Assembly: GCA_038231135.1 (NCBI GenBank)
Contig: JBBRLX010000026.1
Location: 1 to 64,000, forward strand
Direction of reading: 5' to 3'
Length of the DNA: 64,000 nt
Origin: Candidatus Eiseniibacteriota bacterium
Lineage (GTDB): Bacteria; Eisenbacteria; RBG-16-71-46
Shown: one piece after another, positions 1 through 64,000 of the stretch
How positions within the stretch are numbered: the stretch's first letter is position 1
Layout of the letters: every line of letters begins with the position of its first letter
Translations under genes and position numbers: made by a program
Notes under the pieces: model-generated
Told to the model about the DNA's origin: nothing
Database searches by the model: none
The model's input: the letters and a program-made list of their open reading frames with translations, nothing else

Positions 1-140
1 AGCTCACCAAAATCCGTCCACCCGCCAAGGACCACCCCTGGCGCAAGCCGTATGACCGCAGCCTCCTGCCCGCAATGGCAGAAGCGGGGGATGACAGAAT
101 CACTGCGGAGTAGGGGTGACAGAATCACTGCGGTGCTACA
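1..140 (+). mobile_element. Right end of an IS1202/ISNCY-family insertion sequence (transposase C-terminus plus terminal repeats)
   Basis: Frame from position 3 reads LTKIRPPAKDHPWRKPYDRS...ITAE*(111-113). PAxDHPWR is the typical C-terminal motif of ISNCY/IS1202 transposases. Two direct copies of TGACAGAATCACTGCGG (92-108, 117-133) are followed by a terminal ...CTACA (140), matching TGT...ACA ends with internal repeats. Confidence 0.75.
3..113 (+). CDS. ISNCY/IS1202-family transposase, C-terminal fragment (5' part outside window)
   Basis: PAKDHPWRK motif; stop TAG at 111-113 lies between the two terminal repeats. Confidence 0.7.
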   Translation, partial: LTKIRPPAKDHPWRKPYDRSLLPAMAEAGDDRITAE

Positions 141-182
141 GAGGCGGGAGCAGGCGTGTGGAAGCAAGCGCTTTTGGCGGCG

Positions 183-773
183 TCAGTTGAAGTTGAAGCC
201 AACCGACACCAGCAGGAGATCCGTGGTCTTCAGCGTCGAATCGTAGGGGTCGGTATTGGCGAAGATTCGATGCCACCGAGCCTCGAACAGCGGGCTCGGT
301 CGTCCCGACCCTGAAACACCGATCCCCGCGCTCAGACCGGGCGCGTATTCAACCGATGACGTGGGTCTGTGATCGGAATATCGATATCGATGAACCGTCG
401 CGTATTCCCCCGCGCCGGCCACGAGGTAGGGCCATCCGTAGCTCGTGAGCAAATGCAATCGAACGAGTGCGGCTGTGGCGAATACTCGCTGATGCTCGTC
501 GTCAGGCTGATTGTTAGAGAAATCTGGAGCGTAGGAGAATCCCTGGACCCCGAGTTCTTCCCACCAGCTACCTTGGAGCCCCAACTCCACCAACTTGCTC
601 GCCGAGTGAAAGATGTCGGCCTGAATGCCGGCGCGAGGGTTGGGTTTCGAGTACCGGACAAAGAGGACTCCGCGGCCGCCGCTCACCGACAGCGACCACG
701 GCGAAGCGGTGGCGGTCGAAGTGAGCGGCGCCGTGATCGCAAGCATGAGCAGCAATGTCATGGCTCGGATCAT
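183..773 (-). CDS. Outer-membrane beta-barrel protein (small OmpA/OmpW-like barrel)
   Basis: Signal peptide (MIRAMTLLLMLAITAPLTSTATA), amphipathic beta strands, WPYLVAGAG strand, C-terminal SVGFNFN. Confidence 0.7.
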   Translation of the reverse strand: MIRAMTLLLMLAITAPLTSTATASPWSLSVSGGRGVLFVRYSKPNPRAGIQADIFHSASKLVELGLQGSWWEELGVQGFSYAPDFSNNQPDDEHQRVFATAALVRLHLLTSYGWPYLVAGAGEYATVHRYRYSDHRPTSSVEYAPGLSAGIGVSGSGRPSPLFEARWHRIFANTDPYDSTLKTTDLLLVSVGFNFN

Positions 774-1130
774 TCAATCGCTCCCACAGAGGGCCCTCAG
801 CCCAAACTCTGGAAGTTGCACTCAGTGTTACTCCAGAGGTCGATCGTGGTTCCTAGTTTGCAATCGAATGTTCCAAGATTCGAGTGAAGCTTCTGGGCTC
901 AGACGCCTGCCGTAACCCGTCCCGCCACCGCGGACCCATTCGTCGAAACTGCCGCCACCCCCGTGTACACCGGCTCGCACCACGCCCGGTACTTCCGCCC
1001 GCGTGGGCGCCGCCGTCACGGTCGAGATAGGAGCCGAACGGCACAGTGGACATGCCCACCACCGGCGTGAGGCCATGCAGGGGCACGCCGATGCGCTGGT
1101 CGCCGTAGAGCGCGAGCGTGCCCGGCACCG

Positions 1131-2405
1131 TCAATTCACCCGAGGGCCGGTATACGGTGCGTGCGCGATCGCGGCCTGCGGAGCCCCCAAGGCCGACGAC
1201 GCGGCCGAACTCAGATCCATCGGTCGCTGATCCCTGGCATTGTCCCCGATCACGTCCGCGCTCGTTCGCAGTGCCTTCGTACGAACCGCGTAGCGAACGC
1301 CGTCCGAGTCGAACACGATCTGGGGCCGATCGTGCGCATCGATGACCATGAAGCCCGCGCGTGCGGTGGGCGCCACAACTTCGAACAGCCACTTCTGGCC
1401 GTTGTGCACGGCGTACTTGATACCCGTCGAGCGGTACATGAGGTGCGTCCGATGCGTGTGATCCACGGCCATGTTCAGGGGTTGGCCGCCCGTCGGGTCG
1501 ACGCTCTGGAATTTCCAGCCCGATGCGTCCTGACTGCCGACGCTCAGTCCGGTCTCGAGCGGAAGGCAGACGAGCGGCTGATCGCGACGGTCCACGGCTA
1601 CGGCCATGGATCCACCGCCTTCGGCCAACGGCGCCGAGAACTTCCAAACGCCTCGATCGAGCACGGCGTACTTGAGATCACTGTCGTCATTGACTCCCAG
1701 GTGCAGCCTGCCGTCGGAACCCGCCGTGACGCTGACAGGGTTCGGAAAGTAGACAGGCAGCGCCTGAGGCGGGGTCCACCCCGACGCCGACTTCGTGATG
1801 TATTGCAGTTGATCGTTGTCGGCGTAGAACAGGTGGGGCTGGCCATTGCCGTCGATCGCGGCCGTCACGAGCCCGTACCAGCGGTCCGCCACGGCTACGC
1901 GTTCCGTCGTCCAACCCTGCGTGGTCCGGGTCGCGTACCACAGTTCCCCCGTCTTGTTGCCGTAGAAGATGTGCGGGCCATCGGCCCGATCCAGCACGAG
2001 GTATTCGCCCGACCGGGGCTCGATCGCAGTCGCAACGACCTCGCTGATCCAGCGATCCGTACCGCGGGTGGCGTAGCGCAGCGTGCCCGAGCCGACGTGG
2101 AAGTAGGCGACGCGTGGGGCACCGTCCGACCCGAGTTGCAGCGCCGGCATGGTCCCGCCGAGGTCGATCATTTCGGTGCGCCATTGTGCCGGTTGACCGG
2201 CGCCACCCGTGGTCGTGTCCCCTGGCTGCGAGTCGATTGTAAGAATCGCTCCGCCTGTAGTCGGAACCGGCGGGCCGGCAGCCTTGGAAGTTCGGGGCGC
2301 GAGCAGGCCGCCAACCGCCAGAAGTAGCGGCAAAGTCATGCGTTGGAACCTGGCGCTCCTCATGGATGCCTCCGAGACACATCGCAGCGGGGGTCGCGTT
2401 TTCAT
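1131..2405 (-). CDS. Secreted beta-propeller repeat protein (BNR-4-like blades)
   Basis: Signal-like N-terminus; repeated blades of the form LxxDxxGxPHxxY....LxYA......W; start codon uncertain. Confidence 0.7.
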   Translation of the reverse strand: MKTRPPLRCVSEASMRSARFQRMTLPLLLAVGGLLAPRTSKAAGPPVPTTGGAILTIDSQPGDTTTGGAGQPAQWRTEMIDLGGTMPALQLGSDGAPRVAYFHVGSGTLRYATRGTDRWISEVVATAIEPRSGEYLVLDRADGPHIFYGNKTGELWYATRTTQGWTTERVAVADRWYGLVTAAIDGNGQPHLFYADNDQLQYITKSASGWTPPQALPVYFPNPVSVTAGSDGRLHLGVNDDSDLKYAVLDRGVWKFSAPLAEGGGSMAVAVDRRDQPLVCLPLETGLSVGSQDASGWKFQSVDPTGGQPLNMAVDHTHRTHLMYRSTGIKYAVHNGQKWLFEVVAPTARAGFMVIDAHDRPQIVFDSDGVRYAVRTKALRTSADVIGDNARDQRPMDLSSAASSALGAPQAAIAHAPYTGPRVN

Positions 2406-2542
2406 GTGGAGACCGCCCCGTCAGGGGTCCGATCGGCACGATCCATACCAGCATCACGGTCGGGGTCGCGGTTCGGCGCCGAAGGCCTGGTTGCCGCCGG
2501 CGCTGGGAGCCGGCGCCGGCCGTGGACAGGACGGTGGCGGGG

Positions 2543-5065
2543 TCAGTGTGTGATGACCATCCGCAGCATCGCCGACTGTTTCCCGCATTCGAGCCGGCAG
2601 AAATACACGCCTGGCGCGAAGCCACCCGTGTCGAAACTCTGCGTGTGTGGCCCCCGGGGGAGCACCGCATCGAGGACGGTCGCGGCACGTCTACCGCGGA
2701 TGTCGAAGACCTCCAGGCGAGCTTCACCCGCACCGGGAAGAGTGAACTGCAGCGCCGCGCGGCTCGAGACCGGGTTCCGCGCGAGGTCCATGCGCAGGCC
2801 GTCTTGGCGGGGACCCGGTTCCGACACCGAGACCGGGTCGCTCCCGGTGATCTGGCGTTTCCATACGGAGCGGCCATAGGTTCCGGCGACGACGTAGAAC
2901 GGCCCGGAGGACGGAGTCAGGTCGATATAGGCCATTTCGGTCACCATCACCGCGGGTGTTAGGCCGTTGTTCCACCGCTCCCAGTGGGTGCCGCCGTTCG
3001 TCGAGCGAAAGCAGCCCAGCATGGTCCCCAGGAACAGCTGGCTGGTGTCGTACGGATCGGGAATCAGGTCGCCCAGCGGCACGTTCGGAAGATCGCCGGT
3101 GATGTTGGACCACGTGAGGCCGCGATTGGTCGTGTGATAGAGCTTCTGCCCCGGGGGCGAAACGCCGTTCATGAGCGCCCACGCCTCGTTGGCGTAGTTA
3201 CCCGACCAGGGATGCGGCACCACCTTCCGCACCGTCGTCCCCGCCGGCAGCCCCGCCGACCGCTCGTACCACGCGCCGCCGTCGCGCACGTAGAGCCGCT
3301 GGCCCGGCGCCGAGCTGGCGACGCAGGCATACACCACGGCAGTGGGACTGACGCGTGTCGTCGACGTCAGCTCGGTCACCCGGTATGGAAACGCCGTCGC
3401 GTTCGACTTGGTCCAAGTCAGGCCCAGGTCCGTCGAGTCGTACACGTAGGGACCGGCGGATGTCACGAGCCACGGGTTGAACGCGTTGTCCGTACGAATC
3501 TCGCCCGGTTCCGTGTTGGGGTCGATGCCCGTGTCGTCTTCGTTCCAGGTCGCGCCGCCGTCGACGGTGCGCATGCGATGGTACGTGTAGCTCCCGCCAT
3601 ATTCTCCGTCCAGGGCCCACATGCGGGCCGTGTTGTACGGATCGATACAGGCGCCGGCGCCATCCGCGGCGGCGCGATTGGTCCAGAACAGCGCTTCATC
3701 GGGCGTGTAGGAAATCCCATTGTCCTGGGATCCGCCGATCATGTAGCCCGTTTCGTTCCGCTCGCACGCGATGTTGTAGAACTGGGTCACGGGCATCACG
3801 TTGGCCGACGTGTCCCAGGTGAGGCCGCGGTCCGTCGAATGGGACCAGCCCCCGTCGTGACCCGCCCACACGCCCATGCCATCGGCGTCCCAGGAGAAGA
3901 CGTGGTAGTCGGCGTGAAGTTGCGATGTCACGAGCGGCGTCCACGTGGTGCCGCCGTCGGTGGTTCGCTGGACTCCTACGTCGCCGACGAGCACGGTGTT
4001 CGGCGCGCTCGGGCACACGGTGATCACGGGCCCATAACCAGTGGTGCCGATCGCGGGTGACGGCGTGATGTTCGTCCAGTTGATGCCGCCATCTATGGAG
4101 CGCCACACGCCCGCGCCCGAGAACGCGACGTAGATTTCGACCGCGCCCAGCCGGCTCGGCAGGATGGTGGCCACCGAGCCCTTGCCGGTTCCGGTGAAGG
4201 GGATTCCGCCGGTCGTGAACTGGGTCCAGGTCAGTCCCCCATCGGTCGTTCGCCACAATCCGGTGTTGGCCTGGGTGGCGTAGAGCAGGTTTTCGTAGGT
4301 GTTCACGGTGCACAGGTCGGTGAAGACTCCCACGGCGGTCCTCGCCCAGGTCTCGCCCCGGTCCGTGGAACGGTAATAGCCCGTGGACGTGGCGGCGTGA
4401 AGCGTCAGGCCTCCCGTGGACCAGCGGACGCGCATGACCGTCCCGGGCTCGGGCGTGGTGATCTTGTGCGCCCAGGTCGCGCCGCCATCGATGGTCTTGT
4501 AGATCCCGGTGCCCGCGCCCTGGGTGTACTCGCCGGTGCCGAGAACGATGGTGTTGTCGTTGGTCGGATCGGTCGCAAAGCTCCCGAACCAGGTGCTGGG
4601 CACGCTCTCGGACATCGGGATCGGACCGAAGTTGAACCGCCACAGCCCGCCGGATGCCGCGAGCACCCGTGTCGTGCGCGCTTCGATGTCGCGCACCCGG
4701 CCGGTCATGTATCCGCTGCCGGCGTTCACCTGATAGAGCGGGCCGACGAGTTCCCACGCGTTGAGGGTGGTGGTGGTCGCGCCACCGGAGGGCGCGGGGG
4801 CGGAGACGGGGGGCTCCGAGGGCAGGGCCAGCACCTCGTTCCACATGGCATGGAGGGCCGCGGGATCGAGGGCGCCGCCGGTCCAGGTGTCGAAGTACTG
4901 CTGCTGGCGTTCCATCTCGGCCGCCTCGTTCCCGTCCGTATCCATCGGCGTGCGCACGACGGGGACGGGCGACACCGCCCGGAACGGGTACGCCCGCGCG
5001 GCGGGGCCGTGAACCAGGGCAGCCAGACACCCGACGGCGGCGAGAATCGCGGCGTTGGACCTCAT
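2543..5065 (-). CDS. Secreted VPS10/sortilin-like BNR (Asp-box) repeat protein with C-terminal FlgD-Ig/T9SS-like domain
   Basis: Signal peptide; many (S/T)xDGGxTW Asp-boxes; H-A-D-Y-H, GGSQDNG and GTYGRSVW motifs; C-terminal NP...LEVFDIRGR...PGVYFCRL. Confidence 0.85.
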   Translation of the reverse strand: MRSNAAILAAVGCLAALVHGPAARAYPFRAVSPVPVVRTPMDTDGNEAAEMERQQQYFDTWTGGALDPAALHAMWNEVLALPSEPPVSAPAPSGGATTTTLNAWELVGPLYQVNAGSGYMTGRVRDIEARTTRVLAASGGLWRFNFGPIPMSESVPSTWFGSFATDPTNDNTIVLGTGEYTQGAGTGIYKTIDGGATWAHKITTPEPGTVMRVRWSTGGLTLHAATSTGYYRSTDRGETWARTAVGVFTDLCTVNTYENLLYATQANTGLWRTTDGGLTWTQFTTGGIPFTGTGKGSVATILPSRLGAVEIYVAFSGAGVWRSIDGGINWTNITPSPAIGTTGYGPVITVCPSAPNTVLVGDVGVQRTTDGGTTWTPLVTSQLHADYHVFSWDADGMGVWAGHDGGWSHSTDRGLTWDTSANVMPVTQFYNIACERNETGYMIGGSQDNGISYTPDEALFWTNRAAADGAGACIDPYNTARMWALDGEYGGSYTYHRMRTVDGGATWNEDDTGIDPNTEPGEIRTDNAFNPWLVTSAGPYVYDSTDLGLTWTKSNATAFPYRVTELTSTTRVSPTAVVYACVASSAPGQRLYVRDGGAWYERSAGLPAGTTVRKVVPHPWSGNYANEAWALMNGVSPPGQKLYHTTNRGLTWSNITGDLPNVPLGDLIPDPYDTSQLFLGTMLGCFRSTNGGTHWERWNNGLTPAVMVTEMAYIDLTPSSGPFYVVAGTYGRSVWKRQITGSDPVSVSEPGPRQDGLRMDLARNPVSSRAALQFTLPGAGEARLEVFDIRGRRAATVLDAVLPRGPHTQSFDTGGFAPGVYFCRLECGKQSAMLRMVITH

Positions 5066-5211
5066 CCGCTAACAATACAACGTGTCCGCACGAGGTCGAC
5101 CCCGAAATGCGCGCTCCGGACCGGTCGGAGTCGCGCCCGGAGCCCCGAAAGCGTTAGTCTCCGCCGGTCTCGGAACCCCTCCAGCTCACGGCAGCCATCC
5201 AGGAGCCACAG

Positions 5212-6381
5212 ATGACCCTCCGTAGCGTTTCTCTCGCCACCCTCACGTTCGCGGCGGTCGCGCTGACCGCGCACTCCGCTCTTGCCGACGACTCCGGCTA
5301 CTTCCTCACACGGCTCGGCCAGGACACGACCGCCGTGGAGCACTACACGCGCACCGCGTCGCGCAACGAGGTCGACCAGGTCGGCCGTGCGCCGCGCGTG
5401 CTACGGCGTCACTACGTCTACGACTATTCCAACGGCACGATTTCCAAGTTCACGATGGTCGTCACGCCGCCTGGCAGCACGACTCCCACGCAGAATATCG
5501 ACGCCGCGTTCGGGCCGGATTCCATGCGCATGCAGATCAAGACCGGCAGTGCGGCTCCGCAGAACGTCGTGCTCGCGTGGCCGGCGGGAACGGTGGTGAT
5601 CGCGGGCTCGAGCCCGTGGTCGGTCTACGAAGGCCAGATCATGAAGCTGACTCAGGGCAAGAGCGACAGTCTGCACACGGGGCTGTACTTCCTCGGCGCC
5701 GATGCCTTGAACGTGCTCAGCCTGCACAAGCTGGGCAAGGACTCGGTGCTGGTCTGGAACGACCACATGGATGTCTACCATGCCCGCATCGACAAGTCGG
5801 GCCATGTACTCGGCGTGCTGCCGATTTCGGGAACGCAGAAGTTCAGCGTGGAGCGTCTGGACAAGATCGACGTCGATGCCATGGCCGCCGCGTTCGCGGA
5901 TCGCGAGAAGGCGGGCACCGGAATCGGCATGCTGTCGCCGCGTGACACGGTGAACGTCACGAACGCCGGCGGCGCGACGCTGATGATCGATTACGGCCGG
6001 CCCGCGAAGCGCGGGCGCGCGATCTTCGGCGGGATCGTTCCCTACGGCGATGTCTGGCGCACCGGCGCCAACGCGGCGACCCAGTTCAAGACCGACAAGG
6101 CGCTCGACTTCGGCGGCACCGTCGTGCCGCCGGGCTTCTACACGCTGTGGAGCTTGGTGACGCCGACCGGCTGGAAACTGATCGTCAACGGCGAAACCGG
6201 CCAGTGGGGCACCGCGCACAAAGCCGACAAGGACCTGTATACGATCGACATGAAGGTGGGCACGCTGCCGCAACCTGCGGAGCGATTCACGATCAGCGTA
6301 GACCCCGGGGCCACGGGGGGCACGCTGAACCTAGACTGGGACACGACGCGCGCATCGGCAGCGTTCACCGTCAAGCCCTAG
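5212..6381 (+). CDS. DUF2911 domain-containing secreted protein
   Basis: RBS AGGAG, signal peptide, C-terminal IDYGRPAKRGRAIFGGIVPYGDVWRTGANAAT...QWG motif. Confidence 0.85.
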   Translation: MTLRSVSLATLTFAAVALTAHSALADDSGYFLTRLGQDTTAVEHYTRTASRNEVDQVGRAPRVLRRHYVYDYSNGTISKFTMVVTPPGSTTPTQNIDAAFGPDSMRMQIKTGSAAPQNVVLAWPAGTVVIAGSSPWSVYEGQIMKLTQGKSDSLHTGLYFLGADALNVLSLHKLGKDSVLVWNDHMDVYHARIDKSGHVLGVLPISGTQKFSVERLDKIDVDAMAAAFADREKAGTGIGMLSPRDTVNVTNAGGATLMIDYGRPAKRGRAIFGGIVPYGDVWRTGANAATQFKTDKALDFGGTVVPPGFYTLWSLVTPTGWKLIVNGETGQWGTAHKADKDLYTIDMKVGTLPQPAERFTISVDPGATGGTLNLDWDTTRASAAFTVKP

Positions 6382-6399
6382 GCATCGGTTGAGCCAGCG

Positions 6400-6432
6400 A
6401 CGAGGGACGGCGACGAGTTCGCCGTCCCTCGT
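6400..6432. terminator. Perfect 14-bp stem-loop downstream of the DUF2911 gene (terminator or REP-like)
   Basis: ACGAGGGACGGCGA-cgagt-TCGCCGTCCCTCGT; no long U tract. Confidence 0.5.
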
Positions 6433-6453
6433 TCGCGAACGAGAGGGGCGCCT

Positions 6454-6651
6454 GTGGCGGGCAAGTCTGGCAAGGCGATGACTCTGGCGGGAATGTTCTT
6501 CCTGGGTGCCGGCAGCGTGTTTCTGATCGCCGGTTTCCTCACGCGGCGCCGGATCTGGCTGCCGATCGGGCTCGTTTGGCTGGTGCTCGGGATCCTCACG
6601 ATGGTGAAAGCGCGGAGGACACCTGGGGGTGAGGCTAGTCCTCGTCGCTGA
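6454..6651 (+). CDS. Small two-TM membrane protein
   Basis: Purine-rich RBS (GAGAGGGG) before GTG; two hydrophobic segments; overlaps the mrr 3' end. Confidence 0.45.
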   Translation: MAGKSGKAMTLAGMFFLGAGSVFLIAGFLTRRRIWLPIGLVWLVLGILTMVKARRTPGGEASPRR

Positions 6652-7293
6652 AATAGTTCTGATCGAGCGACAGAACCTCCACACTGGGATCGACGCGGAC
6701 TCCGATGCGGTGTTCCATCATGAGGTCGACAAGCCCGGGGCCATCGATCAGTACAGCCTTGATCTGTGAACCACGGGTTACGAATTCCTTGGCGTTGGCG
6801 TTGAAATGGCTCGTCGTGATGAAGACGCCCTTCGTAACGCCCTGCCCCGACATCGAACCGATGAAGGCTTGGATCGTCTTCCGATCGACCACGTTGTCCG
6901 GGCTGTTGCGCTTGGCCTGGACGAGCACTTGGTCGAGGCCAAGAGGGTCTTGATTGACCGCCAGGCCTCTTCCCAGCCGTCGATGGTCTGCAAGTCATGC
7001 ACCGTGATTCGGTCGGGGTGTCGCGATCGGAACTCTGCGGCCTTCGCTGAGGCCCGGTAGGTTCTGGGTGCCACTTTTGCGATCAAGCCGCCTTTTGTCA
7101 GGAACGACATCGCCCAACCTGTTCGGTTCTGAATCAGGGTTGATCCACCGCTGGGAATGCGGGCAGCGCGCTCTTCATCGGTGAGGTGGAAGTGGCGCTC
7201 CATTGCCTCCGTTGCACTCCGCCGCGTGATGGTTCCTGTCGATGCGATCGCCAGAAGTGGATCGAAGAGCTGATCAAAGGTCGGGATCGGCAT
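6635..7293 (-). pseudogene. mrr: Mrr restriction endonuclease, internally deleted and frameshifted
   Basis: The N-terminal Mrr_N winged helix (MPIPTFDQLFDPLL...NRTGWAMSFLTKGGLI) ends at ...IDGWEEAW. It joins out of frame near 6960 to the catalytic tail VNQDPLGLDQVLVQAKR...GVFITTSHF...LIDG. The linker and the GDGGID motif are absent. Confidence 0.85.
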
Positions 7294-7394
7294 GTGCCTC
7301 CAATGTTCGCCGACGGTCGAATGATGGGTCGACTGGCAGAACATAGCCGCTGGCTTCCAAAGGACGTAACTTTCCAAGGAGCAGCTTCCCTCGT

Positions 7395-7432
7395 CGCTTA
7401 TTAAGCGATACGATGCGAACGCTTAATAAGCG
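7395..7432. promoter_or_regulatory. Inverted-repeat operator between divergent mrr and fic
   Basis: CGCTTATTAAGCG-N12-CGCTTAATAAGCG, a perfect 13-bp inverted repeat; each box is itself near-palindromic and AT-rich. Confidence 0.6.
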
Positions 7433-7470
7433 CGTTCCATCTTCAGGAACGCTGAATTAAGGGGGAGCAC

Positions 7471-8637
7471 GTGGAGCGGGGCCTTACAGGGCAATACCTT
7501 ACGACAACTGCCCATGGCGAGACCGTGCGAGCTTTCCTGCCCAAACCGCTGCCGCCCATTCCACCGCTCGAAACGGGTGGAGAGCTGAATGCCCGGCTCG
7601 ATCGAGCCCACATCGCTCTCGGAAGGCTGGATGGCGTGTCCGGTGCTCTCCCCGACAAGCACCTGTTTCCGTACGCCTACGTCCGCAAGGAAGCGGTGCT
7701 GTCTTCGCAAATCGAGGGCACGCAATCGTCCTTGTCCGATCTGTTGCTGTTCGAGCTGGACGAGACGCCCGGGGTTCCGTTCGACGACGTCGTCGAAGTG
7801 TCGAACTACGTTGCGGCTCTGGAACATGGTCTCGCGCGGGTTCGGGAAGGTTTTCCGCTCTCGAACCGGCTGATTCGCGAACTCCATCGAATCCTGCTCT
7901 CGCGGGGACGCGGTGAACACCAGATGCCGGGCGAGTTCCGTCGCTCGCAGAACTGGATCGGGGGCAGTCGTCCGGGTAATGCCCGCTTCGTTCCGCCGCC
8001 GCACGACCACGTCGAGGAATGCCTGGCGCAACTAGAACAATTCCTGCACGACGAGGGGGGGCGCACGCCCACGCTCGTCAAGGCCGCGCTCGCGCACGTC
8101 CAATTCGAGACCATCCATCCATTCCTCGACGGCAACGGGCGCGTGGGACGATTGCTCATCACGATGCTGATGTGCACGGAGGGGCTGCTGCGTGAACCCC
8201 TGCTCTACCTCAGTCTCTACCTCAAGCAGAACCGTGATCGATATTACGAGCTGCTCGAGCGGGTGCGTGTCGAGGGGGACTGGGAGGAGTGGGTGAGGTT
8301 CTTCGCCACCGGTGTCGAAGAAACCGCCAATTCCGCGGTGACGACGGCCCACCGGCTGCTCGAAGTATCGCGGGAGGATCGACTCCGGGTTCAGGGCGTG
8401 GGCCGAATCGCGGGCTCCGCATTGCAGATTCATCATGCGCTGTTGTCCAGGCCAATCAACACCATCGCCCGGCTGTCGGGCGAAACGAAACTATCAGTGC
8501 CCGCGGTCACGGATTCGCTCAAGGCGCTGACCCAGCTGGGGCTGGTGCGGGAGATCACGGGCCGCAAGCGCGGGCGCGTGTATGCCTACAGCTCGTACCT
8601 CGATGTACTTCAGCAGGGAATGGAGCCGCTGCCGTGA
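7471..8637 (+). CDS. Fic family protein (Fic_N + Fic + C-terminal HTH)
   Basis: Fic motif HPFLDGNGRVGR; inhibitory-type SSQIEG motif; C-terminal winged helix ending EITGRKRGRVYAY; RBS GGGGAG before GTG. Confidence 0.92.
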   Translation: MERGLTGQYLTTTAHGETVRAFLPKPLPPIPPLETGGELNARLDRAHIALGRLDGVSGALPDKHLFPYAYVRKEAVLSSQIEGTQSSLSDLLLFELDETPGVPFDDVVEVSNYVAALEHGLARVREGFPLSNRLIRELHRILLSRGRGEHQMPGEFRRSQNWIGGSRPGNARFVPPPHDHVEECLAQLEQFLHDEGGRTPTLVKAALAHVQFETIHPFLDGNGRVGRLLITMLMCTEGLLREPLLYLSLYLKQNRDRYYELLERVRVEGDWEEWVRFFATGVEETANSAVTTAHRLLEVSREDRLRVQGVGRIAGSALQIHHALLSRPINTIARLSGETKLSVPAVTDSLKALTQLGLVREITGRKRGRVYAYSSYLDVLQQGMEPLP

Positions 8638-8695
8638 CGGGTCAGCCCCCACGGCCCCGTTTGGAGCCGCCCCGCCGCTGCCCTACCTTCAAGGG

Positions 8696-10270
8696 ATGAC
8701 TTTCCCCAACGATTCCGCCACCGAAGCCCACCATGACGCGGCCCTCGTCGCGCGGGCGCGTGCCGCCACCGAGTTGCTCCAGCAGATCGTCGCCGACCGG
8801 GCGCTGCTCGCCCACCTGACACCGGAAGACCGCACCCGGCTGATTCAGGCCGCGGGCCATGTCTACAGCCCCGACAATCGCTCGCGCCGCCGGCTGATCA
8901 AGGCCCGCGCGCGGCTGAGCAAGGTGGGCCGCGTGACCACCGACGAAAAGAAGCTCAACGGCACCGGCATTCGCAAGCTGCGCCGGCAGCCGGTCTTCAA
9001 CACGCCGAACGTATTCCCGCCGCCGGACTTCTCGCAGGTGGACGTCGATCCGGAGCCCGAGTTCCGCGAGGCGATCGAGCCGCAGCTCTGCTACGTGTGC
9101 AAGACCGACTATTCGGTCATCCATCACTTCTACGATCAGCTGTGCCCGCCGTGCGCCGAGCTCAATTTCACGAAGCGCACCGAGCTCGCCGATCTGACGG
9201 GCAAGGTCGCGCTGCTGACGGGCGGCCGGGTGAAGATCGGCTATCAGGCCGGGATCAAGCTGCTGCGTTCGGGTGCGCACCTGATCGTCACCACGCGATT
9301 CCCGCGCGACTCGGCGGCGCGCTACGCCCAGGAGCCCGACTTCGCCGACTGGGGGCATCGGCTCGAGATCTTCGGGCTCGACCTGCGACACACTCCCAGC
9401 GTCGAGGCATTCTGCCGGCAACTCGTCGCCACCCGCGAACGGCTCGACATCATCATCAACAATGCGTGCCAGACCGTACGGCGCCCACCCGACTTCTACG
9501 AGCACATGATGGCAGGCGAGCGCGCCGCCCTGCAGGACTCCCCGGAGCACGTGCGGAAGCTGCTGGGCGCCTACGAGGGGCTGCGTGGCTATCACCTGCT
9601 GCCCGAGGGCGACGAGACCGCGGTGCCCGAGGCGGCCGCGGCAGCGCTGTCGGACGTTGCCGGCCTCACGCACGCCGCCGAGTTGTCGCAGGTGCGGCTG
9701 CTGGCCGAGGAGCGCGTCGCGCAGAAGCACCTGTTCCCGCAGGGGCGCCTCGATCAGGATCTGCAGCAGGTCGACCTGCGTGGCCGCAATTCGTGGCGGC
9801 TGCTGCTGGCCGAAGTGCCGTCGGTCGAGCTGGTCGAAGTGCAGCTCGTCAACGCGATCGCGCCGTTCATCATCAATGCGCGGCTCAAGCCGCTGATGCT
9901 GCGCACCACGAACCGCGACAAGCACATCGTGAACGTCTCGGCGGTCGAGGGGCAGTTCTACCGGCGGACCAAGACCACGCGGCATCCGCACACGAACATG
10001 GCGAAGGCCGCGCTCAACATGATGACGCGGACCTCGGCCACCGACTACCATCACGACGGCATCCACATGAACAGCATCGACACCGGCTGGGTGACCGACG
10101 AAGACCCCGCGGACATCGCCGCGCGCAAGGTGGTCGACCACCGGTTTCACCCGCCACTCGACATCGTCGACGGCGCCGCCCGCATCGTGGATCCCATCAT
10201 CGACGGGACGAACACCGGCGAGCACGTGTGGGGGCAGTTCCTGAAAGACTACCGGCCCACGGACTGGTAG
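8696..10270 (+). CDS. Atypical SDR family NAD(P)-dependent oxidoreductase with N-terminal C4 Zn-finger-like motif
   Basis: TGGRVKIG, LDIIINNA, IVNVSAVEG and HTNMAKAAL motifs; CYVC...CPPC upstream. Confidence 0.85.
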   Translation: MTFPNDSATEAHHDAALVARARAATELLQQIVADRALLAHLTPEDRTRLIQAAGHVYSPDNRSRRRLIKARARLSKVGRVTTDEKKLNGTGIRKLRRQPVFNTPNVFPPPDFSQVDVDPEPEFREAIEPQLCYVCKTDYSVIHHFYDQLCPPCAELNFTKRTELADLTGKVALLTGGRVKIGYQAGIKLLRSGAHLIVTTRFPRDSAARYAQEPDFADWGHRLEIFGLDLRHTPSVEAFCRQLVATRERLDIIINNACQTVRRPPDFYEHMMAGERAALQDSPEHVRKLLGAYEGLRGYHLLPEGDETAVPEAAAAALSDVAGLTHAAELSQVRLLAEERVAQKHLFPQGRLDQDLQQVDLRGRNSWRLLLAEVPSVELVEVQLVNAIAPFIINARLKPLMLRTTNRDKHIVNVSAVEGQFYRRTKTTRHPHTNMAKAALNMMTRTSATDYHHDGIHMNSIDTGWVTDEDPADIAARKVVDHRFHPPLDIVDGAARIVDPIIDGTNTGEHVWGQFLKDYRPTDW

Positions 10271-10808
10271 GCCGGGAGGTGGGCGCCCTCGTCTAGGGCA
10301 GAGAGAATCGGACGGGCACTGCCTGCCAAATCCGCCATGCTCGACCCGATTATCAGCCGTCCCTACACGTAGTAATCGCCCGGTCGTACGTCGAACCGAT
10401 GACGGTGCCGAAGGTCGGGTTCTCGGTGGCCCAGGTGTCGGCAAGGTTTCCAAGGATCGTCCCGGAATGAGCGCGCGCGACGATCGGATTCGGCGGCTTG
10501 GAACAGCCAACGAACCACAGGTAGTAGGCGAGTGACACCGCTGCCGACACATGCAGGCCACGAATTGCGGCGACTTCCGATCCTCCGCGGTTACCCATTC
10601 GTTCAGAGTAGTTCTTTACCGTGCCGCCTGACAGCATCAGGTTCGGGGTATTCCTCCGGCCTCGTTCAAGAGCCTTCGATGTCATCGGAGCTTGGCGGCC
10701 AGGCGAATCCATATATATTCTCGCCGTGGGTAGATCGCGGATCAGGCCGATTCAGGTGAGCATGGCGTCACAAGCCGTCGGTATCTTGTCCGTGGAGTTC
10801 TTTGCCCG

Positions 10809-12629
10809 ATGAGACCGCGTACACGGTTTGCCCTGGCCGTAATCCTGTTCACCGCGGCGGCCATTGTCGTGGTCAGCGTGCTGCCGCGCGCTCCGCTCGA
10901 TGCCAACGGCCACAGCCATCACGAGCGCCGGCTCGCGGCGTTGCGCACCTACGCCGGCCGTGTCCGCCAGGGCTCGTTTGTGCCGCAGACCGACGCGTTG
11001 CTGTCGATTCGCGAGTCGTTCCTCCAGCGCGTGATCGACGGCTCGCTGCCGGTGAGGCGCTACTTCGAGCAAGGCCGCTACGTCGCCCGGCTCGACAGCG
11101 CGACGGTACGGCTCGAGTCGGGGGTCGCGCTCGTCCGCATCGGCGGCCGCGGGATGGTGGCGGGGCAGGAGGATTCGCCTTTCTACGCGGACCTGCTGCT
11201 CGAGGGCGTCGTCGCGATCACCGGCGTGGATCCCACGACGGGCACGCTGCGCGCGAGCCTGGTGATCACCGACGTGCGCACGCGGCGCTCGCGAAGCCGG
11301 CGGCTCCAGGGCTGGCTGAGCCCGGTGGGAGGCTACTTTGGACACCTGAAGGCCGAGGACTGGAATCGCACCCGCCAGCGCATCTTCCTGCCGCTGCGCA
11401 TCGATCGCGAGATCCTGCTGCCCGGCATCGACGGGGACATCTCGGTGCCCGAAAGCCGCGTGTCGCTCTCGGTGCGGGTGTCGGCGGTGACGACGCTCGA
11501 CCAGCGCATCGCGGTGAGCCTCGCGCTGCGGCCCGATCTGGAAGACGGCGAGCCGGCGATGCAGGCGGACAGCCTGTGGAACCTCGAGCGCCCCGATGTG
11601 CCTCCCGTCGCGGCCGCCGCGCCACGATTGCGGTTCCACCGCCCGCGGTCGGCGGAGGAGGATACGCTGCGGGCCCGAGTGGAGCGTCTGGCGTACGAGG
11701 ATCCACTATGGCGCGCCGTCGCGAGCTCCGACGACGACGTGGTCGCCGTGATCCCCCGCCCATTGCTGTCGCGGGTGATCGCGCGAGCATCGCACCGGTA
11801 CCTGACGGGCGTCCGCGTGGACATTCGGCCCGAGGCGAGGATCAAGGTCGATTCGGTGCTGCGGATGAAGATTCTGGGTGACCGCATGGGCGTCGGCCGG
11901 CTCAAGGGGCTGATTCACATCACGCATCTGCAGGGGCAGCTCGCGGTATCGGGTACGCCGCGCGTGGTGCTCGAACCGCCGGACGAACTGGTGATCACGG
12001 CCCCCGTCGAGGTCCGGGCCGGGCGCGGCGCGATCGGGATGGAAATGGCGTGGGATCCGGCCATGCTGGTGAGCCTGGTGTGTCGCGGGTTCCAGTTCCG
12101 CGAATCACTGACGGGCGACATCCTGCCGGTGCGCGACACGCTGACGACGCGGATGCGCTTCGCGGTTGAGGACTCGAACGTCGTGTGCCGCCCGCGCGTG
12201 CCACGCGACACCCTCCGCATGAAGGCGGACCTCGATATCGCGTCCTGGAACAAGGTACGGCAGAAGCTCGTCGAACAGGATCGCTTCGGGCGGTGCGGAC
12301 TCGTGATGAACGCCGACTCGGTTCTGGTGGCGCTGAAGAGGCTCGCGCAGGCCGGGATGAACCTCAGGCTGCCGCCCAAGGTGTTCAAGCCGTTCCTGCT
12401 GCCGGTGTCGCTCGAGCGCTCGTACGTGGCCGAGGCGTACCAGGTCGCGGCGCGCGCGTATTCCCCGACGATTGCCGTGGAACGGGAGTTCGTAAGGCTG
12501 GGGTTCCGCGTGGATCTGCGCGTGAGACCGTTGGCGATCGTGCCCGAGGCACCGCCAGTGCCGCCGCAGACCACCATGACACCGCGGGAGGAGGCGCCGG
12601 AGTCGTCGGGGACGCGCGTCCGGCGCTGA
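10809..12629 (+). CDS. Hypothetical exported/membrane-anchored protein, possibly two tandem tubular lipid-binding-like domains
   Basis: N-terminal hydrophobic anchor; long ORF with host-like codon usage; two halves start with similar helix-strand patterns (LLSIRESFLQRVI / VAVIPRPLLSRVI). Confidence 0.65.
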   Translation: MRPRTRFALAVILFTAAAIVVVSVLPRAPLDANGHSHHERRLAALRTYAGRVRQGSFVPQTDALLSIRESFLQRVIDGSLPVRRYFEQGRYVARLDSATVRLESGVALVRIGGRGMVAGQEDSPFYADLLLEGVVAITGVDPTTGTLRASLVITDVRTRRSRSRRLQGWLSPVGGYFGHLKAEDWNRTRQRIFLPLRIDREILLPGIDGDISVPESRVSLSVRVSAVTTLDQRIAVSLALRPDLEDGEPAMQADSLWNLERPDVPPVAAAAPRLRFHRPRSAEEDTLRARVERLAYEDPLWRAVASSDDDVVAVIPRPLLSRVIARASHRYLTGVRVDIRPEARIKVDSVLRMKILGDRMGVGRLKGLIHITHLQGQLAVSGTPRVVLEPPDELVITAPVEVRAGRGAIGMEMAWDPAMLVSLVCRGFQFRESLTGDILPVRDTLTTRMRFAVEDSNVVCRPRVPRDTLRMKADLDIASWNKVRQKLVEQDRFGRCGLVMNADSVLVALKRLAQAGMNLRLPPKVFKPFLLPVSLERSYVAEAYQVAARAYSPTIAVEREFVRLGFRVDLRVRPLAIVPEAPPVPPQTTMTPREEAPESSGTRVRR

Positions 12630-12660
12630 CGCCATCTGGCACGGCCCGAGGGGCCGACCG

Positions 12661-13065
12661 TCAGCGTATGTCGGGCGCCGGCGGCCGCACCATGCGGTTC
12701 ATCAGGTTCTCGAGCTCGCTCGCCGGATCGTCGCTGACACCGGAGTGCACCGGCGACACCTGCAGCACCGTGCTGCGCGGCGCGACGAGCCAATGGAAGC
12801 GCTCGCGCTGCGACAGCTTTCCGATTGGCCCGCTGCGGTCGCCGCCGGCGCAGATCTGCGGAACGGTGTTCAGGTGCTCCGCGATCAGCGTCAGGTCCGC
12901 TCCGGCATGCAGCGCCAGCACGCGCGCCCGATCGAGCTCCACGCGCGCGTCCAGATAATTGCGCTCGGAGCTGAACACGATCACGCCCGCGTTGATGAAC
13001 TCCTCGCGCTCGACCCGCGGCACGATCCTCAGGACAGCGTAATCAAACGAGCTGTGCGCGGGCAC
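12661..13065 (-). CDS. DUF3037 domain-containing protein
   Basis: FDYAVLRIVPRVEREEFINAGVI...RERFHWLVAPRSTVLQVSPVHSG signature; GTG start overlaps the kinase 3' end. Confidence 0.9.
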   Translation of the reverse strand: MPAHSSFDYAVLRIVPRVEREEFINAGVIVFSSERNYLDARVELDRARVLALHAGADLTLIAEHLNTVPQICAGGDRSGPIGKLSQRERFHWLVAPRSTVLQVSPVHSGVSDDPASELENLMNRMVRPPAPDIR

Positions 13066-13822
13066 GTTCGGCCTCCTCGAGGAACCTGGGTGCCGCGCCG
13101 AGCCTGCGCTCGAGGTAGCGGGCATAGGCGGCGCGATGTTCGGCGGGCGACGGGAATCGCGGCTCGCCGGCGAGCCACGCATCGGGAACGTCGGCGAGCA
13201 CCCGTGCGATCGTACCCCCGCTCAGCCGGGGCAGCAGAACCGCGGCCGCCGACGTCAGCTCGCACGCCCACGGCAGCAGCACGTGGTCACGGATCGCGGT
13301 GAACGGGCTCTCGCTGCGGGCGAGTTCATCGTCCCACGTGTGATGGAAGTACAGCGACGCGCCATGGTCGATCAGCCACAGCCGCCGGTGCCACCCGAGC
13401 AGATTCGGGTTGCGGGCGGTGCGGTCGACATTGCTCGCGAACGCGTCCAGCCACACGATCGCCGACGCCTCGGCGGCGGCCGGCGGCGGCCCCGCCACCG
13501 GGTCGAACGTGATGCTGCCCGGCAGGTAGTCGAGACCGATGTTGATGCCGACGCTGCTCCGCACCAGGTCGCGAATTTCCGCATCGGGCTCGCTGCGCCC
13601 GAGCGCCTCGCCGATCTGGACGAGCACGATGTCGGGCACGCGCAGCCCCGCCGCCCGTGCGAGCTCGCCCGTGACCAGCTCCGCGATGAGCGCCTTCTCG
13701 CCGTGCCCCGCGCCGCGGAATTTCACGACGTAGAGCCCGCAGTCGTCGGCCTCGACGATGGCGGGCAGCGAGCCGCCTTCGCGAAGCGGCGTGACGTAGC
13801 GGGTGGCGGTGACGGTGCGCAT
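13043..13822 (-). CDS. HipA-like (HipA_2) Ser/Thr kinase
   Basis: RYVTPLREGGSLP, VVKFRGAG, NVDRTARNPNLL and WLIDHGASL kinase motifs. Confidence 0.9.
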   Translation of the reverse strand: MRTVTATRYVTPLREGGSLPAIVEADDCGLYVVKFRGAGHGEKALIAELVTGELARAAGLRVPDIVLVQIGEALGRSEPDAEIRDLVRSSVGINIGLDYLPGSITFDPVAGPPPAAAEASAIVWLDAFASNVDRTARNPNLLGWHRRLWLIDHGASLYFHHTWDDELARSESPFTAIRDHVLLPWACELTSAAAVLLPRLSGGTIARVLADVPDAWLAGEPRFPSPAEHRAAYARYLERRLGAAPRFLEEAERARAQLV

Positions 13823-13954
13823 GAGCGGCAGGGTAGCGGAGAATGGGCACGGAGCTGCAATCTGAGGCGATGACGCCGCCCCACGACACCGCTTACAAAA
13901 CATTTCTTACGGGATCCGGACACATCGGGAATCGTCGCGGCCGATCCTATAGCC

Positions 13955-14575
13955 ATGCTCACGGGCCCGCGGGTGAGACGCTGGAATACGATCTTCGCAA
14001 TGCCCCTCGCGCTCTGGGCGGCGTTGCCGGCCGTCCAATGGTGCCCGGTGGGCTGGGACCACGTATGCGCGCTGGACCTGTTGCGCTGCTCGGCGATCCC
14101 GGGTGCGTCCGCCGATTGCATGCGGTCCGCGACACCGAAATGCGTGGCCGTACCAGATCCCGAGAACTGTTCGGTCGCGCAGAGTGGCGGCTGCGGGGGT
14201 ATGGAATCCTGCCCGTTCGCCAGGGGACGGGCGACGTGCACTCCACCCCCCGCAGTTTCGCCGTCAGGACTGACGTCGCGTGACCCGGGTGTCGCCTGTG
14301 CGACGCCGGAGCCCGTAGCCCGTGCTCACGCTGCGGCGCCTGCGACTTCCAGCCGCGCGTATTGCCTGAGCGGGCCGAATGGTGGGCTGGCTCTGGGTGC
14401 GCATCACGTTCAGCTCGAACGTGCGCCGTGGGTCGTGGCAGTGCTCGCAGTTGTCGCCGTCGAAGCCGATCCCGGGCTCGCCACTCCGCTCGGCGAGTGG
14501 ACCGAGGAGCGACCACCTCCTGAAACACCGGTAGCACTTCCGCCGGCGCGCGCGCCGCCCAGTCCTCGCGGTTGA
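13955..14575 (+). CDS. Cys-rich putative exported leader protein with C-terminal RAPP arrest motif (CruR/DUF2946-like regulatory uORF)
   Basis: Hydrophobic N-terminus, 11 Cys, Pro-rich tail ending PPARAPPSPRG* (RAPP codons 14549-14560); start uncertain. Confidence 0.7.
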   Translation: MLTGPRVRRWNTIFAMPLALWAALPAVQWCPVGWDHVCALDLLRCSAIPGASADCMRSATPKCVAVPDPENCSVAQSGGCGGMESCPFARGRATCTPPPAVSPSGLTSRDPGVACATPEPVARAHAAAPATSSRAYCLSGPNGGLALGAHHVQLERAPWVVAVLAVVAVEADPGLATPLGEWTEERPPPETPVALPPARAPPSPRG

Positions 14576-14649
14576 TCCGATGCGTTCCTGCCGGAGGCCC
14601 GTCCGGGCCACCGGCCGACATTCCGGATTTCATCGCAAGGAGACACACC

Positions 14650-15003
14650 ATGAAGCGCATTATTTCGGGGCTCGCCCTGATGGCGCTGGTCGCCGTCACG
14701 TCGAGTGCGGTCGTCAGCGCCTCGACACACCGTGCCTCGAAGAACGGGCATGGCGTTCATGCCCGTCTGGCGAGCAACGCCCAGTGCTCGGACCCGGCGC
14801 ATTGCACGGTCGGCTCGTGCTCGAGGGGCACCTCGGCCTCGGCGGCGGCAGTGACCGCATCCGCGACGAGGGTGAAGACGCAGGCGAAGCCGTTGATGAT
14901 GAACGGCGTGGTCTGCCCCGTTTCGGATCCGTCGAAGTGCCCGGCGTCGTGCCCGCGTCACAGCGCGGGAGCGGCGACGGCGACGGTGGTCACGGGAAGC
15001 TGA
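14650..15003 (+). CDS. Small secreted Cys-rich protein (two C..SDPxxC...C units), possible metal-binding
   Basis: Strong RBS AAGGAG, signal peptide MKRIISGLALMALVAVTSSA, CSDPAHCTVGSC and CPVSDPSKCPASC. Confidence 0.75.
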   Translation: MKRIISGLALMALVAVTSSAVVSASTHRASKNGHGVHARLASNAQCSDPAHCTVGSCSRGTSASAAAVTASATRVKTQAKPLMMNGVVCPVSDPSKCPASCPRHSAGAATATVVTGS

Positions 15004-15018
15004 GTGCAGTGAAGTAGG

Positions 15019-15050
15019 ACGGCGCGGGGGCGAGAGCCTCCGCGCCGTTT
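15019..15050 (+). terminator. Putative intrinsic terminator between convergent genes
   Basis: ACGGCGCGGGGGC-GAGA-GCCTCCGCGCCGT-TT, a GC stem with GNRA loop and short U tail. Confidence 0.6.
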
Positions 15051-15088
15051 GAGTCGATTCATGCGCCGCGGCTCGAATCCGGCCATTC

Positions 15089-16360
15089 CTACTGCAATAC
15101 GAATCCCGCGCGAACCGGCACTACGACGAAAGTCATGCGGTCCACACATAGCGCCATAGCTCCGGCGTCGACGGCGAGCGCCACGGATCCGAACAGGCGG
15201 ACCTCGGCCCCGATGCCCGCCGACCAGGCGAGGCCCGTGCGCTGGGCGCCTGCGCCCACGTCCTCCGTTACGGTGAAGGTTTCGAGGGAAGTGCCGCTCT
15301 GGGTCTCCCCCGTGACCGTGAACGTTCGGCCGAAACCCCCGATGCGGCCGGCTCCCAGGCCCGCCCGCGATGTGAGTGAGAATGCTCCGGAGGACCCCGA
15401 TAACCGCAAACCGGTGGTCAATGCCGTGATCGTGAACGAGGTCGGCGCCCTGGAGTAGATGTTTACGAGGTTGCCGAACGGGTCGGTTTCCTGCCGGACC
15501 ACCACGTTCGGTTCCGACCGCCGCAACGCGTTCACGCCCTCCACGGACAGCGCGACCCCGCGCCATACGGGCTGATCGAGCTCGATGGCGGTCGACAGGC
15601 CCGAGTGTGTGGAGGAACGCAATCCGGCGGGTGATCCCATTGCGCTCGGTCCTGTGGTGATGCGCAGGTGCGGGAGCCGCCTCGTGGCAGGCTGCGTGGT
15701 CGCCGCAGACGCTTCCGGCTCCGGCCACGCGATGGCGGCGGAAATCGGGAATTCCGGCCCGACGAGATCGCGAAGCGGCAACCAGCGCGCCTCGGCGGCG
15801 AATACGATTCCGAGTCGAAGCGGGGCGTGGATTCCGAGGCCGGCGCTGATGCCCGCGACGGGTGTGGTGGCCGTTTCGCGGAAGTGCCGCGGGCCGACAT
15901 CCGGCCGGCGATCGTTGCCCGGTGCCGGTCCGGGACCCTTCTGGTCCACGTAGGCCACACCCGTGGTGCCCGCGACGAATGGCCGCAGGAAGCCCATGCT
16001 GGCTTCACGCTTGAGCCCGATCTCGAGGCTGCCCACAGCCAGCGAGCCGTCTTCGGTGCTGCCCACGGAATAGGCGAGCGCGCCATCGGGCAGAAACATG
16101 AAGCCGGAGCGTGGGCTCGCACTCGTGAAACGCTCGTAGGAGATTCGGGCAAGCCACTGGTTGTGCCCGCGAGGCGGCTGGTGGGTCTCAAGGCCGAGTC
16201 GAAGGCCGGTCCGATCGTCGGCCGCACCCTGGCCGGTGAGTGTGGCGGAGCCGGCGGAGACCTCAACGGGGATGTCGACAGCGCTCGCAGTGGACGCTAC
16301 CGACAGACTCGATCCGATTGCCCAAGCACAGGCATGGAATCGGAGAAGAAGCAATCGCAT
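15089..16360 (-). CDS. Outer-membrane protein, likely two tandem small beta-barrel domains
   Basis: Signal peptide ending STASA; amphipathic strands incl. LRPFVAGTTGVAY and WSAGIGAEVRL; C-terminal VPVRAGFVLQ. Confidence 0.65.
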   Translation of the reverse strand: MRLLLLRFHACAWAIGSSLSVASTASAVDIPVEVSAGSATLTGQGAADDRTGLRLGLETHQPPRGHNQWLARISYERFTSASPRSGFMFLPDGALAYSVGSTEDGSLAVGSLEIGLKREASMGFLRPFVAGTTGVAYVDQKGPGPAPGNDRRPDVGPRHFRETATTPVAGISAGLGIHAPLRLGIVFAAEARWLPLRDLVGPEFPISAAIAWPEPEASAATTQPATRRLPHLRITTGPSAMGSPAGLRSSTHSGLSTAIELDQPVWRGVALSVEGVNALRRSEPNVVVRQETDPFGNLVNIYSRAPTSFTITALTTGLRLSGSSGAFSLTSRAGLGAGRIGGFGRTFTVTGETQSGTSLETFTVTEDVGAGAQRTGLAWSAGIGAEVRLFGSVALAVDAGAMALCVDRMTFVVVPVRAGFVLQ

Positions 16361-16555
16361 GGCGGCCCCGTTGCATCTCCACGACTTGATCGCCGTGGAC
16401 CATCGAGCGTAGCACAACGGGTGCAGCCTGCCCGGCCGGCTTGATCGGGCCGCGACCTGACGCAGCAGTTCTCCGGGCCACGATCGAAAGAAAACAGCGG
16501 TGGCGCGGACCGAACGGCTCCGCGCCACCATGTCACCCGCAATTCGATGCGTGCC

Positions 16556-19225
16556 CTATGCCGCGCGAGCCTCCGCGCCTTCGCCTTCCGACTCCGCCCG
16601 TTCCCCACCCACCGCGTCGTGCACGTCGGCGGTCATCTTCCGCTCCTCGCGCAGGCCGTCGATCATGGCTTCGGCCTGTTTCACGAGGAACCGGAGCGAT
16701 CCGGCCTTCTCGACGGCCTGGTCCACGAGCGCCTTCTGGCCCTGCAGCGCCTCGAGGCTCGACCGCACGTCGACGAGGAAGCCCTCGGCGCGGGCGAGCC
16801 GCTCCTCGGCCTTCGTCATCTGGCGCTTGCGCTCGTCCAGGTCGCTCGCGGCCTTCTGGATCTCCTGCAGCCGGCTCATCACGTGCTCGAGCAGTTCCCG
16901 GCTTTCGGCCATCTGGCGATGGGCCGAGGTGATCGACCGCACGTCGGTCGAGGTCTTCTCCGCCACCACGAACATGCGGTCGAGGTCGGCCTGCAGGGCC
17001 TGCACGGTGCTCTGCCGCGCCGCGATCTGCTCCAGTGAGCGGGTGACGTCCTCGTCGACGGTCTCCCAATTGGCGAGGCGCTCCTCGAACTGGGCGAGGC
17101 GCTTGTCCACCAGGGTCAGATTCGTGACGCGCTCCTCGAGCTGGCTCGACACCTGGCCCACCTGCGTGGCGCGTTCGTCGGCCGTCGTCAGGGTCGTCGT
17201 CATGCGCCCGAGCAATTCCTCGAGCTGTGTCGCCGCGGTCGCCGCATCCTGGCGCAGCTTCGAAGCCTTCTGCAGATTCTTCGACGCCTCGTCCAGCGCA
17301 TGCTGCCGCTGTTCGATCTCCTTCTTGAGCGTGGTCGTACGCTGGGCGATTGCGTCCACCGACTCGCAGCGGCCCTCGATCTCCTCCACGGTCTTCGCGA
17401 TGGTCTTCGTCTGGTGGGCGGCTTCGAGCACGCTCGAAGTGACGGTCGCGATCGTGTTGCGGATCCGGTCGGCATCCTCGGACTGTGCGGCGAGCGCCAC
17501 GAACCGCTGCTCGGCGCCGTCCATGCGCGTCTGCAGCTGCCGGGCGCGCTCGTCGAGACTGCCGCCCAGCGCGACCAGCTCGGTGAGCCGGCGCTGCAGG
17601 TCCTCGACCAGGTTGCGCCGTGCCTCGATCGCGTTCATCGACTCGGTGATGTGCTGGGTCTGCTGCTGCACCGACGTCAGCGTCGGCGCCAGCTCGTTCA
17701 GCGTTTCGACCTGGTTGCGCAGTTCGCCGAGCGACTTCTCGACGGTGTTGAGCCAGCCGCGGGTCTGAGCCTGGGTCTCCGCCATGCGCGCGACCTCGGT
17801 ATGCGCGTTGCGGCTCTGCTCCAGGGAATCCTTGACCGCGGCGTGCGTGCCGGCGAGCTGCTGCAGGTCGTTCAGCACCGTCTCGACGGTGGTGCGGCCC
17901 TCCTCGATGCGCGTCACCTGAACGGTCAGGCCACGCGTGGTGCGGACGGCTTCGTCCAGGTCGCGCCGGATGGCGGTGAGCTTCTTCACGTCGCCGTCGA
18001 TGCGGGCGGTCTCCTCGGCGAACGTGGTGAACTGGGTGGCGAGCGTTTCGGTCTGGGTGGCGAGCTGGGTCACGGCCAGGCCGGTCTCCCGCAGCGTCTT
18101 GAACCGGTTCTCGAACTCCGACAGCTCGCGGCGCAGGTCGGCCACGCGCTGGCTCACCGATTCGAGTCCTTTGCTCTCGAAGTCGAAGCGTTCGACGGCG
18201 TTCTTCATCTCGTCGCGCGCGGCGCCGACCTCGTGACGGATGATGCTGGCCTGCTCCTCGGTCTGACGCTGGAGCTGGGTCATCTCGCCGGAGCGCTCGA
18301 TGACGACTTCATGAATCGAGCGTAGCGCGGCGACCTGCTCCTGCAGCGTGTTCAGCTTCTGCTCGTTGTCCTCCTGCTGGCGGATGCCGGTGTCGACCTG
18401 CTTCATCGCGCGCTCGAGGCTGTCGGCCTGCGACAGCGCGCGATCCACGGCCTCGCTCTGCACCTCGAGCGCCGACGCCTTCTGCGCGACCGAATCGGCC
18501 TGCGCCTTGAGCGTACCCAGCTCGCGACGCACGTCGTCCACGGTCTGACGCACGCCGTCCATGCCGCGCACAGCGGTCTCCACGCCGACGACACGGCGCT
18601 CCTTGTCCTGCAGGTCGCGGCTCAACTCTTCGCGGCGGCGATCGAGCGCCTCCATCTTCGACATCGCGAGCTTGTGGGCGTCGAGCAGGCGTTCATGCTG
18701 CTCGCGCAGTCGTCCCATGTGCTCGCCGGCGCCGTCGACGTGGCCGCGCAACGTCTCGGCGTCCTCGCGCAGGATCTGAAACGGCTTCTCGACTTCCAGG
18801 AACGACCCCAGCCGGTCCTTGAGCTCGACGGCGAGATCCACCTTCTGGCTCAGCTCCTCGAACACCGTGCGCACGCGCTGGGTGTCCTCGAGCACCGACG
18901 TGATGTGTGTCGCCGCCGACTGCTGGTTGAGCGTCAGCGCCTCGCAGCGCTCGTCGAGCGTCTGGATCTGGGTGGCGAGCACCGTGATGTCCTGCAGCCG
19001 CTGTTCGACGTCGGCGAGGCGGGAGGTCACGGCGTTGACGTCGTTCGTGGCCCGGGTGATGGGCTCGCCGAGCTGGGTGAGGGTGTCCGCCGCGGTTCCG
19101 GAGTTGTCGATCAGCGCCTGGAAGCGCTCGCGCTCCGCGCGCATTTCCTGCAGCACCGCGCGCATCTCCTCCGAGAGCTCTCGATCCTTGGTTCCGTTAC
19201 CGAGCAGATTCTTGAGACTGGCCAT
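16556..19225 (-). CDS. Long (889 aa) all-helical coiled-coil protein, no ATPase motifs
   Basis: RBS AGGAG; continuous heptad-like E/Q/R/L-rich sequence; no Walker A/B, TM segment or signal peptide. Confidence 0.85.
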   Translation of the reverse strand: MASLKNLLGNGTKDRELSEEMRAVLQEMRAERERFQALIDNSGTAADTLTQLGEPITRATNDVNAVTSRLADVEQRLQDITVLATQIQTLDERCEALTLNQQSAATHITSVLEDTQRVRTVFEELSQKVDLAVELKDRLGSFLEVEKPFQILREDAETLRGHVDGAGEHMGRLREQHERLLDAHKLAMSKMEALDRRREELSRDLQDKERRVVGVETAVRGMDGVRQTVDDVRRELGTLKAQADSVAQKASALEVQSEAVDRALSQADSLERAMKQVDTGIRQQEDNEQKLNTLQEQVAALRSIHEVVIERSGEMTQLQRQTEEQASIIRHEVGAARDEMKNAVERFDFESKGLESVSQRVADLRRELSEFENRFKTLRETGLAVTQLATQTETLATQFTTFAEETARIDGDVKKLTAIRRDLDEAVRTTRGLTVQVTRIEEGRTTVETVLNDLQQLAGTHAAVKDSLEQSRNAHTEVARMAETQAQTRGWLNTVEKSLGELRNQVETLNELAPTLTSVQQQTQHITESMNAIEARRNLVEDLQRRLTELVALGGSLDERARQLQTRMDGAEQRFVALAAQSEDADRIRNTIATVTSSVLEAAHQTKTIAKTVEEIEGRCESVDAIAQRTTTLKKEIEQRQHALDEASKNLQKASKLRQDAATAATQLEELLGRMTTTLTTADERATQVGQVSSQLEERVTNLTLVDKRLAQFEERLANWETVDEDVTRSLEQIAARQSTVQALQADLDRMFVVAEKTSTDVRSITSAHRQMAESRELLEHVMSRLQEIQKAASDLDERKRQMTKAEERLARAEGFLVDVRSSLEALQGQKALVDQAVEKAGSLRFLVKQAEAMIDGLREERKMTADVHDAVGGERAESEGEGAEARAA

Positions 19226-19540
19226 GGTTCGCTCCTGGTGCGGGGTCCGGGGCGGGTGCGCCGGGTCCGATGCGATGAAGTTGTGGCTCCTCGACGTGAA
19301 CGCACGAGTACTGGAGAGGGATTCGCGGGCCCCACCGCAAGACCCGGACCGTCCGCCTGAAGTGCGGTGGTTTTTTCCGGATCACCGCGGGGCCGTGACA
19401 GGCGATTCGCGGCCGGGTCGTCCAAGCACATGGCAGTTCGCACGATCGCGGGCAGCCCCGGCGGTTCACCGGCGCCCGAGCCACGAACCGTCCCGAAGCC
19501 CGGACCGGCAGGGACCGCGACGCCCACCCCCGGACGGGCC

Positions 19541-19575
19541 AAAAAAACGCCACTGGGACGGGTGGTGCCCAGTAA
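19541..19575 (-). terminator. Putative intrinsic terminator of the large minus-strand operon
   Basis: Minus strand ACTGGG-cacCACCCgt-CCCAGT then GGCG-TTTTTTT, ~40 bp after the TonB-like stop. Confidence 0.5.
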
Positions 19576-19612
19576 GTAACCGGCGCCCGGGGGCGGCGCC
19601 GAGTCCACCCGT

Positions 19613-20794
19613 TCAGTTGGGTGGCGTGAACACGAATGGCACCTGGAACGTCGTCACCCCGGCCGGGATCGCGGGGAATTTCCAGTCGCGGATCTGGGAC
19701 AGTGCGCACGCGGTGAGCGCGGCCGAACCCAGCGTGTTCTGGACCACGGCGGCCTGCAGCACCTCGCCCGACGCGGCGATGGTGAGCGCAACGACGAGCT
19801 TGCCCTTGAGGCCCTCGTGGCGCTTGAGCTCGTTGCCGTAGCAGAACTGGATGCCGGCCGCGTATTTCTGCACGACCGCCATCAGTGAGGCGTTGCTGCG
19901 GTAAACGCCGGGTCCGGCGCCGCCGCCGCCGCCACCGCCGCCACCGCCGCCCGATCCTGTGCCGCCGCCACTGCCGCCGCCCGTGCCGGTGCCGTCGCCG
20001 GTGCCGCCGCCCCAGCCCGCGCCGGTGCCGCCGTCACCACCGCCCGCGCCGGTGCCGGGACCCGTGCCGGATCCGCTGCCGGTGCCGCGTCCGCCGCCGC
20101 CGGCTCCAACCGACGACAGCGTTCCGATCGAGACCAGCGATCCCTGCACGGCGGAGCCGCCGACATCGGTGGCGCCCGCGCTGCCGGCGTAGGCGCTCTG
20201 CACCGACGCGAGCTGGGCATCGCTGCGGCCGCCGGCGACGACCCGCGACGCGCGTGGCGCGCCGGGCGTCGCGGCGCTCGACGACACGGCCTGCAGGGAC
20301 GACGACAGGCCCGCGAGCGACTGCGACAACGCCGCGGTGGCGCCCGACAGGCTCGCCGCGACTTCGGCCGCGCGCTGCCGGCCGGCACTGCCCGCGGGCG
20401 CGCCGGTGACGGGGCCCGGGTTGCCGCCCGTGGGTCGGGCGTCGGCGACGCGTTCACCCGAAGCTCCGCCGCGTCCGCCGGTGCCGCCACGCGGTCCGGG
20501 AGGCGCCTGGGGCGTGTCGCCCGGGCCCACGGTGCCGGGCGCCGCGTCGGGAACCGGCGCGACCATGGCCGGTGGTGGCGGCGGTTCGTCGCCGGTGACG
20601 AGCCGCGCCATGCGCACCGGCTCCGGCGTCAGCGACTCGATGGCCTGTTGCGCGGTGGGAGTGAGGAACACCACGAGCAGGAAGACCACGCCGGCCACCG
20701 CGGCTCCGGCGAGACAGCGCGAGAACAGATCGTCTCCGCGCCCGAGCGCGGGACGGTAGGCATGGGACGCGACGCCGGTCATGGTCGCCATCAC
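19613..20794 (-). CDS. TonB-like energy transducer with AgmX/PglI C-terminal domain (GltG-like)
   Basis: Single N-terminal TM, Pro- then Gly-rich linker, C-terminal IQFCYGNELKRHEGLKGKLVVALTIAASGEV...CALSQIRDWKFP...VPFVF. Confidence 0.88.
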   Translation of the reverse strand: MMATMTGVASHAYRPALGRGDDLFSRCLAGAAVAGVVFLLVVFLTPTAQQAIESLTPEPVRMARLVTGDEPPPPPAMVAPVPDAAPGTVGPGDTPQAPPGPRGGTGGRGGASGERVADARPTGGNPGPVTGAPAGSAGRQRAAEVAASLSGATAALSQSLAGLSSSLQAVSSSAATPGAPRASRVVAGGRSDAQLASVQSAYAGSAGATDVGGSAVQGSLVSIGTLSSVGAGGGGRGTGSGSGTGPGTGAGGGDGGTGAGWGGGTGDGTGTGGGSGGGTGSGGGGGGGGGGGAGPGVYRSNASLMAVVQKYAAGIQFCYGNELKRHEGLKGKLVVALTIAASGEVLQAAVVQNTLGSAALTACALSQIRDWKFPAIPAGVTTFQVPFVFTPPN

Positions 20795-21270
20795 TGGGTG
20801 TTCCTGAGCACGGCCAGCGAGACGTTCGCGAAGCCGTTGCTGCCGAGCGTGATCATCACCTTGCGCAGCACGCGATACTCCATGTTGCGGTCGCCCTGGA
20901 TCGTCACCAGCGGATCGGCGCCGGCCGCGCCCGACTCGGCGCGCAGTGCCTGCAACCGCGCGGTCAGCCCGGAGATCTCCGGGCTGTCGTCGCGCATCGC
21001 GTCGGCCACGCTCGCCACCGGCTGCTTGTCGACGCAGATCGATCCGGAGTCGATCGCGACGATCATCGAGGCGTGCGGCGCCTGCTGGGCGGTCGACGTG
21101 GGCAGCTTCACGCCGGGGGCGGGCACCATGACCTCGCCCTCGGCGACGTGGCTCTTGAGCAGGAACAGCAGCAGCACGGTGAGAATGTCCATCATCGAGA
21201 TCAGGTTCACGTTGGAGCTGCCGCGCAGGCTCTTCCGGAGGCGCAGTTTGCGTTTCTCACGATGCTTCAT
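20791..21270 (-). CDS. ExbD/TolR family protein (conserved TM Asp present)
   Basis: NLISMMDILTVLLLFLL TM; VTIQGDRNMEYRVLRKVMITL periplasmic motif. Confidence 0.92.
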   Translation of the reverse strand: MKHREKRKLRLRKSLRGSSNVNLISMMDILTVLLLFLLKSHVAEGEVMVPAPGVKLPTSTAQQAPHASMIVAIDSGSICVDKQPVASVADAMRDDSPEISGLTARLQALRAESGAAGADPLVTIQGDRNMEYRVLRKVMITLGSNGFANVSLAVLRNTQ

Positions 21271-21271
21271 G

Positions 21272-21775
21272 TCACGATGCTCCCTGGGCCGCGTCGGCGA
21301 GCGCCGCGTCCGGCAGGCCGGCGCTCCGCGACACGTCCATCACGTCGATGATGTCCTCGTAACGCGCGGCGCCGCCGGCCTCGATGCGGACCGTCGTCGT
21401 GCCGGGATGCCCGGCCGCGATCCCGGCGAGCAGTTCGCCGAGCTGCCGCCGCGCGGCCGCCGCGGGGGCCGCATCGCGGTCGCCTGCCGCCGGGCGCGCC
21501 ACCGTGCCCGCGACGCTGCCGTTCGCGCGCACTTCATAGGCATCGGTGCGGATCACGATCGCCACGGCCAGCGGCACATCGCCGGGCGCCGCGGCCACGG
21601 TGGCCGCGCCCGGCGCCCCGGGCAGCGACGCCGGGATCACGGCGAGCTGGACGAACGCCGCCGACAGCAGCAGCAGCGGGATGATCGAGATGAACACGTT
21701 GAGCATCGGCATCAGCTCGAGTTCCTGGTTCACGTCGGTCTTGCCGGCCCGGCGCTTCTGGAAACGCCCCTTCAT
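21272..21775 (-). CDS. ExbD/TolR family protein (TM Asp replaced by Asn)
   Basis: ELMPMLNVFISIIPLLL TM; RYEDIIDVMDVSR motif. Confidence 0.9.
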   Translation of the reverse strand: MKGRFQKRRAGKTDVNQELELMPMLNVFISIIPLLLLSAAFVQLAVIPASLPGAPGAATVAAAPGDVPLAVAIVIRTDAYEVRANGSVAGTVARPAAGDRDAAPAAAARRQLGELLAGIAAGHPGTTTVRIEAGGAARYEDIIDVMDVSRSAGLPDAALADAAQGAS

Positions 21776-21776
21776 A

Positions 21777-22505
21777 TCAGCGTCCCCCGAAGCCGCTCGC
21801 GGCCTGCGGCGTCACGGGCTGGCTCGCCGCCTGCGGCGGCACGCGCGGCATCGCCGCCACACCGGGCTGCGCATGGCCCAGCGCCTTCGCCATCGCCTTG
21901 CTCAGCCGGATCGACAGCTCGTCGATCTGCTCCGCGATGCCGTCCACGCGGCCGGCGAACCACCCCTGCAGCAGCAGGGTGGGAATCGCCACCGTGAGGC
22001 CGAACGCGGTGGTATGGAGCGCCTCCGAGATGCCGGCCGACAGATGCGCGGAGCGCTGCGCCGCGTCGGCGACGCCAACGCCCGAGATCGCGGTGATGAG
22101 GCCGGTGATCGTGCCCAGCAGCCCGATCAGCGTGGCGGAGTTCGCGAGCATGCCGAGGTAGGACAGCCGCCGGGTGAGACTGGGCAGCGCGATCGTCGCC
22201 GCGTCGTCGGCGGCGGACTGCAGCACCTCCTCGCTCGCGGGGCCCGCTGCCAGCATCTCCTGCGCCACCTGGGCGAGCGGGGTGTTCGAGCGCATCGCAA
22301 TCTGGCGCGCGCCGTTCAGGTCGCCGCGCGCGACCGTGCGCACGAGCTCCTCGGTGAGCTTGTGGCCATCGACGGCCGCGGCGCGGCCGATCACGATCAT
22401 CCGTTCTACGATGATCGCGATGATCACGATGCCGAGCACCAGCACGGCGTGCATGAATATGCCGCCCTGCTTGTAGAACGTGGCGACGGCGGACAGTGCG
22501 TTCAT
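21777..22505 (-). CDS. MotA/TolQ/ExbB proton channel family protein (AglR-like)
   Basis: GGIFM, IIVER, ATLIGLLGTITGLI and SAGISEALHTTAFGLTVAIP motifs. Confidence 0.93.
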   Translation of the reverse strand: MNALSAVATFYKQGGIFMHAVLVLGIVIIAIIVERMIVIGRAAAVDGHKLTEELVRTVARGDLNGARQIAMRSNTPLAQVAQEMLAAGPASEEVLQSAADDAATIALPSLTRRLSYLGMLANSATLIGLLGTITGLITAISGVGVADAAQRSAHLSAGISEALHTTAFGLTVAIPTLLLQGWFAGRVDGIAEQIDELSIRLSKAMAKALGHAQPGVAAMPRVPPQAASQPVTPQAASGFGGR

Positions 22506-22945
22506 CGGGAAGTCTCCTTTGGGGAATCCATGGGCGGGGTGTGAATCACGGCGACCCAGGTGGGAAACGGCGTGGTTTCGCCGAGCTGTGTGGTGGTCTT
22601 CAGGTAGCGGTAATGCTGAAAGTCCATGAAGCGCCGCTGATCGCGCGCGGTGATGAACAGCACCTGCGGCACCGGAGTCTCGCCTTCGATGTGGATGTCG
22701 CCGAGCGTGCGTGGCATGGCGCCGGCGTGCGTTGCCGGCCGGTCGGTTGCCGCCGCGTGTCCGGGGGAGCGTGAGGTCGGGGGCCCGGCCGTGGCGGCGT
22801 GCCGGGCGCCGGCGCGCGTTCCTGCGCGCGCGCGGAGGCTGTCCGTCCGCGCGTGCACGCGGACATCGGCCGTCCCCGCGTGTGCGGGTAGGGCGGTGGC
22901 CAACAGCAGTGCGGCCAGGATTCCGAGCGTACGCGTCATGGTCAT
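22502..22945 (-). CDS. Small exported protein, GltF/CglF-like
   Basis: Signal peptide; C-terminal LGDIHIEGETPVPQVLFITAR resembles the IEG...P motif of GltF-like proteins; located directly upstream of exbB. Confidence 0.6.
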   Translation of the reverse strand: MTMTRTLGILAALLLATALPAHAGTADVRVHARTDSLRARAGTRAGARHAATAGPPTSRSPGHAAATDRPATHAGAMPRTLGDIHIEGETPVPQVLFITARDQRRFMDFQHYRYLKTTTQLGETTPFPTWVAVIHTPPMDSPKETSR

Positions 22946-23901
22946 TTTCCCTTCGCCAGGTCGGTGTTATCGGCGGCCGGCAGCACGCCCGCCAGCCCAT
23001 CCGGGTCGGCCTTCGCGCGGGCCCGGTACTCGGTGAACCAGCGCGCCGCGGCCTCGTCGTCGAGCGTGTAGTACTTCTCGAGGATCGCGAGGTTGTAATA
23101 CGGGCCGGGCAGTGACGGATCGAGCTGGATCGCCTCCAGCAGCGCGCGGCGCGCCGCCTTGGGATCCCCCGCGCGCAGCCGCGCGACGCCGTAGTTGTTG
23201 CGGCACGCGGCGCTGTTCGGATGCGCGCGCATGGCGGCCTCCGCGAGATCCGCCGCGGTGTCGGGGGCGCCGCCGTGCAGCGCCACCACCACCGCCGCGA
23301 CGTCGGCGCCGGGGCGCGACATCCGCGGCGCCGCGGCCAGCACGTCGCGCGCCTTCGCGTGCTGCCCGATCGCGTCGTAGTGCAGCGCGAGTCCGGCGAG
23401 CAACTCGGGGGCGAACGCCTGCGAGCCCTGCTGTGCCGTAGCGCGCGCGGATTCCAGCAGGCGGATCGCCTCGTCGTGGCGCCCTGCCGCGAATTCCAGC
23501 CGCGACAGCAGCGCCAGCGCAGGCGCGTAGCTGCTGTCGCAGGCGAGCGAGCGGCGCAGTGCGTCCTCCGCCTGCGGCACCGAATCGGCCGACGCGTAGA
23601 GTGCGGCGAGCCGGTAGGGCCAATAGGGCTCCGCGGGATGCGCGCCGGCGAGTTCGCGCGCGTCCTCGATCCGGCCCGCGGATGAATGCGGGCTGGCGTG
23701 GCTGCGCAGGCCGGGCAGGGCGAGCCCGCCGCGCAGACCGGGCAGACTCGCGCCGCAGCCGCACACGGCGAGCGTGGCGAGCAGCAGAACGGTGAGCGCC
23801 GGTCCAGCTCCGCGCGATCGCAGTGCGCGAGCGGCCCGCACCCGCAGCCAGCGTCCCGGATGTTGTGCGGGAACGGGAATACCGGGTCGTGGGTTCGTCA
23901 T
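22942..23901 (-). CDS. TPR-repeat lipoprotein (GltE-like)
   Basis: Lipobox-like LAVCGC; TPRs (NNYGVARLRAG, AIQLDP...YYNLAIL). Confidence 0.8.
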   Translation of the reverse strand: MTNPRPGIPVPAQHPGRWLRVRAARALRSRGAGPALTVLLLATLAVCGCGASLPGLRGGLALPGLRSHASPHSSAGRIEDARELAGAHPAEPYWPYRLAALYASADSVPQAEDALRRSLACDSSYAPALALLSRLEFAAGRHDEAIRLLESARATAQQGSQAFAPELLAGLALHYDAIGQHAKARDVLAAAPRMSRPGADVAAVVVALHGGAPDTAADLAEAAMRAHPNSAACRNNYGVARLRAGDPKAARRALLEAIQLDPSLPGPYYNLAILEKYYTLDDEAAARWFTEYRARAKADPDGLAGVLPAADNTDLAKGK

Positions 23902-26900
23902 CTTCGTCCTCCGTCTCCGTCCTTGCGGTCCGGGTCTTCGGGGTGCGGTTTGCGTTTCTGCGCGTCCGCGGGCGGCGCGCCGATCACGAGCGGCACCTCG
24001 GCCTCGGTCACGTTCTCGAACCGGCCGCCGATGCGCTTCCACAGCGACTCCTGCGCCAGCCGGATCCACGGATCGTCGGGCGCCTCCGCCTGCTTCTGAC
24101 GCAGCAGGTCCGTCCATACGCCTTCGCCGCGCTCGAAGAACGGCCGCGCCTGCTGCGCGATCACGTCATCGTAGGCGGCGAGATCGGCGGCGCCGAGGCC
24201 GGCGGGCCGCTCGCTGTGGAGCAGCTCGTCGCCGAACGCGAGCAGCGTCTGGCCGATGCGAAAAGTCGACGCGTGCGCCCACTCGGAATCGCCGAAGTCG
24301 ACGCTCTCGCGATAGCGCTGCAGCGTGGCGTCCAGCAGCTTCTGGGCCACCGGAATCGTCTGCGTGAGCGGCTGGCGCAGCGGCGCGTTGCGGAGCGCGG
24401 CACCCGCCTCCTCGCCCTGGAGGTAGCGGACCTGCGCGAGTAATTCGTGGGACGCGAGCTGCGGATGCGCGGCGGCGCGGGCGAGGTAGTCGGCCACGCG
24501 CGACGGCGGCGGCGCGGACGCCGGAGCGCGCGCCGGAGCGCCGCGCCTGGCACCGGCGTGTCGCGCGGGCGCAGCGGACGGCGCCGCGGCCGGCAGCAGC
24601 GACGAGATCGGGTGGCCGGCGTCGATCGCGGCGAGCTCGCGGCGCGCCATGTCGGCGAGCAGTTCCATGGAACCCGCGACGTCCTCCGGATGGCGTTGCA
24701 TGTATCCGAACCGCAGCGTGTCCGCGCGATCGAACTTGCCGTCCTGCGCGAAACGGTCGGCCGCCCGCAGCAGCGCGCCACCCGACTGCGGATCCGCGGG
24801 GAACCGGTTCGCGAACTCGGCATACGCCTGCGCGGCCTGCGAACGATCGCCCAGCGAATCGGCGATCGTCGCCATTTCGAGCTGCGCGTCGCGTACCAGA
24901 TCGCTGTGCGGGAAGTCGGCGACGAGCGCCTGCATCTGGCGCAGCGCCACCCGCGGCAGCCCGGCGGCCAGGCTCGCGAGGCCGCTGCGGTACCGCGCGA
25001 GATCGGCGTGCTCGAACCCGGGCCAGTTCGCCGCGACCCTCTCGAACAGCGCGGCATGGTTCGCGTGCGCCGAGGAGTCCGCCGCCACCGCGGCTTCGGC
25101 CACGCGGTAATAGCTCACCGGGATCGCCTGTGCGGCGCGCTGCGCCAGCGAATCGTCGCCGGCGCGCCGCGCGGCCGCCAGCGCCTGCTGGTACGCGGCG
25201 CCGGCGTCCTCGTAGCGCGCGAGCCGGAACAGCGCGTCGGCGCGCAGGCTGGCCGCCAGCGGGGCGCGGCGGTCGTCGGGCCGCTCGGTCGCGAGCCGGC
25301 CGAAGTCGTGCGCGGCCCGCTCGTGCCAGCCGTGCGCGAACGCGAGGTTGCCCTGCCGCCACATGAGATCCGCGGCCTGCGGATGACCGGGTCTGCGGCT
25401 CAGCAGCGTATCGGCGGCGGCGATCACCGCGAGTGCCAGCGAATCGGCGCCGAGGCCGGCCGAGGTGAGGGCGGCGGTCTGCGCCGCCCCGCCGCGGCGC
25501 GTCCGGGGCACGGACACCGTGGCAGCCGCGGACCCGCCCACCGCGCCGTCCGCGGCGCGCGCCGGCGTCTGCGTGCTGCGATACCACGCGTCGGTCACCG
25601 ACACCCGCTGCCACAGCGCCTGCGTGACGACGCTGTCGCGGCCGATGCGCGCCGCGGCGCCGTAGTGCGCGAGTGACCGCGAGTACTCGGCGAGCTGGAC
25701 GGCGACCTCGCCGGCGTCGAGCTCGATGCCGGCCGTGGCGTCGCCGTCCGGCCAGTGCGCGATCACCACCTCGTAGAGCCGCAGTGCCTCGGCGTAATCG
25801 GCTCGCGACCCGGTGGCGCGTCCGGCGCGATGGTGCTGCTGCGCCACCGTGGTCCATGCGTCGCGCGCAAACGCGGCGCCCGCCGCGCGCACGGAATCCG
25901 AGCTCTGCGCCGCGTACCACGCGCTGCCGGGCACGAACACCGGCGCGTACTCGAGCCGCGCCGAGCACTCGAGCGCCGGTCGCTCCCAGCGGTGGAAGCT
26001 GTCGATCATGCGTCCCGCGCTCAGCAGCGCTTCAGGGTCGAGCGGATGCCGCACGATCAGCAGCCGGTCGGCGGCGATCGCGTCGGCATACAGGCTGTAA
26101 CGGCGGAAGTGCTGTGCGAGCTCGCGCAGCAGCCGGATCTCGTACGGACGCGGGCCGACGCGATCGAAGTAGCCCGCGAACGCCGTGGCGCCGCCGGCGC
26201 GCGCGATCGTCTGCACGAAGTACGCATCGGCTTCGTCGGCCAGGTTCACGCGCGCGTCAACCCGGCCCCCCGCGGCGTAGAGATCGAGGATCGAACGGAA
26301 CGCATCGGCCGCGTCGAGGAACCGGTCGAGGCTGAATTCGGCCCAGCCGAGCTTGTAGAGCGCGATCGCCCGTAGCGTCGTGTCGGCGCCGCCGGCGGCG
26401 TTCTGGTAGGGCGGAATGCAATCGGCGTAATTGCGATCGGTGAACGCGAGATCGCCGATGCGCACCCAGGCCTCCTGGCAATACCGCGAGCCGGGATGGG
26501 CGGTCACGAGCTGCTGGAACATCGGGAGCGCGCCGGGATCCGCGGCGTCCGCCATGATGGAGCCGGCGTTGAACAGCACGGCGTCCACGTGCGCGAATCC
26601 CGCGTCCTCGCGCAGGATCGTGCGGTAGATCGCGAGCGCGGGCGCGGCGTCGAGCACCGGGAGCGCCAAATTCGCGCCGCCCAGCTTCACGAATACCGCC
26701 ATCCGGTCATGGAACGTCTGGCGCGCGTCGAGCATCTCGAGGTCGGCGAGGCGGCACCGCAGCTCGCCGCGCGCGAACGACTGCGGATGGCGGTCGAGGA
26801 ACGCCCGCAGCTCGGGCACCGCGACGCCACGCCAGTGGCGCGCTTTGGGATCGTCGCGCGCCGGGTCGGTGGTGTCGGCGACCGCCGCCGCGGCGATGGC

Positions 26901-29063
26901 AGGCGCGCCGGCCTTCGCCTGCGGGCCGGCGGCGCGTGGCGCCCCGTCGTCGCGCGGCTCGCCGTCGGGGCCGCTGATGCCGGCGACGCTGAGTGCGTAC
27001 GCCGACGCGGCGAGGCCGTAGTCGATGGCTTCCCGCTGCTCACCAAGACCTGCGAGCGAGCGTTCGATGGCGGCGCGTGCGACGCCGGCGCGCAGCGCCT
27101 CGTGTCCGGCGCCGAGCGAGTCGGCGGCGTGCGCGAGTGCCGCGGCGCGCGCGTCGAGCCGGCGCAGCGAGTCGGGCGCGGCCGCGGCGGCGAGCGTGGA
27201 ATCGACGGCAATCGCGAGCCGCCGCGCCCAGGCTGCCGCCAGGCGGGCCGCCGCGTCGAGCGTGCCCGCGCGATCGATGATCCCGGGTCGCCACGCCTGC
27301 TCGTAGGAGCGCCGGATCAGCGCCGGCGCCGTGGTTCCGAGATTCCCGGCCGCGTCGGCGATCGCCACCGCCAGCGCCTCCTCACCCGCGAGCAACTCGC
27401 GGGCGGTGGGGAAGCCGTCCGGTACCGCCGGCGCGCGCACCGGCGTCGGGCCGTCGACATGGTAGAGCCGCATCGCGCGCACCAGCCGGAGCTGGTCGGC
27501 GGTCTGCGCGAGGATCGCGGCCACCCGCGCCAGCACGTGACGCGTGGCCTCGTCGCGCACCGCCGCAAGCTGCGCGTCGAGCTCGCCGAGCCGCTGCCGC
27601 AGCGAATCGAGGCGCGCGGCGCGCGCGTCGAGTTGCGCCTGCTCGTGGTGCACGGCGCCGAGGCCGGCGCCGAGGTAGCGCGTGCGCTCGGTCGCGACCC
27701 GGCGCGCGGCGTCGGCGTCGGCACGCGCGTCCGAGACCGCTACCCGCGCCTGGGCCAGCCGGCTCGCCGACGCCGCGACCTCGGCCCAGGCTTCGGGACC
27801 CGGCAGCGGCACCGCCCAAAGCGACGGCGCCGCGGGCACGGGTACGGTGACCGCGGGCACGTCCGGCTCCGGCGTCGCCGACAGATCGGCGGCCGTGCGC
27901 ACGAGCCGGTCCGTCCACGCCACGATCGATCCGTCGTCGAGCATCAGCGCATCGCCGGCCGACGCGGGCGATTGCCACGCGCGCCACACGCGATCGGTGG
28001 CGCCGGCGGTGAGCAGGCCGCGCAGCGTATCGTTCTCGGCCAGCCAGTTGCGGTGGACGCGCTCATACAGGCTGCGCGCTCCGGGCCAATCGCCGACATC
28101 CATGGCATGTCCGGCAAGCGCCATGTTCACTTCGTCTTGTGCCGGGTAGTTCGGGTCCCGGGCGAGCAATGACTCCAGCATCCTGCGACCGTGTTCCGCG
28201 TCCGCGCCGTCGAGCTCGATGACGCCGCGCAGGTGCCGGGCCCGGGACGACAGAGCGCTGCCGGCGGGCACGCGTTCGAGCAGCGGCATCGCGTCCTCCC
28301 CACGCTCGAGCCGGCGCGTCGCGGCGCGCAGCAGCGCCGCCCCCGCGAGCTCACGGCCGAGCGCCGTGCTGGTATCGAGTGCCGCCATCGCGGCGAGGTC
28401 GCGCGCCTCGGCTCCCGGATCCGGCGGCGCCGCCGAACGCGACAGGTGGGCGAGGTCCGCCCAGGCCGCCGTCACCGCGACGCCGGGCAGGCCGGGCGCC
28501 CGGTGCGGATCGGCCGCCGCCGCAGTCAGCTCGTGCTCGACCGCGAGCCACGCCGTCCACGCGCTGTGCCGGCGCCAGCCGGCGACGGCGGCGGCGAGTT
28601 GTTCGAAGCGCGCGCCGTCACCCAGCTCGAGCCACGCGTGGCCGAGCAGGAACGCGGCGCGATCGGCGCCCACGAACGCGGGCTCGGGCGTGAACGCGAC
28701 CGGCGCGAGCGCGTCGATGACGCCCCGCAGTTTGCCCAGCCGTTGCTCCGCCACCGCGCGCCGCAGCCGCAGCTCGCCGCCGTCCGAGGAATCGCGCACC
28801 GCGTCGAGCGTGCCCGGGCGCGCGGGCGGGACGGTCGCGGCCGCGGCCTGCACGCCGGCCGCGCCGGCCCGTAGGTGCGCGCGGGGGCGCGCCGACTTCA
28901 ACATGTGCCCCGCCGCGGCGCTCCCGGTGACGGGGACGGGTTGCGCCGGACGCGCGGCCAGCGCGGCACGTGCGTCACCACTCGCCGCGAACATCGCGGC
29001 AACGGCGATCATGACGAGGCGGTCCATCGTGGACCCGGCAGCGTGCATCCTGCGCTCGCTCAC
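23898..29063 (-). CDS. Very large exported TPR protein (1721 aa; GltC/GltD-like, possibly a fusion)
   Basis: Signal peptide, coiled-coil region, many YfiO/BamD-type TPRs (EAWVRIGD..F, ALYKLGWA.F, QLVTAHPGS). Confidence 0.85.
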   Translation of the reverse strand: MSERRMHAAGSTMDRLVMIAVAAMFAASGDARAALAARPAQPVPVTGSAAAGHMLKSARPRAHLRAGAAGVQAAAATVPPARPGTLDAVRDSSDGGELRLRRAVAEQRLGKLRGVIDALAPVAFTPEPAFVGADRAAFLLGHAWLELGDGARFEQLAAAVAGWRRHSAWTAWLAVEHELTAAAADPHRAPGLPGVAVTAAWADLAHLSRSAAPPDPGAEARDLAAMAALDTSTALGRELAGAALLRAATRRLERGEDAMPLLERVPAGSALSSRARHLRGVIELDGADAEHGRRMLESLLARDPNYPAQDEVNMALAGHAMDVGDWPGARSLYERVHRNWLAENDTLRGLLTAGATDRVWRAWQSPASAGDALMLDDGSIVAWTDRLVRTAADLSATPEPDVPAVTVPVPAAPSLWAVPLPGPEAWAEVAASASRLAQARVAVSDARADADAARRVATERTRYLGAGLGAVHHEQAQLDARAARLDSLRQRLGELDAQLAAVRDEATRHVLARVAAILAQTADQLRLVRAMRLYHVDGPTPVRAPAVPDGFPTARELLAGEEALAVAIADAAGNLGTTAPALIRRSYEQAWRPGIIDRAGTLDAAARLAAAWARRLAIAVDSTLAAAAAPDSLRRLDARAAALAHAADSLGAGHEALRAGVARAAIERSLAGLGEQREAIDYGLAASAYALSVAGISGPDGEPRDDGAPRAAGPQAKAGAPAIAAAAVADTTDPARDDPKARHWRGVAVPELRAFLDRHPQSFARGELRCRLADLEMLDARQTFHDRMAVFVKLGGANLALPVLDAAPALAIYRTILREDAGFAHVDAVLFNAGSIMADAADPGALPMFQQLVTAHPGSRYCQEAWVRIGDLAFTDRNYADCIPPYQNAAGGADTTLRAIALYKLGWAEFSLDRFLDAADAFRSILDLYAAGGRVDARVNLADEADAYFVQTIARAGGATAFAGYFDRVGPRPYEIRLLRELAQHFRRYSLYADAIAADRLLIVRHPLDPEALLSAGRMIDSFHRWERPALECSARLEYAPVFVPGSAWYAAQSSDSVRAAGAAFARDAWTTVAQQHHRAGRATGSRADYAEALRLYEVVIAHWPDGDATAGIELDAGEVAVQLAEYSRSLAHYGAAARIGRDSVVTQALWQRVSVTDAWYRSTQTPARAADGAVGGSAAATVSVPRTRRGGAAQTAALTSAGLGADSLALAVIAAADTLLSRRPGHPQAADLMWRQGNLAFAHGWHERAAHDFGRLATERPDDRRAPLAASLRADALFRLARYEDAGAAYQQALAAARRAGDDSLAQRAAQAIPVSYYRVAEAAVAADSSAHANHAALFERVAANWPGFEHADLARYRSGLASLAAGLPRVALRQMQALVADFPHSDLVRDAQLEMATIADSLGDRSQAAQAYAEFANRFPADPQSGGALLRAADRFAQDGKFDRADTLRFGYMQRHPEDVAGSMELLADMARRELAAIDAGHPISSLLPAAAPSAAPARHAGARRGAPARAPASAPPPSRVADYLARAAAHPQLASHELLAQVRYLQGEEAGAALRNAPLRQPLTQTIPVAQKLLDATLQRYRESVDFGDSEWAHASTFRIGQTLLAFGDELLHSERPAGLGAADLAAYDDVIAQQARPFFERGEGVWTDLLRQKQAEAPDDPWIRLAQESLWKRIGGRFENVTEAEVPLVIGAPPADAQKRKPHPEDPDRKDGDGGRR

Positions 29064-29875
29064 GGCACCCGGGCGTCATTGAGCCAGGTGCTCGCGTGGA
29101 TGCCGGGTGCGCCTTCGGCGGCACGCACCGCGGACAGGTCGAGGTGCAGCAGCGTCAGCCGGTCACGCGGCGGATCGAGCGTGACGAATCCCGCGTCGCC
29201 GGCGGCGCCGCCGCCCGCGAGCGCGATCTGCACCACCTGCTCGCGCGGCTCGACGTAGCCGTGGAAGATCTGCACGGCGCCGCCCTGCCGCAGCGCGTCG
29301 CGCTCCCCGGCGGACAGCGTCACCGTGAGCAGCGAACCATCTTCGAGCGTGAGCTGCACGGCGGACGGCGTGGCGTCCGGCGGATAGCCGCTCAGCACCA
29401 CCGCGAGCGAGGTGCGCTGGTCGCCGGTGAAGTCGGCCTGCAGCACGCCGAGCCGCGCGCGCTGGGCTGCGAGCTGCCGGTCGAACTCATCGAGTTGTGC
29501 TTCGAGATCGCCGAGCTCGGTGACGCTGTGCAGCAGCTCGCGCGACCGTCCGGCCTGGTCCGCGAGCGCCACGGAGTCCCGCGACGCCGCGACGGCGGCG
29601 AGCAGCTCCCGATAGGTGAGGAACCTGGGGTCGATCGATACCGCGGCCGCCGAGCCGCTGGCAGGCTGCTGCCGCGTGCGGTCGAGCGCCGCGCGGATGA
29701 AATCGCGGTTCTCGCGCAGGAACCGCAGCGTCGGATGAGATTCCTTGTGCGGACGCACGCGCTCGACCCGCACGTCGGTGGCGGTCGGGGTGGCGTGCGC
29801 ACGCGACGCGGGCGCGGCATTCGCGGCGTGAGGCGCGAGCGCGAGACAGGTGAGCCATACGATCAGCCGCGCCAC
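29060..29875 (-). CDS. Exported coiled-coil plus beta-domain protein typical of Glt-like clusters
   Basis: Signal peptide, coiled coil, then LTLEDG..LTVTLSAGERDALRQGGAVQIFHG, similar to the 'E..AL..GG.Q..' gene found before TPR genes in Glt-like clusters. Confidence 0.7.
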   Translation of the reverse strand: MARLIVWLTCLALAPHAANAAPASRAHATPTATDVRVERVRPHKESHPTLRFLRENRDFIRAALDRTRQQPASGSAAAVSIDPRFLTYRELLAAVAASRDSVALADQAGRSRELLHSVTELGDLEAQLDEFDRQLAAQRARLGVLQADFTGDQRTSLAVVLSGYPPDATPSAVQLTLEDGSLLTVTLSAGERDALRQGGAVQIFHGYVEPREQVVQIALAGGGAAGDAGFVTLDPPRDRLTLLHLDLSAVRAAEGAPGIHASTWLNDARVP

Positions 29876-30459
29876 GTGCGCCTCACCTTCCCCTGCGTCG
29901 CGTCGACGAGCACGAACAGCGACGGCGCGTTCGGGACCGTGTAGACCAGCATCCAGCTCGTGCGGTCGGGATCGGATTCGTCGAACGCGCCGCGCATCAG
30001 CAGCATCGTGGTGAGCCGCCCGCCCGGCGGGTGCTGGAACGAGTACCCGGCCTCGCGATCCGCGGCTGCGATCGCGGCGCCGCTGTCGATCCAGTCGGAC
30101 GCGACCGGCGGCGCTTCGAGCGTCATGTCGAGATTGTCGGCGACGAGAATCCGCCGGTCGCGCACCGAATACACCCGCGCCTTGCGCGTCAACGGCGAGT
30201 AGAACAGGTAGCTCCAGCGCGCGGCCGCGCCGGCGCCGGTCAGGTCCTCGTCGTTCTCGAGATAGATCAGGATCGCGTCGGGCGACCACGACCGGGCGCC
30301 GGCGGTCGCGAGCTCGAGGCCCGAGCGCGCCTCGACGGGAGCGGTCGGCGCGGCGCGCGACGGCGCCGCGGCCGCGACGCACATCACGAGTGCGAAAACG
30401 GCGGCGGCGAACGGCGTGCGTTCGCGCCGGGAATGGAACGGTTCGGTCGGGGTCGGCAT
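29863..30459 (-). CDS. Exported protein with PepSY-like C-terminus
   Basis: Signal peptide; WIDSGAAIAAA...W.LVY....VLVDATQGKV PepSY-like pattern; RBS GGAGG. Confidence 0.7.
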   Translation of the reverse strand: MPTPTEPFHSRRERTPFAAAVFALVMCVAAAAPSRAAPTAPVEARSGLELATAGARSWSPDAILIYLENDEDLTGAGAAARWSYLFYSPLTRKARVYSVRDRRILVADNLDMTLEAPPVASDWIDSGAAIAAADREAGYSFQHPPGGRLTTMLLMRGAFDESDPDRTSWMLVYTVPNAPSLFVLVDATQGKVRRTWRG

Positions 30460-30473
30460 CGCGGGATCCCTCC

Positions 30474-31514
30474 TCAGAACAGCAGCAGGCTGCCGAGCGT
30501 GAATTCGATGTTGTTGTTGGGACGACGCGCGTCGGCGGAGCCGGTCGAGAACCGGTAGTCGCGAACTTCCCAGCGCATCGCGGAGCGTTTCGACAGGTAG
30601 AGCGTGGTGCCGCCGCCGAAGTTGAAGCTCGGCTCCGACTCGCCGCGCATGATCGCCGAGCCGACGCCGGCGCTGACGTACGGCACCATCTGGCGGCCGG
30701 GCATCAGCTCCCAGGTCGCGTTCAGGTGGTAGAACAGCATGTGGAAGTCCTCAGCCTCGAGCGACAGGCCGAACAGCGATTCGACGATCTCGGCCGGCCG
30801 GTGCACGTGCGTCCAGCCGAGGCCGCCTTCCACCTGCAGCCGGTCGAACACGTAGTAGCCGATGCCGCCGCCGAGCACGAGCGAGTTCGACTTGCGGTCG
30901 AACGCGTAGCCGCCCGCGTGTCCCGACAGGATGAAGCTGCCGGTGCGGGAATACAGTTTGGGGTTGGGGCGGAACTCGAGATCCGACAGGTCGTCGAATT
31001 CCCGGCACAGCGAGGAGTGGACCCAGCCGGTCTCGGTGTCGGACAGCCGGATGTTGTACCAGTCGCCGCTCTTCGCGATCACCGGGAACACCGCCTTGTC
31101 GTTGTACACCCCGGCGATCGAATACGCGCCGCCCGGGCCCGAGCGCACGACGTTGTGGGCGCCGCCCGTGAGCCGCACCTTGCGCGTGCTGTGGAGGCCC
31201 GGGTTCTGGACCGAAGCCGGATGAGCGGCGGTGCGCGCCGGGTCCGGCGCGGCGGAGCCGGCCGGGTCCGCCGTCGCGGCCGATTCGGCGGCGGGAGGGA
31301 CGAGCGCCGGCGCGGCCGTGCTGTCGGCGGTAGCGGCTTCGGCCCACGCGGTCGCGGCGCCGACGAGTGCGTTTGCGAGCGCGGCTGCCACGATCAGCCC
31401 GGCGAACACGGCCGCCCGGACGGCGTGCGGCGCGCGCCACGCGGCCCTGCGTGCGGGCCCGTGCGCAGCGAGTGCGGCAGGGCCGGCCGTGGAACTGCGA
31501 ACGCAATGCTTCAT
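30474..31514 (-). CDS. SH3 domain plus outer-membrane beta-barrel protein
   Basis: SH3b pattern NVVRSGPGGAYSIAG...GDWYNIRL...GWVHS; barrel with PYVSAGVG and FNFGGG strands and terminal LLLF. Confidence 0.85.
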   Translation of the reverse strand: MKHCVRSSTAGPAALAAHGPARRAAWRAPHAVRAAVFAGLIVAAALANALVGAATAWAEAATADSTAAPALVPPAAESAATADPAGSAAPDPARTAAHPASVQNPGLHSTRKVRLTGGAHNVVRSGPGGAYSIAGVYNDKAVFPVIAKSGDWYNIRLSDTETGWVHSSLCREFDDLSDLEFRPNPKLYSRTGSFILSGHAGGYAFDRKSNSLVLGGGIGYYVFDRLQVEGGLGWTHVHRPAEIVESLFGLSLEAEDFHMLFYHLNATWELMPGRQMVPYVSAGVGSAIMRGESEPSFNFGGGTTLYLSKRSAMRWEVRDYRFSTGSADARRPNNNIEFTLGSLLLF

Positions 31515-31543
31515 CGTGACGTCCCTTTCATCGTGAAGACGAC

Positions 31544-32227
31544 TCATCGTCTGCCGAGTATTCGTGCCAGCTCGATGCGTGCGTTCCAGTCCCGGAACCG
31601 CTCGTGCCGGAGCACGGTACCGCCGCCGCTCTGGTGCGCGGTGTCCATACCGAAGGCCCGGGTGTCGAGCTCGATGCCCGTCTCCCATGACTCCGCCACG
31701 CGCCGCCGCAGCGCGAGCCCGCCGCCCACGGCCCAACTATCGACCGGCCGGAGCGCGACCTCCGCGGGCGCGCCGCCCGTCGGAACGCTCACGTGATCCG
31801 GCGAATACCCGATGCGCATGCGGCCCACGCTCGCGAGCGCCTCCAGCGAGCCGCCCCAGCGCGACACCAGCCGCGCGCGACCGACCGCGTCCAGGCTCGT
31901 CGCGCGCACGCGCGGATCCGGGGCGCCGCCGAGATCGATGTGCTGGGTCGTGCTCGTCGTCCACGCCCTGAGGCCCGCGCCGAACCGTCCGGCACCGGCG
32001 ACCACCTGGGCTCCCCACGCGCCGCGCGCGCCCACGTCCCACTGGTAATCGGCCAGCCGGCGGTCGGACTGTGAGGCTCCCGACAGCAGGCCCAGCGTGA
32101 TCCAGCGCGGGGTGCGGGCGCCGGCCGCCGCGTCGCGCGCGGCGTCGCTGGCGCCGGACGTCGCGGCGTGCGCACCCGCCGGCAGCGCGAGCAGGACCAC
32201 GAGCGCGATGCGGGCCGCCGGCGTCAC
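31544..32227 (-). CDS. Exported protein, probable outer-membrane beta-barrel
   Basis: GTG start overlapping the upstream stop, signal peptide, amphipathic strands (SWAVGGGLALR, WNARIEL). Confidence 0.7.
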   Translation of the reverse strand: MTPAARIALVVLLALPAGAHAATSGASDAARDAAAGARTPRWITLGLLSGASQSDRRLADYQWDVGARGAWGAQVVAGAGRFGAGLRAWTTSTTQHIDLGGAPDPRVRATSLDAVGRARLVSRWGGSLEALASVGRMRIGYSPDHVSVPTGGAPAEVALRPVDSWAVGGGLALRRRVAESWETGIELDTRAFGMDTAHQSGGGTVLRHERFRDWNARIELARILGRR

Positions 32228-32808
32228 GGCGCCACCGCGCCCGACACCAGCAGTTCCATGCCCACCGGCAGCACTTCGCGCTGCGACGACACGAACGGGG
32301 TGATCAGGATCGAATCGGCGCCGCTGTCCTGCTCGATGCGCTGGCCGCTGCCGAGGTAGCACACCAGGAAAAGCCGCGAGCCGCTCGCGGGCGTGGTCGC
32401 GGTGAACGTGAAGTCGACGGGCTGGATCAGGTGGTCCCAGCCGGTGACCGCGCGTGTCGCGCGCCCGAGCGAGCGTGAGTGCAGCAGCAGGTCGTCGATG
32501 CTCGTCGCCATCGGCACCCGCGGCGCGTCGGGGGCGATGCCGAGTGCCGCGGTCCCGAGCGAATCGCTGGCGCGCAGTTCGGCCACCGCGTAGCCGGTGA
32601 GCAGCGCGCGCCACGTGACGGTCGCGTGCAGCGTGATCGGCTGCGCGGCGCCCGCGGGCACGACCTGCTGCGGCGCGACGCTGGCGCTGACGACGTCGAC
32701 GCGTGTCCAGCGATCCTCGATCTTCGGCTTGTCGAGACAGCCGCCGAGCGTGACGGCGCCCATGAGCAGCAGCACGACGGGGGTGGCCTGCACGAACCGC
32801 CGTGTCAC
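32224..32808 (-). CDS. Hypothetical lipoprotein
   Basis: Lipobox LGGC; GTGA coupling on both sides. Confidence 0.75.
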   Translation of the reverse strand: MTRRFVQATPVVLLLMGAVTLGGCLDKPKIEDRWTRVDVVSASVAPQQVVPAGAAQPITLHATVTWRALLTGYAVAELRASDSLGTAALGIAPDAPRVPMATSIDDLLLHSRSLGRATRAVTGWDHLIQPVDFTFTATTPASGSRLFLVCYLGSGQRIEQDSGADSILITPFVSSQREVLPVGMELLVSGAVAP

Positions 32809-34448
32809 CGGACCAGCACCAGTCGCCGCGACCGCTCGGCGGCGCCGGCCGCGAGCCGCACGAAGTACACGCCGGGCGCGAGGCGCGTGCCGCCGTCGCC
32901 CGCGCCATCCCACACCACCTCGTTGCGCCCCGCGGCGAACGCGCCGGCGAAGTGCCGCACGGCGCGGCCGGCCGGGTCGTACAGCGCGAGCCGGGTGTTC
33001 GCGCCGCCCGACGCCGGCAGCACGAACGCGATGCGCGTCGAGCCGACGACCGGGTTCGGCGTGTTGCCGAGCAGCATCGCGACCGCCGGCAGCGTCGCCG
33101 CGCCGCCGTTGACGCGGAACCCGGTGGTGGCGGTGGCGCCCGTGCCGCCGGAATACGCCGACGCCGCGACGATGCGCAGCACGACGTCCCCGGTGCCCAC
33201 TGCGGCCAGGTCGCCGTCGCTGAGCGGCAGCGTGTGGATGCCGGCCTCGAGCATGCCCGCATCGTGACGCACGAGCGTGCGGCCCGAACCGGCGTCCGCC
33301 AGCTCGAGCGTCACCTGACCGCGATCGGTGAGCGTGAACCGCGCGGCGGGGGAGCGGTCCTGCACGACCGCCAGCTCCGCGACGTCGAGGCCCAGGCTCC
33401 ACAGCCGCATGCCGGTGGCGTCGGACCACTGCTCGACGGACACCGCGTTCGGCCGGCCCTCGCGCGTGACCGTGTTGCTGCGATGGTCGCGCACCGTGAA
33501 GAACGGGACCCGGAAGCTGCGCGGGCGCGCGAGGCCAGAGTGCAGATCCGCGAGCGGGACCATGTCGGCCGCGAACTTCCGCACGAGCCCCTGGTTCGGC
33601 GCCGCCGCGTACAGGTTGCCCCACGCGTCGGCGTCGAGCGACGTCACGACGTCCACGTCGCTCGGCGCGTCGGCGATCCACGCCAGCGCGCCGCCCTCGT
33701 AACGCAGGTGGACGATCCGGCGGGTGTGCGCGTCGGCGACGAACACGTCGGGCGTGCAGGCGCCGCCGGCGCGGCCCACGGTGAGCGCCAGCGGCCCCGC
33801 GAACCGGCCCGGCCCGTTGCCGAGGCCGCCGATCGCCGCGGCGAGCCGCGGCCCCGCGGGCTCGAGCGCGTACGCGAGCACTCGGTTCGTGCCGGTGTCG
33901 GCGACATACAGCCGGTCGTCGCCGGTCACGAACGGCGTGCCGCCGTCGGACCAGCTGACATCGTAGGGGCGGCTCATCCCCCGGATCTCGTACTGCGGGA
34001 CCAGCGTCATGTCGCCGAATTCGCTCGAGGCCAGGAACACGAGCACGCGATCGTTGCCGGTATCGGCGACGTACACGTGATTCGAGGCGTCCACGGCGAG
34101 CCCGTGCGGGTCGTTGAGCGCGCCCAGCGGCTGGTTCCTGCCGTCGTAGGCGTCGAGCGAGCGCCCGAGCTCGCCGAACACCAGCCGGTTCCAGCGCGGG
34201 TCCGACACCACCTGGAACGTCCGCGTCTCGACGTACGGGAACACGTCGTACACGTCGACCGAGCCGAGCGTCACCGTGGCATAGGGGTTCGCGAACAGCT
34301 CGCGGCCCACCTGCCGGCGCGCGGCATCACGGGTCAGCGCATCCAGCCCCTGGTCGGGCGCGATGCGGGCCGGCGAGAACGTCGCCGCCGTCGCGGACGA
34401 TGCGAGGGCCACACCGATCAGGAACCACATCATCACGAGTCTTCGCAC
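32805..34448 (-). CDS. NHL-repeat secreted protein with C-terminal FlgD-Ig-like domain
   Basis: LNDPHGLAVD...VYVADTGNDRV NHL repeats; C-terminal PNP...ALYDPAGR...WDG...PGVYFVRL. Confidence 0.85.
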   Translation of the reverse strand: MRRLVMMWFLIGVALASSATAATFSPARIAPDQGLDALTRDAARRQVGRELFANPYATVTLGSVDVYDVFPYVETRTFQVVSDPRWNRLVFGELGRSLDAYDGRNQPLGALNDPHGLAVDASNHVYVADTGNDRVLVFLASSEFGDMTLVPQYEIRGMSRPYDVSWSDGGTPFVTGDDRLYVADTGTNRVLAYALEPAGPRLAAAIGGLGNGPGRFAGPLALTVGRAGGACTPDVFVADAHTRRIVHLRYEGGALAWIADAPSDVDVVTSLDADAWGNLYAAAPNQGLVRKFAADMVPLADLHSGLARPRSFRVPFFTVRDHRSNTVTREGRPNAVSVEQWSDATGMRLWSLGLDVAELAVVQDRSPAARFTLTDRGQVTLELADAGSGRTLVRHDAGMLEAGIHTLPLSDGDLAAVGTGDVVLRIVAASAYSGGTGATATTGFRVNGGAATLPAVAMLLGNTPNPVVGSTRIAFVLPASGGANTRLALYDPAGRAVRHFAGAFAAGRNEVVWDGAGDGGTRLAPGVYFVRLAAGAAERSRRLVLVR

Positions 34449-34480
34449 GCTCAGCTCCCCTGTCCTGCCACCCTTGGGCA

Positions 34481-35665
34481 CTAGAACCGGTAGACGACGC
34501 CGGATTCCAGGATGTCCGCCGAGTAGTTGTTGCTGTTGAAGTACCGCTCGTAGTCGAGCGTCAGGTCGAACTGCCGCACCAGCGGCGTCCGGGCCGCGAG
34601 CACTCCCAGATCGAAATCCAGCGTCACGCCGAACAGATGCGAGGCCAGCGGGCCGAGCCGGTAGTCGCCGGTGAGATAGCCGTCGACGCCGTTCGTCGAG
34701 TCGTATTCCGGCCGGTAGAACCGCGCCGCGGTCTGCGTGTAATAGCGGTACTCGTACTGGGCGAACATTCCGTGCGTGAGGTACTGGCTCAGGCGGCTGC
34801 TCGCCTCGTGCGACAGGATTCCCCAGTCGTCGGTGTAGAACCGGTAGTCGAACTTGAGGCTCGAGCGGTTCGGCAGGTACTGGTTGAACTTCACGAACGC
34901 GTCGCTGCGGGACCGGCTGCGCGGATGGCGTTCGGGCACGCTGGTGCCGCCGGCGTACACGCGGCGATAGGGGTTGTGCTGGAGGCCGTCGACGAGGTTC
35001 TCCTCGACGCCGAATCGCACCATCGACGTCGACGACAGGATCTGCGTGGCGACCGCGTTCCAATGGAGCGTCGTCTTGTGATCCGCGCCGGTGCTGGTGT
35101 TGTCGTTCGACTTAGGGTCGATGCGGTCCCAGCCGTAGCTGGTGCCGACGGCCAGGTTGAGCTGGCGGTTGCGCAGGTCGCGGTTGTAGGAGCCGCCGAT
35201 CTGGCGCGCGAGGTAGTCGCTCTCGATCGAGTGGTAGTAGTCGAGCTCGGCGCTGCCGTGCGTGACCTGGCCCTGCAGCTCGTTGCGGAGCTTGGAGAAG
35301 TCCTGGTACGCGTTGCCGCGGATCGGCCGGCTCGCCGTGGTGATCGCGTCGACCGCCTCGGGGCTGCCGGCCGGCGCCGAGATGCCGGGCACGGTCACGC
35401 GCTCGTTGTTGTAGTGCAGCGTGAGCCCGTAGTCCGGGCCGAGCGGCACCGACACGTCCTGGATCAGCGAGCGCACCAGCACGTGCTTCGAGTCCGCGAA
35501 GTAGCGCAGCAACCCGTTCGCCGTCTGCGGATCGTCGGCGTCCGCGGCGGCGCCCGCCCGGGCGCACGCGAGGCTCAGCGCCAGCACGAGCAGCCCGGCG
35601 CTGCAGCCGGGCCGGCGGCCGTTCCGCGGCCGGCACGGCATAGGCGCGGTCATGCGCGGCGTCAC
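34481..35665 (-). CDS. DUF3570 domain-containing outer-membrane beta-barrel protein
   Basis: VDAITTAS, ESDY, NPYR, ERHP.SR, YRFYTDDWGI and YRYYTQTAA.FY motifs; terminal YRF. Confidence 0.88.
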   Translation of the reverse strand: MTPRMTAPMPCRPRNGRRPGCSAGLLVLALSLACARAGAAADADDPQTANGLLRYFADSKHVLVRSLIQDVSVPLGPDYGLTLHYNNERVTVPGISAPAGSPEAVDAITTASRPIRGNAYQDFSKLRNELQGQVTHGSAELDYYHSIESDYLARQIGGSYNRDLRNRQLNLAVGTSYGWDRIDPKSNDNTSTGADHKTTLHWNAVATQILSSTSMVRFGVEENLVDGLQHNPYRRVYAGGTSVPERHPRSRSRSDAFVKFNQYLPNRSSLKFDYRFYTDDWGILSHEASSRLSQYLTHGMFAQYEYRYYTQTAARFYRPEYDSTNGVDGYLTGDYRLGPLASHLFGVTLDFDLGVLAARTPLVRQFDLTLDYERYFNSNNYSADILESGVVYRF

Positions 35666-35940
35666 TTGCACGCGCAGCCTCCGCCTTCGCCGCCGTCGCC
35701 GCCGGTCGAGCCTTCGCGCGCCTCGAACGCCTTGGTGCGGCGCGCGTCCTTCTTCGCCTCCGTCTTGAACGACATGATCGGGTCGGCGAGGTGCTCGCGC
35801 TGATAGACCTGCACGTTCCGGGCGGCGCAACCGGCCGTGGTCGCGAGCATCGCGGCGAGCGCGGCGCACGCCAGCAGGCGGCGCGCCACGGCTCGTGCCC
35901 TGCGGGCTCCGCGCGGCAGGTTCCGGATGCCCGGGGTCAC
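35662..35940 (-). CDS. DUF4266 domain-containing lipoprotein
   Basis: Lipobox TAGC; YQREHLADPIM...REGSTGG...GGGCAC signature. Confidence 0.88.
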   Translation of the reverse strand: MTPGIRNLPRGARRARAVARRLLACAALAAMLATTAGCAARNVQVYQREHLADPIMSFKTEAKKDARRTKAFEAREGSTGGDGGEGGGCACK

Positions 35941-36584
35941 CGCGAGCCTCCGGTGGATGCGTTCATCATCGGCGGGGGAGCGGCGAGCAGGGTCCGCACC
36001 TCGGACGCCAGGCCGGCGAGCGCCCGGTCGTCGGAACCGGTCGTGGTCCAGGCGATGTGCCCCGTGCGATCGAGCACCAGGGTCAGCGGCACGCTGCCGA
36101 GGTCGAGCGCGCGCGCGAGGCCGTCCGGCCCGTCCTGCGCGACCGCCAGCGTCACGCGATGGGCGCCGCAGAACCGGCGCGCGTTCGCGGCCTCCTCGTC
36201 GATCGACACCGCGATCACCCGGGCGCCGCCGCCGAGCTGCGCTTCGAGCGCGCCCAGCCGCGGCAGCTCGCGGCGGCACGGCGCGCACCAGCTCGCCCAG
36301 AAGTTCACGACGACGACGCTGCCCGCGAGCGAACCCAGCGTGAGCGTGCGCCCGTCGAGCGTGTGCAGGGGATGATCGCGCAGCGCGCGCTCGGCGACGG
36401 CCGTGCCGGCGCCGAGGCCCGCGAACGCGACCGGAGCCGCGTACGCGGCCGCCGGGGCGAGCAGCACCGCAGCGAGCGCCGCAATGGCTGCGGTCGCACG
36501 CATCGCGCCGTCGCGCGCTCCTTCGAGGCGGTGCGGCCCACCGGATCCGGCGGTACGCAATGCAGTCCCATGGACGAGGTTCAT
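35937..36584 (-). CDS. TlpA family disulfide reductase (exported thioredoxin-like)
   Basis: VVVNFWASWCAPCRRELP motif. Confidence 0.9.
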   Translation of the reverse strand: MNLVHGTALRTAGSGGPHRLEGARDGAMRATAAIAALAAVLLAPAAAYAAPVAFAGLGAGTAVAERALRDHPLHTLDGRTLTLGSLAGSVVVVNFWASWCAPCRRELPRLGALEAQLGGGARVIAVSIDEEAANARRFCGAHRVTLAVAQDGPDGLARALDLGSVPLTLVLDRTGHIAWTTTGSDDRALAGLASEVRTLLAAPPPMMNASTGGSR

Positions 36585-36597
36585 GACGTGTGGTCCC

Positions 36598-38571
36598 TCA
36601 CTTGTACTGGGCGCCGAGCAGCACCCAGAGGTTGAACTTCCGTTGTTCCTGGGCGGTGAGCGAGTCGGGGCCCGCGGGATGCGAGCCCAGGCCGGCGTGC
36701 GTGCCGAGGCCCATCACGTAGTCGACCAGCACGGAGCGCCGCGGGAACGGCGGGACCGTTACGGTCGGGCCGTGCGCGGTCATCATCGTGGCGCCCGACA
36801 GGTTCACGTAGGCGCGCGGGAAGATCCGGTTGCCGCGGACCGTGTCTGCGGCGGCGCTCAGGTCTAGGTTCCCGGCGGCGGCGGTGGTGTCGATGCCGGC
36901 GATCACCGGCGTGTGACAGCTCGCGCACTTGGCGGTGACGATCGGGCCGATGTCGTTCTGGTAGTTGATGATCATCCAGTTGGCCTTCGGCACGTTCACG
37001 TCGTAGGGCGCGTGCGCCGCCGCCATCGGGTTCAGGTTCGTCGGCACCGGGCCACCCGCGACGCGGTCCTCGTGGCAGCCGATGCAGCGCGCGAACTCCT
37101 CGCCGGGGCGCACGGCCAGATGCGTGCGCTTCACCACGAAGCCGCGGCCGTGGCTGTCGAGCGTGGCGAAACTGATCGGCGTGTCGGCCGGCACCTTGAT
37201 GCGGAACGAGCCGTCGGCTTCGACCGGCGCGAACCCGATCAGTGCGCGCTTCTCGAACTCGTTCGCCGAGAAGTCGTTCATCTCGCCGGGGCGCGTCGGG
37301 CGCGCCGCGATCACCGCGATGCTGTCGATGCGGTCGACGCCGCGCACCGGCACCTCCTGCCCGTCGCCGTGCCCGCGGTTGAACACGTCCTGGGCGAGGA
37401 ACACGCCGTAGTCCTTGGTGCGATCCACCACCGACGGGATCACCGGCGGCTTGGGATGCGGCGCGAGCAACTGGGCGTCGTACTCCTGGGTGTGGGGATC
37501 GTTGTAGAGGAACGACAGGTTATGGACGCTGAACGTCGCCGGGTCGCCGGAGGCGCCGGTGCCGGACTGGTCCAGCGTGAACGTGTAGAGGCCGTAGTCG
37601 ACGTCCTGATCGGTCGCGGCGGGCAGCGAGTACGAGGCGACGAACTTGTTGCCACCGAGCGGCCGCGGGTACTTGAACGCGCCATAGGGCCACGGCTTGC
37701 CGTCGGTGTTCACCTGGGGCGTGAGCACGTCCCAGTGCGTCGAGGTGCCGTCGGTCGCGGGGTCAGCCGGGCCCTGTTCCAGCTTGAGCATCGCGAGCGG
37801 GCCCGCGTCGCCCTCCACCTCGGTCGACTGGATCGCGATGATCCGGCCGTCCGGGGTGGGGACCGCGTGGAAGAAGTTCTGATCGTGCGGCCCGAAGAAG
37901 TGGAACGTGCCGGTGCCGTCGGGGTTCGTGAAGAACAGTGGGAACCGGTTGAAGTCGCCGAAGTGCTCCCAGCGCGTGTAGACGATGCGGCCGTCGGCCA
38001 GCAGCTCGGGATCGAAGTCGTCGCTCTGGTTGAAGCTGATGCGCTCGAGGTTGCCGCCGTCGGCGTCGCACACGTACAGGTGCTCGGCCGGCGCGTGGTT
38101 GTACTCGTCCATCTCGTTGTCGCGCGAGCTGGTGAACAGGATGCGCCCGTCGGGCAGGTACAGCGGGTCGAAGTCGTTGCCGCCGCCGCTCGTCACCTGC
38201 CGGAGCCCGGTGCCGTCGGCGCCGATCTCGTACAGGTTGTGGTAGGCGCCGCCCGCCGGCCGCATCGAGAACAGGATCTTCCTGCCGTCGAACGACACCG
38301 CGGGGTCCGACACCGCGGCGCCGGTAAAGTTCGTGATCGGCGTCACCACACCGTCGGGCGCGATTGGCGACAGCTTGCACAGGTTCGCCGGCGCCTCGGT
38401 GCGGTTGAGCGTTTCGGTCGCCGTGGACTTGACGAACACCAGCGCGTCGGTCGTCGCCTCCTGCTGGATCAGGTCTTCAGGCGCGCTGCCGCGGCAGCCG
38501 GCGAGCCCGCCGAGCCACAGCAGGACGGCCGGCGTGAGGAGTGCTGCACGATGAACGGGGAGTCGGAGCAT
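36598..38571 (-). CDS. HzsA-related lipoprotein: PD40/TolB-like propeller, hydrazine-synthase-alpha middle domain and two c-type heme motifs
   Basis: Lipobox LAGC; DPAVSFDG..ILFS and DGRIVYTRWEH; APVEADGSF..KVPADTP...RPGE..CIGCHE (37072-37086); second CASCH (36913-36927). Confidence 0.85.
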   Translation of the reverse strand: MLRLPVHRAALLTPAVLLWLGGLAGCRGSAPEDLIQQEATTDALVFVKSTATETLNRTEAPANLCKLSPIAPDGVVTPITNFTGAAVSDPAVSFDGRKILFSMRPAGGAYHNLYEIGADGTGLRQVTSGGGNDFDPLYLPDGRILFTSSRDNEMDEYNHAPAEHLYVCDADGGNLERISFNQSDDFDPELLADGRIVYTRWEHFGDFNRFPLFFTNPDGTGTFHFFGPHDQNFFHAVPTPDGRIIAIQSTEVEGDAGPLAMLKLEQGPADPATDGTSTHWDVLTPQVNTDGKPWPYGAFKYPRPLGGNKFVASYSLPAATDQDVDYGLYTFTLDQSGTGASGDPATFSVHNLSFLYNDPHTQEYDAQLLAPHPKPPVIPSVVDRTKDYGVFLAQDVFNRGHGDGQEVPVRGVDRIDSIAVIAARPTRPGEMNDFSANEFEKRALIGFAPVEADGSFRIKVPADTPISFATLDSHGRGFVVKRTHLAVRPGEEFARCIGCHEDRVAGGPVPTNLNPMAAAHAPYDVNVPKANWMIINYQNDIGPIVTAKCASCHTPVIAGIDTTAAAGNLDLSAAADTVRGNRIFPRAYVNLSGATMMTAHGPTVTVPPFPRRSVLVDYVMGLGTHAGLGSHPAGPDSLTAQEQRKFNLWVLLGAQYK

Positions 38572-38589
38572 GGTTCGGGTTCCAGGGGG

Positions 38590-39264
38590 TTACGGCGCGA
38601 GCGTCCGGTAGAAGGCCAGGGCGATCGTCGCCTCGCGGTATTCGTATGCGACGGTTCCCTGGCGGTACTGCTGCCTGCCGATCACGGTCATGCCGAGCAG
38701 CTCGGCGCGCAGCGCGAGATCCCGGCGGATGAAACATTCGAGGCCGCCGCCGAGGGTGAGGGCGTTCTTCGTCACGGGGTCGGCGTTGAGCGAGCGCCCC
38801 GGCAGCACGATGGTCATGCCGTAGCCGGCCGACGCGTAGGGCTGGAACCGGCCGGCGAGCGGCCGGCGCACGATCGCGCTGAACCGGTGCAGGATGCCCT
38901 GCACGGAATGGCTGGGGTTGTGTCCGATCGAGGCCTCGTAGCCGAGCCACGCGTTCGGGTTGTAGGCCGCGCGCAGCACGAACAGCCGCTGCGAGCCGAG
39001 CAGCCCGAACCCCGGACTGATCGACAGCCGGTTCAGGTAGGGCCGCACTCCGGGCTCGAGCGCGTACGGGTTCGCGGCCAGCTCGGGCACCAGGTGTTCG
39101 AGCCCGTCGGCCGCGATGACCGGCGTGTCGGCCGCGGTGGTGCCCGTGGCGACCGATGTGCCGGTCGCGGCATCGTGCTCCGGAGCCACGTCCGCCCGCG
39201 CGGCCATGGCTCCGAGCGTCAGGCAGCAGACGGCGGCACCGAGCGCCGTGCGCGTTGCGGTCAT
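38590..39264 (-). CDS. Outer-membrane beta-barrel protein
   Basis: Signal peptide; FQPYASAGYG, LGGGLE and ALRAE strands. Confidence 0.8.
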   Translation of the reverse strand: MTATRTALGAAVCCLTLGAMAARADVAPEHDAATGTSVATGTTAADTPVIAADGLEHLVPELAANPYALEPGVRPYLNRLSISPGFGLLGSQRLFVLRAAYNPNAWLGYEASIGHNPSHSVQGILHRFSAIVRRPLAGRFQPYASAGYGMTIVLPGRSLNADPVTKNALTLGGGLECFIRRDLALRAELLGMTVIGRQQYRQGTVAYEYREATIALAFYRTLAP

Positions 39265-39752
39265 CGCAGCACCCCGTGCAGGATCCAGCCGCGGATCGCC
39301 TGGTATCCCGAGTCCGCGGGGGTCGCGAACACCTTCACGCCGTGCGGAACGCCGCCGGCGGCGAGCGCCAGCGGCTTGGTGAGGATGTGGCTCGAATCGA
39401 GCTGCGTGGGGTTGACCTGCAGCGCAGCCTGATCGAAGTCGAAGCGCAGGTCCTTGGCGCCCGCGGGGGACAGCGCGAACGTGCCGCGGATGCCGCCGCC
39501 GTGGCAGTCGCCCCCCGCGTCGCAGCCATTCCGCACCAGCACCGGCTCCACGGCCGCGACGAATTCGTCGTAGTCGAGCGTCAGCATGTGGCCGCCGGAC
39601 GGAGGGGCGGGAGGCCGGGTCGGACTCTGGCAGCCGGGCACCGCCGTAGCGGACACGAGCAGCAGCGCGAGTGCCGTCGCACGTGCCACAACCCGACCCG
39701 ATCCGATTCGAAGTTCATTCGCCACGAGGCTCCCCGGGATTGCAGTTCGCAT
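39261..39752 (-). CDS. Lipoprotein with atypical CX5CH heme motif (planctomycete cytochrome c-like)
   Basis: Lipobox VPGC; VEPVLVRNGCDAGGDCHGG...SHILTKPL..PHG...YQAIRGWI; alternative GTG start at 39725 with GGGGAG RBS. Confidence 0.72.
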   Translation of the reverse strand: MRTAIPGSLVANELRIGSGRVVARATALALLLVSATAVPGCQSPTRPPAPPSGGHMLTLDYDEFVAAVEPVLVRNGCDAGGDCHGGGIRGTFALSPAGAKDLRFDFDQAALQVNPTQLDSSHILTKPLALAAGGVPHGVKVFATPADSGYQAIRGWILHGVLR

Positions 39753-39882
39753 TTCCAGCCATTGCGAATCGAACGGAGAGCACTTTCGGGCGAAACCCGA
39801 ACGAATCTCTTCAACTGGTTCGAATTGCTGCGGCTAGGCGGTGTTCATGATCCCGTCCTCTGGGAAGATGGGCGGCCCAAGC

Positions 39883-39897
39883 GCAAGCACCGTGCCC
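39883..39897 (-). promoter_or_regulatory. sigma54 (RpoN) -24/-12 promoter of the large operon
   Basis: Minus strand GGGCACGGTGCTTGC matches TGGCACG-N4-TTGC; intergenic and oriented toward 39752. Confidence 0.75.
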
Positions 39898-40004
39898 TCG
39901 CGTGCAGAGGCTGGGGGGATTCGCTCAGCCGCTGCGATCCGCCCGCGGTGAATCACCCCAGGCGGGTGTCGGCCGTGCGGTGCGCACTTGCCATGAACTT
40001 CCGC

Positions 40005-41141
40005 TCAGAAGTAGACGACCTCGAATAGCGAGCGGGCGGCGGGCTCGAGCAGGAACCGGCCTTCGAGCGACGATTCGACCCACACCGTGTCCGTGCCGGC
40101 GCGACCCGGCGTCACGAGCACGGCCTGGATGTCGTCGCGCTCCTTCGCCTTCGCGCGCGCCGCGGCGGCGCCGAGCACGAACAGTGGCGTGTCCCAGCTG
40201 TCGGCGACGAATGCGCTGCGGGTGACGAGCGTCACCGCCAGCAGGCCCTCCGACGGGCGGCCGGTGCGCGGGTCCATGATGTGCCCGTAGGTGCGACCGT
40301 TGGCGGCGACGAACTGCTGGTACTTGCCCGACGTCGAGATGCCCTCGCCGCGCAGCAGGATGTGCGCGAAGTACGGCATGCGGTCGCGCGGATCGCGGAT
40401 GCCGATGCGCCAGCCGTCCGACGTTGGCGAGTGTCCGAGCGCCATCATGTTGCCGGTCAGGTCGACGAGCGCGTTCGTGACGCCGTGCGCCGCCAGCGAT
40501 TCGGCCGCGACGTCGACCGCGTAACCCTTGGCGATGCCGCCGAGATCGATGCGGACGCCGGGATTGTCGTAGGCCAGCGTGCCCGCCACGACGTCGAAGC
40601 GGAGCTGCCGGGCGCCGACCCGGCGGAACGCCGCGGTCGCCGCGGAATCGGTCGGCACGTGCGGAGTCCCGCCGATGAATCCCCACGCGCGCACCAGCGG
40701 CTCGACTGTGATGTCGAACGTGCCCGCGCTGCCGCGCCACACGTCGAGCGCCGCGGCGATCACCCGCGCCACCTCCGGCTGCACGTGCACCGGGCCCGCC
40801 GCGCACTCGCGATTGAGCCGGGCCACCTCGCTGGTCGTGGTCCAGTTGCTCATCAGCGAGTCGACACGCGCGAGCACGTTCTGCGCGATCCGCGCCGCGG
40901 GTTCCACCCGCGCCGAGTCGGCGGTGACGATCGTGATGTTCGCGTACGTGCCCATCGTGCGCATCGAGAACGTGACCGCGCGCTCCGGCGAAGCCGGAGC
41001 GGCGGCCGCCGCGTCGTTGCCTGGAACCGTCGGGGTCAGGCCGGCGATCATGGTGGCAAGCGCAACCAGCGTGGCTGCAACGATTCGCGGCGCTCGCCTG
41101 CCATGACGCTCGAAGTCCAATGGAACGCCCTCCCTGGGCAC
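40005..41141 (-). CDS. apbE: FAD:protein FMN transferase (ApbE)
   Basis: TMGT, SEVARLN, FDITVEPL..WGF, IDLGGIAKGYAVD, STSG.Y and HIMDPRTG motifs; start uncertain. Confidence 0.93.
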   Translation of the reverse strand: MPREGVPLDFERHGRRAPRIVAATLVALATMIAGLTPTVPGNDAAAAAPASPERAVTFSMRTMGTYANITIVTADSARVEPAARIAQNVLARVDSLMSNWTTTSEVARLNRECAAGPVHVQPEVARVIAAALDVWRGSAGTFDITVEPLVRAWGFIGGTPHVPTDSAATAAFRRVGARQLRFDVVAGTLAYDNPGVRIDLGGIAKGYAVDVAAESLAAHGVTNALVDLTGNMMALGHSPTSDGWRIGIRDPRDRMPYFAHILLRGEGISTSGKYQQFVAANGRTYGHIMDPRTGRPSEGLLAVTLVTRSAFVADSWDTPLFVLGAAAARAKAKERDDIQAVLVTPGRAGTDTVWVESSLEGRFLLEPAARSLFEVVYF

Positions 41142-41250
41142 CTATGAAGGATGAGCGGCCTGATCGTGATGCGTGATACCCGGTTTTCGGCGGCCGTGGG
41201 CGCGATCCTCAGTGCCGATCGAGGTGAGACGTCGTCGCGATCGCGCGCGA

Positions 41251-43053
41251 TCAGCCCGTGTCGCCGGCTCCGATCGCCTCGAGCTCCATCCAGCGCGCGT
41301 ACGCCGTCTGGATCTCGCGGGCGACTTCGGCCATGCGCGCCTGCGCCGCCACGATCTGAGCACCCCGCTTCGCGTGGAAGCCGGGCGCGGCCATGAGCGC
41401 GAACAACTCCTGTTGCTCGGTCTCGAGAACCTCGATCCGCGCGGGCATGCCCTCGAGCTCGCGCTGCTCCTTGAACCCGAGCTTGCGCGACCGCGCGGCC
41501 GCGGCGCGCGGCTGCGGCCGGCGGGACTTCGCGGCGGCCGCAGCCGCGGGCGCCGCCGCCGGCCGCTGCCGCAGCCAGTCCGTGAAGCCGCCCACGTACT
41601 CCGTCCACCGCCCGTCGCCCTCGAACGCCAGCGTCGAGGTGACGACGTTGTCGAGGAACGCGCGATCGTGCGATACCACGAGCAGCGTGCCCTGGAACTC
41701 GAGCAGCAGGTCCTCCAGCAGTTCGAGCGTTTCCAGGTCGAGATCGTTCGTGGGCTCGTCGAGCACCAGGAGATTGGCCGGCCGTGACAGGATCTTCGCG
41801 AGCTGCAGCCGGCGGCGCTCGCCGCCCGACAGCTTCGTCACCGGTCCCCGGATCTGCTCGGGCGAGAACAGGAACTCCCGCAGGTAGCCGACGACGTGGC
41901 GTTCCATGCCCCCGACGAACACCACCTCGCGCCCCTCGCCGATGTTGCCCGCCACCGTCTTCGTCTCGTCGAGCGAGTCGTGGAGCTGCTCGAAGTGCGC
42001 GACCTCGAGGCGCGAGCCGCGCTCGACGGTGCCGTGCGCCGGAGCCAGCTCGCCCAGCAGCAGCCGGATCAGCGTGGTCTTGCCGCAGCCGTTCGGGCCC
42101 AGGATGCCGACGCGGTCACCGCGCAGCACGGTGCACGACAGGTCGCGGACGATCGGCCGCCCCCCGAGCTCGTGGCTCAGGTTCCGGCACCGGATCACCA
42201 TGTGCCCCGACCGCTCCGCCTCCTGGAGCTGCGCCTGCACGCGCCCCGGCTCCTCGCGCCGCGCGCGGCGCTCGAGGCGCAGCGATTCGAGCGCGCGCAC
42301 CCGGCCTTCGTTCCGGGTGCGCCGTGCCTTGATGCCCTGCCGCACCCATGCCTCCTCCTGCGCCAGCTTGCGATCGAACAGCGCCGCCTGATCGGCCTCG
42401 ACGCGGAGTTCGTCCTCGCGGCGTTCGAGATAGGCGTCGTAGCCGGTGCGGTAGCTGCGCAGCGCGCCGCGGTCCAGGTCGAGGATGCGGGTGGCGAGGC
42501 CGCGCAGGAAGCTGCGATCGTGGGTCACGAACAGCAGCGCGCCGCGGCGGCGCGTCAGCGCCTGCTCCAGGTGGTCGATCGCGTCGATGTCGAGATGGTT
42601 CGTGGGCTCGTCGAGAATCAGCAGCTCGGGATCGCGCACCAGCGCGGCGGCGAGCAGCACGCGGCGCTTGGATCCCGCCGACAACGCGGCGAGATCGGCG
42701 CCGACGTCGAGCGTCAGGTCGGAGGCCGCCTGGTCGATCCGGGTCTCGATCGTCCAGGCGGCGTCGCTCGACGTGACGCCGCACACGTGCCGCAGGTAGT
42801 CGTGGACGGTTCCGGTCAGGTCGAACGGCACGTTCTGCGGCAGGCTCGCGATGCGCAGGCCCGGCTGGCGCACAACCTCCCCGGCATCGGGCGCCAGCGT
42901 GCCCTCGACGATCGCGAGCAGTGTCGATTTGCCGGCGCCGTTCCGGCCGAGCAGGCCGATGCGCTCGCCGTTCTCGATCTGGAGGCCAACGGCATTCAGC
43001 AGCGGCGGGCCATCGAACGCGATGGACACCTGATTCAGGCTCAGCAGCGGCAT
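41251..43053 (-). CDS. uup: ABC-F family ATP-binding protein (Uup-like)
   Basis: Two ABC domains (GRNGAGKST, GPNGCGKTT, LDEPTN x2), QGIKARRTRNEGRVR linker, C-terminal coiled domain. Confidence 0.9.
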   Translation of the reverse strand: MPLLSLNQVSIAFDGPPLLNAVGLQIENGERIGLLGRNGAGKSTLLAIVEGTLAPDAGEVVRQPGLRIASLPQNVPFDLTGTVHDYLRHVCGVTSSDAAWTIETRIDQAASDLTLDVGADLAALSAGSKRRVLLAAALVRDPELLILDEPTNHLDIDAIDHLEQALTRRRGALLFVTHDRSFLRGLATRILDLDRGALRSYRTGYDAYLERREDELRVEADQAALFDRKLAQEEAWVRQGIKARRTRNEGRVRALESLRLERRARREEPGRVQAQLQEAERSGHMVIRCRNLSHELGGRPIVRDLSCTVLRGDRVGILGPNGCGKTTLIRLLLGELAPAHGTVERGSRLEVAHFEQLHDSLDETKTVAGNIGEGREVVFVGGMERHVVGYLREFLFSPEQIRGPVTKLSGGERRRLQLAKILSRPANLLVLDEPTNDLDLETLELLEDLLLEFQGTLLVVSHDRAFLDNVVTSTLAFEGDGRWTEYVGGFTDWLRQRPAAAPAAAAAAKSRRPQPRAAAARSRKLGFKEQRELEGMPARIEVLETEQQELFALMAAPGFHAKRGAQIVAAQARMAEVAREIQTAYARWMELEAIGAGDTG

Positions 43054-43195
43054 CGGGGAGGCGTCTCCAGACGGTGGGGGATCGGGGAATTCGGCAGAGC
43101 GTGCCCGCATCGCGTCGCGGAAGCAATTCGTGGGATCCTGTCGCCATGAGCGACATGGGCATGGACGCGGGCCGCGGTGCCCGGCGGGGCCGCCG

Positions 43196-44758
43196 ATGAA
43201 CTTCGCGGAATTGGTCGACGTTTCACGGCGCGTCGCCTCCGCGCCCGGCCGCATCGACAAGGCGGAGCTGCTCGGCGGCCTGTTGAAGCGGCTGGATCCG
43301 GACGAGATCGCGATCGGCGTCGCCTGCCTCGCCGGACATCTCCGCCAGGGCCGGATCGGCATCGGCGCAGCGGTGCTGCGCGCGGCCGCGCGACCGCCGT
43401 CGCCGGCCACGCCGCCCTCGCTGTTCGAGGGCGCCGGGGCGCACGCGGTGGCGCCGTTGACGCTGCAAGACGTCGACTCCACGTTCGAGCGGCTGGCCTG
43501 TGTGTCCGGCCCGGGTGTGACCGGCGCCCGCGCCGGCCTGCTGCGCGAGCTGTTCGGCCGGGCGACCGCGGAGGAGCACGACTTCCTCCTGCGGCTGGTG
43601 CGGGGCGAGTTGCGGCAGGGCGCGCTGCTGGGCGTGATGGAGGATGCCGTGGCGCGGGCGAGCGGGCTCGCGCTCGATGAGATCCGCCGCGCCGCGATGC
43701 GCTCCGGCGATCTCGAACGGGTCGCGGTGGCCGCGCTCACCGACGGCCTGACCGGGCTCGAGCGGTTTCAGATCCGGCTGTTCCACCCGGTGCTGCCGAT
43801 GCTCGCCCAGCCGGTCGCCGACATCGCGATGGCGCTGGCGCGGCTCGGCACCGCAGCGTTCGAATTCAAGCTCGACGGCGCGCGCGTGCAGATCCACCGG
43901 AACGGGGACGAGGTGCGCGTCTATTCCCGCCAGTCGAACGACGTCACGGCCGCGGTGCCCGAGCTGGTGGAGGCCGTGCGCGCGCTGCGGCTCGACGACG
44001 CGATCCTCGACGGCGAGGCGATCGCGCTCGGGGCGGGCGGTCGCCCGCTGCCATTCCAGGAAACGATGCGGCGCTTCGGCCGCCAGCTCGACGTGGCCCG
44101 CATGCGCGCCGAACTGCCGCTCACGCTCACGCTGTTCGACCTGCTGCGCCTCGACGGCGTGGATCGCACAGGCGAGCCCGCGCGCTCGCGCGGGGCGGCG
44201 TTGCGCGAGCGCGCCCCCCGGATCGCGGTGCCGCAGCTCGTGACCGGCGACGTCGCGGAGGCGACGCGGTTTTACGAGCAGGCGGTCGGTCTCGGACACG
44301 AAGGCGTGATGGCGAAGGCGCTCGATGCGCCGTACGAGGCCGGCGGGCGCGGCCACGCGTGGCTCAAGGTGAAGGCCGTGCACACGCTGGACCTGGTGGT
44401 GCTGGCCGCAGAGTGGGGGAGCGGCCGGCGCATCCACTGGCTCAGCAACATCCACCTGGGCGCCCGGGACCCCGCGACCGGCGGATTCGTGATGCTCGGC
44501 AAGACGTTCAAGGGCATGACCGACGCGATGCTGGAGTGGCAGACCGCCGAGTTCCAGCGGCTCGCCGTGCAGAGCGAAGGCTACATGGTGCGGCTGCGCC
44601 CCGAGCTCGTCGTCGAGGTGACGTTCAACGACGTGCAGAGGAGCCCGCGCTATCCGGGGGGCATGGCGCTGCGCCTCGCGCGCGTGAAGGCCTACCGGCC
44701 CGACAAGCGGGCCGACGAGGCGGATACCGTGGAGACGGTGCGTGCGCTGATGAAATGA
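43196..44758 (+). CDS. ATP-dependent DNA ligase (LigB type)
   Basis: Motif I EFKLDG, LDGE, FDLL, EGVMAK, WLKVK; OB domain. Confidence 0.92.
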   Translation: MNFAELVDVSRRVASAPGRIDKAELLGGLLKRLDPDEIAIGVACLAGHLRQGRIGIGAAVLRAAARPPSPATPPSLFEGAGAHAVAPLTLQDVDSTFERLACVSGPGVTGARAGLLRELFGRATAEEHDFLLRLVRGELRQGALLGVMEDAVARASGLALDEIRRAAMRSGDLERVAVAALTDGLTGLERFQIRLFHPVLPMLAQPVADIAMALARLGTAAFEFKLDGARVQIHRNGDEVRVYSRQSNDVTAAVPELVEAVRALRLDDAILDGEAIALGAGGRPLPFQETMRRFGRQLDVARMRAELPLTLTLFDLLRLDGVDRTGEPARSRGAALRERAPRIAVPQLVTGDVAEATRFYEQAVGLGHEGVMAKALDAPYEAGGRGHAWLKVKAVHTLDLVVLAAEWGSGRRIHWLSNIHLGARDPATGGFVMLGKTFKGMTDAMLEWQTAEFQRLAVQSEGYMVRLRPELVVEVTFNDVQRSPRYPGGMALRLARVKAYRPDKRADEADTVETVRALMK

Positions 44759-44902
44759 CGAAGGCCAACAAGAGGCGATTCCCGGCGCGCCGTGAACTCG
44801 ATGGTTCCAACGTACGCCTGGTTTGAACTCCAATGTCCCCAACATGTTGTGCGATTTTGCGTTCCTCCGCGGAGGCCGGTTCCCAACATGCACGTCGCGA
44901 AC

Positions 44903-44917
44903 TGGTACCCTGCCTGC
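44903..44917 (+). promoter_or_regulatory. Possible sigma54 promoter upstream of rlpA
   Basis: TGGTACCCTGCCTGC has GG-N10-GC spacing but an imperfect consensus. Confidence 0.35.
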
Positions 44918-44994
44918 CGATCGGGTATGTATCCCGTTCTGCCGATGCCCGCGAGCGGTCCCGCCATCCCCCACGTCCACCCCACGAGGTCTCC

Positions 44995-45486
44995 ATGTTC
45001 CGACGCATCGGTTTGGGCACGGCCATGCTCCTCGCGCTGGCGAGTTCACAGGCGGCCGCCTGGCCGGCAGCCCCGCTCGACATCCATGCGGCACCGGCGA
45101 CAGCCGTGGCCCGGCACGCCGCTCATCGGCGCTCCGGCATCGCGTCCTACTACGCGCACCGGCTCGACGGCCGCATGACCGCGAGCGGCGATGCCTACGA
45201 CGAGAACGCGCTGACCGCCGCGCACCGGACGCTGCCGTTCGGAACGCGCCTGCGCGTGACGAACCTCATGAACGCGCGCAGCATCATCGTGATGGTCACG
45301 GACCGCGGCCCGTTCGCAGCCGGCCGGATCATCGACCTGTCCTGGCGGGCGGCACTCGAGCTGGGTTTCGTGGCTCGCGGCACGACGCGCGTGAAGATCG
45401 AGCGGCTGGCGCCCGAAGCGGGGCTGGAGCGCCTGCCGGCGACGGCCCGCGCAGAAGCCCAGGCAGCGGCGCCCGCCGGCGACTAG
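44995..45486 (+). CDS. rlpA: RlpA family lytic transglycosylase (DPBB domain)
   Basis: GIASYY, TASG, TAAHRTLPFGT and DRGPF..GRIIDLS motifs; signal peptide. Confidence 0.9.
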   Translation: MFRRIGLGTAMLLALASSQAAAWPAAPLDIHAAPATAVARHAAHRRSGIASYYAHRLDGRMTASGDAYDENALTAAHRTLPFGTRLRVTNLMNARSIIVMVTDRGPFAAGRIIDLSWRAALELGFVARGTTRVKIERLAPEAGLERLPATARAEAQAAAPAGD

Positions 45487-45558
45487 CCTGGCGTCGCGCT
45501 CAGCTCCGGGTTCGCGAATCCGGTCGCGGGCGGAACTCACGAGACCACACCCGCCGGA

Positions 45559-47757
45559 CTAGGACGAGTGGTTCCGCAGCAGCGCGACGAGCGCTCCGTG
45601 GTCCACGGGTTTCACGAGATGGGCGTTGAAGCCGGTGTCCATCGAGCGCCGGCGATCCTCCTCCTGGCCCCAGCCGGTCGCGGCGATCAGCAACGCGTCG
45701 CGGCCCCACGGCATCGCCCGCACCTGCTTCGCGACCTCGTAGCCGTTGAGGCGCGGCATCCCGATGTCGAGCAGCAGCACGTCGGGACGGAACTCTTCGG
45801 CGCTGCGCACCGCCTCCTCGCCGTCATAGGCGACCACCACCTCGTTGCCGCCGAGTCGCAACAGCATCGCCATGGAGTCCGCGGAATCGCGATTGTCGTC
45901 CGCGACCAGGATCCGTCGCGGCCGCGCCGCGGGCGTGGCGTCGGGGCGCGCGGGCTCGGGAGCGGGCGTGCTCGCCGCCTGCGCCGGCAGCCGGATCGTG
46001 AACCGGCTGCCCCGGTCGGGGCCGTCGCTCGCGACGGCGATCGACCCGCCATGCATTTCGACCAGTTGCTTCACGAGCGTGAGGCCGAGACCGAGTCCGC
46101 CCCGGGAATGATCGGGGGAGCGGTCGGCCTGGTAGAACAGATCGAACACGTGGGGCAGGTGCTCCGCGCTCAGGCCCTTGCCGTCGTCTTCGACGAAGAT
46201 CGTCACGGCATCGCCGCGTCCCGCGGCGCCCACCGTGATCCTGCCGCCCGGGCGCGTGTACTTCGCCGCATTGTCCAGCAGGTTCGACAGCACCTGCGCG
46301 AGCCGCACCGGATCGCCGTCGACGTGCAGCGGGCCACCGGGCGGTTGCAGCGTGAGTGAGCGATCCGTCTCGCCGATCGCCGGGCCGGCCGCGGCGATCA
46401 CGCCGTCGAGGAACGCGCCCAGCTCGATCGTTTCGCGGCGCAGCTCGAGCTTGCCCTGGGTGATGCGGCTCACGTCGAGCAGGTCGTCGATCAGGCGGGC
46501 GAGGTGCACCACCTGACGCTGGATCACGTCGTGGCTCCAGCTCACGTCCGGGTCGGTCGTGCCCTTGAGGCGTAGCAGCTCGACCGCGCTGCGGATCGGG
46601 TTGAGCGGGTTGCGCAGCTCGTGCCCGAGCGTCGCGAGGAATTCGTCCTTGCGGCGGTCGGCCTCGCGCAGCGCCTGCTCGTTGCGGTGGCGTTCCGAGA
46701 TGTCGGATTGGGTTCCCCAGATGCGCAGCAGCCGCCCGTTCTCCACCACGCCGGCGAAATTGTTCGAGAACCACACCGGGTTGCCGTCGCGATCGAACTC
46801 CGCCGATTCGTCATCGGTCACGCTGTAGCCGGCCTCGACCACACGGCACAGGTGACGCCAGCGCACCGGATCGTCCACCGGCAGCAGCCGGTCGAGGCCG
46901 AATCCGATCATGTCCTCGCTGCGCTCGTACCCGTACATGCGGGCGAATGCGTCGTTGCACTCGGCGATGACGCCATAGGCATAGGCGAGTCGCGCCTGGT
47001 CCTCGACCGGCAGCGAGATGTCGATCGGCACCGCCAGCTCGATCCGGTAGATGCCCTCCGTGCTGTTGGTGACGAACGCCCGGTAGCGCTCCTCGGCTTC
47101 GCGCAGCACCCCCTCGGTCCGGTTCCGCTCCAGCAGCTCCTCCTTGGACCGCCGATACAGCGCCGCGTTCTCGAGCGCCACGGCCAGCAGCAGCGAGATG
47201 CCTTCGAGCAATTCGAGATCGGTCTCCGTGTAGGCGCCCTCGCGGTCCGTCATCACCTGTACGACGCCCGTGACGTCACCCTCGAGCAGCAGTGGCGTCA
47301 TGATCGCGCTGCGGCTGCCGGTGGGCGGCCCCCGGCGCAGGTCCCGGACCTCGCCGCTCGGCTCCACCTCGTAGAACGTCCCCTGGGGATCGCGCACGCG
47401 CTCGCTCACGTCCGAGAACAGCATCGGGCGGCCGGTACGCAGCACCTGCGTCTGCATGCCCTCGGCATCGGGGCGGTAGACGAGCGGCGGCAGCGCGGCT
47501 GGATCGAGCACGTTGCCGCCGACCCAGGCGTACGCGCAGCGGATCAGGCCTTCGCGCGCGTCGAACGACGACACGATGAGGCCGTCGCAGGCCATCGCGT
47601 CGCACACGCTGTCCTTGAGGCGCGTAAAGATCGCCTCGGGCTCGAGGCTGCTGCCCAGCTGGCGGGCGGTCTCGACCAGCACGCGCTGCGCGCTCTCGAG
47701 CGTCGGGGCGGAAGCATGTGAAGCGCGATGTGGATCGGGCGGATTCGTTTGGGACAT
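45559..47757 (-). CDS. Hybrid sensor histidine kinase/response regulator (GAF-PAS-HisKA-HATPase-REC)
   Basis: FLATLGHELRNPL H-box, NLLDNAAKY, GLGLGL, receiver LLDIGMP. Confidence 0.93.
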   Translation of the reverse strand: MSQTNPPDPHRASHASAPTLESAQRVLVETARQLGSSLEPEAIFTRLKDSVCDAMACDGLIVSSFDAREGLIRCAYAWVGGNVLDPAALPPLVYRPDAEGMQTQVLRTGRPMLFSDVSERVRDPQGTFYEVEPSGEVRDLRRGPPTGSRSAIMTPLLLEGDVTGVVQVMTDREGAYTETDLELLEGISLLLAVALENAALYRRSKEELLERNRTEGVLREAEERYRAFVTNSTEGIYRIELAVPIDISLPVEDQARLAYAYGVIAECNDAFARMYGYERSEDMIGFGLDRLLPVDDPVRWRHLCRVVEAGYSVTDDESAEFDRDGNPVWFSNNFAGVVENGRLLRIWGTQSDISERHRNEQALREADRRKDEFLATLGHELRNPLNPIRSAVELLRLKGTTDPDVSWSHDVIQRQVVHLARLIDDLLDVSRITQGKLELRRETIELGAFLDGVIAAAGPAIGETDRSLTLQPPGGPLHVDGDPVRLAQVLSNLLDNAAKYTRPGGRITVGAAGRGDAVTIFVEDDGKGLSAEHLPHVFDLFYQADRSPDHSRGGLGLGLTLVKQLVEMHGGSIAVASDGPDRGSRFTIRLPAQAASTPAPEPARPDATPAARPRRILVADDNRDSADSMAMLLRLGGNEVVVAYDGEEAVRSAEEFRPDVLLLDIGMPRLNGYEVAKQVRAMPWGRDALLIAATGWGQEEDRRRSMDTGFNAHLVKPVDHGALVALLRNHSS

Positions 47758-47834
47758 GCAGACTCCGGCATGCAGGCTCGAGGCGACTCCCCGAAAGCTA
47801 GCATACCGGCGCCCGCGCCGCCGCCGGTCTTCGT

Positions 47835-48650
47835 TCAGCGCTTGCGGGCCACGATTTCCACCACCATCGGCGTCACCTGGAACGCGCCCGGGGTGGTTTC
47901 GAGCTGTGCGAACGCGGCGGTGATCTCGGCGGCGCGCGCCGTGTCGATGCGGCCGAGGTCCACGAGCCGCCGGAGACCGACGCCGATGAACGCGCGCGGC
48001 CACGCCCACACCGGGTCGCCGGGCCGGGTGATCTCCACCAGCGGCTCGAGGTGGCGGAGCTCGAACCCGAGCTCCGCGAGCCAGCGCGGCAGCTCGAGGC
48101 CGATGTCGGGCTCGCCGCCCTCGGCCCGCCAGCTCGCGATCACGTGGTCCACGAACTCCTCGAGTACGGGGCTGCGCGGCGAGGATCGCCACGACCGGTA
48201 GTCGATGTATTCGTGCAGCACCATGTGCCCGCCCGGGCGCAGCGCACCCGCGGCGCGTTCGAGCAGGGTCCGCGGGTGCCGCACGAACGAGTAGAGCCAG
48301 CGCGACCAGATGCCGTCGGCCTCGAGCGGCGGCAGCGGCTGCTCGTCGAGGTCGAGCTCGAGCGTCTCGATCTGCGGCAGCCCCCGGCCGCCCGCGGCCG
48401 CCTGCAACCGGTCGAGGAACCGGCGCGAGCGGTCGATCGCGAGGACGTGCCCGTCACGCCCCACGAGCTCCGCGAGGTCGAGCGCGGCGTAGCCGGGGCC
48501 GCAGCCGAGGTCGACGAGCGTGTCGCCGATCGTGAACCCGGCGCGCCGCCAGGCCCGGGTCGCCTGCGGCCGCCACACGGAATGCTGAAGCCCGAGCCGC
48601 GCGACCTCGTCGTCGTGGGTTCCGAGCACGTAGTCCTTTTCGAGTGGCAT
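47835..48650 (-). CDS. Class I SAM-dependent methyltransferase
   Basis: VDLGCGPG motif I, ALRPGG. Confidence 0.9.
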   Translation of the reverse strand: MPLEKDYVLGTHDDEVARLGLQHSVWRPQATRAWRRAGFTIGDTLVDLGCGPGYAALDLAELVGRDGHVLAIDRSRRFLDRLQAAAGGRGLPQIETLELDLDEQPLPPLEADGIWSRWLYSFVRHPRTLLERAAGALRPGGHMVLHEYIDYRSWRSSPRSPVLEEFVDHVIASWRAEGGEPDIGLELPRWLAELGFELRHLEPLVEITRPGDPVWAWPRAFIGVGLRRLVDLGRIDTARAAEITAAFAQLETTPGAFQVTPMVVEIVARKR

Positions 48651-48662
48651 GGCGGCGCGCCG

Positions 48663-49592
48663 TCAGCCGGTCCGGGTCCAGCTCGCGCGCGGATCCGGCA
48701 ACGGAGTGAGCCGCGCCTCGATCTGCGTGCGGAGGGGCTCGAACTGCGGCGGCAGGATGATGTGCTGCCCCAGTTCCTCGACGGGCGAATCGATCGTGAA
48801 GCCCGGTGCGTCGTCGGCGATCTCGTACAGGATCCCGCCGGGCTCGCGGAAGTAGATGGAGTGGAAGTAGTGGCGGTCGATGATCGGCGTCGAATTCACG
48901 CCGAGTTCCTGCAGCCGCTCGAGCCACTGGGGATGCTCGGCCGCCCGCGCGCCCCACGCCACGTGATGCACGGTGCCCGCGCCCGGCGTTCCGCGCAGCG
49001 CGGGCGGCGGCTCGAACGCGATCGTGCCCCCGCGGCGATCGCCGCGCACCTCCCAGACGCCGTCGCCCGCGCGGCGCGCGCCCAGCACACGTTCCAGCAG
49101 ATCGCCGCTGCGGTCGATGCGCGGGCCGAACGCGCGCACGCCGTCGAAGCCCTGGAGCGCATGCTCCGCCGGGATGTCGGGGTGGTGCGCCACGAGCGGC
49201 GCATCGGCAGCGTGGCTCACGACCAGCGCGTGCCGCAGCTCCTCGGGATCCGCGAACCGCAGCTCCGCGCCGGTTCGCTCGCTCTCCACGCCGTGACGGC
49301 CGAGCCGCGCGGCCCAGAACTCGAGCGCCGCCTCGGAGCCGACACGCCACACGATGGTGTGGACCATGCCGCCGCCGGCGCGGCCGAGCGGCGAGCCGGG
49401 ATACTCGAAGAACGTGATGTCGCCACCAGGGTCGCCGGTCTCGTCCGCGTAGAACAGATGGTAGACCTCGGGATCATCCTGATTGACGCTCTTCGCGACC
49501 AGCCGCAGGCCGAGCACCCCGGCGTAGAACTCCACGTTACGCGGCGCGTCACCGGTGATGCACGTGACGTGATGGATGCCTTCGAGCTTCAT
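48663..49592 (-). CDS. VOC/glyoxalase family ring-cleaving dioxygenase (MhqO-like)
   Basis: GIHHVT, SVNQDDP..YHLFY, GTVHHVAW and DRHYFHSIYFREPGG motifs. Confidence 0.92.
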   Translation of the reverse strand: MKLEGIHHVTCITGDAPRNVEFYAGVLGLRLVAKSVNQDDPEVYHLFYADETGDPGGDITFFEYPGSPLGRAGGGMVHTIVWRVGSEAALEFWAARLGRHGVESERTGAELRFADPEELRHALVVSHAADAPLVAHHPDIPAEHALQGFDGVRAFGPRIDRSGDLLERVLGARRAGDGVWEVRGDRRGGTIAFEPPPALRGTPGAGTVHHVAWGARAAEHPQWLERLQELGVNSTPIIDRHYFHSIYFREPGGILYEIADDAPGFTIDSPVEELGQHIILPPQFEPLRTQIEARLTPLPDPRASWTRTG

Positions 49593-49882
49593 GACCGACC
49601 TCCGACCCCGGTTCGGTCCCGGGGGAAACATTGTTTAGGCGCAGGCGGGCGTCGTCCCCGTGGTCTGTAAGCCGGTGACGACAGTTCCGTGGACGACAGC
49701 CTACGCGAACGCCATTTCGATTGCTGCCGGACGGACTAGATCCCTACACTCATTGGAGTTCCCGCCTCAGGGGTCTTGGCGGCCTCACAATTGCCTGAAC
49801 GTTTCAGCTTACCCCGCGCGCATCGACATTCGGGCCGGGCGACGATCGCGGCCGCATTCTCGCACGAACCTTTGAGGCGTCC

Positions 49883-52800
49883 ATGATACCGAGTCACCCC
49901 TCCTCGCCAGCCGCCTCACGTCCGCGCCCCTGGCGCGTGTTCAGAACATTCCAGCCGTGGAGCGCCGCGGTGCTGTGCGCCGGCGTGTTCGCCGCGATGT
50001 GCGCCGCCTGCGCGGGAGCCGACGGCATCAACCTGTCGTGGGACGAATGCGGCACCGCCGGCACCGAGCTCAAGACCTTCGCGTGCGGATCGGCGACCAC
50101 GACGCCGTTCGTGCTGATCGGGTCGTTCCAGCCGCCGGAGGGGGTCGACGAGTTCCTGGGTACGGAGGCCGAATTGCGCGTGGCGTCGAAGACGCTGCCG
50201 AATTGGTGGGCGCTGGGCGACGGTCAGTGCCGCTCGGGCGGGCTGATGACGGATTTCCGCTTTGCGGCCGGAGGCGCCTGCTCGGATTTCTACGGACGCG
50301 ATGCCGTGGGTGGCTTCCTCTATGATCTGGGAGCGTTCGGCGCGAACACCGCCCGGCTGCGAATCACGAGCGCGGTGCCGATCGACAAGCGCGGGCCGGT
50401 CGATCCGGGCAAGCAGTACTACGCGTTCAAACTGCTGTTGCTGCCGGATATCGGATCGGGGAGCTGCGCGGGCTGCGACGTCCCGGTCGGGATCACGCTG
50501 AACAAGCTCCAGCTGTTCCAGTCGCCCGAGGCCAACAACGATCCCGTGATCGACACGCCGCTCGACCGCACCGCCGTATCCTGGCAGGCGTCGGTCGGCG
50601 GGCCGGCCACGCTCGCCTCGTTCGAACCCGCGGGCGGCATGCCCGGCCAGGTGGTCCATCTGCACGGCAGGAATCTCGACGGCACTTCGGTGGTGCGCTT
50701 CAACGGGGTCGAAGCGCCCTTCACCGTGGTCAGCGATTCGCTCGTCGACGCCACCGTGCCCGCCGGGGCGCGCAGCGGACCGCTCGAGCTCATCACGCCG
50801 TTCGGTGCCTCGCGCACCGCGAGTGCGTTCGTCGCGGCGCCGGTGATCGAGTCGTTCCTGCCGCGCCAGGCCCAGCCGGGGACGGACGTGGTCGTCCACG
50901 GCCGCAACTTCAGCAACGTCTCCAGCGTGAAATTCGCCGGCGTTGCCGCCGAATACCAGGTGTTCGGCGACTCGGCGCTGCGGGCGATCGTTCCCGCCGC
51001 CGCGGCCGACGGTCCGATCGTCGCGACGAATCCCGGCGGCACCGGTGGCTCGGAGGTGTTCCGCGTCGGCGTCGATGGCGGGGTGCTCGACCTGGCGTGG
51101 GACGATTGCGGCGCCGCGGGCAGCGAGCTCAAACAGTTCGCGTGCAACCGCGACACCGGTGCCCCGTTCTCGCTGGTCGCGTCGTTCGCGCCGCCGTCCG
51201 GCGTGACCCAGTTGTCGGGCATCGACGCAGACGTGGCGGTGTTCGCGACCGAACTGCCGGACTGGTGGAAGCACGGCGCCGGCGATTGCCGCGCCGGCCT
51301 CGGCTTCAATACGACGTTCGACGGTCCGCCCGGTGGCGCCTGCACCGACGCATGGACCGGCCGCGCGAGCGGCCACACCACCTTCGAACTCGCGTACTAC
51401 GGCGCGAATTCCGCGCGGTTCCACGTGGTGGGCGCCATGCCGGAGGTGTCCACGGCCGCGGTGGACCCGCACGCCGAGTACTACGCGTTCCGCCTGAACC
51501 TGTTGCCCGCGCGCTCCACCGGCGGTTGCGCGGGCTGCTCGATTCCGGTGCGGCTGGTGCTGCAGCAAATCCAGCTGCTGCAGCCCGCGGCGGCGGCGTT
51601 CGATCCCGTGATCACGGCGCCATTCCACCGCAATTCGGTGCTGTGGCAGGGGGCCCCGGGCCCATTGCCCCGCGTCGACGATTTCCAGCCGCGGGTCGGC
51701 GTGGCGGGCACCCCGGTCGAGATCACCGGCAGCCACTTCACCGGCGCGACCGAAGTGCGGTTCGGGAACGTGCCGTCGGCGACGATCACCGTGCGCTCCG
51801 ATTCGCTCATCAGCGCACTCGTCCCGTTCCTGGCGCCGTCCGGCCGCGTCCTCGTGAAGACGCCGTATGGCGCGGGTGCGAGCGAGGGCGTGTTCATCAC
51901 GCCGCCTTTGATCGGGTCGTTCACCCCCGGACAGGCGCCGGCCGGCGCCACGATCACGATCCACGGGACGAACCTGGCGAACGTGGTGGGTGTGACGTTC
52001 AACCGCAAGGGGGCGCAATTCCAGGTCGTATCGGATTCGGTGGTCACCGCGGTGGCCCCGCGCAACACCACCGACGGTCATATCGGAGTGAACAACGCCG
52101 CGGGGGAGGCGCTGTCGGATGGCGTGTTCCATTTCGGCTCCACCACGGTGCCGACTCCAACCATCTCGTCGTTCACGCCTGCGTTCGGTGTGCCCGGCAC
52201 CGAGGTGAGCCTCGCCGGGGAGAATCTCGCCGGGGCCACGTCCGTCACGTTCGGCGGGGTCCCGGCGACGTTCCGGCAGTCGAGCGACGTGCTCGTGATC
52301 GCGACGGTGCCGCAGAGTCCGGCCATCGGGCTGATCGCAATGACCACGGCGGGTGGCGTGGCGCACACGTCAATCGCGTTCATCGTGCCGCCCGTGATCC
52401 AGTCGTTCTCGCCGCTCGAGCTGCGGCCGAACGACGAGGTGACGATCCTGGGACGCAACTTCACGCAGGCGAAGGGTGTGCAGTTCGACGTGGAGGCGGC
52501 GGACTTCTCGGTGCGCAGCGATTCGCTGATCGAGGCGTTCGTGCCGGCGGGCGTGGTGGCGACGGGGGCGGTGCAAGTATCGAACGTCGCCGGCGATGGG
52601 GTATCGGCCCAGCTCTATCATCTGAGCCCCGAGCCATCCGGCGGCGGGATCAACCTGTCGTGGGACGACTGCGGCGCCGCCGGCGAACCGGATCAGACGT
52701 TCACGTGTGATGCGAACTCCGGCGCGCCGCTCACGATGGTGGGGTCGTTCGTGGCGCCGGCGGGGATCACGCAGTTTGTCGGTGCCACCGCCGAACTGCG

Positions 52801-54775
52801 GGTGGAGTCGAAGGCCGACGTGCTGCCCGACTGGTGGCGGTTCGGCACCGGCACCTGCCGGGGCACGGGGATCAGCGCGGACTTCAACTTCACCGAGGGT
52901 CCGTTCACCTGCCTCGACCCGACGACGGGCCGCGCGGCGGGTGGCTTCGTCTACGAGATCGGCCAGCATGGTCCGAATTCCGCGCGCATCCGGCTGACGT
53001 ACGCGGTGCCGTTCGATACCCGCGACGCGCTCGAGGCGGGGAAGGAGTACTACGCGTTCCGCGTCCGGGTGACGCGTGCGCGCTCGACCGGCGCCGGCAC
53101 GTGCGACGGGTGCAGCGACGCCGTGGACATCACGTTCCGTCAGATCCAGTTGTTCCAGCCGCCCGAGCTCCACGACGATCCGACGCTCGACGCGGTCGCG
53201 GTCAGCGCCAAGATCCGCTGGCAGCCGTCCCACGGCGGCCCGAACCTGGTGCGCGATCCGTCCTTCGAGACTTCGCTCGCGGGCTGGGGACCGGTGGGCG
53301 GTGCCACGCTGGACCGGGTGCCGCAGTCCCACACCGGTACGTTTGCGATGCAGGTGACGGGAGCGGATTCCCTGGGCGAGTTCGGCATCAACGACTCGCC
53401 GAACCTGGTGGCGCGGGTGCCGGCGGCGCACCGCTCGTACCGGTTCCTGCTGTTCGCCCGCGCCATCGGCGCGCCGTCGCCGATCCAGTTGCGCATGCGC
53501 GAATACTCGGGTCGGGTGCGGGTCCAGACCGCGACCAGCGCCTGGGTCCCGCTCACGACGGACTGGCAGCGGGTGCAGGCCCAGATCACGAGCCTCAACG
53601 ACTCGTCGACGATCGACTTCCAGGTGATCGGCGCGGGACCGGCGCCGCGCACGGTGTTTCAGATCGACGACGTGGAGGTCTCGCTGATGGGCAGCGAGCC
53701 GGTGCTCGTCGTGCCGTCGTCGGTCAACGCCACCCCGGGAGTGCCGGTCGAGATCACCGTCACCGCGAGCGATCCGGGCGGCGAGCCGATCCACGCGTTC
53801 GTCGCCGACCTGTCGGGACTGCCGATGCTGAACGACGCCGTGTTCACTCCGGACCCCGACCTCACGCGCGGCGTGTTGCGCTGGACGCCGCAGCCGGAGG
53901 ACGCCGATGGTGACTACGTCGTGCCGTTCCGCGTCACGAGCGTGCTCGACAAGTCGCGTTCGACCGAGATCCACGTGGCTCACGCGGATCCGTATCCGCT
54001 CGTCACCAATCCGTCGTTCGAAACCGAAGTCATCGGGTGGCACGGCTACGAGGGCGCCACGTTCGAGCGTGTCACTCCCGGACGCACCGGCGCCTGGGCG
54101 CTGTCGGTGCACGAAGCCGACTCCACCGCGGAGTACGGGATCAACGATGCGCCGAACTGGGTGGTGACGACGCCGGGCGCCGGCATTCCCTACCGGTTCT
54201 CCGCCTGGGTGCGCGCCGCGTTCGGCACCGGGGTCGGGGTGTTGCGCGTGCGCGAGTTCCAGGGCCCGCTGAAGGTCGGCGCTTCGTCGTATTCGGCCAC
54301 GATTTCGCTGACACCCGAGTGGCGGCAGGTCGAGGTCGATCGCGTCACCGGCGCAGCGGGCTCGACGCTGGACTTCCAGGTGCTGTGCTATCCGGATGCC
54401 GCCGGCACCGCTTTCAATGTGGACGACGTCACGATCCGGCCGCTGGTGACGCCGCCGGCGCCCGCGACGGCGGCAGAGAAATCGGCCGGGAAGATGGTGT
54501 TCGAGAGGCCCACCGTTTATCCCAACCCATTCCGCGGGCGCGCGATGCTGGGCATCACGCTCTCGCGGCCGGGGCCGATGCACGTGGGTGTCTACGATCT
54601 GAGCGGACGGCGGGTGCGTACGGTGTACGATGCCGCCCATGCCGAACCCGGGACGCACATCTTCGAGCTCGATGGCAGGGACGACCGCGGACACCGGCTC
54701 GGCGCCGGAGTGTTCTTCTATCGCATCGAGAGCCCGAACGGGGTCCAGCAGGGCCGGTTCGCCATGCTGGAGTGA
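49883..54775 (+). CDS. Large secreted protein: 3x Cys-containing 'NLSWDDC' domains, IPT/TIG repeats, 2x CBM4/9-like domains, Ig domain and FlgD-Ig-like C-terminus
   Basis: Signal peptide; repeats at ~50024, ~51081 and ~52645; SF.P..G..G..V.I.G IPT repeats; NLVRDPSFET and LVTNPSFET CBM-like starts; terminal VYPNP...VYDLSGR...GVFFYRI. Confidence 0.85.
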   Translation: MIPSHPSSPAASRPRPWRVFRTFQPWSAAVLCAGVFAAMCAACAGADGINLSWDECGTAGTELKTFACGSATTTPFVLIGSFQPPEGVDEFLGTEAELRVASKTLPNWWALGDGQCRSGGLMTDFRFAAGGACSDFYGRDAVGGFLYDLGAFGANTARLRITSAVPIDKRGPVDPGKQYYAFKLLLLPDIGSGSCAGCDVPVGITLNKLQLFQSPEANNDPVIDTPLDRTAVSWQASVGGPATLASFEPAGGMPGQVVHLHGRNLDGTSVVRFNGVEAPFTVVSDSLVDATVPAGARSGPLELITPFGASRTASAFVAAPVIESFLPRQAQPGTDVVVHGRNFSNVSSVKFAGVAAEYQVFGDSALRAIVPAAAADGPIVATNPGGTGGSEVFRVGVDGGVLDLAWDDCGAAGSELKQFACNRDTGAPFSLVASFAPPSGVTQLSGIDADVAVFATELPDWWKHGAGDCRAGLGFNTTFDGPPGGACTDAWTGRASGHTTFELAYYGANSARFHVVGAMPEVSTAAVDPHAEYYAFRLNLLPARSTGGCAGCSIPVRLVLQQIQLLQPAAAAFDPVITAPFHRNSVLWQGAPGPLPRVDDFQPRVGVAGTPVEITGSHFTGATEVRFGNVPSATITVRSDSLISALVPFLAPSGRVLVKTPYGAGASEGVFITPPLIGSFTPGQAPAGATITIHGTNLANVVGVTFNRKGAQFQVVSDSVVTAVAPRNTTDGHIGVNNAAGEALSDGVFHFGSTTVPTPTISSFTPAFGVPGTEVSLAGENLAGATSVTFGGVPATFRQSSDVLVIATVPQSPAIGLIAMTTAGGVAHTSIAFIVPPVIQSFSPLELRPNDEVTILGRNFTQAKGVQFDVEAADFSVRSDSLIEAFVPAGVVATGAVQVSNVAGDGVSAQLYHLSPEPSGGGINLSWDDCGAAGEPDQTFTCDANSGAPLTMVGSFVAPAGITQFVGATAELRVESKADVLPDWWRFGTGTCRGTGISADFNFTEGPFTCLDPTTGRAAGGFVYEIGQHGPNSARIRLTYAVPFDTRDALEAGKEYYAFRVRVTRARSTGAGTCDGCSDAVDITFRQIQLFQPPELHDDPTLDAVAVSAKIRWQPSHGGPNLVRDPSFETSLAGWGPVGGATLDRVPQSHTGTFAMQVTGADSLGEFGINDSPNLVARVPAAHRSYRFLLFARAIGAPSPIQLRMREYSGRVRVQTATSAWVPLTTDWQRVQAQITSLNDSSTIDFQVIGAGPAPRTVFQIDDVEVSLMGSEPVLVVPSSVNATPGVPVEITVTASDPGGEPIHAFVADLSGLPMLNDAVFTPDPDLTRGVLRWTPQPEDADGDYVVPFRVTSVLDKSRSTEIHVAHADPYPLVTNPSFETEVIGWHGYEGATFERVTPGRTGAWALSVHEADSTAEYGINDAPNWVVTTPGAGIPYRFSAWVRAAFGTGVGVLRVREFQGPLKVGASSYSATISLTPEWRQVEVDRVTGAAGSTLDFQVLCYPDAAGTAFNVDDVTIRPLVTPPAPATAAEKSAGKMVFERPTVYPNPFRGRAMLGITLSRPGPMHVGVYDLSGRRVRTVYDAAHAEPGTHIFELDGRDDRGHRLGAGVFFYRIESPNGVQQGRFAMLE

Positions 54776-54805
54776 GTTCGTGGCGGACGGAGTGCGGGCG
54801 CCGCA

Positions 54806-55054
54806 ATGAAGCGCCCGCACCGCCTGCTCGCCGCGGTCCCGCCGGCCGTCATGCTGGTCGGCGTGCCGTTCGCGAATCACGTACGCCCGTACGTGTTCGG
54901 CCTGCCGTTCCTGTTGTTCTTCTTCGTCGCGTGCGTGCTGCTCACTTCCGTGGCGCTCGCGTGCGTCGGCTGGCTCGATCGCCGCGCGGATGCGCGCGAT
55001 GCCGCCGAACCCAGTTGCGGGTCCCCGGCGCCCCCGGCTCCCCCGGCGCCATGA
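54806..55054 (+). CDS. DUF3311 domain small membrane protein
   Basis: PFANHVRPYVFGLPF signature; ATGA overlap with the symporter gene. Confidence 0.85.
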   Translation: MKRPHRLLAAVPPAVMLVGVPFANHVRPYVFGLPFLLFFFVACVLLTSVALACVGWLDRRADARDAAEPSCGSPAPPAPPAP

Positions 55055-56547
55055 CTCCCGCGCTCGCCGTCCTCGGAGTGTTCCTGGCACTGGCGCTCGG
55101 CATCGGCATCCTCGCCCGGCGCGGACGGCCCATGACGCTCGAGCAGTGGACCGTCGGCGGCCGCGGCTTCGGCTCGGTGTTCGTGTTCCTGCTGATGGCC
55201 GGCGAGATCTACACGACGTTCACGTTTCTCGGCGGCAGCGGCTGGGCGTATGGCCGCGGCGCGCCGGCGTTCTACATCCTCGGCTACGGCGCGGTGGCGT
55301 ACGCGCTGTCGTACTTCCTGCTGCCGGTGCTGTGGCGCTACGCCACGCAGCACCGGCTGCACTCGCAGGCCGACTTCTTCGCGCGCAAGTACGGCAGCAC
55401 GCCGCTCGGCGTGCTGGTGTCGCTCGTCAGCGTGGCGGCGATCGTCCCGTACCTCACGCTGCAGCTCAAGGGCCTCGGGATCATCGTCTCGGAGACGTCG
55501 TACGGCGCGATCCCGGTGGAGGTCGCCGTGTGGCTGAGCGTCGCAGCGCTCGTGGTCTACGTGGTGATCTCGGGCGTGCACGGTTCGGCGTGGACGGCGG
55601 TGCTCAAGGACGTGATGATCCTGGGCGTCGCGGTCGGGCTCGGCGTCTATTTCCCGAGCCACTTTCACGGTGGGTTCCGCGCGATGTTCGAGGCGATCGA
55701 TCGCGCGAAACCCGGGTTCCTCACGCTGCCGCCGCATGGCCTGAGCGCCACGTGGCTGATCTCGACGGTGCTGCTGAGCGCGCTGGGGTTCTACATGTGG
55801 CCGCACGGGTTCGCGTCGGTCTACACCGCGAAGTCCGAGGACGTGTTTCGCCGCAACGCGGTGGTGATGCCGCTCTATCAGCTCGTCCTGCTGTTCGTGT
55901 TCTTCGCCGGGTTTGCCGCCATCACGACCGTGCCCGGGCTCACGGGCGCCGACGCCGACCTGTCGCTGCTCCGGCTGTCCAAGCTCGCGTTCGGGCCGTG
56001 GACGGTCGGCCTGATCGGCGCCGCCGGCTTGCTCACGGCGCTGGTGCCCGGCTCGATGCTGCTGCTCACCGCGGGCACGATCCTGTCCAAGAACGTGTTC
56101 CGGGTGGCGGTGCCGGGCGCGAGTGACCGCACGGTGGCCCGGCTGGCGCGCGGACTGGTGCCGGTCGTCGCGGTGCTCGCCGCACTGTTCGCGCTGCGCG
56201 GCGGCCAGGCGCTCGTGCCGCTGCTATTGCTCGGCTACAACGTCGTCACCCAGTTGTTCCCGGCGCTGATGGCCTGCCTACCCGCGACGCCGCTCGCGAC
56301 GCCCGCTGGCGCCGCCGCCGGTATCCTCACCGGTGAGACGATCGTGATCGCGTTCGCCGTGTCGGGCGCGACGCTGCCCCGGCTGTTGCCGAATGCGCCG
56401 GCGATCGTCACCGACATCAATGTCGGTCTGGTCGCGCTGGCCGCGAACGCGGCGGTGATGGTCGCGGTGTCCGCGATGACCCGCGGTCCGGTGCCCGCCG
56501 CAGCGGTCGCGGGAGCGCCCGCCGGGGCGCCGATCGCGGGATCCTGA
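55051..56547 (+). CDS. Sodium:solute symporter family protein (YhjB-like)
   Basis: EQWTVGGRGFG...MAGEIYTTFTFLGGSGWAY; many TM helices. Confidence 0.9.
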   Translation: MTPALAVLGVFLALALGIGILARRGRPMTLEQWTVGGRGFGSVFVFLLMAGEIYTTFTFLGGSGWAYGRGAPAFYILGYGAVAYALSYFLLPVLWRYATQHRLHSQADFFARKYGSTPLGVLVSLVSVAAIVPYLTLQLKGLGIIVSETSYGAIPVEVAVWLSVAALVVYVVISGVHGSAWTAVLKDVMILGVAVGLGVYFPSHFHGGFRAMFEAIDRAKPGFLTLPPHGLSATWLISTVLLSALGFYMWPHGFASVYTAKSEDVFRRNAVVMPLYQLVLLFVFFAGFAAITTVPGLTGADADLSLLRLSKLAFGPWTVGLIGAAGLLTALVPGSMLLLTAGTILSKNVFRVAVPGASDRTVARLARGLVPVVAVLAALFALRGGQALVPLLLLGYNVVTQLFPALMACLPATPLATPAGAAAGILTGETIVIAFAVSGATLPRLLPNAPAIVTDINVGLVALAANAAVMVAVSAMTRGPVPAAAVAGAPAGAPIAGS

Positions 56548-56554
56548 GGCGCGA

Positions 56555-59500
56555 ATGACCGGCGCCCGGGTGCTCGTGGCCGCGCTGGCGCTCGCGGCCC
56601 TGCCCGCGATCCCGCCCGCGGCTTCGTCCGCGGTTGCATCCGCAGCCACGCCCGCGGTGGCGCTCCCCGTCCGCGCGGTTGCGTTCGGCACCGCGGACGC
56701 GCCCCCCGTGCCATCGCGGCGGCTCGAGGATCGCGTTGCCGTGCGGGTGACCCCGGCACTCGCGTCCGAGTTGCGTGCGGCCGCGCCTCGCAGCGGTCGC
56801 GGCGGCGGCGGGCGTCGCGGAGTTCGAGCCCGAGTTCCCGCCCGCCCCGGGCACGAGCGCGTTCGCGTTCGCGCCGTTGTCGGAGTTCCTGATCGCCCGG
56901 CTCGCGCCCGGCGCCGGCGTCGATCGCGCGCTCGCGGCGCTGCGCCGATCGTCCGGCATCGCGGACGCCTGGGCGATCGCCGTGCTGCCGGTGTCGGTCG
57001 CGGCGCCCAACGACTCCCTGTGGCCGCTGAGCCATCATCTCGATCAGCCGTCGATGCGCGACGTGCGCGCGCTCGCGGCGTGGGACACCTATCGCGGCGA
57101 TTCCAGCGTGGTCATCGCGATTCTCGACACCGGCATCCTGCCCTGGCATCCCGATCTGGGCGGCCTCACGGCACCCACGCAATTGTGGACCCATGCGGCG
57201 GAACTGCACGGCCAACCCGGAGTGGACGACGACGGGAACGGCTATGTCGACGACTTCTGGGGCTGGGACTTCGTCGCGTCGGCGCCGGGGGCGCTCGCGG
57301 ATCTGGGCGAGGACTGGCGCGATGCCGACAACGATCCGGTCGATTTCGCCGGCCACGGCACGGCGATCGCGGGCCTGATCGGCGGGCGGGTCGGCAACCG
57401 GATCGGGGTGGCCGGACTCGTGCCCGACGTACGGCTGATGGCGCTGCGGGTTGGTTGGGCGACGGCCGACTCGCCGACGGGCGAGGTGGCGATGTCGTAC
57501 GTCGCGCAGGCGGTCCAGTACGCGACGCGCATGGGGGTGGACGCGATCAACTGCTCGTTCGCGACCACCCCGAGCCCGGATCTGGACGCGGCGGTGGATG
57601 CGGCGATCCACGCCGGAGTCGTGGTCGTCACCGCGTCCGGCAACAATGGCACCGAACACGCGCTCGGTGATCGCGGCGACGTGATCGCCGCGACCGCGGT
57701 CGACGACGCCGACCAGGTGCCGCGGTTCGCGAACCGCGGCGCCTACGTGACGCTCGCCGCGCCCGGCTTCGCGCTGCCCGCCACGGTCACGCGCCGCACC
57801 GCGACCGACAGCATCGGCGCGCGCCAGCCGTCCTACACCACCGGCGCCACCGGCACGTCGTTCTCGGCGGCACTGGTGAGCGGCGCGGTGGGGCTCGTGC
57901 AGGGCGACCGGCGCCGGCGCCACCTGCCGCCGCTGACGCCCGCCGAGATGCAGCTGCGTCTGGCCGAGACCGCCGACGACATCACCGGCGCGAACCTCGG
58001 GCTCACCGGGTTCGGCGCCGGGCGGCTGAACGTCGCGCGCGCGCTGACCGATCCCCCGGGCTCGCGCATCTTCGCGGCCGGCGACACCAGCGTGGGACCG
58101 GTGGCGGCGCTGGGTCTCGACGGACCGCGGCCGGTGATCGCGAGCGCCGCGAGCGACGGAGCGCTCGTGATCCGGGAGGGACTCGACGGCTCGGTCGTGG
58201 TGCGTGCGCCGCTGCCGGCGGCCCCCGCGGGCGGCGTCGCGGCGGCCGCGCTCGGGGATGGCCGCGGGCTCGCGCTGTTCGTGCCGCTCGCGGATGGCCG
58301 GCTCGCGGGCGTCGACGAGTCGGGCGACCCGCTGCCGGGCTGGCCGGTGGATCCGGGCGCGACGTCCCCGGGTGCGCTGCCCGCGCTCGGAGACGTCGAC
58401 GGCGACGGCCGGCTCGACGTCGTGGTAGGCGGCCGCGGCGGAATTGTGCGTGCGCTGAACGCGTTCGGCGAGCCATTGCCGGGGTTCCCGGTGCGCGTGG
58501 CGGGCGACACGGCCGACGTGCACGTGGCGCTCGCGAGCCTCGACACGGTCCCCGGACTCGAGATCGTCGTCGCCGCGAGCGACGGGACGCTCGGCGTGCT
58601 GGCGCGGGGCGGCGTTATGGTGACGGGCTGGCCGCGCGCCACCGCCGCCGGCGCCGGCGCGCCGGTCGTGATCTCGGGCGATTCGAGCCACGATCCCGAG
58701 ATCGTGGTGGCGGCGGGCGAAAGCCTGTTCGGGTTCGATCCCACGGGCGAGATGCGCTGGCGTCAGTACCTGGACGGACCTGCCGCCCCGGCACCGGCGG
58801 TCGCGGATCTCGACGGCGACGGCGCCGACGAGATCCTGGTGCCGCTGCTCCACCGGCCCCGCGTCCAGGTGTTCGATGCGCAGGGCACGTCGCTCGCGCC
58901 GCTCGACTGGTCCGCGCGATCGGCGACCCCATGTTCCGGCGAGCCGCTGGTGGGAACACTGGTCCGCGCGACCGATCTCGACGTGGTGGTGTTCGTTCCC
59001 GGGCTCGGATCGGTGGCATTCGATCGCGACGGCGCTGTGCGGCCCGGCTGGCCGCGGCCGGGGCGCGCGGGCGGCGGCGAGGCGTTCGGAGATGTCGACC
59101 GCGACGGGACCATGGATCTGATCGCGCCGGGCGGCGTTCACGGCGAGCTCTACCTGTATGCCGGCGCCCGCGGCGGCGGCGTGCTGCCCCGGTCCGGATG
59201 GAGCACCGCGCGCGGCGACCCCGCGCGCACCGGCAGCCGCTTCGCCGCTCCGGTTCCGGGCGAGTCGGACACGTCGCGGGGTCTGCTGGTGTCGCGGGCG
59301 ACGATCGCGCTGGGCGACGTCTGGCTCGGGACCTCGTCGCGCAGCACGTTCCACGTGATCGACGCCACCACCGACACGCTGATGATCGACGTGACGGGGG
59401 CGGCCGCGCCATTCGACGTGGCGCCGGCGAGTTTCCGGATCGAGCCCGGCCGCGCGCAACAGGTCACGGTGAGCGCCACGCCGACCGCATGCGCCGCGAG

Positions 59501-60620
59501 TGCCATCGTCCTCGCGGTTCGCGACCGGTCGGGCATCCACGCGGGGCCCGAGGTGCGCGTGACCGCCACGGGGATCGCGCCGCCGCGGCTCGTGGTTACC
59601 CCCGACTCGGTGCGCGCGACACTCGCCCGGGGCGACTCGGGGCACGTCACGCTGACGCTCGAGAATCGCGGCGACGCGCCGCTCGAACTCACGCCCGCGC
59701 TCGAGCTGCAGGGAGCCACGGCGGCGCTCCGGGGCGCACCGCGCCCGAGTGCGTTAGCGACGGGCGCGGTACACGGGACTCTGGCGGGGTCCGCGCCCGC
59801 CTTATCCGCGGCGGCGGGCGGCATCGCGATTCTCGCTGCCAATACGAAGGTGGCATGGCTCGAATCGCTGCTCGCGGACCTGGGATTCACCGTGTTGCGT
59901 CTGAACCCGGAGGTGATGAACCCGGACACGCTGGCGTTGAGCCGGGTCGTGGTGGTCGCGCTCGACGGCGGCTGGGTGCCGGCGGCAGCCGTCCGCCGCC
60001 TCGCCGACGCGGCCCGCGCCGGCGCCACGGTCGTCATGCTCGGCGGCACGCGGTACCCGGCGTTCGCGACCGCGCTCGGCACAGAGATGATCGCGAACGC
60101 CGGCCCCCGCGGCTGGTCGCGGTCGGCGGCGCCCGGATTCGTGCTGCGGGCGCCGGGCACGGCGCTGGCCGACTCGCTGCCGGCCACCCACGCCTGGCGC
60201 GTGGCGGCTGCGGCCTATTCGATGCTGCAGGTGACCGACCCGGTGGCCCAGGTGATCGCGGCCGATGGCCACGGCGCGCCCTGGGTGGCGGCGAAGCGCC
60301 TCGGCCTGGGATCGCTGCTGCTGTGGACCGGCACTCCCACCGACGCCGCGTGGAGCGATCCCGACGATCGCGCGGTGATCCGCCGCGTCGTGACGAACGC
60401 GATCCGCACCGCGTCCGAGTGGGTGAGCCTCCGCACGGATCCGCTGCGGCTCGCCCCCGGCGCAGCGCAGCCGTTCCAGGTGGTGCTGTCGGCGGTGGGC
60501 CGGAACACCGGCACGCTGGACGCCGCGCTGCGACTCGACAGCAACGATCCCGCCCGGCCGGTGGTGCGGATCCCGATCCGGCTGGACGTGACCGCCGGCG
60601 TGAAAGGCGGCGCGCGATGA
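56555..60620 (+). CDS. Secreted S8 (subtilisin-like) peptidase with FG-GAP and Ig-like domains; frameshift near 56780-56800
   Basis: Signal peptide and prodomain start in the 56555 frame; the rest is in the 56775 frame with triad AILDTG, GHGT and GTSFSA, DDDGNGYVDD..GWDF, and FG-GAP D.DGDG..D repeats. Confidence 0.8.
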
Positions 60621-63292
60621 TGGCCACGCTCCGCGCCCGGCCCGGCTGGCGTGCGTGCGGCTCCGGGCGCCCGCCTGGTGACCGCATGCGGATCGGCGCG
60701 CTCGCCGCCAGCGCCGGGCCCCGCCGGACCGCGCGGCTCGCCGCGGTTTTGGCGACGTTCGCCGTGTGTGCCGCGCTCGGCCCGTCGATCGCGGCGGCGG
60801 ACTGCCCGCCCCGCCCGGAACTGCTGGCGACGCAGTTGCTCGCGCAGCAGGAAGCTGCGGGGCACGTGGCGGTCGCGGACATGAACGGCGACGGCGTGCC
60901 CGACCTGCTGATGGGCGGGTTCACGAACCACATCACGATCCGGCTGGGTGCGGTCGACGACACTGGAGCGGTTTCGTTCGGTGTCACGCGCGATGTGATC
61001 GCCGGCTCCGCACCCTTCGGGTTTGCGACCGGTGACTTCAACGGCGATCACATTCCCGACCTCGCAGTCGTGTCGCTCGACGTCAACGAACTCGCGATCT
61101 ACCTGGGCGCCGGGCGCGGCGCCGGCTGGTCGCTCGCGCGCGCCGCCGTTTACGACACGCCGGAGCGCCCGTTGTCGGTCGCCGCGGGCGACGTGAATGG
61201 CGACGGAACGATCGATCTCGTGGTCGCGAACAATCTCGGGGCTTCGATCTCCGCGTTCCTGGGCGCCGGCGACGGCACGTTCGGCTCGCGGTCGGACTAC
61301 TTCGTCGGAGGCGCGCCGGGTGAGGTGCGGCTCGCGGACCTGAATCAGGACGGCATCCTCGATGTCGTCACCGCCGTCTCCACGACCGCCGGGGTGGCCG
61401 TGCTGCTGGGGAACGGCGCCAGCGGCGTGGGAGGCGGCCTGTTCCGGCCGTTCACGCTGCTGCGGATCTCGACCGGAGCGCGGCCGGTCTCGCTGGCGGT
61501 CGACGATCTCGACGGCGACGGCGTGCTCGATTGCGTGGTGGCGCGCGGCCAGACCCAGGGCATCGACGTGTTGCTGGGCGGCATCGGACCCGGCGGGTTC
61601 CGATTCCACTCGATCGGCACCTATGACCCCGGCGGTAGCGTGATCAACGGCCCGAATGCGCGGGGCGTCACGATCGCAGACCTGGACGGGGACGGGCGGC
61701 CGGACATCGCAACGGTGCTGCCATTTGGCGCCGAAACCGCTGCCAGCGATCACGTGGGGGTGTACTTCAACGACGGCAGCCAGGGCTTCGCGAGCCGCAT
61801 CACCTATGCCGGACCCGATCAAGCGTCGGCCATCGCGGCCGCCGATCTCGACGGCGACGGCTCGATGGATGTCGTAACGGTGGGACTCGCCAGCCAGTAC
61901 TCAGTCTCGTGGGGGACCTGCGCCGCGGTGGCCTCGGTGATCGACGACTTCGAACCACGGGCCGGCGCCGCGGGCGACACGGTCACGATCAGCGGGCGTG
62001 CGTTCCGGTCGGTGACCGGCGTGCGATTCCTGGGTGTCGCGGCGCCGATCGTGACGCACGCGGTGACCTCGCTGACCGTGATCGTGCCGCCCGGCGCCGC
62101 GAGCGGACCGATCACGGTGGCAGGGCCGGGGAGTGCCGCGACGTCAGGGGCGAGCTTCCTCGTCGGGGAGCGGCCCGTGCTCTCGCGGATCGAGCCGCCG
62201 AACGCGAAGGCCGGCGCCACGGTGACGGTGTTCGGCAGGTTCTTCACCGACACCCGTGAGGTGCGCATCGGCGGCGGCCCCGCGGTGCCGTTCGCGGCGC
62301 TCGCCGACACGGCGCTCGCGGCGGTGGTCGATACGCTGTCCACCACCGGGCCCGTCACGGTGGCGACGCCGTTCGGCCGGGTCGTGAGCGCGTTCGCATT
62401 CACCGTGGTGCCGCCGGATACCGCGCCGCGCATCGAGAGCGTCCGCGACGTTCCCGGCGATCAGGGCGGCCGGGTGTCCGTGACGTGGCTCGCGAGCGAC
62501 TTCGATCGCATCGGCCGCGGTCTGATCGGCAGTTACCGCCTGCTGCGCCGCGGGCCCCGCGACTGGGGCCTGGTGACGACGGTCCCCGCGGCGTTCCTGC
62601 CGCGATACTCCGTCATCGCCACGACGCGGGCCGATTCCACGCCCGCCGGCGTGCCTTACGAGACGTTCCTCGTGCGGGCGGTATCGGTCGATTCCAGCCG
62701 CGCGTTCGATGCGCCGGCCGACAGCGGGTACTCGGTGGACGACCTGCCGCCCGGCGCGCCCGCCGTGGTGACCGCGCACTTCGATCTCGAGCGTGTCGAT
62801 CTCGAGTGGAGCACGGTCGCCGCGAGCGACCTCGATGGCTACGAGGTGCATCGCGGCGATCACCCGGGGTTCGAGACGTCGACCGCGACCCTCGTCGCAC
62901 GAGTCGCGCAACCTCGCATCACGGTCACGGCCGAGGTCACGCCGCGGTTCTATCGCGTGCTCGCGGTCGACGTGCATGGCAACCGCGGCGCCGCCACCGA
63001 GGTGGCGGTGCAACTGCCGCGGCCGGAGCGGTTCGAACTGGTGCGGTTCGGGCCGAATCCGACCGCGGGTCCATTGTCACTGGCGCTCGCGCTCCCCGGC
63101 GCCGGCACCCTGAGGCTCGAGGTGGTCGATCCGGCCGGCCGCCGGATCGTCGACGAACGGCAGGTGTTCGACGCCGCGGGCATCCGGCGGCTGCAATGGG
63201 ACGGGTCGCGCCGGTTGCCGGCGGGACTGTATTTCCTGCGCGCCGGCTTCGCCGGCCGGACGGTGGTACGCCGGTTCGTGGTCGCCCGGTAA
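60617..63292 (+). CDS. Secreted FG-GAP repeat protein with IPT/TIG domains and C-terminal FlgD-Ig-like domain
   Basis: ATGA overlap with the S8 gene; ~7 D(M/F/V/L)(N/D)GDG..D repeats; IPT; VRDVPGDQGG; terminal PNP...VVDPAGR...AGLYFLR. Confidence 0.85.
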   Translation: MMATLRARPGWRACGSGRPPGDRMRIGALAASAGPRRTARLAAVLATFAVCAALGPSIAAADCPPRPELLATQLLAQQEAAGHVAVADMNGDGVPDLLMGGFTNHITIRLGAVDDTGAVSFGVTRDVIAGSAPFGFATGDFNGDHIPDLAVVSLDVNELAIYLGAGRGAGWSLARAAVYDTPERPLSVAAGDVNGDGTIDLVVANNLGASISAFLGAGDGTFGSRSDYFVGGAPGEVRLADLNQDGILDVVTAVSTTAGVAVLLGNGASGVGGGLFRPFTLLRISTGARPVSLAVDDLDGDGVLDCVVARGQTQGIDVLLGGIGPGGFRFHSIGTYDPGGSVINGPNARGVTIADLDGDGRPDIATVLPFGAETAASDHVGVYFNDGSQGFASRITYAGPDQASAIAAADLDGDGSMDVVTVGLASQYSVSWGTCAAVASVIDDFEPRAGAAGDTVTISGRAFRSVTGVRFLGVAAPIVTHAVTSLTVIVPPGAASGPITVAGPGSAATSGASFLVGERPVLSRIEPPNAKAGATVTVFGRFFTDTREVRIGGGPAVPFAALADTALAAVVDTLSTTGPVTVATPFGRVVSAFAFTVVPPDTAPRIESVRDVPGDQGGRVSVTWLASDFDRIGRGLIGSYRLLRRGPRDWGLVTTVPAAFLPRYSVIATTRADSTPAGVPYETFLVRAVSVDSSRAFDAPADSGYSVDDLPPGAPAVVTAHFDLERVDLEWSTVAASDLDGYEVHRGDHPGFETSTATLVARVAQPRITVTAEVTPRFYRVLAVDVHGNRGAATEVAVQLPRPERFELVRFGPNPTAGPLSLALALPGAGTLRLEVVDPAGRRIVDERQVFDAAGIRRLQWDGSRRLPAGLYFLRAGFAGRTVVRRFVVAR

Positions 63293-63346
63293 AGTCCGGT
63301 AAAAACAGGTAAAGGACATGAATTTGTGGTGCGTGGTAAATTCATG
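63288..63346. promoter_or_regulatory. AT-rich regulatory region with phased direct repeats and an inverted repeat
   Basis: GGTAAA at 63288, 63298 and 63308 (10-bp period) and 63335; CATGAATTT-N12-AAATTCATG (63317-63346). Confidence 0.55.
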
Positions 63347-63480
63347 ATCACTACCATTCGCTGAGTTGCTTGCCTTGGCCACGGGCACCCTTCCCCTGGC
63401 TGCTGCGGATCGGCGCGAACCTGCGCGGCTCCCAAACACCTCGCTCTGGCTCTCCGGAAGCGCCCTCCAGGAGGTACTTC

Positions 63481-64000
63481 ATGTCCCCACTCGCCCAGGG
63501 TGTTGCCGCATGCCGTGCCCTCCTCATCGCCGGGATCGCGCTGAGCGCCGGGGCTCCCGGACCCGCCTGGTCGAGTGCCGGCGCCACGTGGATCTACCGC
63601 TCGCCGGCACCCGGGTCGGATCACGTTTCCCCCCATAACAACATCGTGCTGCGGAGCGACTCCCCGCTCGATCCGGTCGCCGCCGGCGGCGTGCTGGTGC
63701 GGGTCGTGGGCGCCGCGAGCGGCGTACATGCCGGGCGCTCCACGCTGTCGGATGACGGGCGCACGCTGGTGTTCACGCCGGCGACGCCATTCGTTGCCGG
63801 CGAGCGCGTATCGGTGCGGCTCGAGTCGATGCCCGGTGCACTCGCGCCGCCGGCCGCGGCGTTCGAGTTCACCGTGTCGGGCATCGACCCGTCGCTCATG
63901 CCGCGATCCGATCCCGAGCCCATGCCCGCCGGGAGCAGTCCCGGAGACCGCGGCGTAGCGGCCATGGGCCCGCCCCGCTCCGCGCCGGCCGTGACCGCCG
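63481..64000 (+). CDS. Secreted protein with N-terminal Ig-like (Big_5-type) domain, truncated by window end
   Basis: RBS AGGAGG; MSPLAQGVAACRALLIAGIALS... then SPAPGS..VS...NIVLR...LSDDGRTLVFTP..PF..GE.V.V; no stop before 64000. Confidence 0.75.
   Translation, partial: MSPLAQGVAACRALLIAGIALSAGAPGPAWSSAGATWIYRSPAPGSDHVSPHNNIVLRSDSPLDPVAAGGVLVRVVGAASGVHAGRSTLSDDGRTLVFTPATPFVAGERVSVRLESMPGALAPPAAAFEFTVSGIDPSLMPRSDPEPMPAGSSPGDRGVAAMGPPRSAPAVTA

Follow-up and report, generated by a model that had tools for sequence, protein, structure and literature searches.

The 'core complex' of the Agl-Glt/Nfs machineries is made up of gltC, gltD, gltE and gltG together with aglR, aglQ and aglS; it occurs as a single cluster in Gammaproteobacteria, where its function was stated to be unknown (Luciano et al. 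2011, PMC3169522). The Agl motor is used for motility and for spore-coat assembly (PMC3169522; PMC3858216), and a structural model of Glt gives GltD and GltF, rather than barrels, as binding partners of the TonB-like domain (PMC11761067). Clusters of ApbE, DUF3570, a thioredoxin-like protein and DUF4266 have been described separately, hundreds of them without a motor, and DUF3570 was shown experimentally to be an ApbE substrate (Meheust et al. 2021, PMC8238504). The main text of that report does not mention ExbB, TolQ or TPR proteins, and a description of motor and redox genes linked to each other was not found in the literature searched.

The window, i.e. the whole stretch of 64,000 nt that was analysed, contains a cluster of 20 genes consisting of 19 minus-strand ORFs between 39752 and 19613 (g1 to g19) and apbE, which is separated from g1 by 252 nt (Table 1). 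Third-position GC is 0.82-0.95 in the own frame of every ORF. The co-oriented, packed arrangement with apbE upstream, as described in a sequence-only reading of this DNA, was confirmed: across the 18 junctions from g1 to g19 the largest gap is 18 nt, and 11 four-base overlaps are present over 20 kb, all ten ATGA/GTGA overlaps listed before and one extra at 31544/31547. Division into independent units by internal promoters or terminators, which would have spoken against that reading, was not apparent. Inside the cluster no sigma70-like site was found (0.5 expected) and two terminator-like hairpins were detected (4.0 expected), one within g8 and the other on the opposite strand, so that there is no excess of such sites. 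Profile searches detected ApbE, redoxin/TlpA, DUF4266, DUF3570, NHL with a T9SS tail, TPRs, MotA_ExbB, two ExbD, and TonB_C with an AgmX/PglI C-terminal domain.

Table 1. Coordinates of the features of the cluster within the window
Feature	Position	Strand	Evidence
apbE, FAD:protein FMN transferase	40005..41141	-	PF02424 at 1.6e-77
sigma54-type -24/-12 element GGGCAC-N5-TTGC	39882..39897	-	comparable element in 21/22 upstream regions
g1, lipoprotein with invariant F..V.P.L...GC-x4/5-CHGGG	39261..39752	-	alignment of 22 rows
g2, small outer-membrane beta-barrel	38590..39264	-	OMP_b-brl 2.9e-4, under cut-off; position conserved
g3, HzsA-like: TolB-type PD40 propeller, HZS_alpha middle domain, two CxxCH (496, 549)	36598..38571	-	PF18582 at 3.6e-16
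g4, TlpA/ResA-type periplasmic thiol:disulfide oxidoreductase (CAPC)	35937..36584	-	Redoxin 3.5e-18; ResA and TlpA models
g5, DUF4266 lipoprotein, invariant C-terminal REGSTGG.GG.GGGCAC	35662..35940	-	PF14086 at 1.6e-14
g6, DUF3570 outer-membrane beta-barrel with variant motif D-A-I-T-T-A-S	34481..35665	-	PF12094 at 6.1e-38
g7, NHL six-blade propeller with T9SS C-terminal sorting domain	32805..34481	-	NHL 7.7e-12, FlgD_ig
g8, lipoprotein of no known family	32224..32808	-	lipobox LGGC; position conserved
g9, secreted protein of no known family	31544..32227	-	signal peptide
g10, SH3 domain and OMP_myx_plus outer-membrane barrel	30474..31547	-	SH3_3 1.5e-7; TIGR04565 63.8 vs cut-off 60
g11, secreted protein of no known family, specific to Eisenbacteria-type clade	29863..30459	-	no family or PDB match
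g12, secreted, long helix and beta-sandwich	29060..29875	-	AF2 pLDDT 79, helix 83-150 plus sandwich
g13, 1721-aa secreted TPR protein	23898..29063	-	TPR_6; YbgF/CpoB-type TPR (tol_pal_ybgF) 2.1e-20
g14, TPR lipoprotein, GltE-like by position	22942..23901	-	TPR families; GltE model 19.5 vs 225
g15, small secreted protein, GltF-like by position and size only	22502..22945	-	no family match
g16, ExbB/TolQ/AglR-type proton channel	21777..22505	-	PF01618 at 5.4e-22
g17, ExbD/TolR-type	21272..21775	-	PF02472 at 1e-9
g18, ExbD/TolR-type	20791..21270	-	PF02472 at 9.3e-16
g19, TonB-like inner-membrane protein with AgmX/PglI C-terminal domain (GltG-like)	19613..20794	-	NF033768 83.7 vs cut-off 40; TonB_C 4.5e-6

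A near-consensus sigma54 site had been noticed ahead of g1. This element, GGGCACGGTGCTTGCG, occupies 39897-39882 (minus strand) and precedes the ATG of g1 by 130 nt. Upstream regions of g1 from the window and 21 related loci were scored, and random same-length pieces of these loci provided the expectation. Scores of at least 8/11 were obtained in 21 of the 22 regions (2.6 expected), and at least 9/11 in 16 (0.33 expected). The genome encodes rpoN; of its roughly 20 strong sigma54-activator genes, the contig of the window carries none. The apbE gene falls outside the sigma54-driven unit; of 55 related loci with enough room, 40 have it immediately upstream of g1 and 15 do not.

Genes g13 to g19 resemble the Agl-Glt/Nfs core, as had been proposed: in both, genes for periplasmic TPR proteins are followed by those for one small, one TolQ-like and two TolR-like proteins and for a TonB-like protein carrying the AgmX/PglI domain (PMC3169522). 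The TonB-like g19 is the sole protein of the genome above the NF033768 cut-off. Apart from the AgmX/PglI domain, no Glt equivalog model was reached by the cluster proteins; the models for GltA/B/H/I/J/K and CglB gave no match in the cluster, that for CglE a sub-threshold one, and gliding-specific genes are absent. In other phyla, TPR genes of 620 aa and 947 aa hold the place of g13, where GltC-like and GltD-like proteins sit, and these two parts appear fused here. Small ORFs of 101-126 aa likewise correspond to g15; the 'GltF-like' designation fits this gene in position and size, but not by family. Further differences from the core are the sigma54-type promoter and the upstream thiol-flavin-haem module with the HzsA-like protein, for which no mention was found in the account of the core complex (PMC3169522). 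With TonB-ExbB-ExbD and Tol-Pal the cluster shares a PMF-using stator (MotA_ExbB and ExbD) and a TonB_C-type transducer towards outer membrane proteins, as well as a TolB-like propeller and a YbgF-like TPR. It lacks a 22-strand plug-containing receptor and Pal, however, and has two ExbD paralogues, large TPR scaffolds and, as candidate outer membrane partner, a barrel of about 16 strands with a predicted flavin.

The proposed flavinylation-associated module was recovered with all four families adjacent, as in the clusters of Meheust et al. (PMC8238504), and the C-terminal C-x-C of DUF4266 is unchanged in 19 of 19 rows. In contrast to those clusters, there is no DsbD nearby, and the module is embedded among motor and TPR genes and two haem proteins. 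The published flavinylation motif [S/T]GA[S/T] was not found in the DUF3570 proteins of the cluster; instead, D-A-I/L-T-[T/S/A]-A-S is present in all 28 rows. By prediction g6 is likely an ApbE substrate, but given the lack of the published motif its flavinylation is not assured. A G-to-A change in the published motif left about 50% of flavinylation (PMC12052999). Each of the two ApbE genes of the genome adjoins a DUF3570 module, and the second copy of the redox module stands alone without a motor. The AF2 model of g6 (pLDDT 80) shows about 16 long strands, and its Foldseek matches are outer membrane barrels only, MtrB being hit 45. A possible working analogy is the MtrCAB-type porin-cytochrome conduit, whose outer membrane barrel allows electrons to cross the membrane by way of a redox cofactor. 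There is no sequence relation, however, the cofactor here would be a covalent loop flavin rather than an inserted decahaem protein, and a motor is attached.

For g1, no Pfam and no PDB sequence match was obtained; its motif, read as an expanded haem-binding motif, predicts a c-type haem protein, and relatives with C-x4/5-CH are placed in the Nitrospirota and Thioalkalivibrio clusters. The HzsA-like g3 shows 75% mean column identity across 18 orthologues. Four collinear segments of g3, which cover both haem motifs, align with the alpha subunit of hydrazine synthase (PDB 5c2v chain A, 7.9e-16); the two proteins share the propeller and the middle domain, and their two c-type haem motifs are homologous in position. 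The equivalog score of g3 is 74.7 against a cut-off of 800, however, and the cluster has no beta/gamma-like partner. Non-anammox homologues of this subunit have no known function (PMC12758564).

Among the small genes, g8 matched no family in profile searches, and g9 is weakly conserved (6% of columns at 95% or more) and possibly a small barrel. Proteins combining SH3 and OMP domains are found at the place of g10 in Thioalkalivibrio and Rheinheimera. In other phyla, the small gene that separates ApbE/DUF3570 from the TPR genes is a homologue of g12 (hhalign A3 vs A8, probability 88.5%, E 2.7e-6). Atlas matches of g11 were hypothetical clusters only; the 'PepSY-like' label of the sequence-only reading corresponds to a PepSY feature score of 0.77 for this protein, but has no other basis.

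Comparison of related loci supported the linkage of motor and redox genes. The full gene set is collinear in every related locus reaching far enough (MAGs titled Eisenbacteria, Krumholzibacteriota, Latescibacterota and Gemmatimonadota), gene order is unchanged in all 21 loci holding g1, and the genes flanking the cluster are not conserved. Anchored on g10, TlpA and DUF3570 were detected in each of the 27 loci extending 4.5 kb or more upstream, ExbB in 11 of the 13 extending 9 kb or more downstream, and genes of both halves in 13 loci. Anchored on g3, DUF3570, g10, g12 and g13 were present in all 45 loci extending 9.5 kb or more downstream. Two of 13 related loci lack the ExbB and ExbD genes from the cluster and retain the TonB-like gene. 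Within the phylum, 44 of 151 sampled genomes harbor the cluster.

HMM and Pfam scans of ExbB-anchored loci extended the search to other phyla. The motor-redox link is recurrent, because co-oriented genes of the same core were found in Nitrospirota and in Gammaproteobacteria (Thioalkalivibrio, Rheinheimera): HzsA-like protein, C-x4/5-CH protein, SH3-barrel, TlpA, DUF4266, DUF3570, ApbE, g12-like protein, TPRs and motor. In two Nitrospirota and three Gammaproteobacteria loci, TlpA-DUF4266-DUF3570(-ApbE) precedes TPR-TPR-TPR-small-ExbB-ExbD-ExbD-TonB-like; four of these five genomes have an HZS_alpha protein directly upstream, which in three of the four is separated from the remaining cluster genes by a g1-like protein. 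None of the versions examined in these two groups contains the NHL gene. In the ExbB tree, their rows and the Eisenbacteria-type rows form separate starred clades. The linkage in the related loci and in these Nitrospirota and Gammaproteobacteria loci favors the sequence-only reading, but most motor clusters sampled do not show it: among 51 ExbB-anchored loci extending 9 kb or more upstream, 12 had any redox-module gene, five had TlpA, DUF4266 and DUF3570 together, and 39 had none within 10 kb. In five genomes with a redox-less motor cluster, DUF3570 was missing altogether from two and distant or on another contig in two. Therefore, the motor works without the redox module in many lineages.

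From these analyses we consider it probable, at about 60%, that the cluster is one conserved 20-gene envelope-spanning redox system, in which an ExbB/ExbD/TonB-like motor and TPR scaffolds act on an outer membrane barrel module. If so, the unexplained 'core complex' behind myxobacterial gliding gains a testable function. A Glt-core or Tol-like motor with its own envelope task and a self-contained redox module with added cytochromes could instead travel together, inherited and regulated as neighbors but not physically coupled. Redox modules standing alone, in this genome and in hundreds of described clusters (PMC8238504), the 39 motor loci without redox genes nearby, and the absence of ExbB and ExbD from two related loci would fit. 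However, motor and redox genes are paired in three distant lineages whose gene orders differ in part and whose ExbB rows divide between separate clades, the translational overlaps continue straight across the junctions, and g10 and g12, located between the halves, are also shared by other phyla; independence appears unlikely.

A surface-transport or gliding-type machine, functionally analogous to Agl-Glt/Nfs, might move or expose the T9SS-exported NHL propeller, with the thiol, flavin and haem proteins only maturing or regulating cargo. The Glt-like gene order, the OMP_myx_plus barrel, the T9SS tail of g7 and the known roles of the Agl motor (PMC3169522; PMC3858216) agree with this. It is nevertheless quite unlikely, considering the missing gliding equivalogs, the patchy occurrence in the phylum, and the Nitrospirota and Gammaproteobacteria versions that keep the redox genes and lack NHL. 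Very improbable is a Tol-Pal-like paralogue for envelope maintenance and repair of oxidised envelope proteins, in which TolB-like propeller, YbgF-like TPR and TolQRA-like proteins hold the outer membrane while TlpA, flavin and haems give reducing power. The g3 propeller does match TolB (TIGR02800 1e-14; PDB TolB chains), g13 matches tol_pal_ybgF, and the best score of g16 is TolQ, but all Tol equivalog scores are far under cut-off, no Pal-like peptidoglycan-binding lipoprotein was found in the cluster, and sigma54 control and patchy distribution suit an accessory function better than housekeeping.

For the preferred single redox system, we infer physical coupling, flavinylation, haem binding and function as follows. 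ApbE would attach FMN to the serine of the DUF3570 D-A-I-T-[T/S/A]-A-S loop ahead of barrel insertion. A single DsbD-type protein encoded elsewhere would reduce TlpA, and electrons could pass from there via the C-x-C tail of the DUF4266 lipoprotein to the flavin, while the HzsA-like dihaem protein and the C-x5-CH lipoprotein might provide a second, haem-based route. The proton-driven ExbB/ExbD stator, through the GltG-like protein and a GltC/D/E/F-like scaffold, would pull on the small barrels and the DUF3570 barrel of the outer membrane and so control or power a redox-dependent step there. The GltD and GltF partners of the TonB-like domain in the Glt model (PMC11761067) count against such a pull on barrels. 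Only tentatively, an oxidised metal such as Fe(III) could be reductively captured and taken up in the redox-dependent step; a VIT1 transporter in 25 DUF3570 clusters hints at iron (PMC8238504), but a transporter for reduced metal was not found within the cluster. The NHL protein with a secretion-type C-terminal domain, recognized before and identified here as g7, would be a surface component of the Eisenbacteria-type version. Its T9SS tail scores 24.6 with TIGR04183 (cut-off 23), its start is at 34481 or 34433, and its structure matches are PknD/Pizza NHL.

The cluster comprises the minus-strand genes g1 to g19, extending from 39752 to 19613, and an upstream apbE gene. Assignments of the gene products to families were made with Pfam and NCBIfam models. 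Since the G+C content of the cluster region is 69-75%, third-position G+C separates the reading frames; it was 0.82-0.95 in the own frame for each of g1 to g19 and apbE. Four-base ATGA or GTGA overlaps are present at 11 junctions, among them all ten listed in the sequence-only reading of this DNA, and the largest spacing anywhere within g1 to g19 is 18 nt. The distance between apbE and g1 is 252 nt, and a sigma54-type element, GGGCACGGTGCTTGCG, is located in this gap at 39897-39882, with nine of 11 positions agreeing with TGGCAC-N5-TTGCA. A sigma54 site ahead of g1 had been proposed from the sequence alone and is borne out by comparison, since the GG-N10-GC element is conserved upstream of the first gene: a score of at least 8 was reached in 21 of 22 regions upstream of g1 (2.6 expected), and of at least 9 in 16 of 22 (0.33 expected). 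The genome encodes rpoN and about 20 strong sigma54-activator genes; of the latter, none was detected on the contig of the window. Internal promoters or terminators, which might split the cluster, did not emerge in excess: a simple scan for sigma70-like sites within the cluster gave none (0.5 expected), and two terminator-like hairpins were detected where 4.0 were expected, one within g8 and one on the opposite strand.

Genes of the cluster and assignment of their products
Gene	Position	Strand	Assignment
apbE	40005-41141	-	ApbE
g1	39261-39752	-	lipoprotein, no family
g2		-	small barrel, under cut-off
g3		-	PD40 propeller, HZS_alpha middle domain, two CxxCH
g4		-	redoxin of TlpA/ResA type, CAPC
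g5		-	DUF4266
g6		-	DUF3570
g7		-	NHL propeller, T9SS sorting tail
g8		-	lipoprotein
g9		-	secreted, without assigned family
g10		-	SH3 and OMP_myx_plus barrel, 63.8 vs cut-off 60
g11		-	secreted, without assigned family
g12		-	secreted, without assigned family
g13		-	TPR protein, 1721 aa, YbgF-type repeats
g14		-	TPR lipoprotein
g15		-	small secreted protein
g16		-	ExbB/TolQ type, PF01618 at 5.4e-22
g17		-	ExbD type, PF02472 at 1e-9
g18		-	ExbD type, PF02472 at 9.3e-16
g19		-	TonB-like, AgmX/PglI C-terminal domain, NF033768 83.7 bits vs cut-off 40

A scan with g10, using one genome per species, revealed 41 loci. Of these, 35 are true relatives, from MAGs that bear the titles Eisenbacteria, Krumholzibacteriota, Latescibacterota, or Gemmatimonadales, and in one case the label Limnocylindria. 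An origin from Myxococcota was rejected, as the titles of the relatives point to Eisenbacteria and allied groups. Synteny was determined by tblastn with 22 proteins of the window. Wherever the DNA of the relatives reaches, all 20 cluster genes are found in identical order and on the same strand, and the 21 loci holding g1 are all collinear. TlpA and DUF3570 were detected in all 27 loci that extend at least 4.5 kb upstream of g10, and ExbB in 11 of the 13 that extend at least 9 kb downstream. Both the redox half and the motor half are represented in 13 loci. In the two exceptions, L012 and L013, the TonB-like gene comes immediately after g15; ExbB and ExbD are absent, and no run of N lies between (L012 15946-17105, L013 18221-19434). 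From a scan with a g3 alignment, the best 80 of 116 relatives, all with at least 60% identity, were taken; among these, DUF3570, g10, g12, and g13 were present in 45 of 45 loci with at least 9.5 kb downstream. The apbE gene directly precedes g1 in 40 of 55 loci with room for it. The coiled-coil and ABC-F genes flanking the cluster are not conserved in relatives, and the conserved block is therefore bounded by apbE and g19. The coiled-coil protein, encoded just downstream (16556-19225, minus strand), has 889 aa with SpiroCoCo/SMC-like repeats. Within the phylum of the window, cluster-type DUF3570 was detected in 44 of the 151 genomes sampled, with 33 of 118 among those of high quality and 32 of 59 in the window's own family; one of the matches comes from a genome marked as unpublished. 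Such a patchy distribution fits an accessory function.

For other phyla, a scan anchored on an ExbB alignment and covering 4 of the 64 parts of the collection yielded at least 80 loci, which belong to many phyla. HMMs from the orthologue sets were run on six-frame ORFs of these loci, which was required because tblastn alone missed most distant DUF3570 and DUF4266 genes, and 57 ORFs from four of the loci were checked with Pfam. A joined core on a single strand was found in two Nitrospirota loci (L142, L158) and in three of Gammaproteobacteria (L172 from Thioalkalivibrio sp. XN8, L186, and L209 from Rheinheimera pleomorphica PKS7). The order in these five begins with one or more barrels, including SH3 plus OMP, TlpA, DUF4266, DUF3570, and ApbE, continues with a protein of about 170-215 aa, TPR proteins of about 620 and 947 aa, and a TPR lipoprotein, and ends with a protein of about 100-126 aa, ExbB, two ExbD, and the TonB-like protein. 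The position of ApbE varies: it lies immediately 3' of DUF3570 in both Nitrospirota loci, was not seen directly after DUF3570 in L172 or L186, and is located about 7 kb downstream on the opposite strand in L209. ApbE and/or TlpA occupy the equivalent position in seven further loci, and DUF3570 was present somewhere in the genome, its placement relative to the locus being uncertain, in five of five (L174, L195, L205, L207, L208), with L178 and L183 left out. An HZS_alpha protein is encoded immediately ahead of the locus in four of the five genomes with the TlpA-DUF4266-DUF3570 trio, and a g1-like protein between it and the barrel genes in three; the DNA of these stretches confirmed the order HzsA-like, g1-like, SH3-barrel in three genomes and placed the HzsA-like gene directly upstream in Rheinheimera. 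Ahead of the HzsA-like gene, neither the Nitrospirota nor the Gammaproteobacteria clusters showed a convincing sigma54-type element. Homology to g12 was found for the 170-215 aa protein (hhalign probability 88.5%, E 2.7e-6, 100 columns). In all, about a dozen families are common to the Eisenbacteria-type and distant clusters, while the NHL protein, g8, g9, g11, the sigma54-type site, and what appears to be a fusion of the two large TPR proteins occur in the Eisenbacteria type only.

Whether motor and redox halves belong together, as the sequence-only reading had it, was thus answered in two parts. The link holds in the close relatives and recurs in Nitrospirota and Gammaproteobacteria, but it is no general property of the motor: among 51 ExbB-anchored loci with at least 9 kb upstream, 12 contain a gene of the redox module and five the whole trio, and in 39 no redox gene lies within 10 kb. 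The latter include Myxococcota, Bdellovibrionota, Fibrobacterota, Gemmatimonadaceae, and Nevskiaceae. In five searched genomes with such redox-less motor loci, DUF3570 was absent from two, located on a different contig or at a distance above 200 kb in two, and ambiguous in one. A quick ExbB tree with 87 rows places all 12 redox-linked rows from other phyla, along with 13 unlinked ones, in a single starred clade that comprises 38 rows of Gammaproteobacteria and Nitrospirota; the Eisenbacteria-type rows are united in a starred clade of their own, beside unlinked Gemmatimonadaceae. As the deep branches are weak and the tree is unrooted, an ancient union followed by losses and repeated capture fit it alike. 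For the cluster itself, the reading that its genes form one functional system is given a probability of about 80%.

The ApbE, TlpA, DUF4266, and DUF3570 module recognized in the sequence is present in the window and conserved in related loci. DUF3570 has been shown to be a substrate of ApbE, flavinylated at two [S/T]GA[S/T] motifs, as reported in PMC8238504. Unlike in that module, these motifs are absent from the DUF3570 of the cluster; at the aligned site, 28 of 28 rows show D-A-I/L-T-[T/S/A]-A-S-R/H-P-I and none [S/T]GA[S/T]. The Nitrospirota and Gammaproteobacteria proteins carry two tandem D-x-x-[S/T]-x-A-S, Rheinheimera with a canonical SGAS, and the stand-alone DUF3570 in the genome of the window has TGAS. 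According to PMC12052999, the motif is D-x-x-[S/T]-G-A-[S/T], and exchange of the glycine for alanine leaves about 50% flavinylation. The genome contains exactly two ApbE genes, each adjoining a DUF3570 module. From the variant motif and the ApbE data, g6 is predicted to be flavinylated on the last serine of D-A-I-T-[T/S/A]-A-S, and this invariant sequence constitutes a concrete prediction on the variation permitted in the ApbE recognition motif. The AF2 model of g6 (pLDDT 80) has about 16 long strands, and Foldseek matched it to outer-membrane barrels only; the motif resides in a lower-confidence helix-loop that connects strands 3 and 4. The DUF4266 lipoprotein, g5, has an invariant tail that is rich in glycine and terminates in C-A-C, and C-x-C is present in 19 of 19 rows. 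The sequence [S/T]GA[S/T] also occurs in g19 (150) and in g3 (338, 592); the two in g3 are not kept among 24 rows and were taken as chance.

The stand-alone copy belongs to a second redoxin-DUF4266-DUF3570-ApbE cluster of the same genome, on contig C27 at about 39900-42900 (L003 9795-12865). It is devoid of a motor, its DUF3570 scores 273 bits with Pfam compared to 125 for the cluster copy, and a cytochrome b gene is found a few kb upstream. In a few species, proteins with a JDVT-CTERM sorting signal adjoin DUF4266, DUF3570, and TlpA genes (10.1101/2023.06.07.544157).

The g3 protein resembles hydrazine synthase alpha in its propeller, its HZS_alpha middle domain, and its two haem c motifs, and it aligned to 5c2v_A in four collinear pieces including both motifs; the propeller also matches TolB. 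It differs in its score with the equivalog model NF052339 (74.7 vs 800), and no beta/gamma-like hydrazine synthase domain was found among the 20 cluster genes. For HzsA homologues outside anammox bacteria, no function is known according to PMC12758564. In the g1 family, distant relatives included, F..V.P.L...GC-x4/5-CH-GGG is invariant, as is a histidine further on; the pattern is similar to the stretch that precedes the second haem motif in g3 and in HzsA but has a longer spacer. From this pattern, g1 is predicted to contain a c-type haem site with an expanded binding motif. Lipoproteins with C-x4/5-C-H in place of CxxCH adjoin HzsA-like genes in three phyla (g1 in the window, L211 310-867, L212 964-1554, L213 10773-11267), and the family may represent an unrecognised expanded haem-binding motif. 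The member from Thioalkalivibrio (L211) has a cysteine-rich C-terminal tail.

The motor half resembles the core complex of the Agl-Glt and Nfs machines: the TolQ/ExbB-like g16 is followed by the TolR/ExbD-like g17 and g18 and by g19, a TonB-like inner-membrane protein with an AgmX/PglI domain, and the periplasmic TPR proteins g13 and g14 are encoded just ahead, an arrangement shared by other phyla. Orthology at the equivalog level fails, however (GltG 45.1 vs 650, GltJ 34.6 vs 450, GltE 19.5 vs 225). No NCBIfam match to gltA, B, F, H, I, J, K, or CglB was obtained in the cluster at E values up to 10; CglE was matched at 0.025, and OMP_myx_plus is a general domain. Among the proteins of the genome, g19 alone exceeds the AgmX/PglI cut-off, so that this is its only cluster of such kind. 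Searches of PDB sequences with profiles of g1, g11, and g12 gave no useful match, and Foldseek with the g12 model only generic beta-sandwiches, none at E of 0.001 or below. In the protein atlas, g11 and g12 fall into hypothetical clusters only, with a PepSY feature score of 0.77 for g11 as a weak lead.

In the Agl-Glt architecture, as predicted in PMC11761067, an AglR5QS-type stator holds the transmembrane helix of GltG, the TonB-like domain of GltG binds GltD and GltF, and GltC grips the N-terminal strands of porins. By analogy, g16 to g18 with g19 would act through g13, g14, and g15, together with g12, on the barrels g2, g9, g10, and g6, a coupling that is regarded as probable. Electrons would pass from the single DsbD-type protein encoded elsewhere to TlpA, to the C-x-C of DUF4266, and on to the DUF3570 flavin, while g1 and g3 would provide a haem route. 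The motor would then drive, or act as a gate for, a redox-dependent step at the outer membrane. The favoured guess for this step is that an oxidised metal such as Fe(III) is captured by reduction and taken up, put forward because iron association of flavinylation systems and 25 DUF3570 clusters with VIT1 are described in PMC8238504; this metal-uptake reading is doubtful. A broader proposal would regard the full form of the ancestral Agl-Glt core complex as a PMF motor working an outer-membrane flavin-thiol-haem module, and hence as a mechanically gated machine for redox or reductive uptake across the outer membrane, with the myxobacterial gliding and spore-coat forms derived by dropping the redox part; this is considered unlikely.

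The function of the core complex ancestral to the gliding and spore-coat machines is given as unknown in PMC3169522 and in the 2020 CglB preprint. Two separate open questions meet in one cluster, in which motor and redox module are encoded as a unit with an HzsA-like dihaem protein, and the pairing is recurrent in Nitrospirota and Gammaproteobacteria. If the motor drives an outer-membrane redox step, this would be a use of PMF undescribed for Tol/TonB-type systems. No description of the motor-redox linkage was found in the searched papers on DUF3570/DUF4266, gliding, flavinylation, HzsA-like proteins, or the core complex, and no paper was found in which ApbE, ExbB, ExbD, and TlpA appear together. 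The main text of PMC8238504 does not mention ExbB, TolQ, or TPR; its supplementary neighbour table, outside the search, may list them. While the component families are known, their combination, the breadth of its occurrence, and the variant motif seem to be novel. Two carriers are named as isolate strains, Rheinheimera pleomorphica PKS7 and Thioalkalivibrio sp. XN8, so that genetic and biochemical work should be feasible.

Some further observations concern other loci and the remainder of the window. In two MAGs titled Eisenbacteria (L133, L135), a paralogous cluster of g11-like, TPR, ExbB, ExbD, and TonB-like genes has no redox gene within 10 kb, and its ExbB branches inside the Eisenbacteria-type clade. 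A gene of the chlorite dismutase family (4.6e-10) lies immediately 3' of the TonB-like gene in the Nitrospirota locus L142 (12752-13447). The C-terminus of g7 matches the T9SS type A sorting domain (TIGR04183, 24.6 vs 23). Three large secreted proteins are encoded elsewhere in the window: a BNR/sortilin-like protein with a weak Por_Secre_tail match below cut-off (2543-5065, minus strand), a protein with TIG repeats, a CBM, and a weak FlgD_ig match (49883-54775, plus strand), and a subtilase with FG-GAP repeats in which no tail was seen (56775-60620, plus strand). The weak tails of the first two suggest further T9SS cargo in this genome. At 12661-13903 on the minus strand, a gene for a HipA-like kinase (HipA_2) adjoins a DUF3037 gene.
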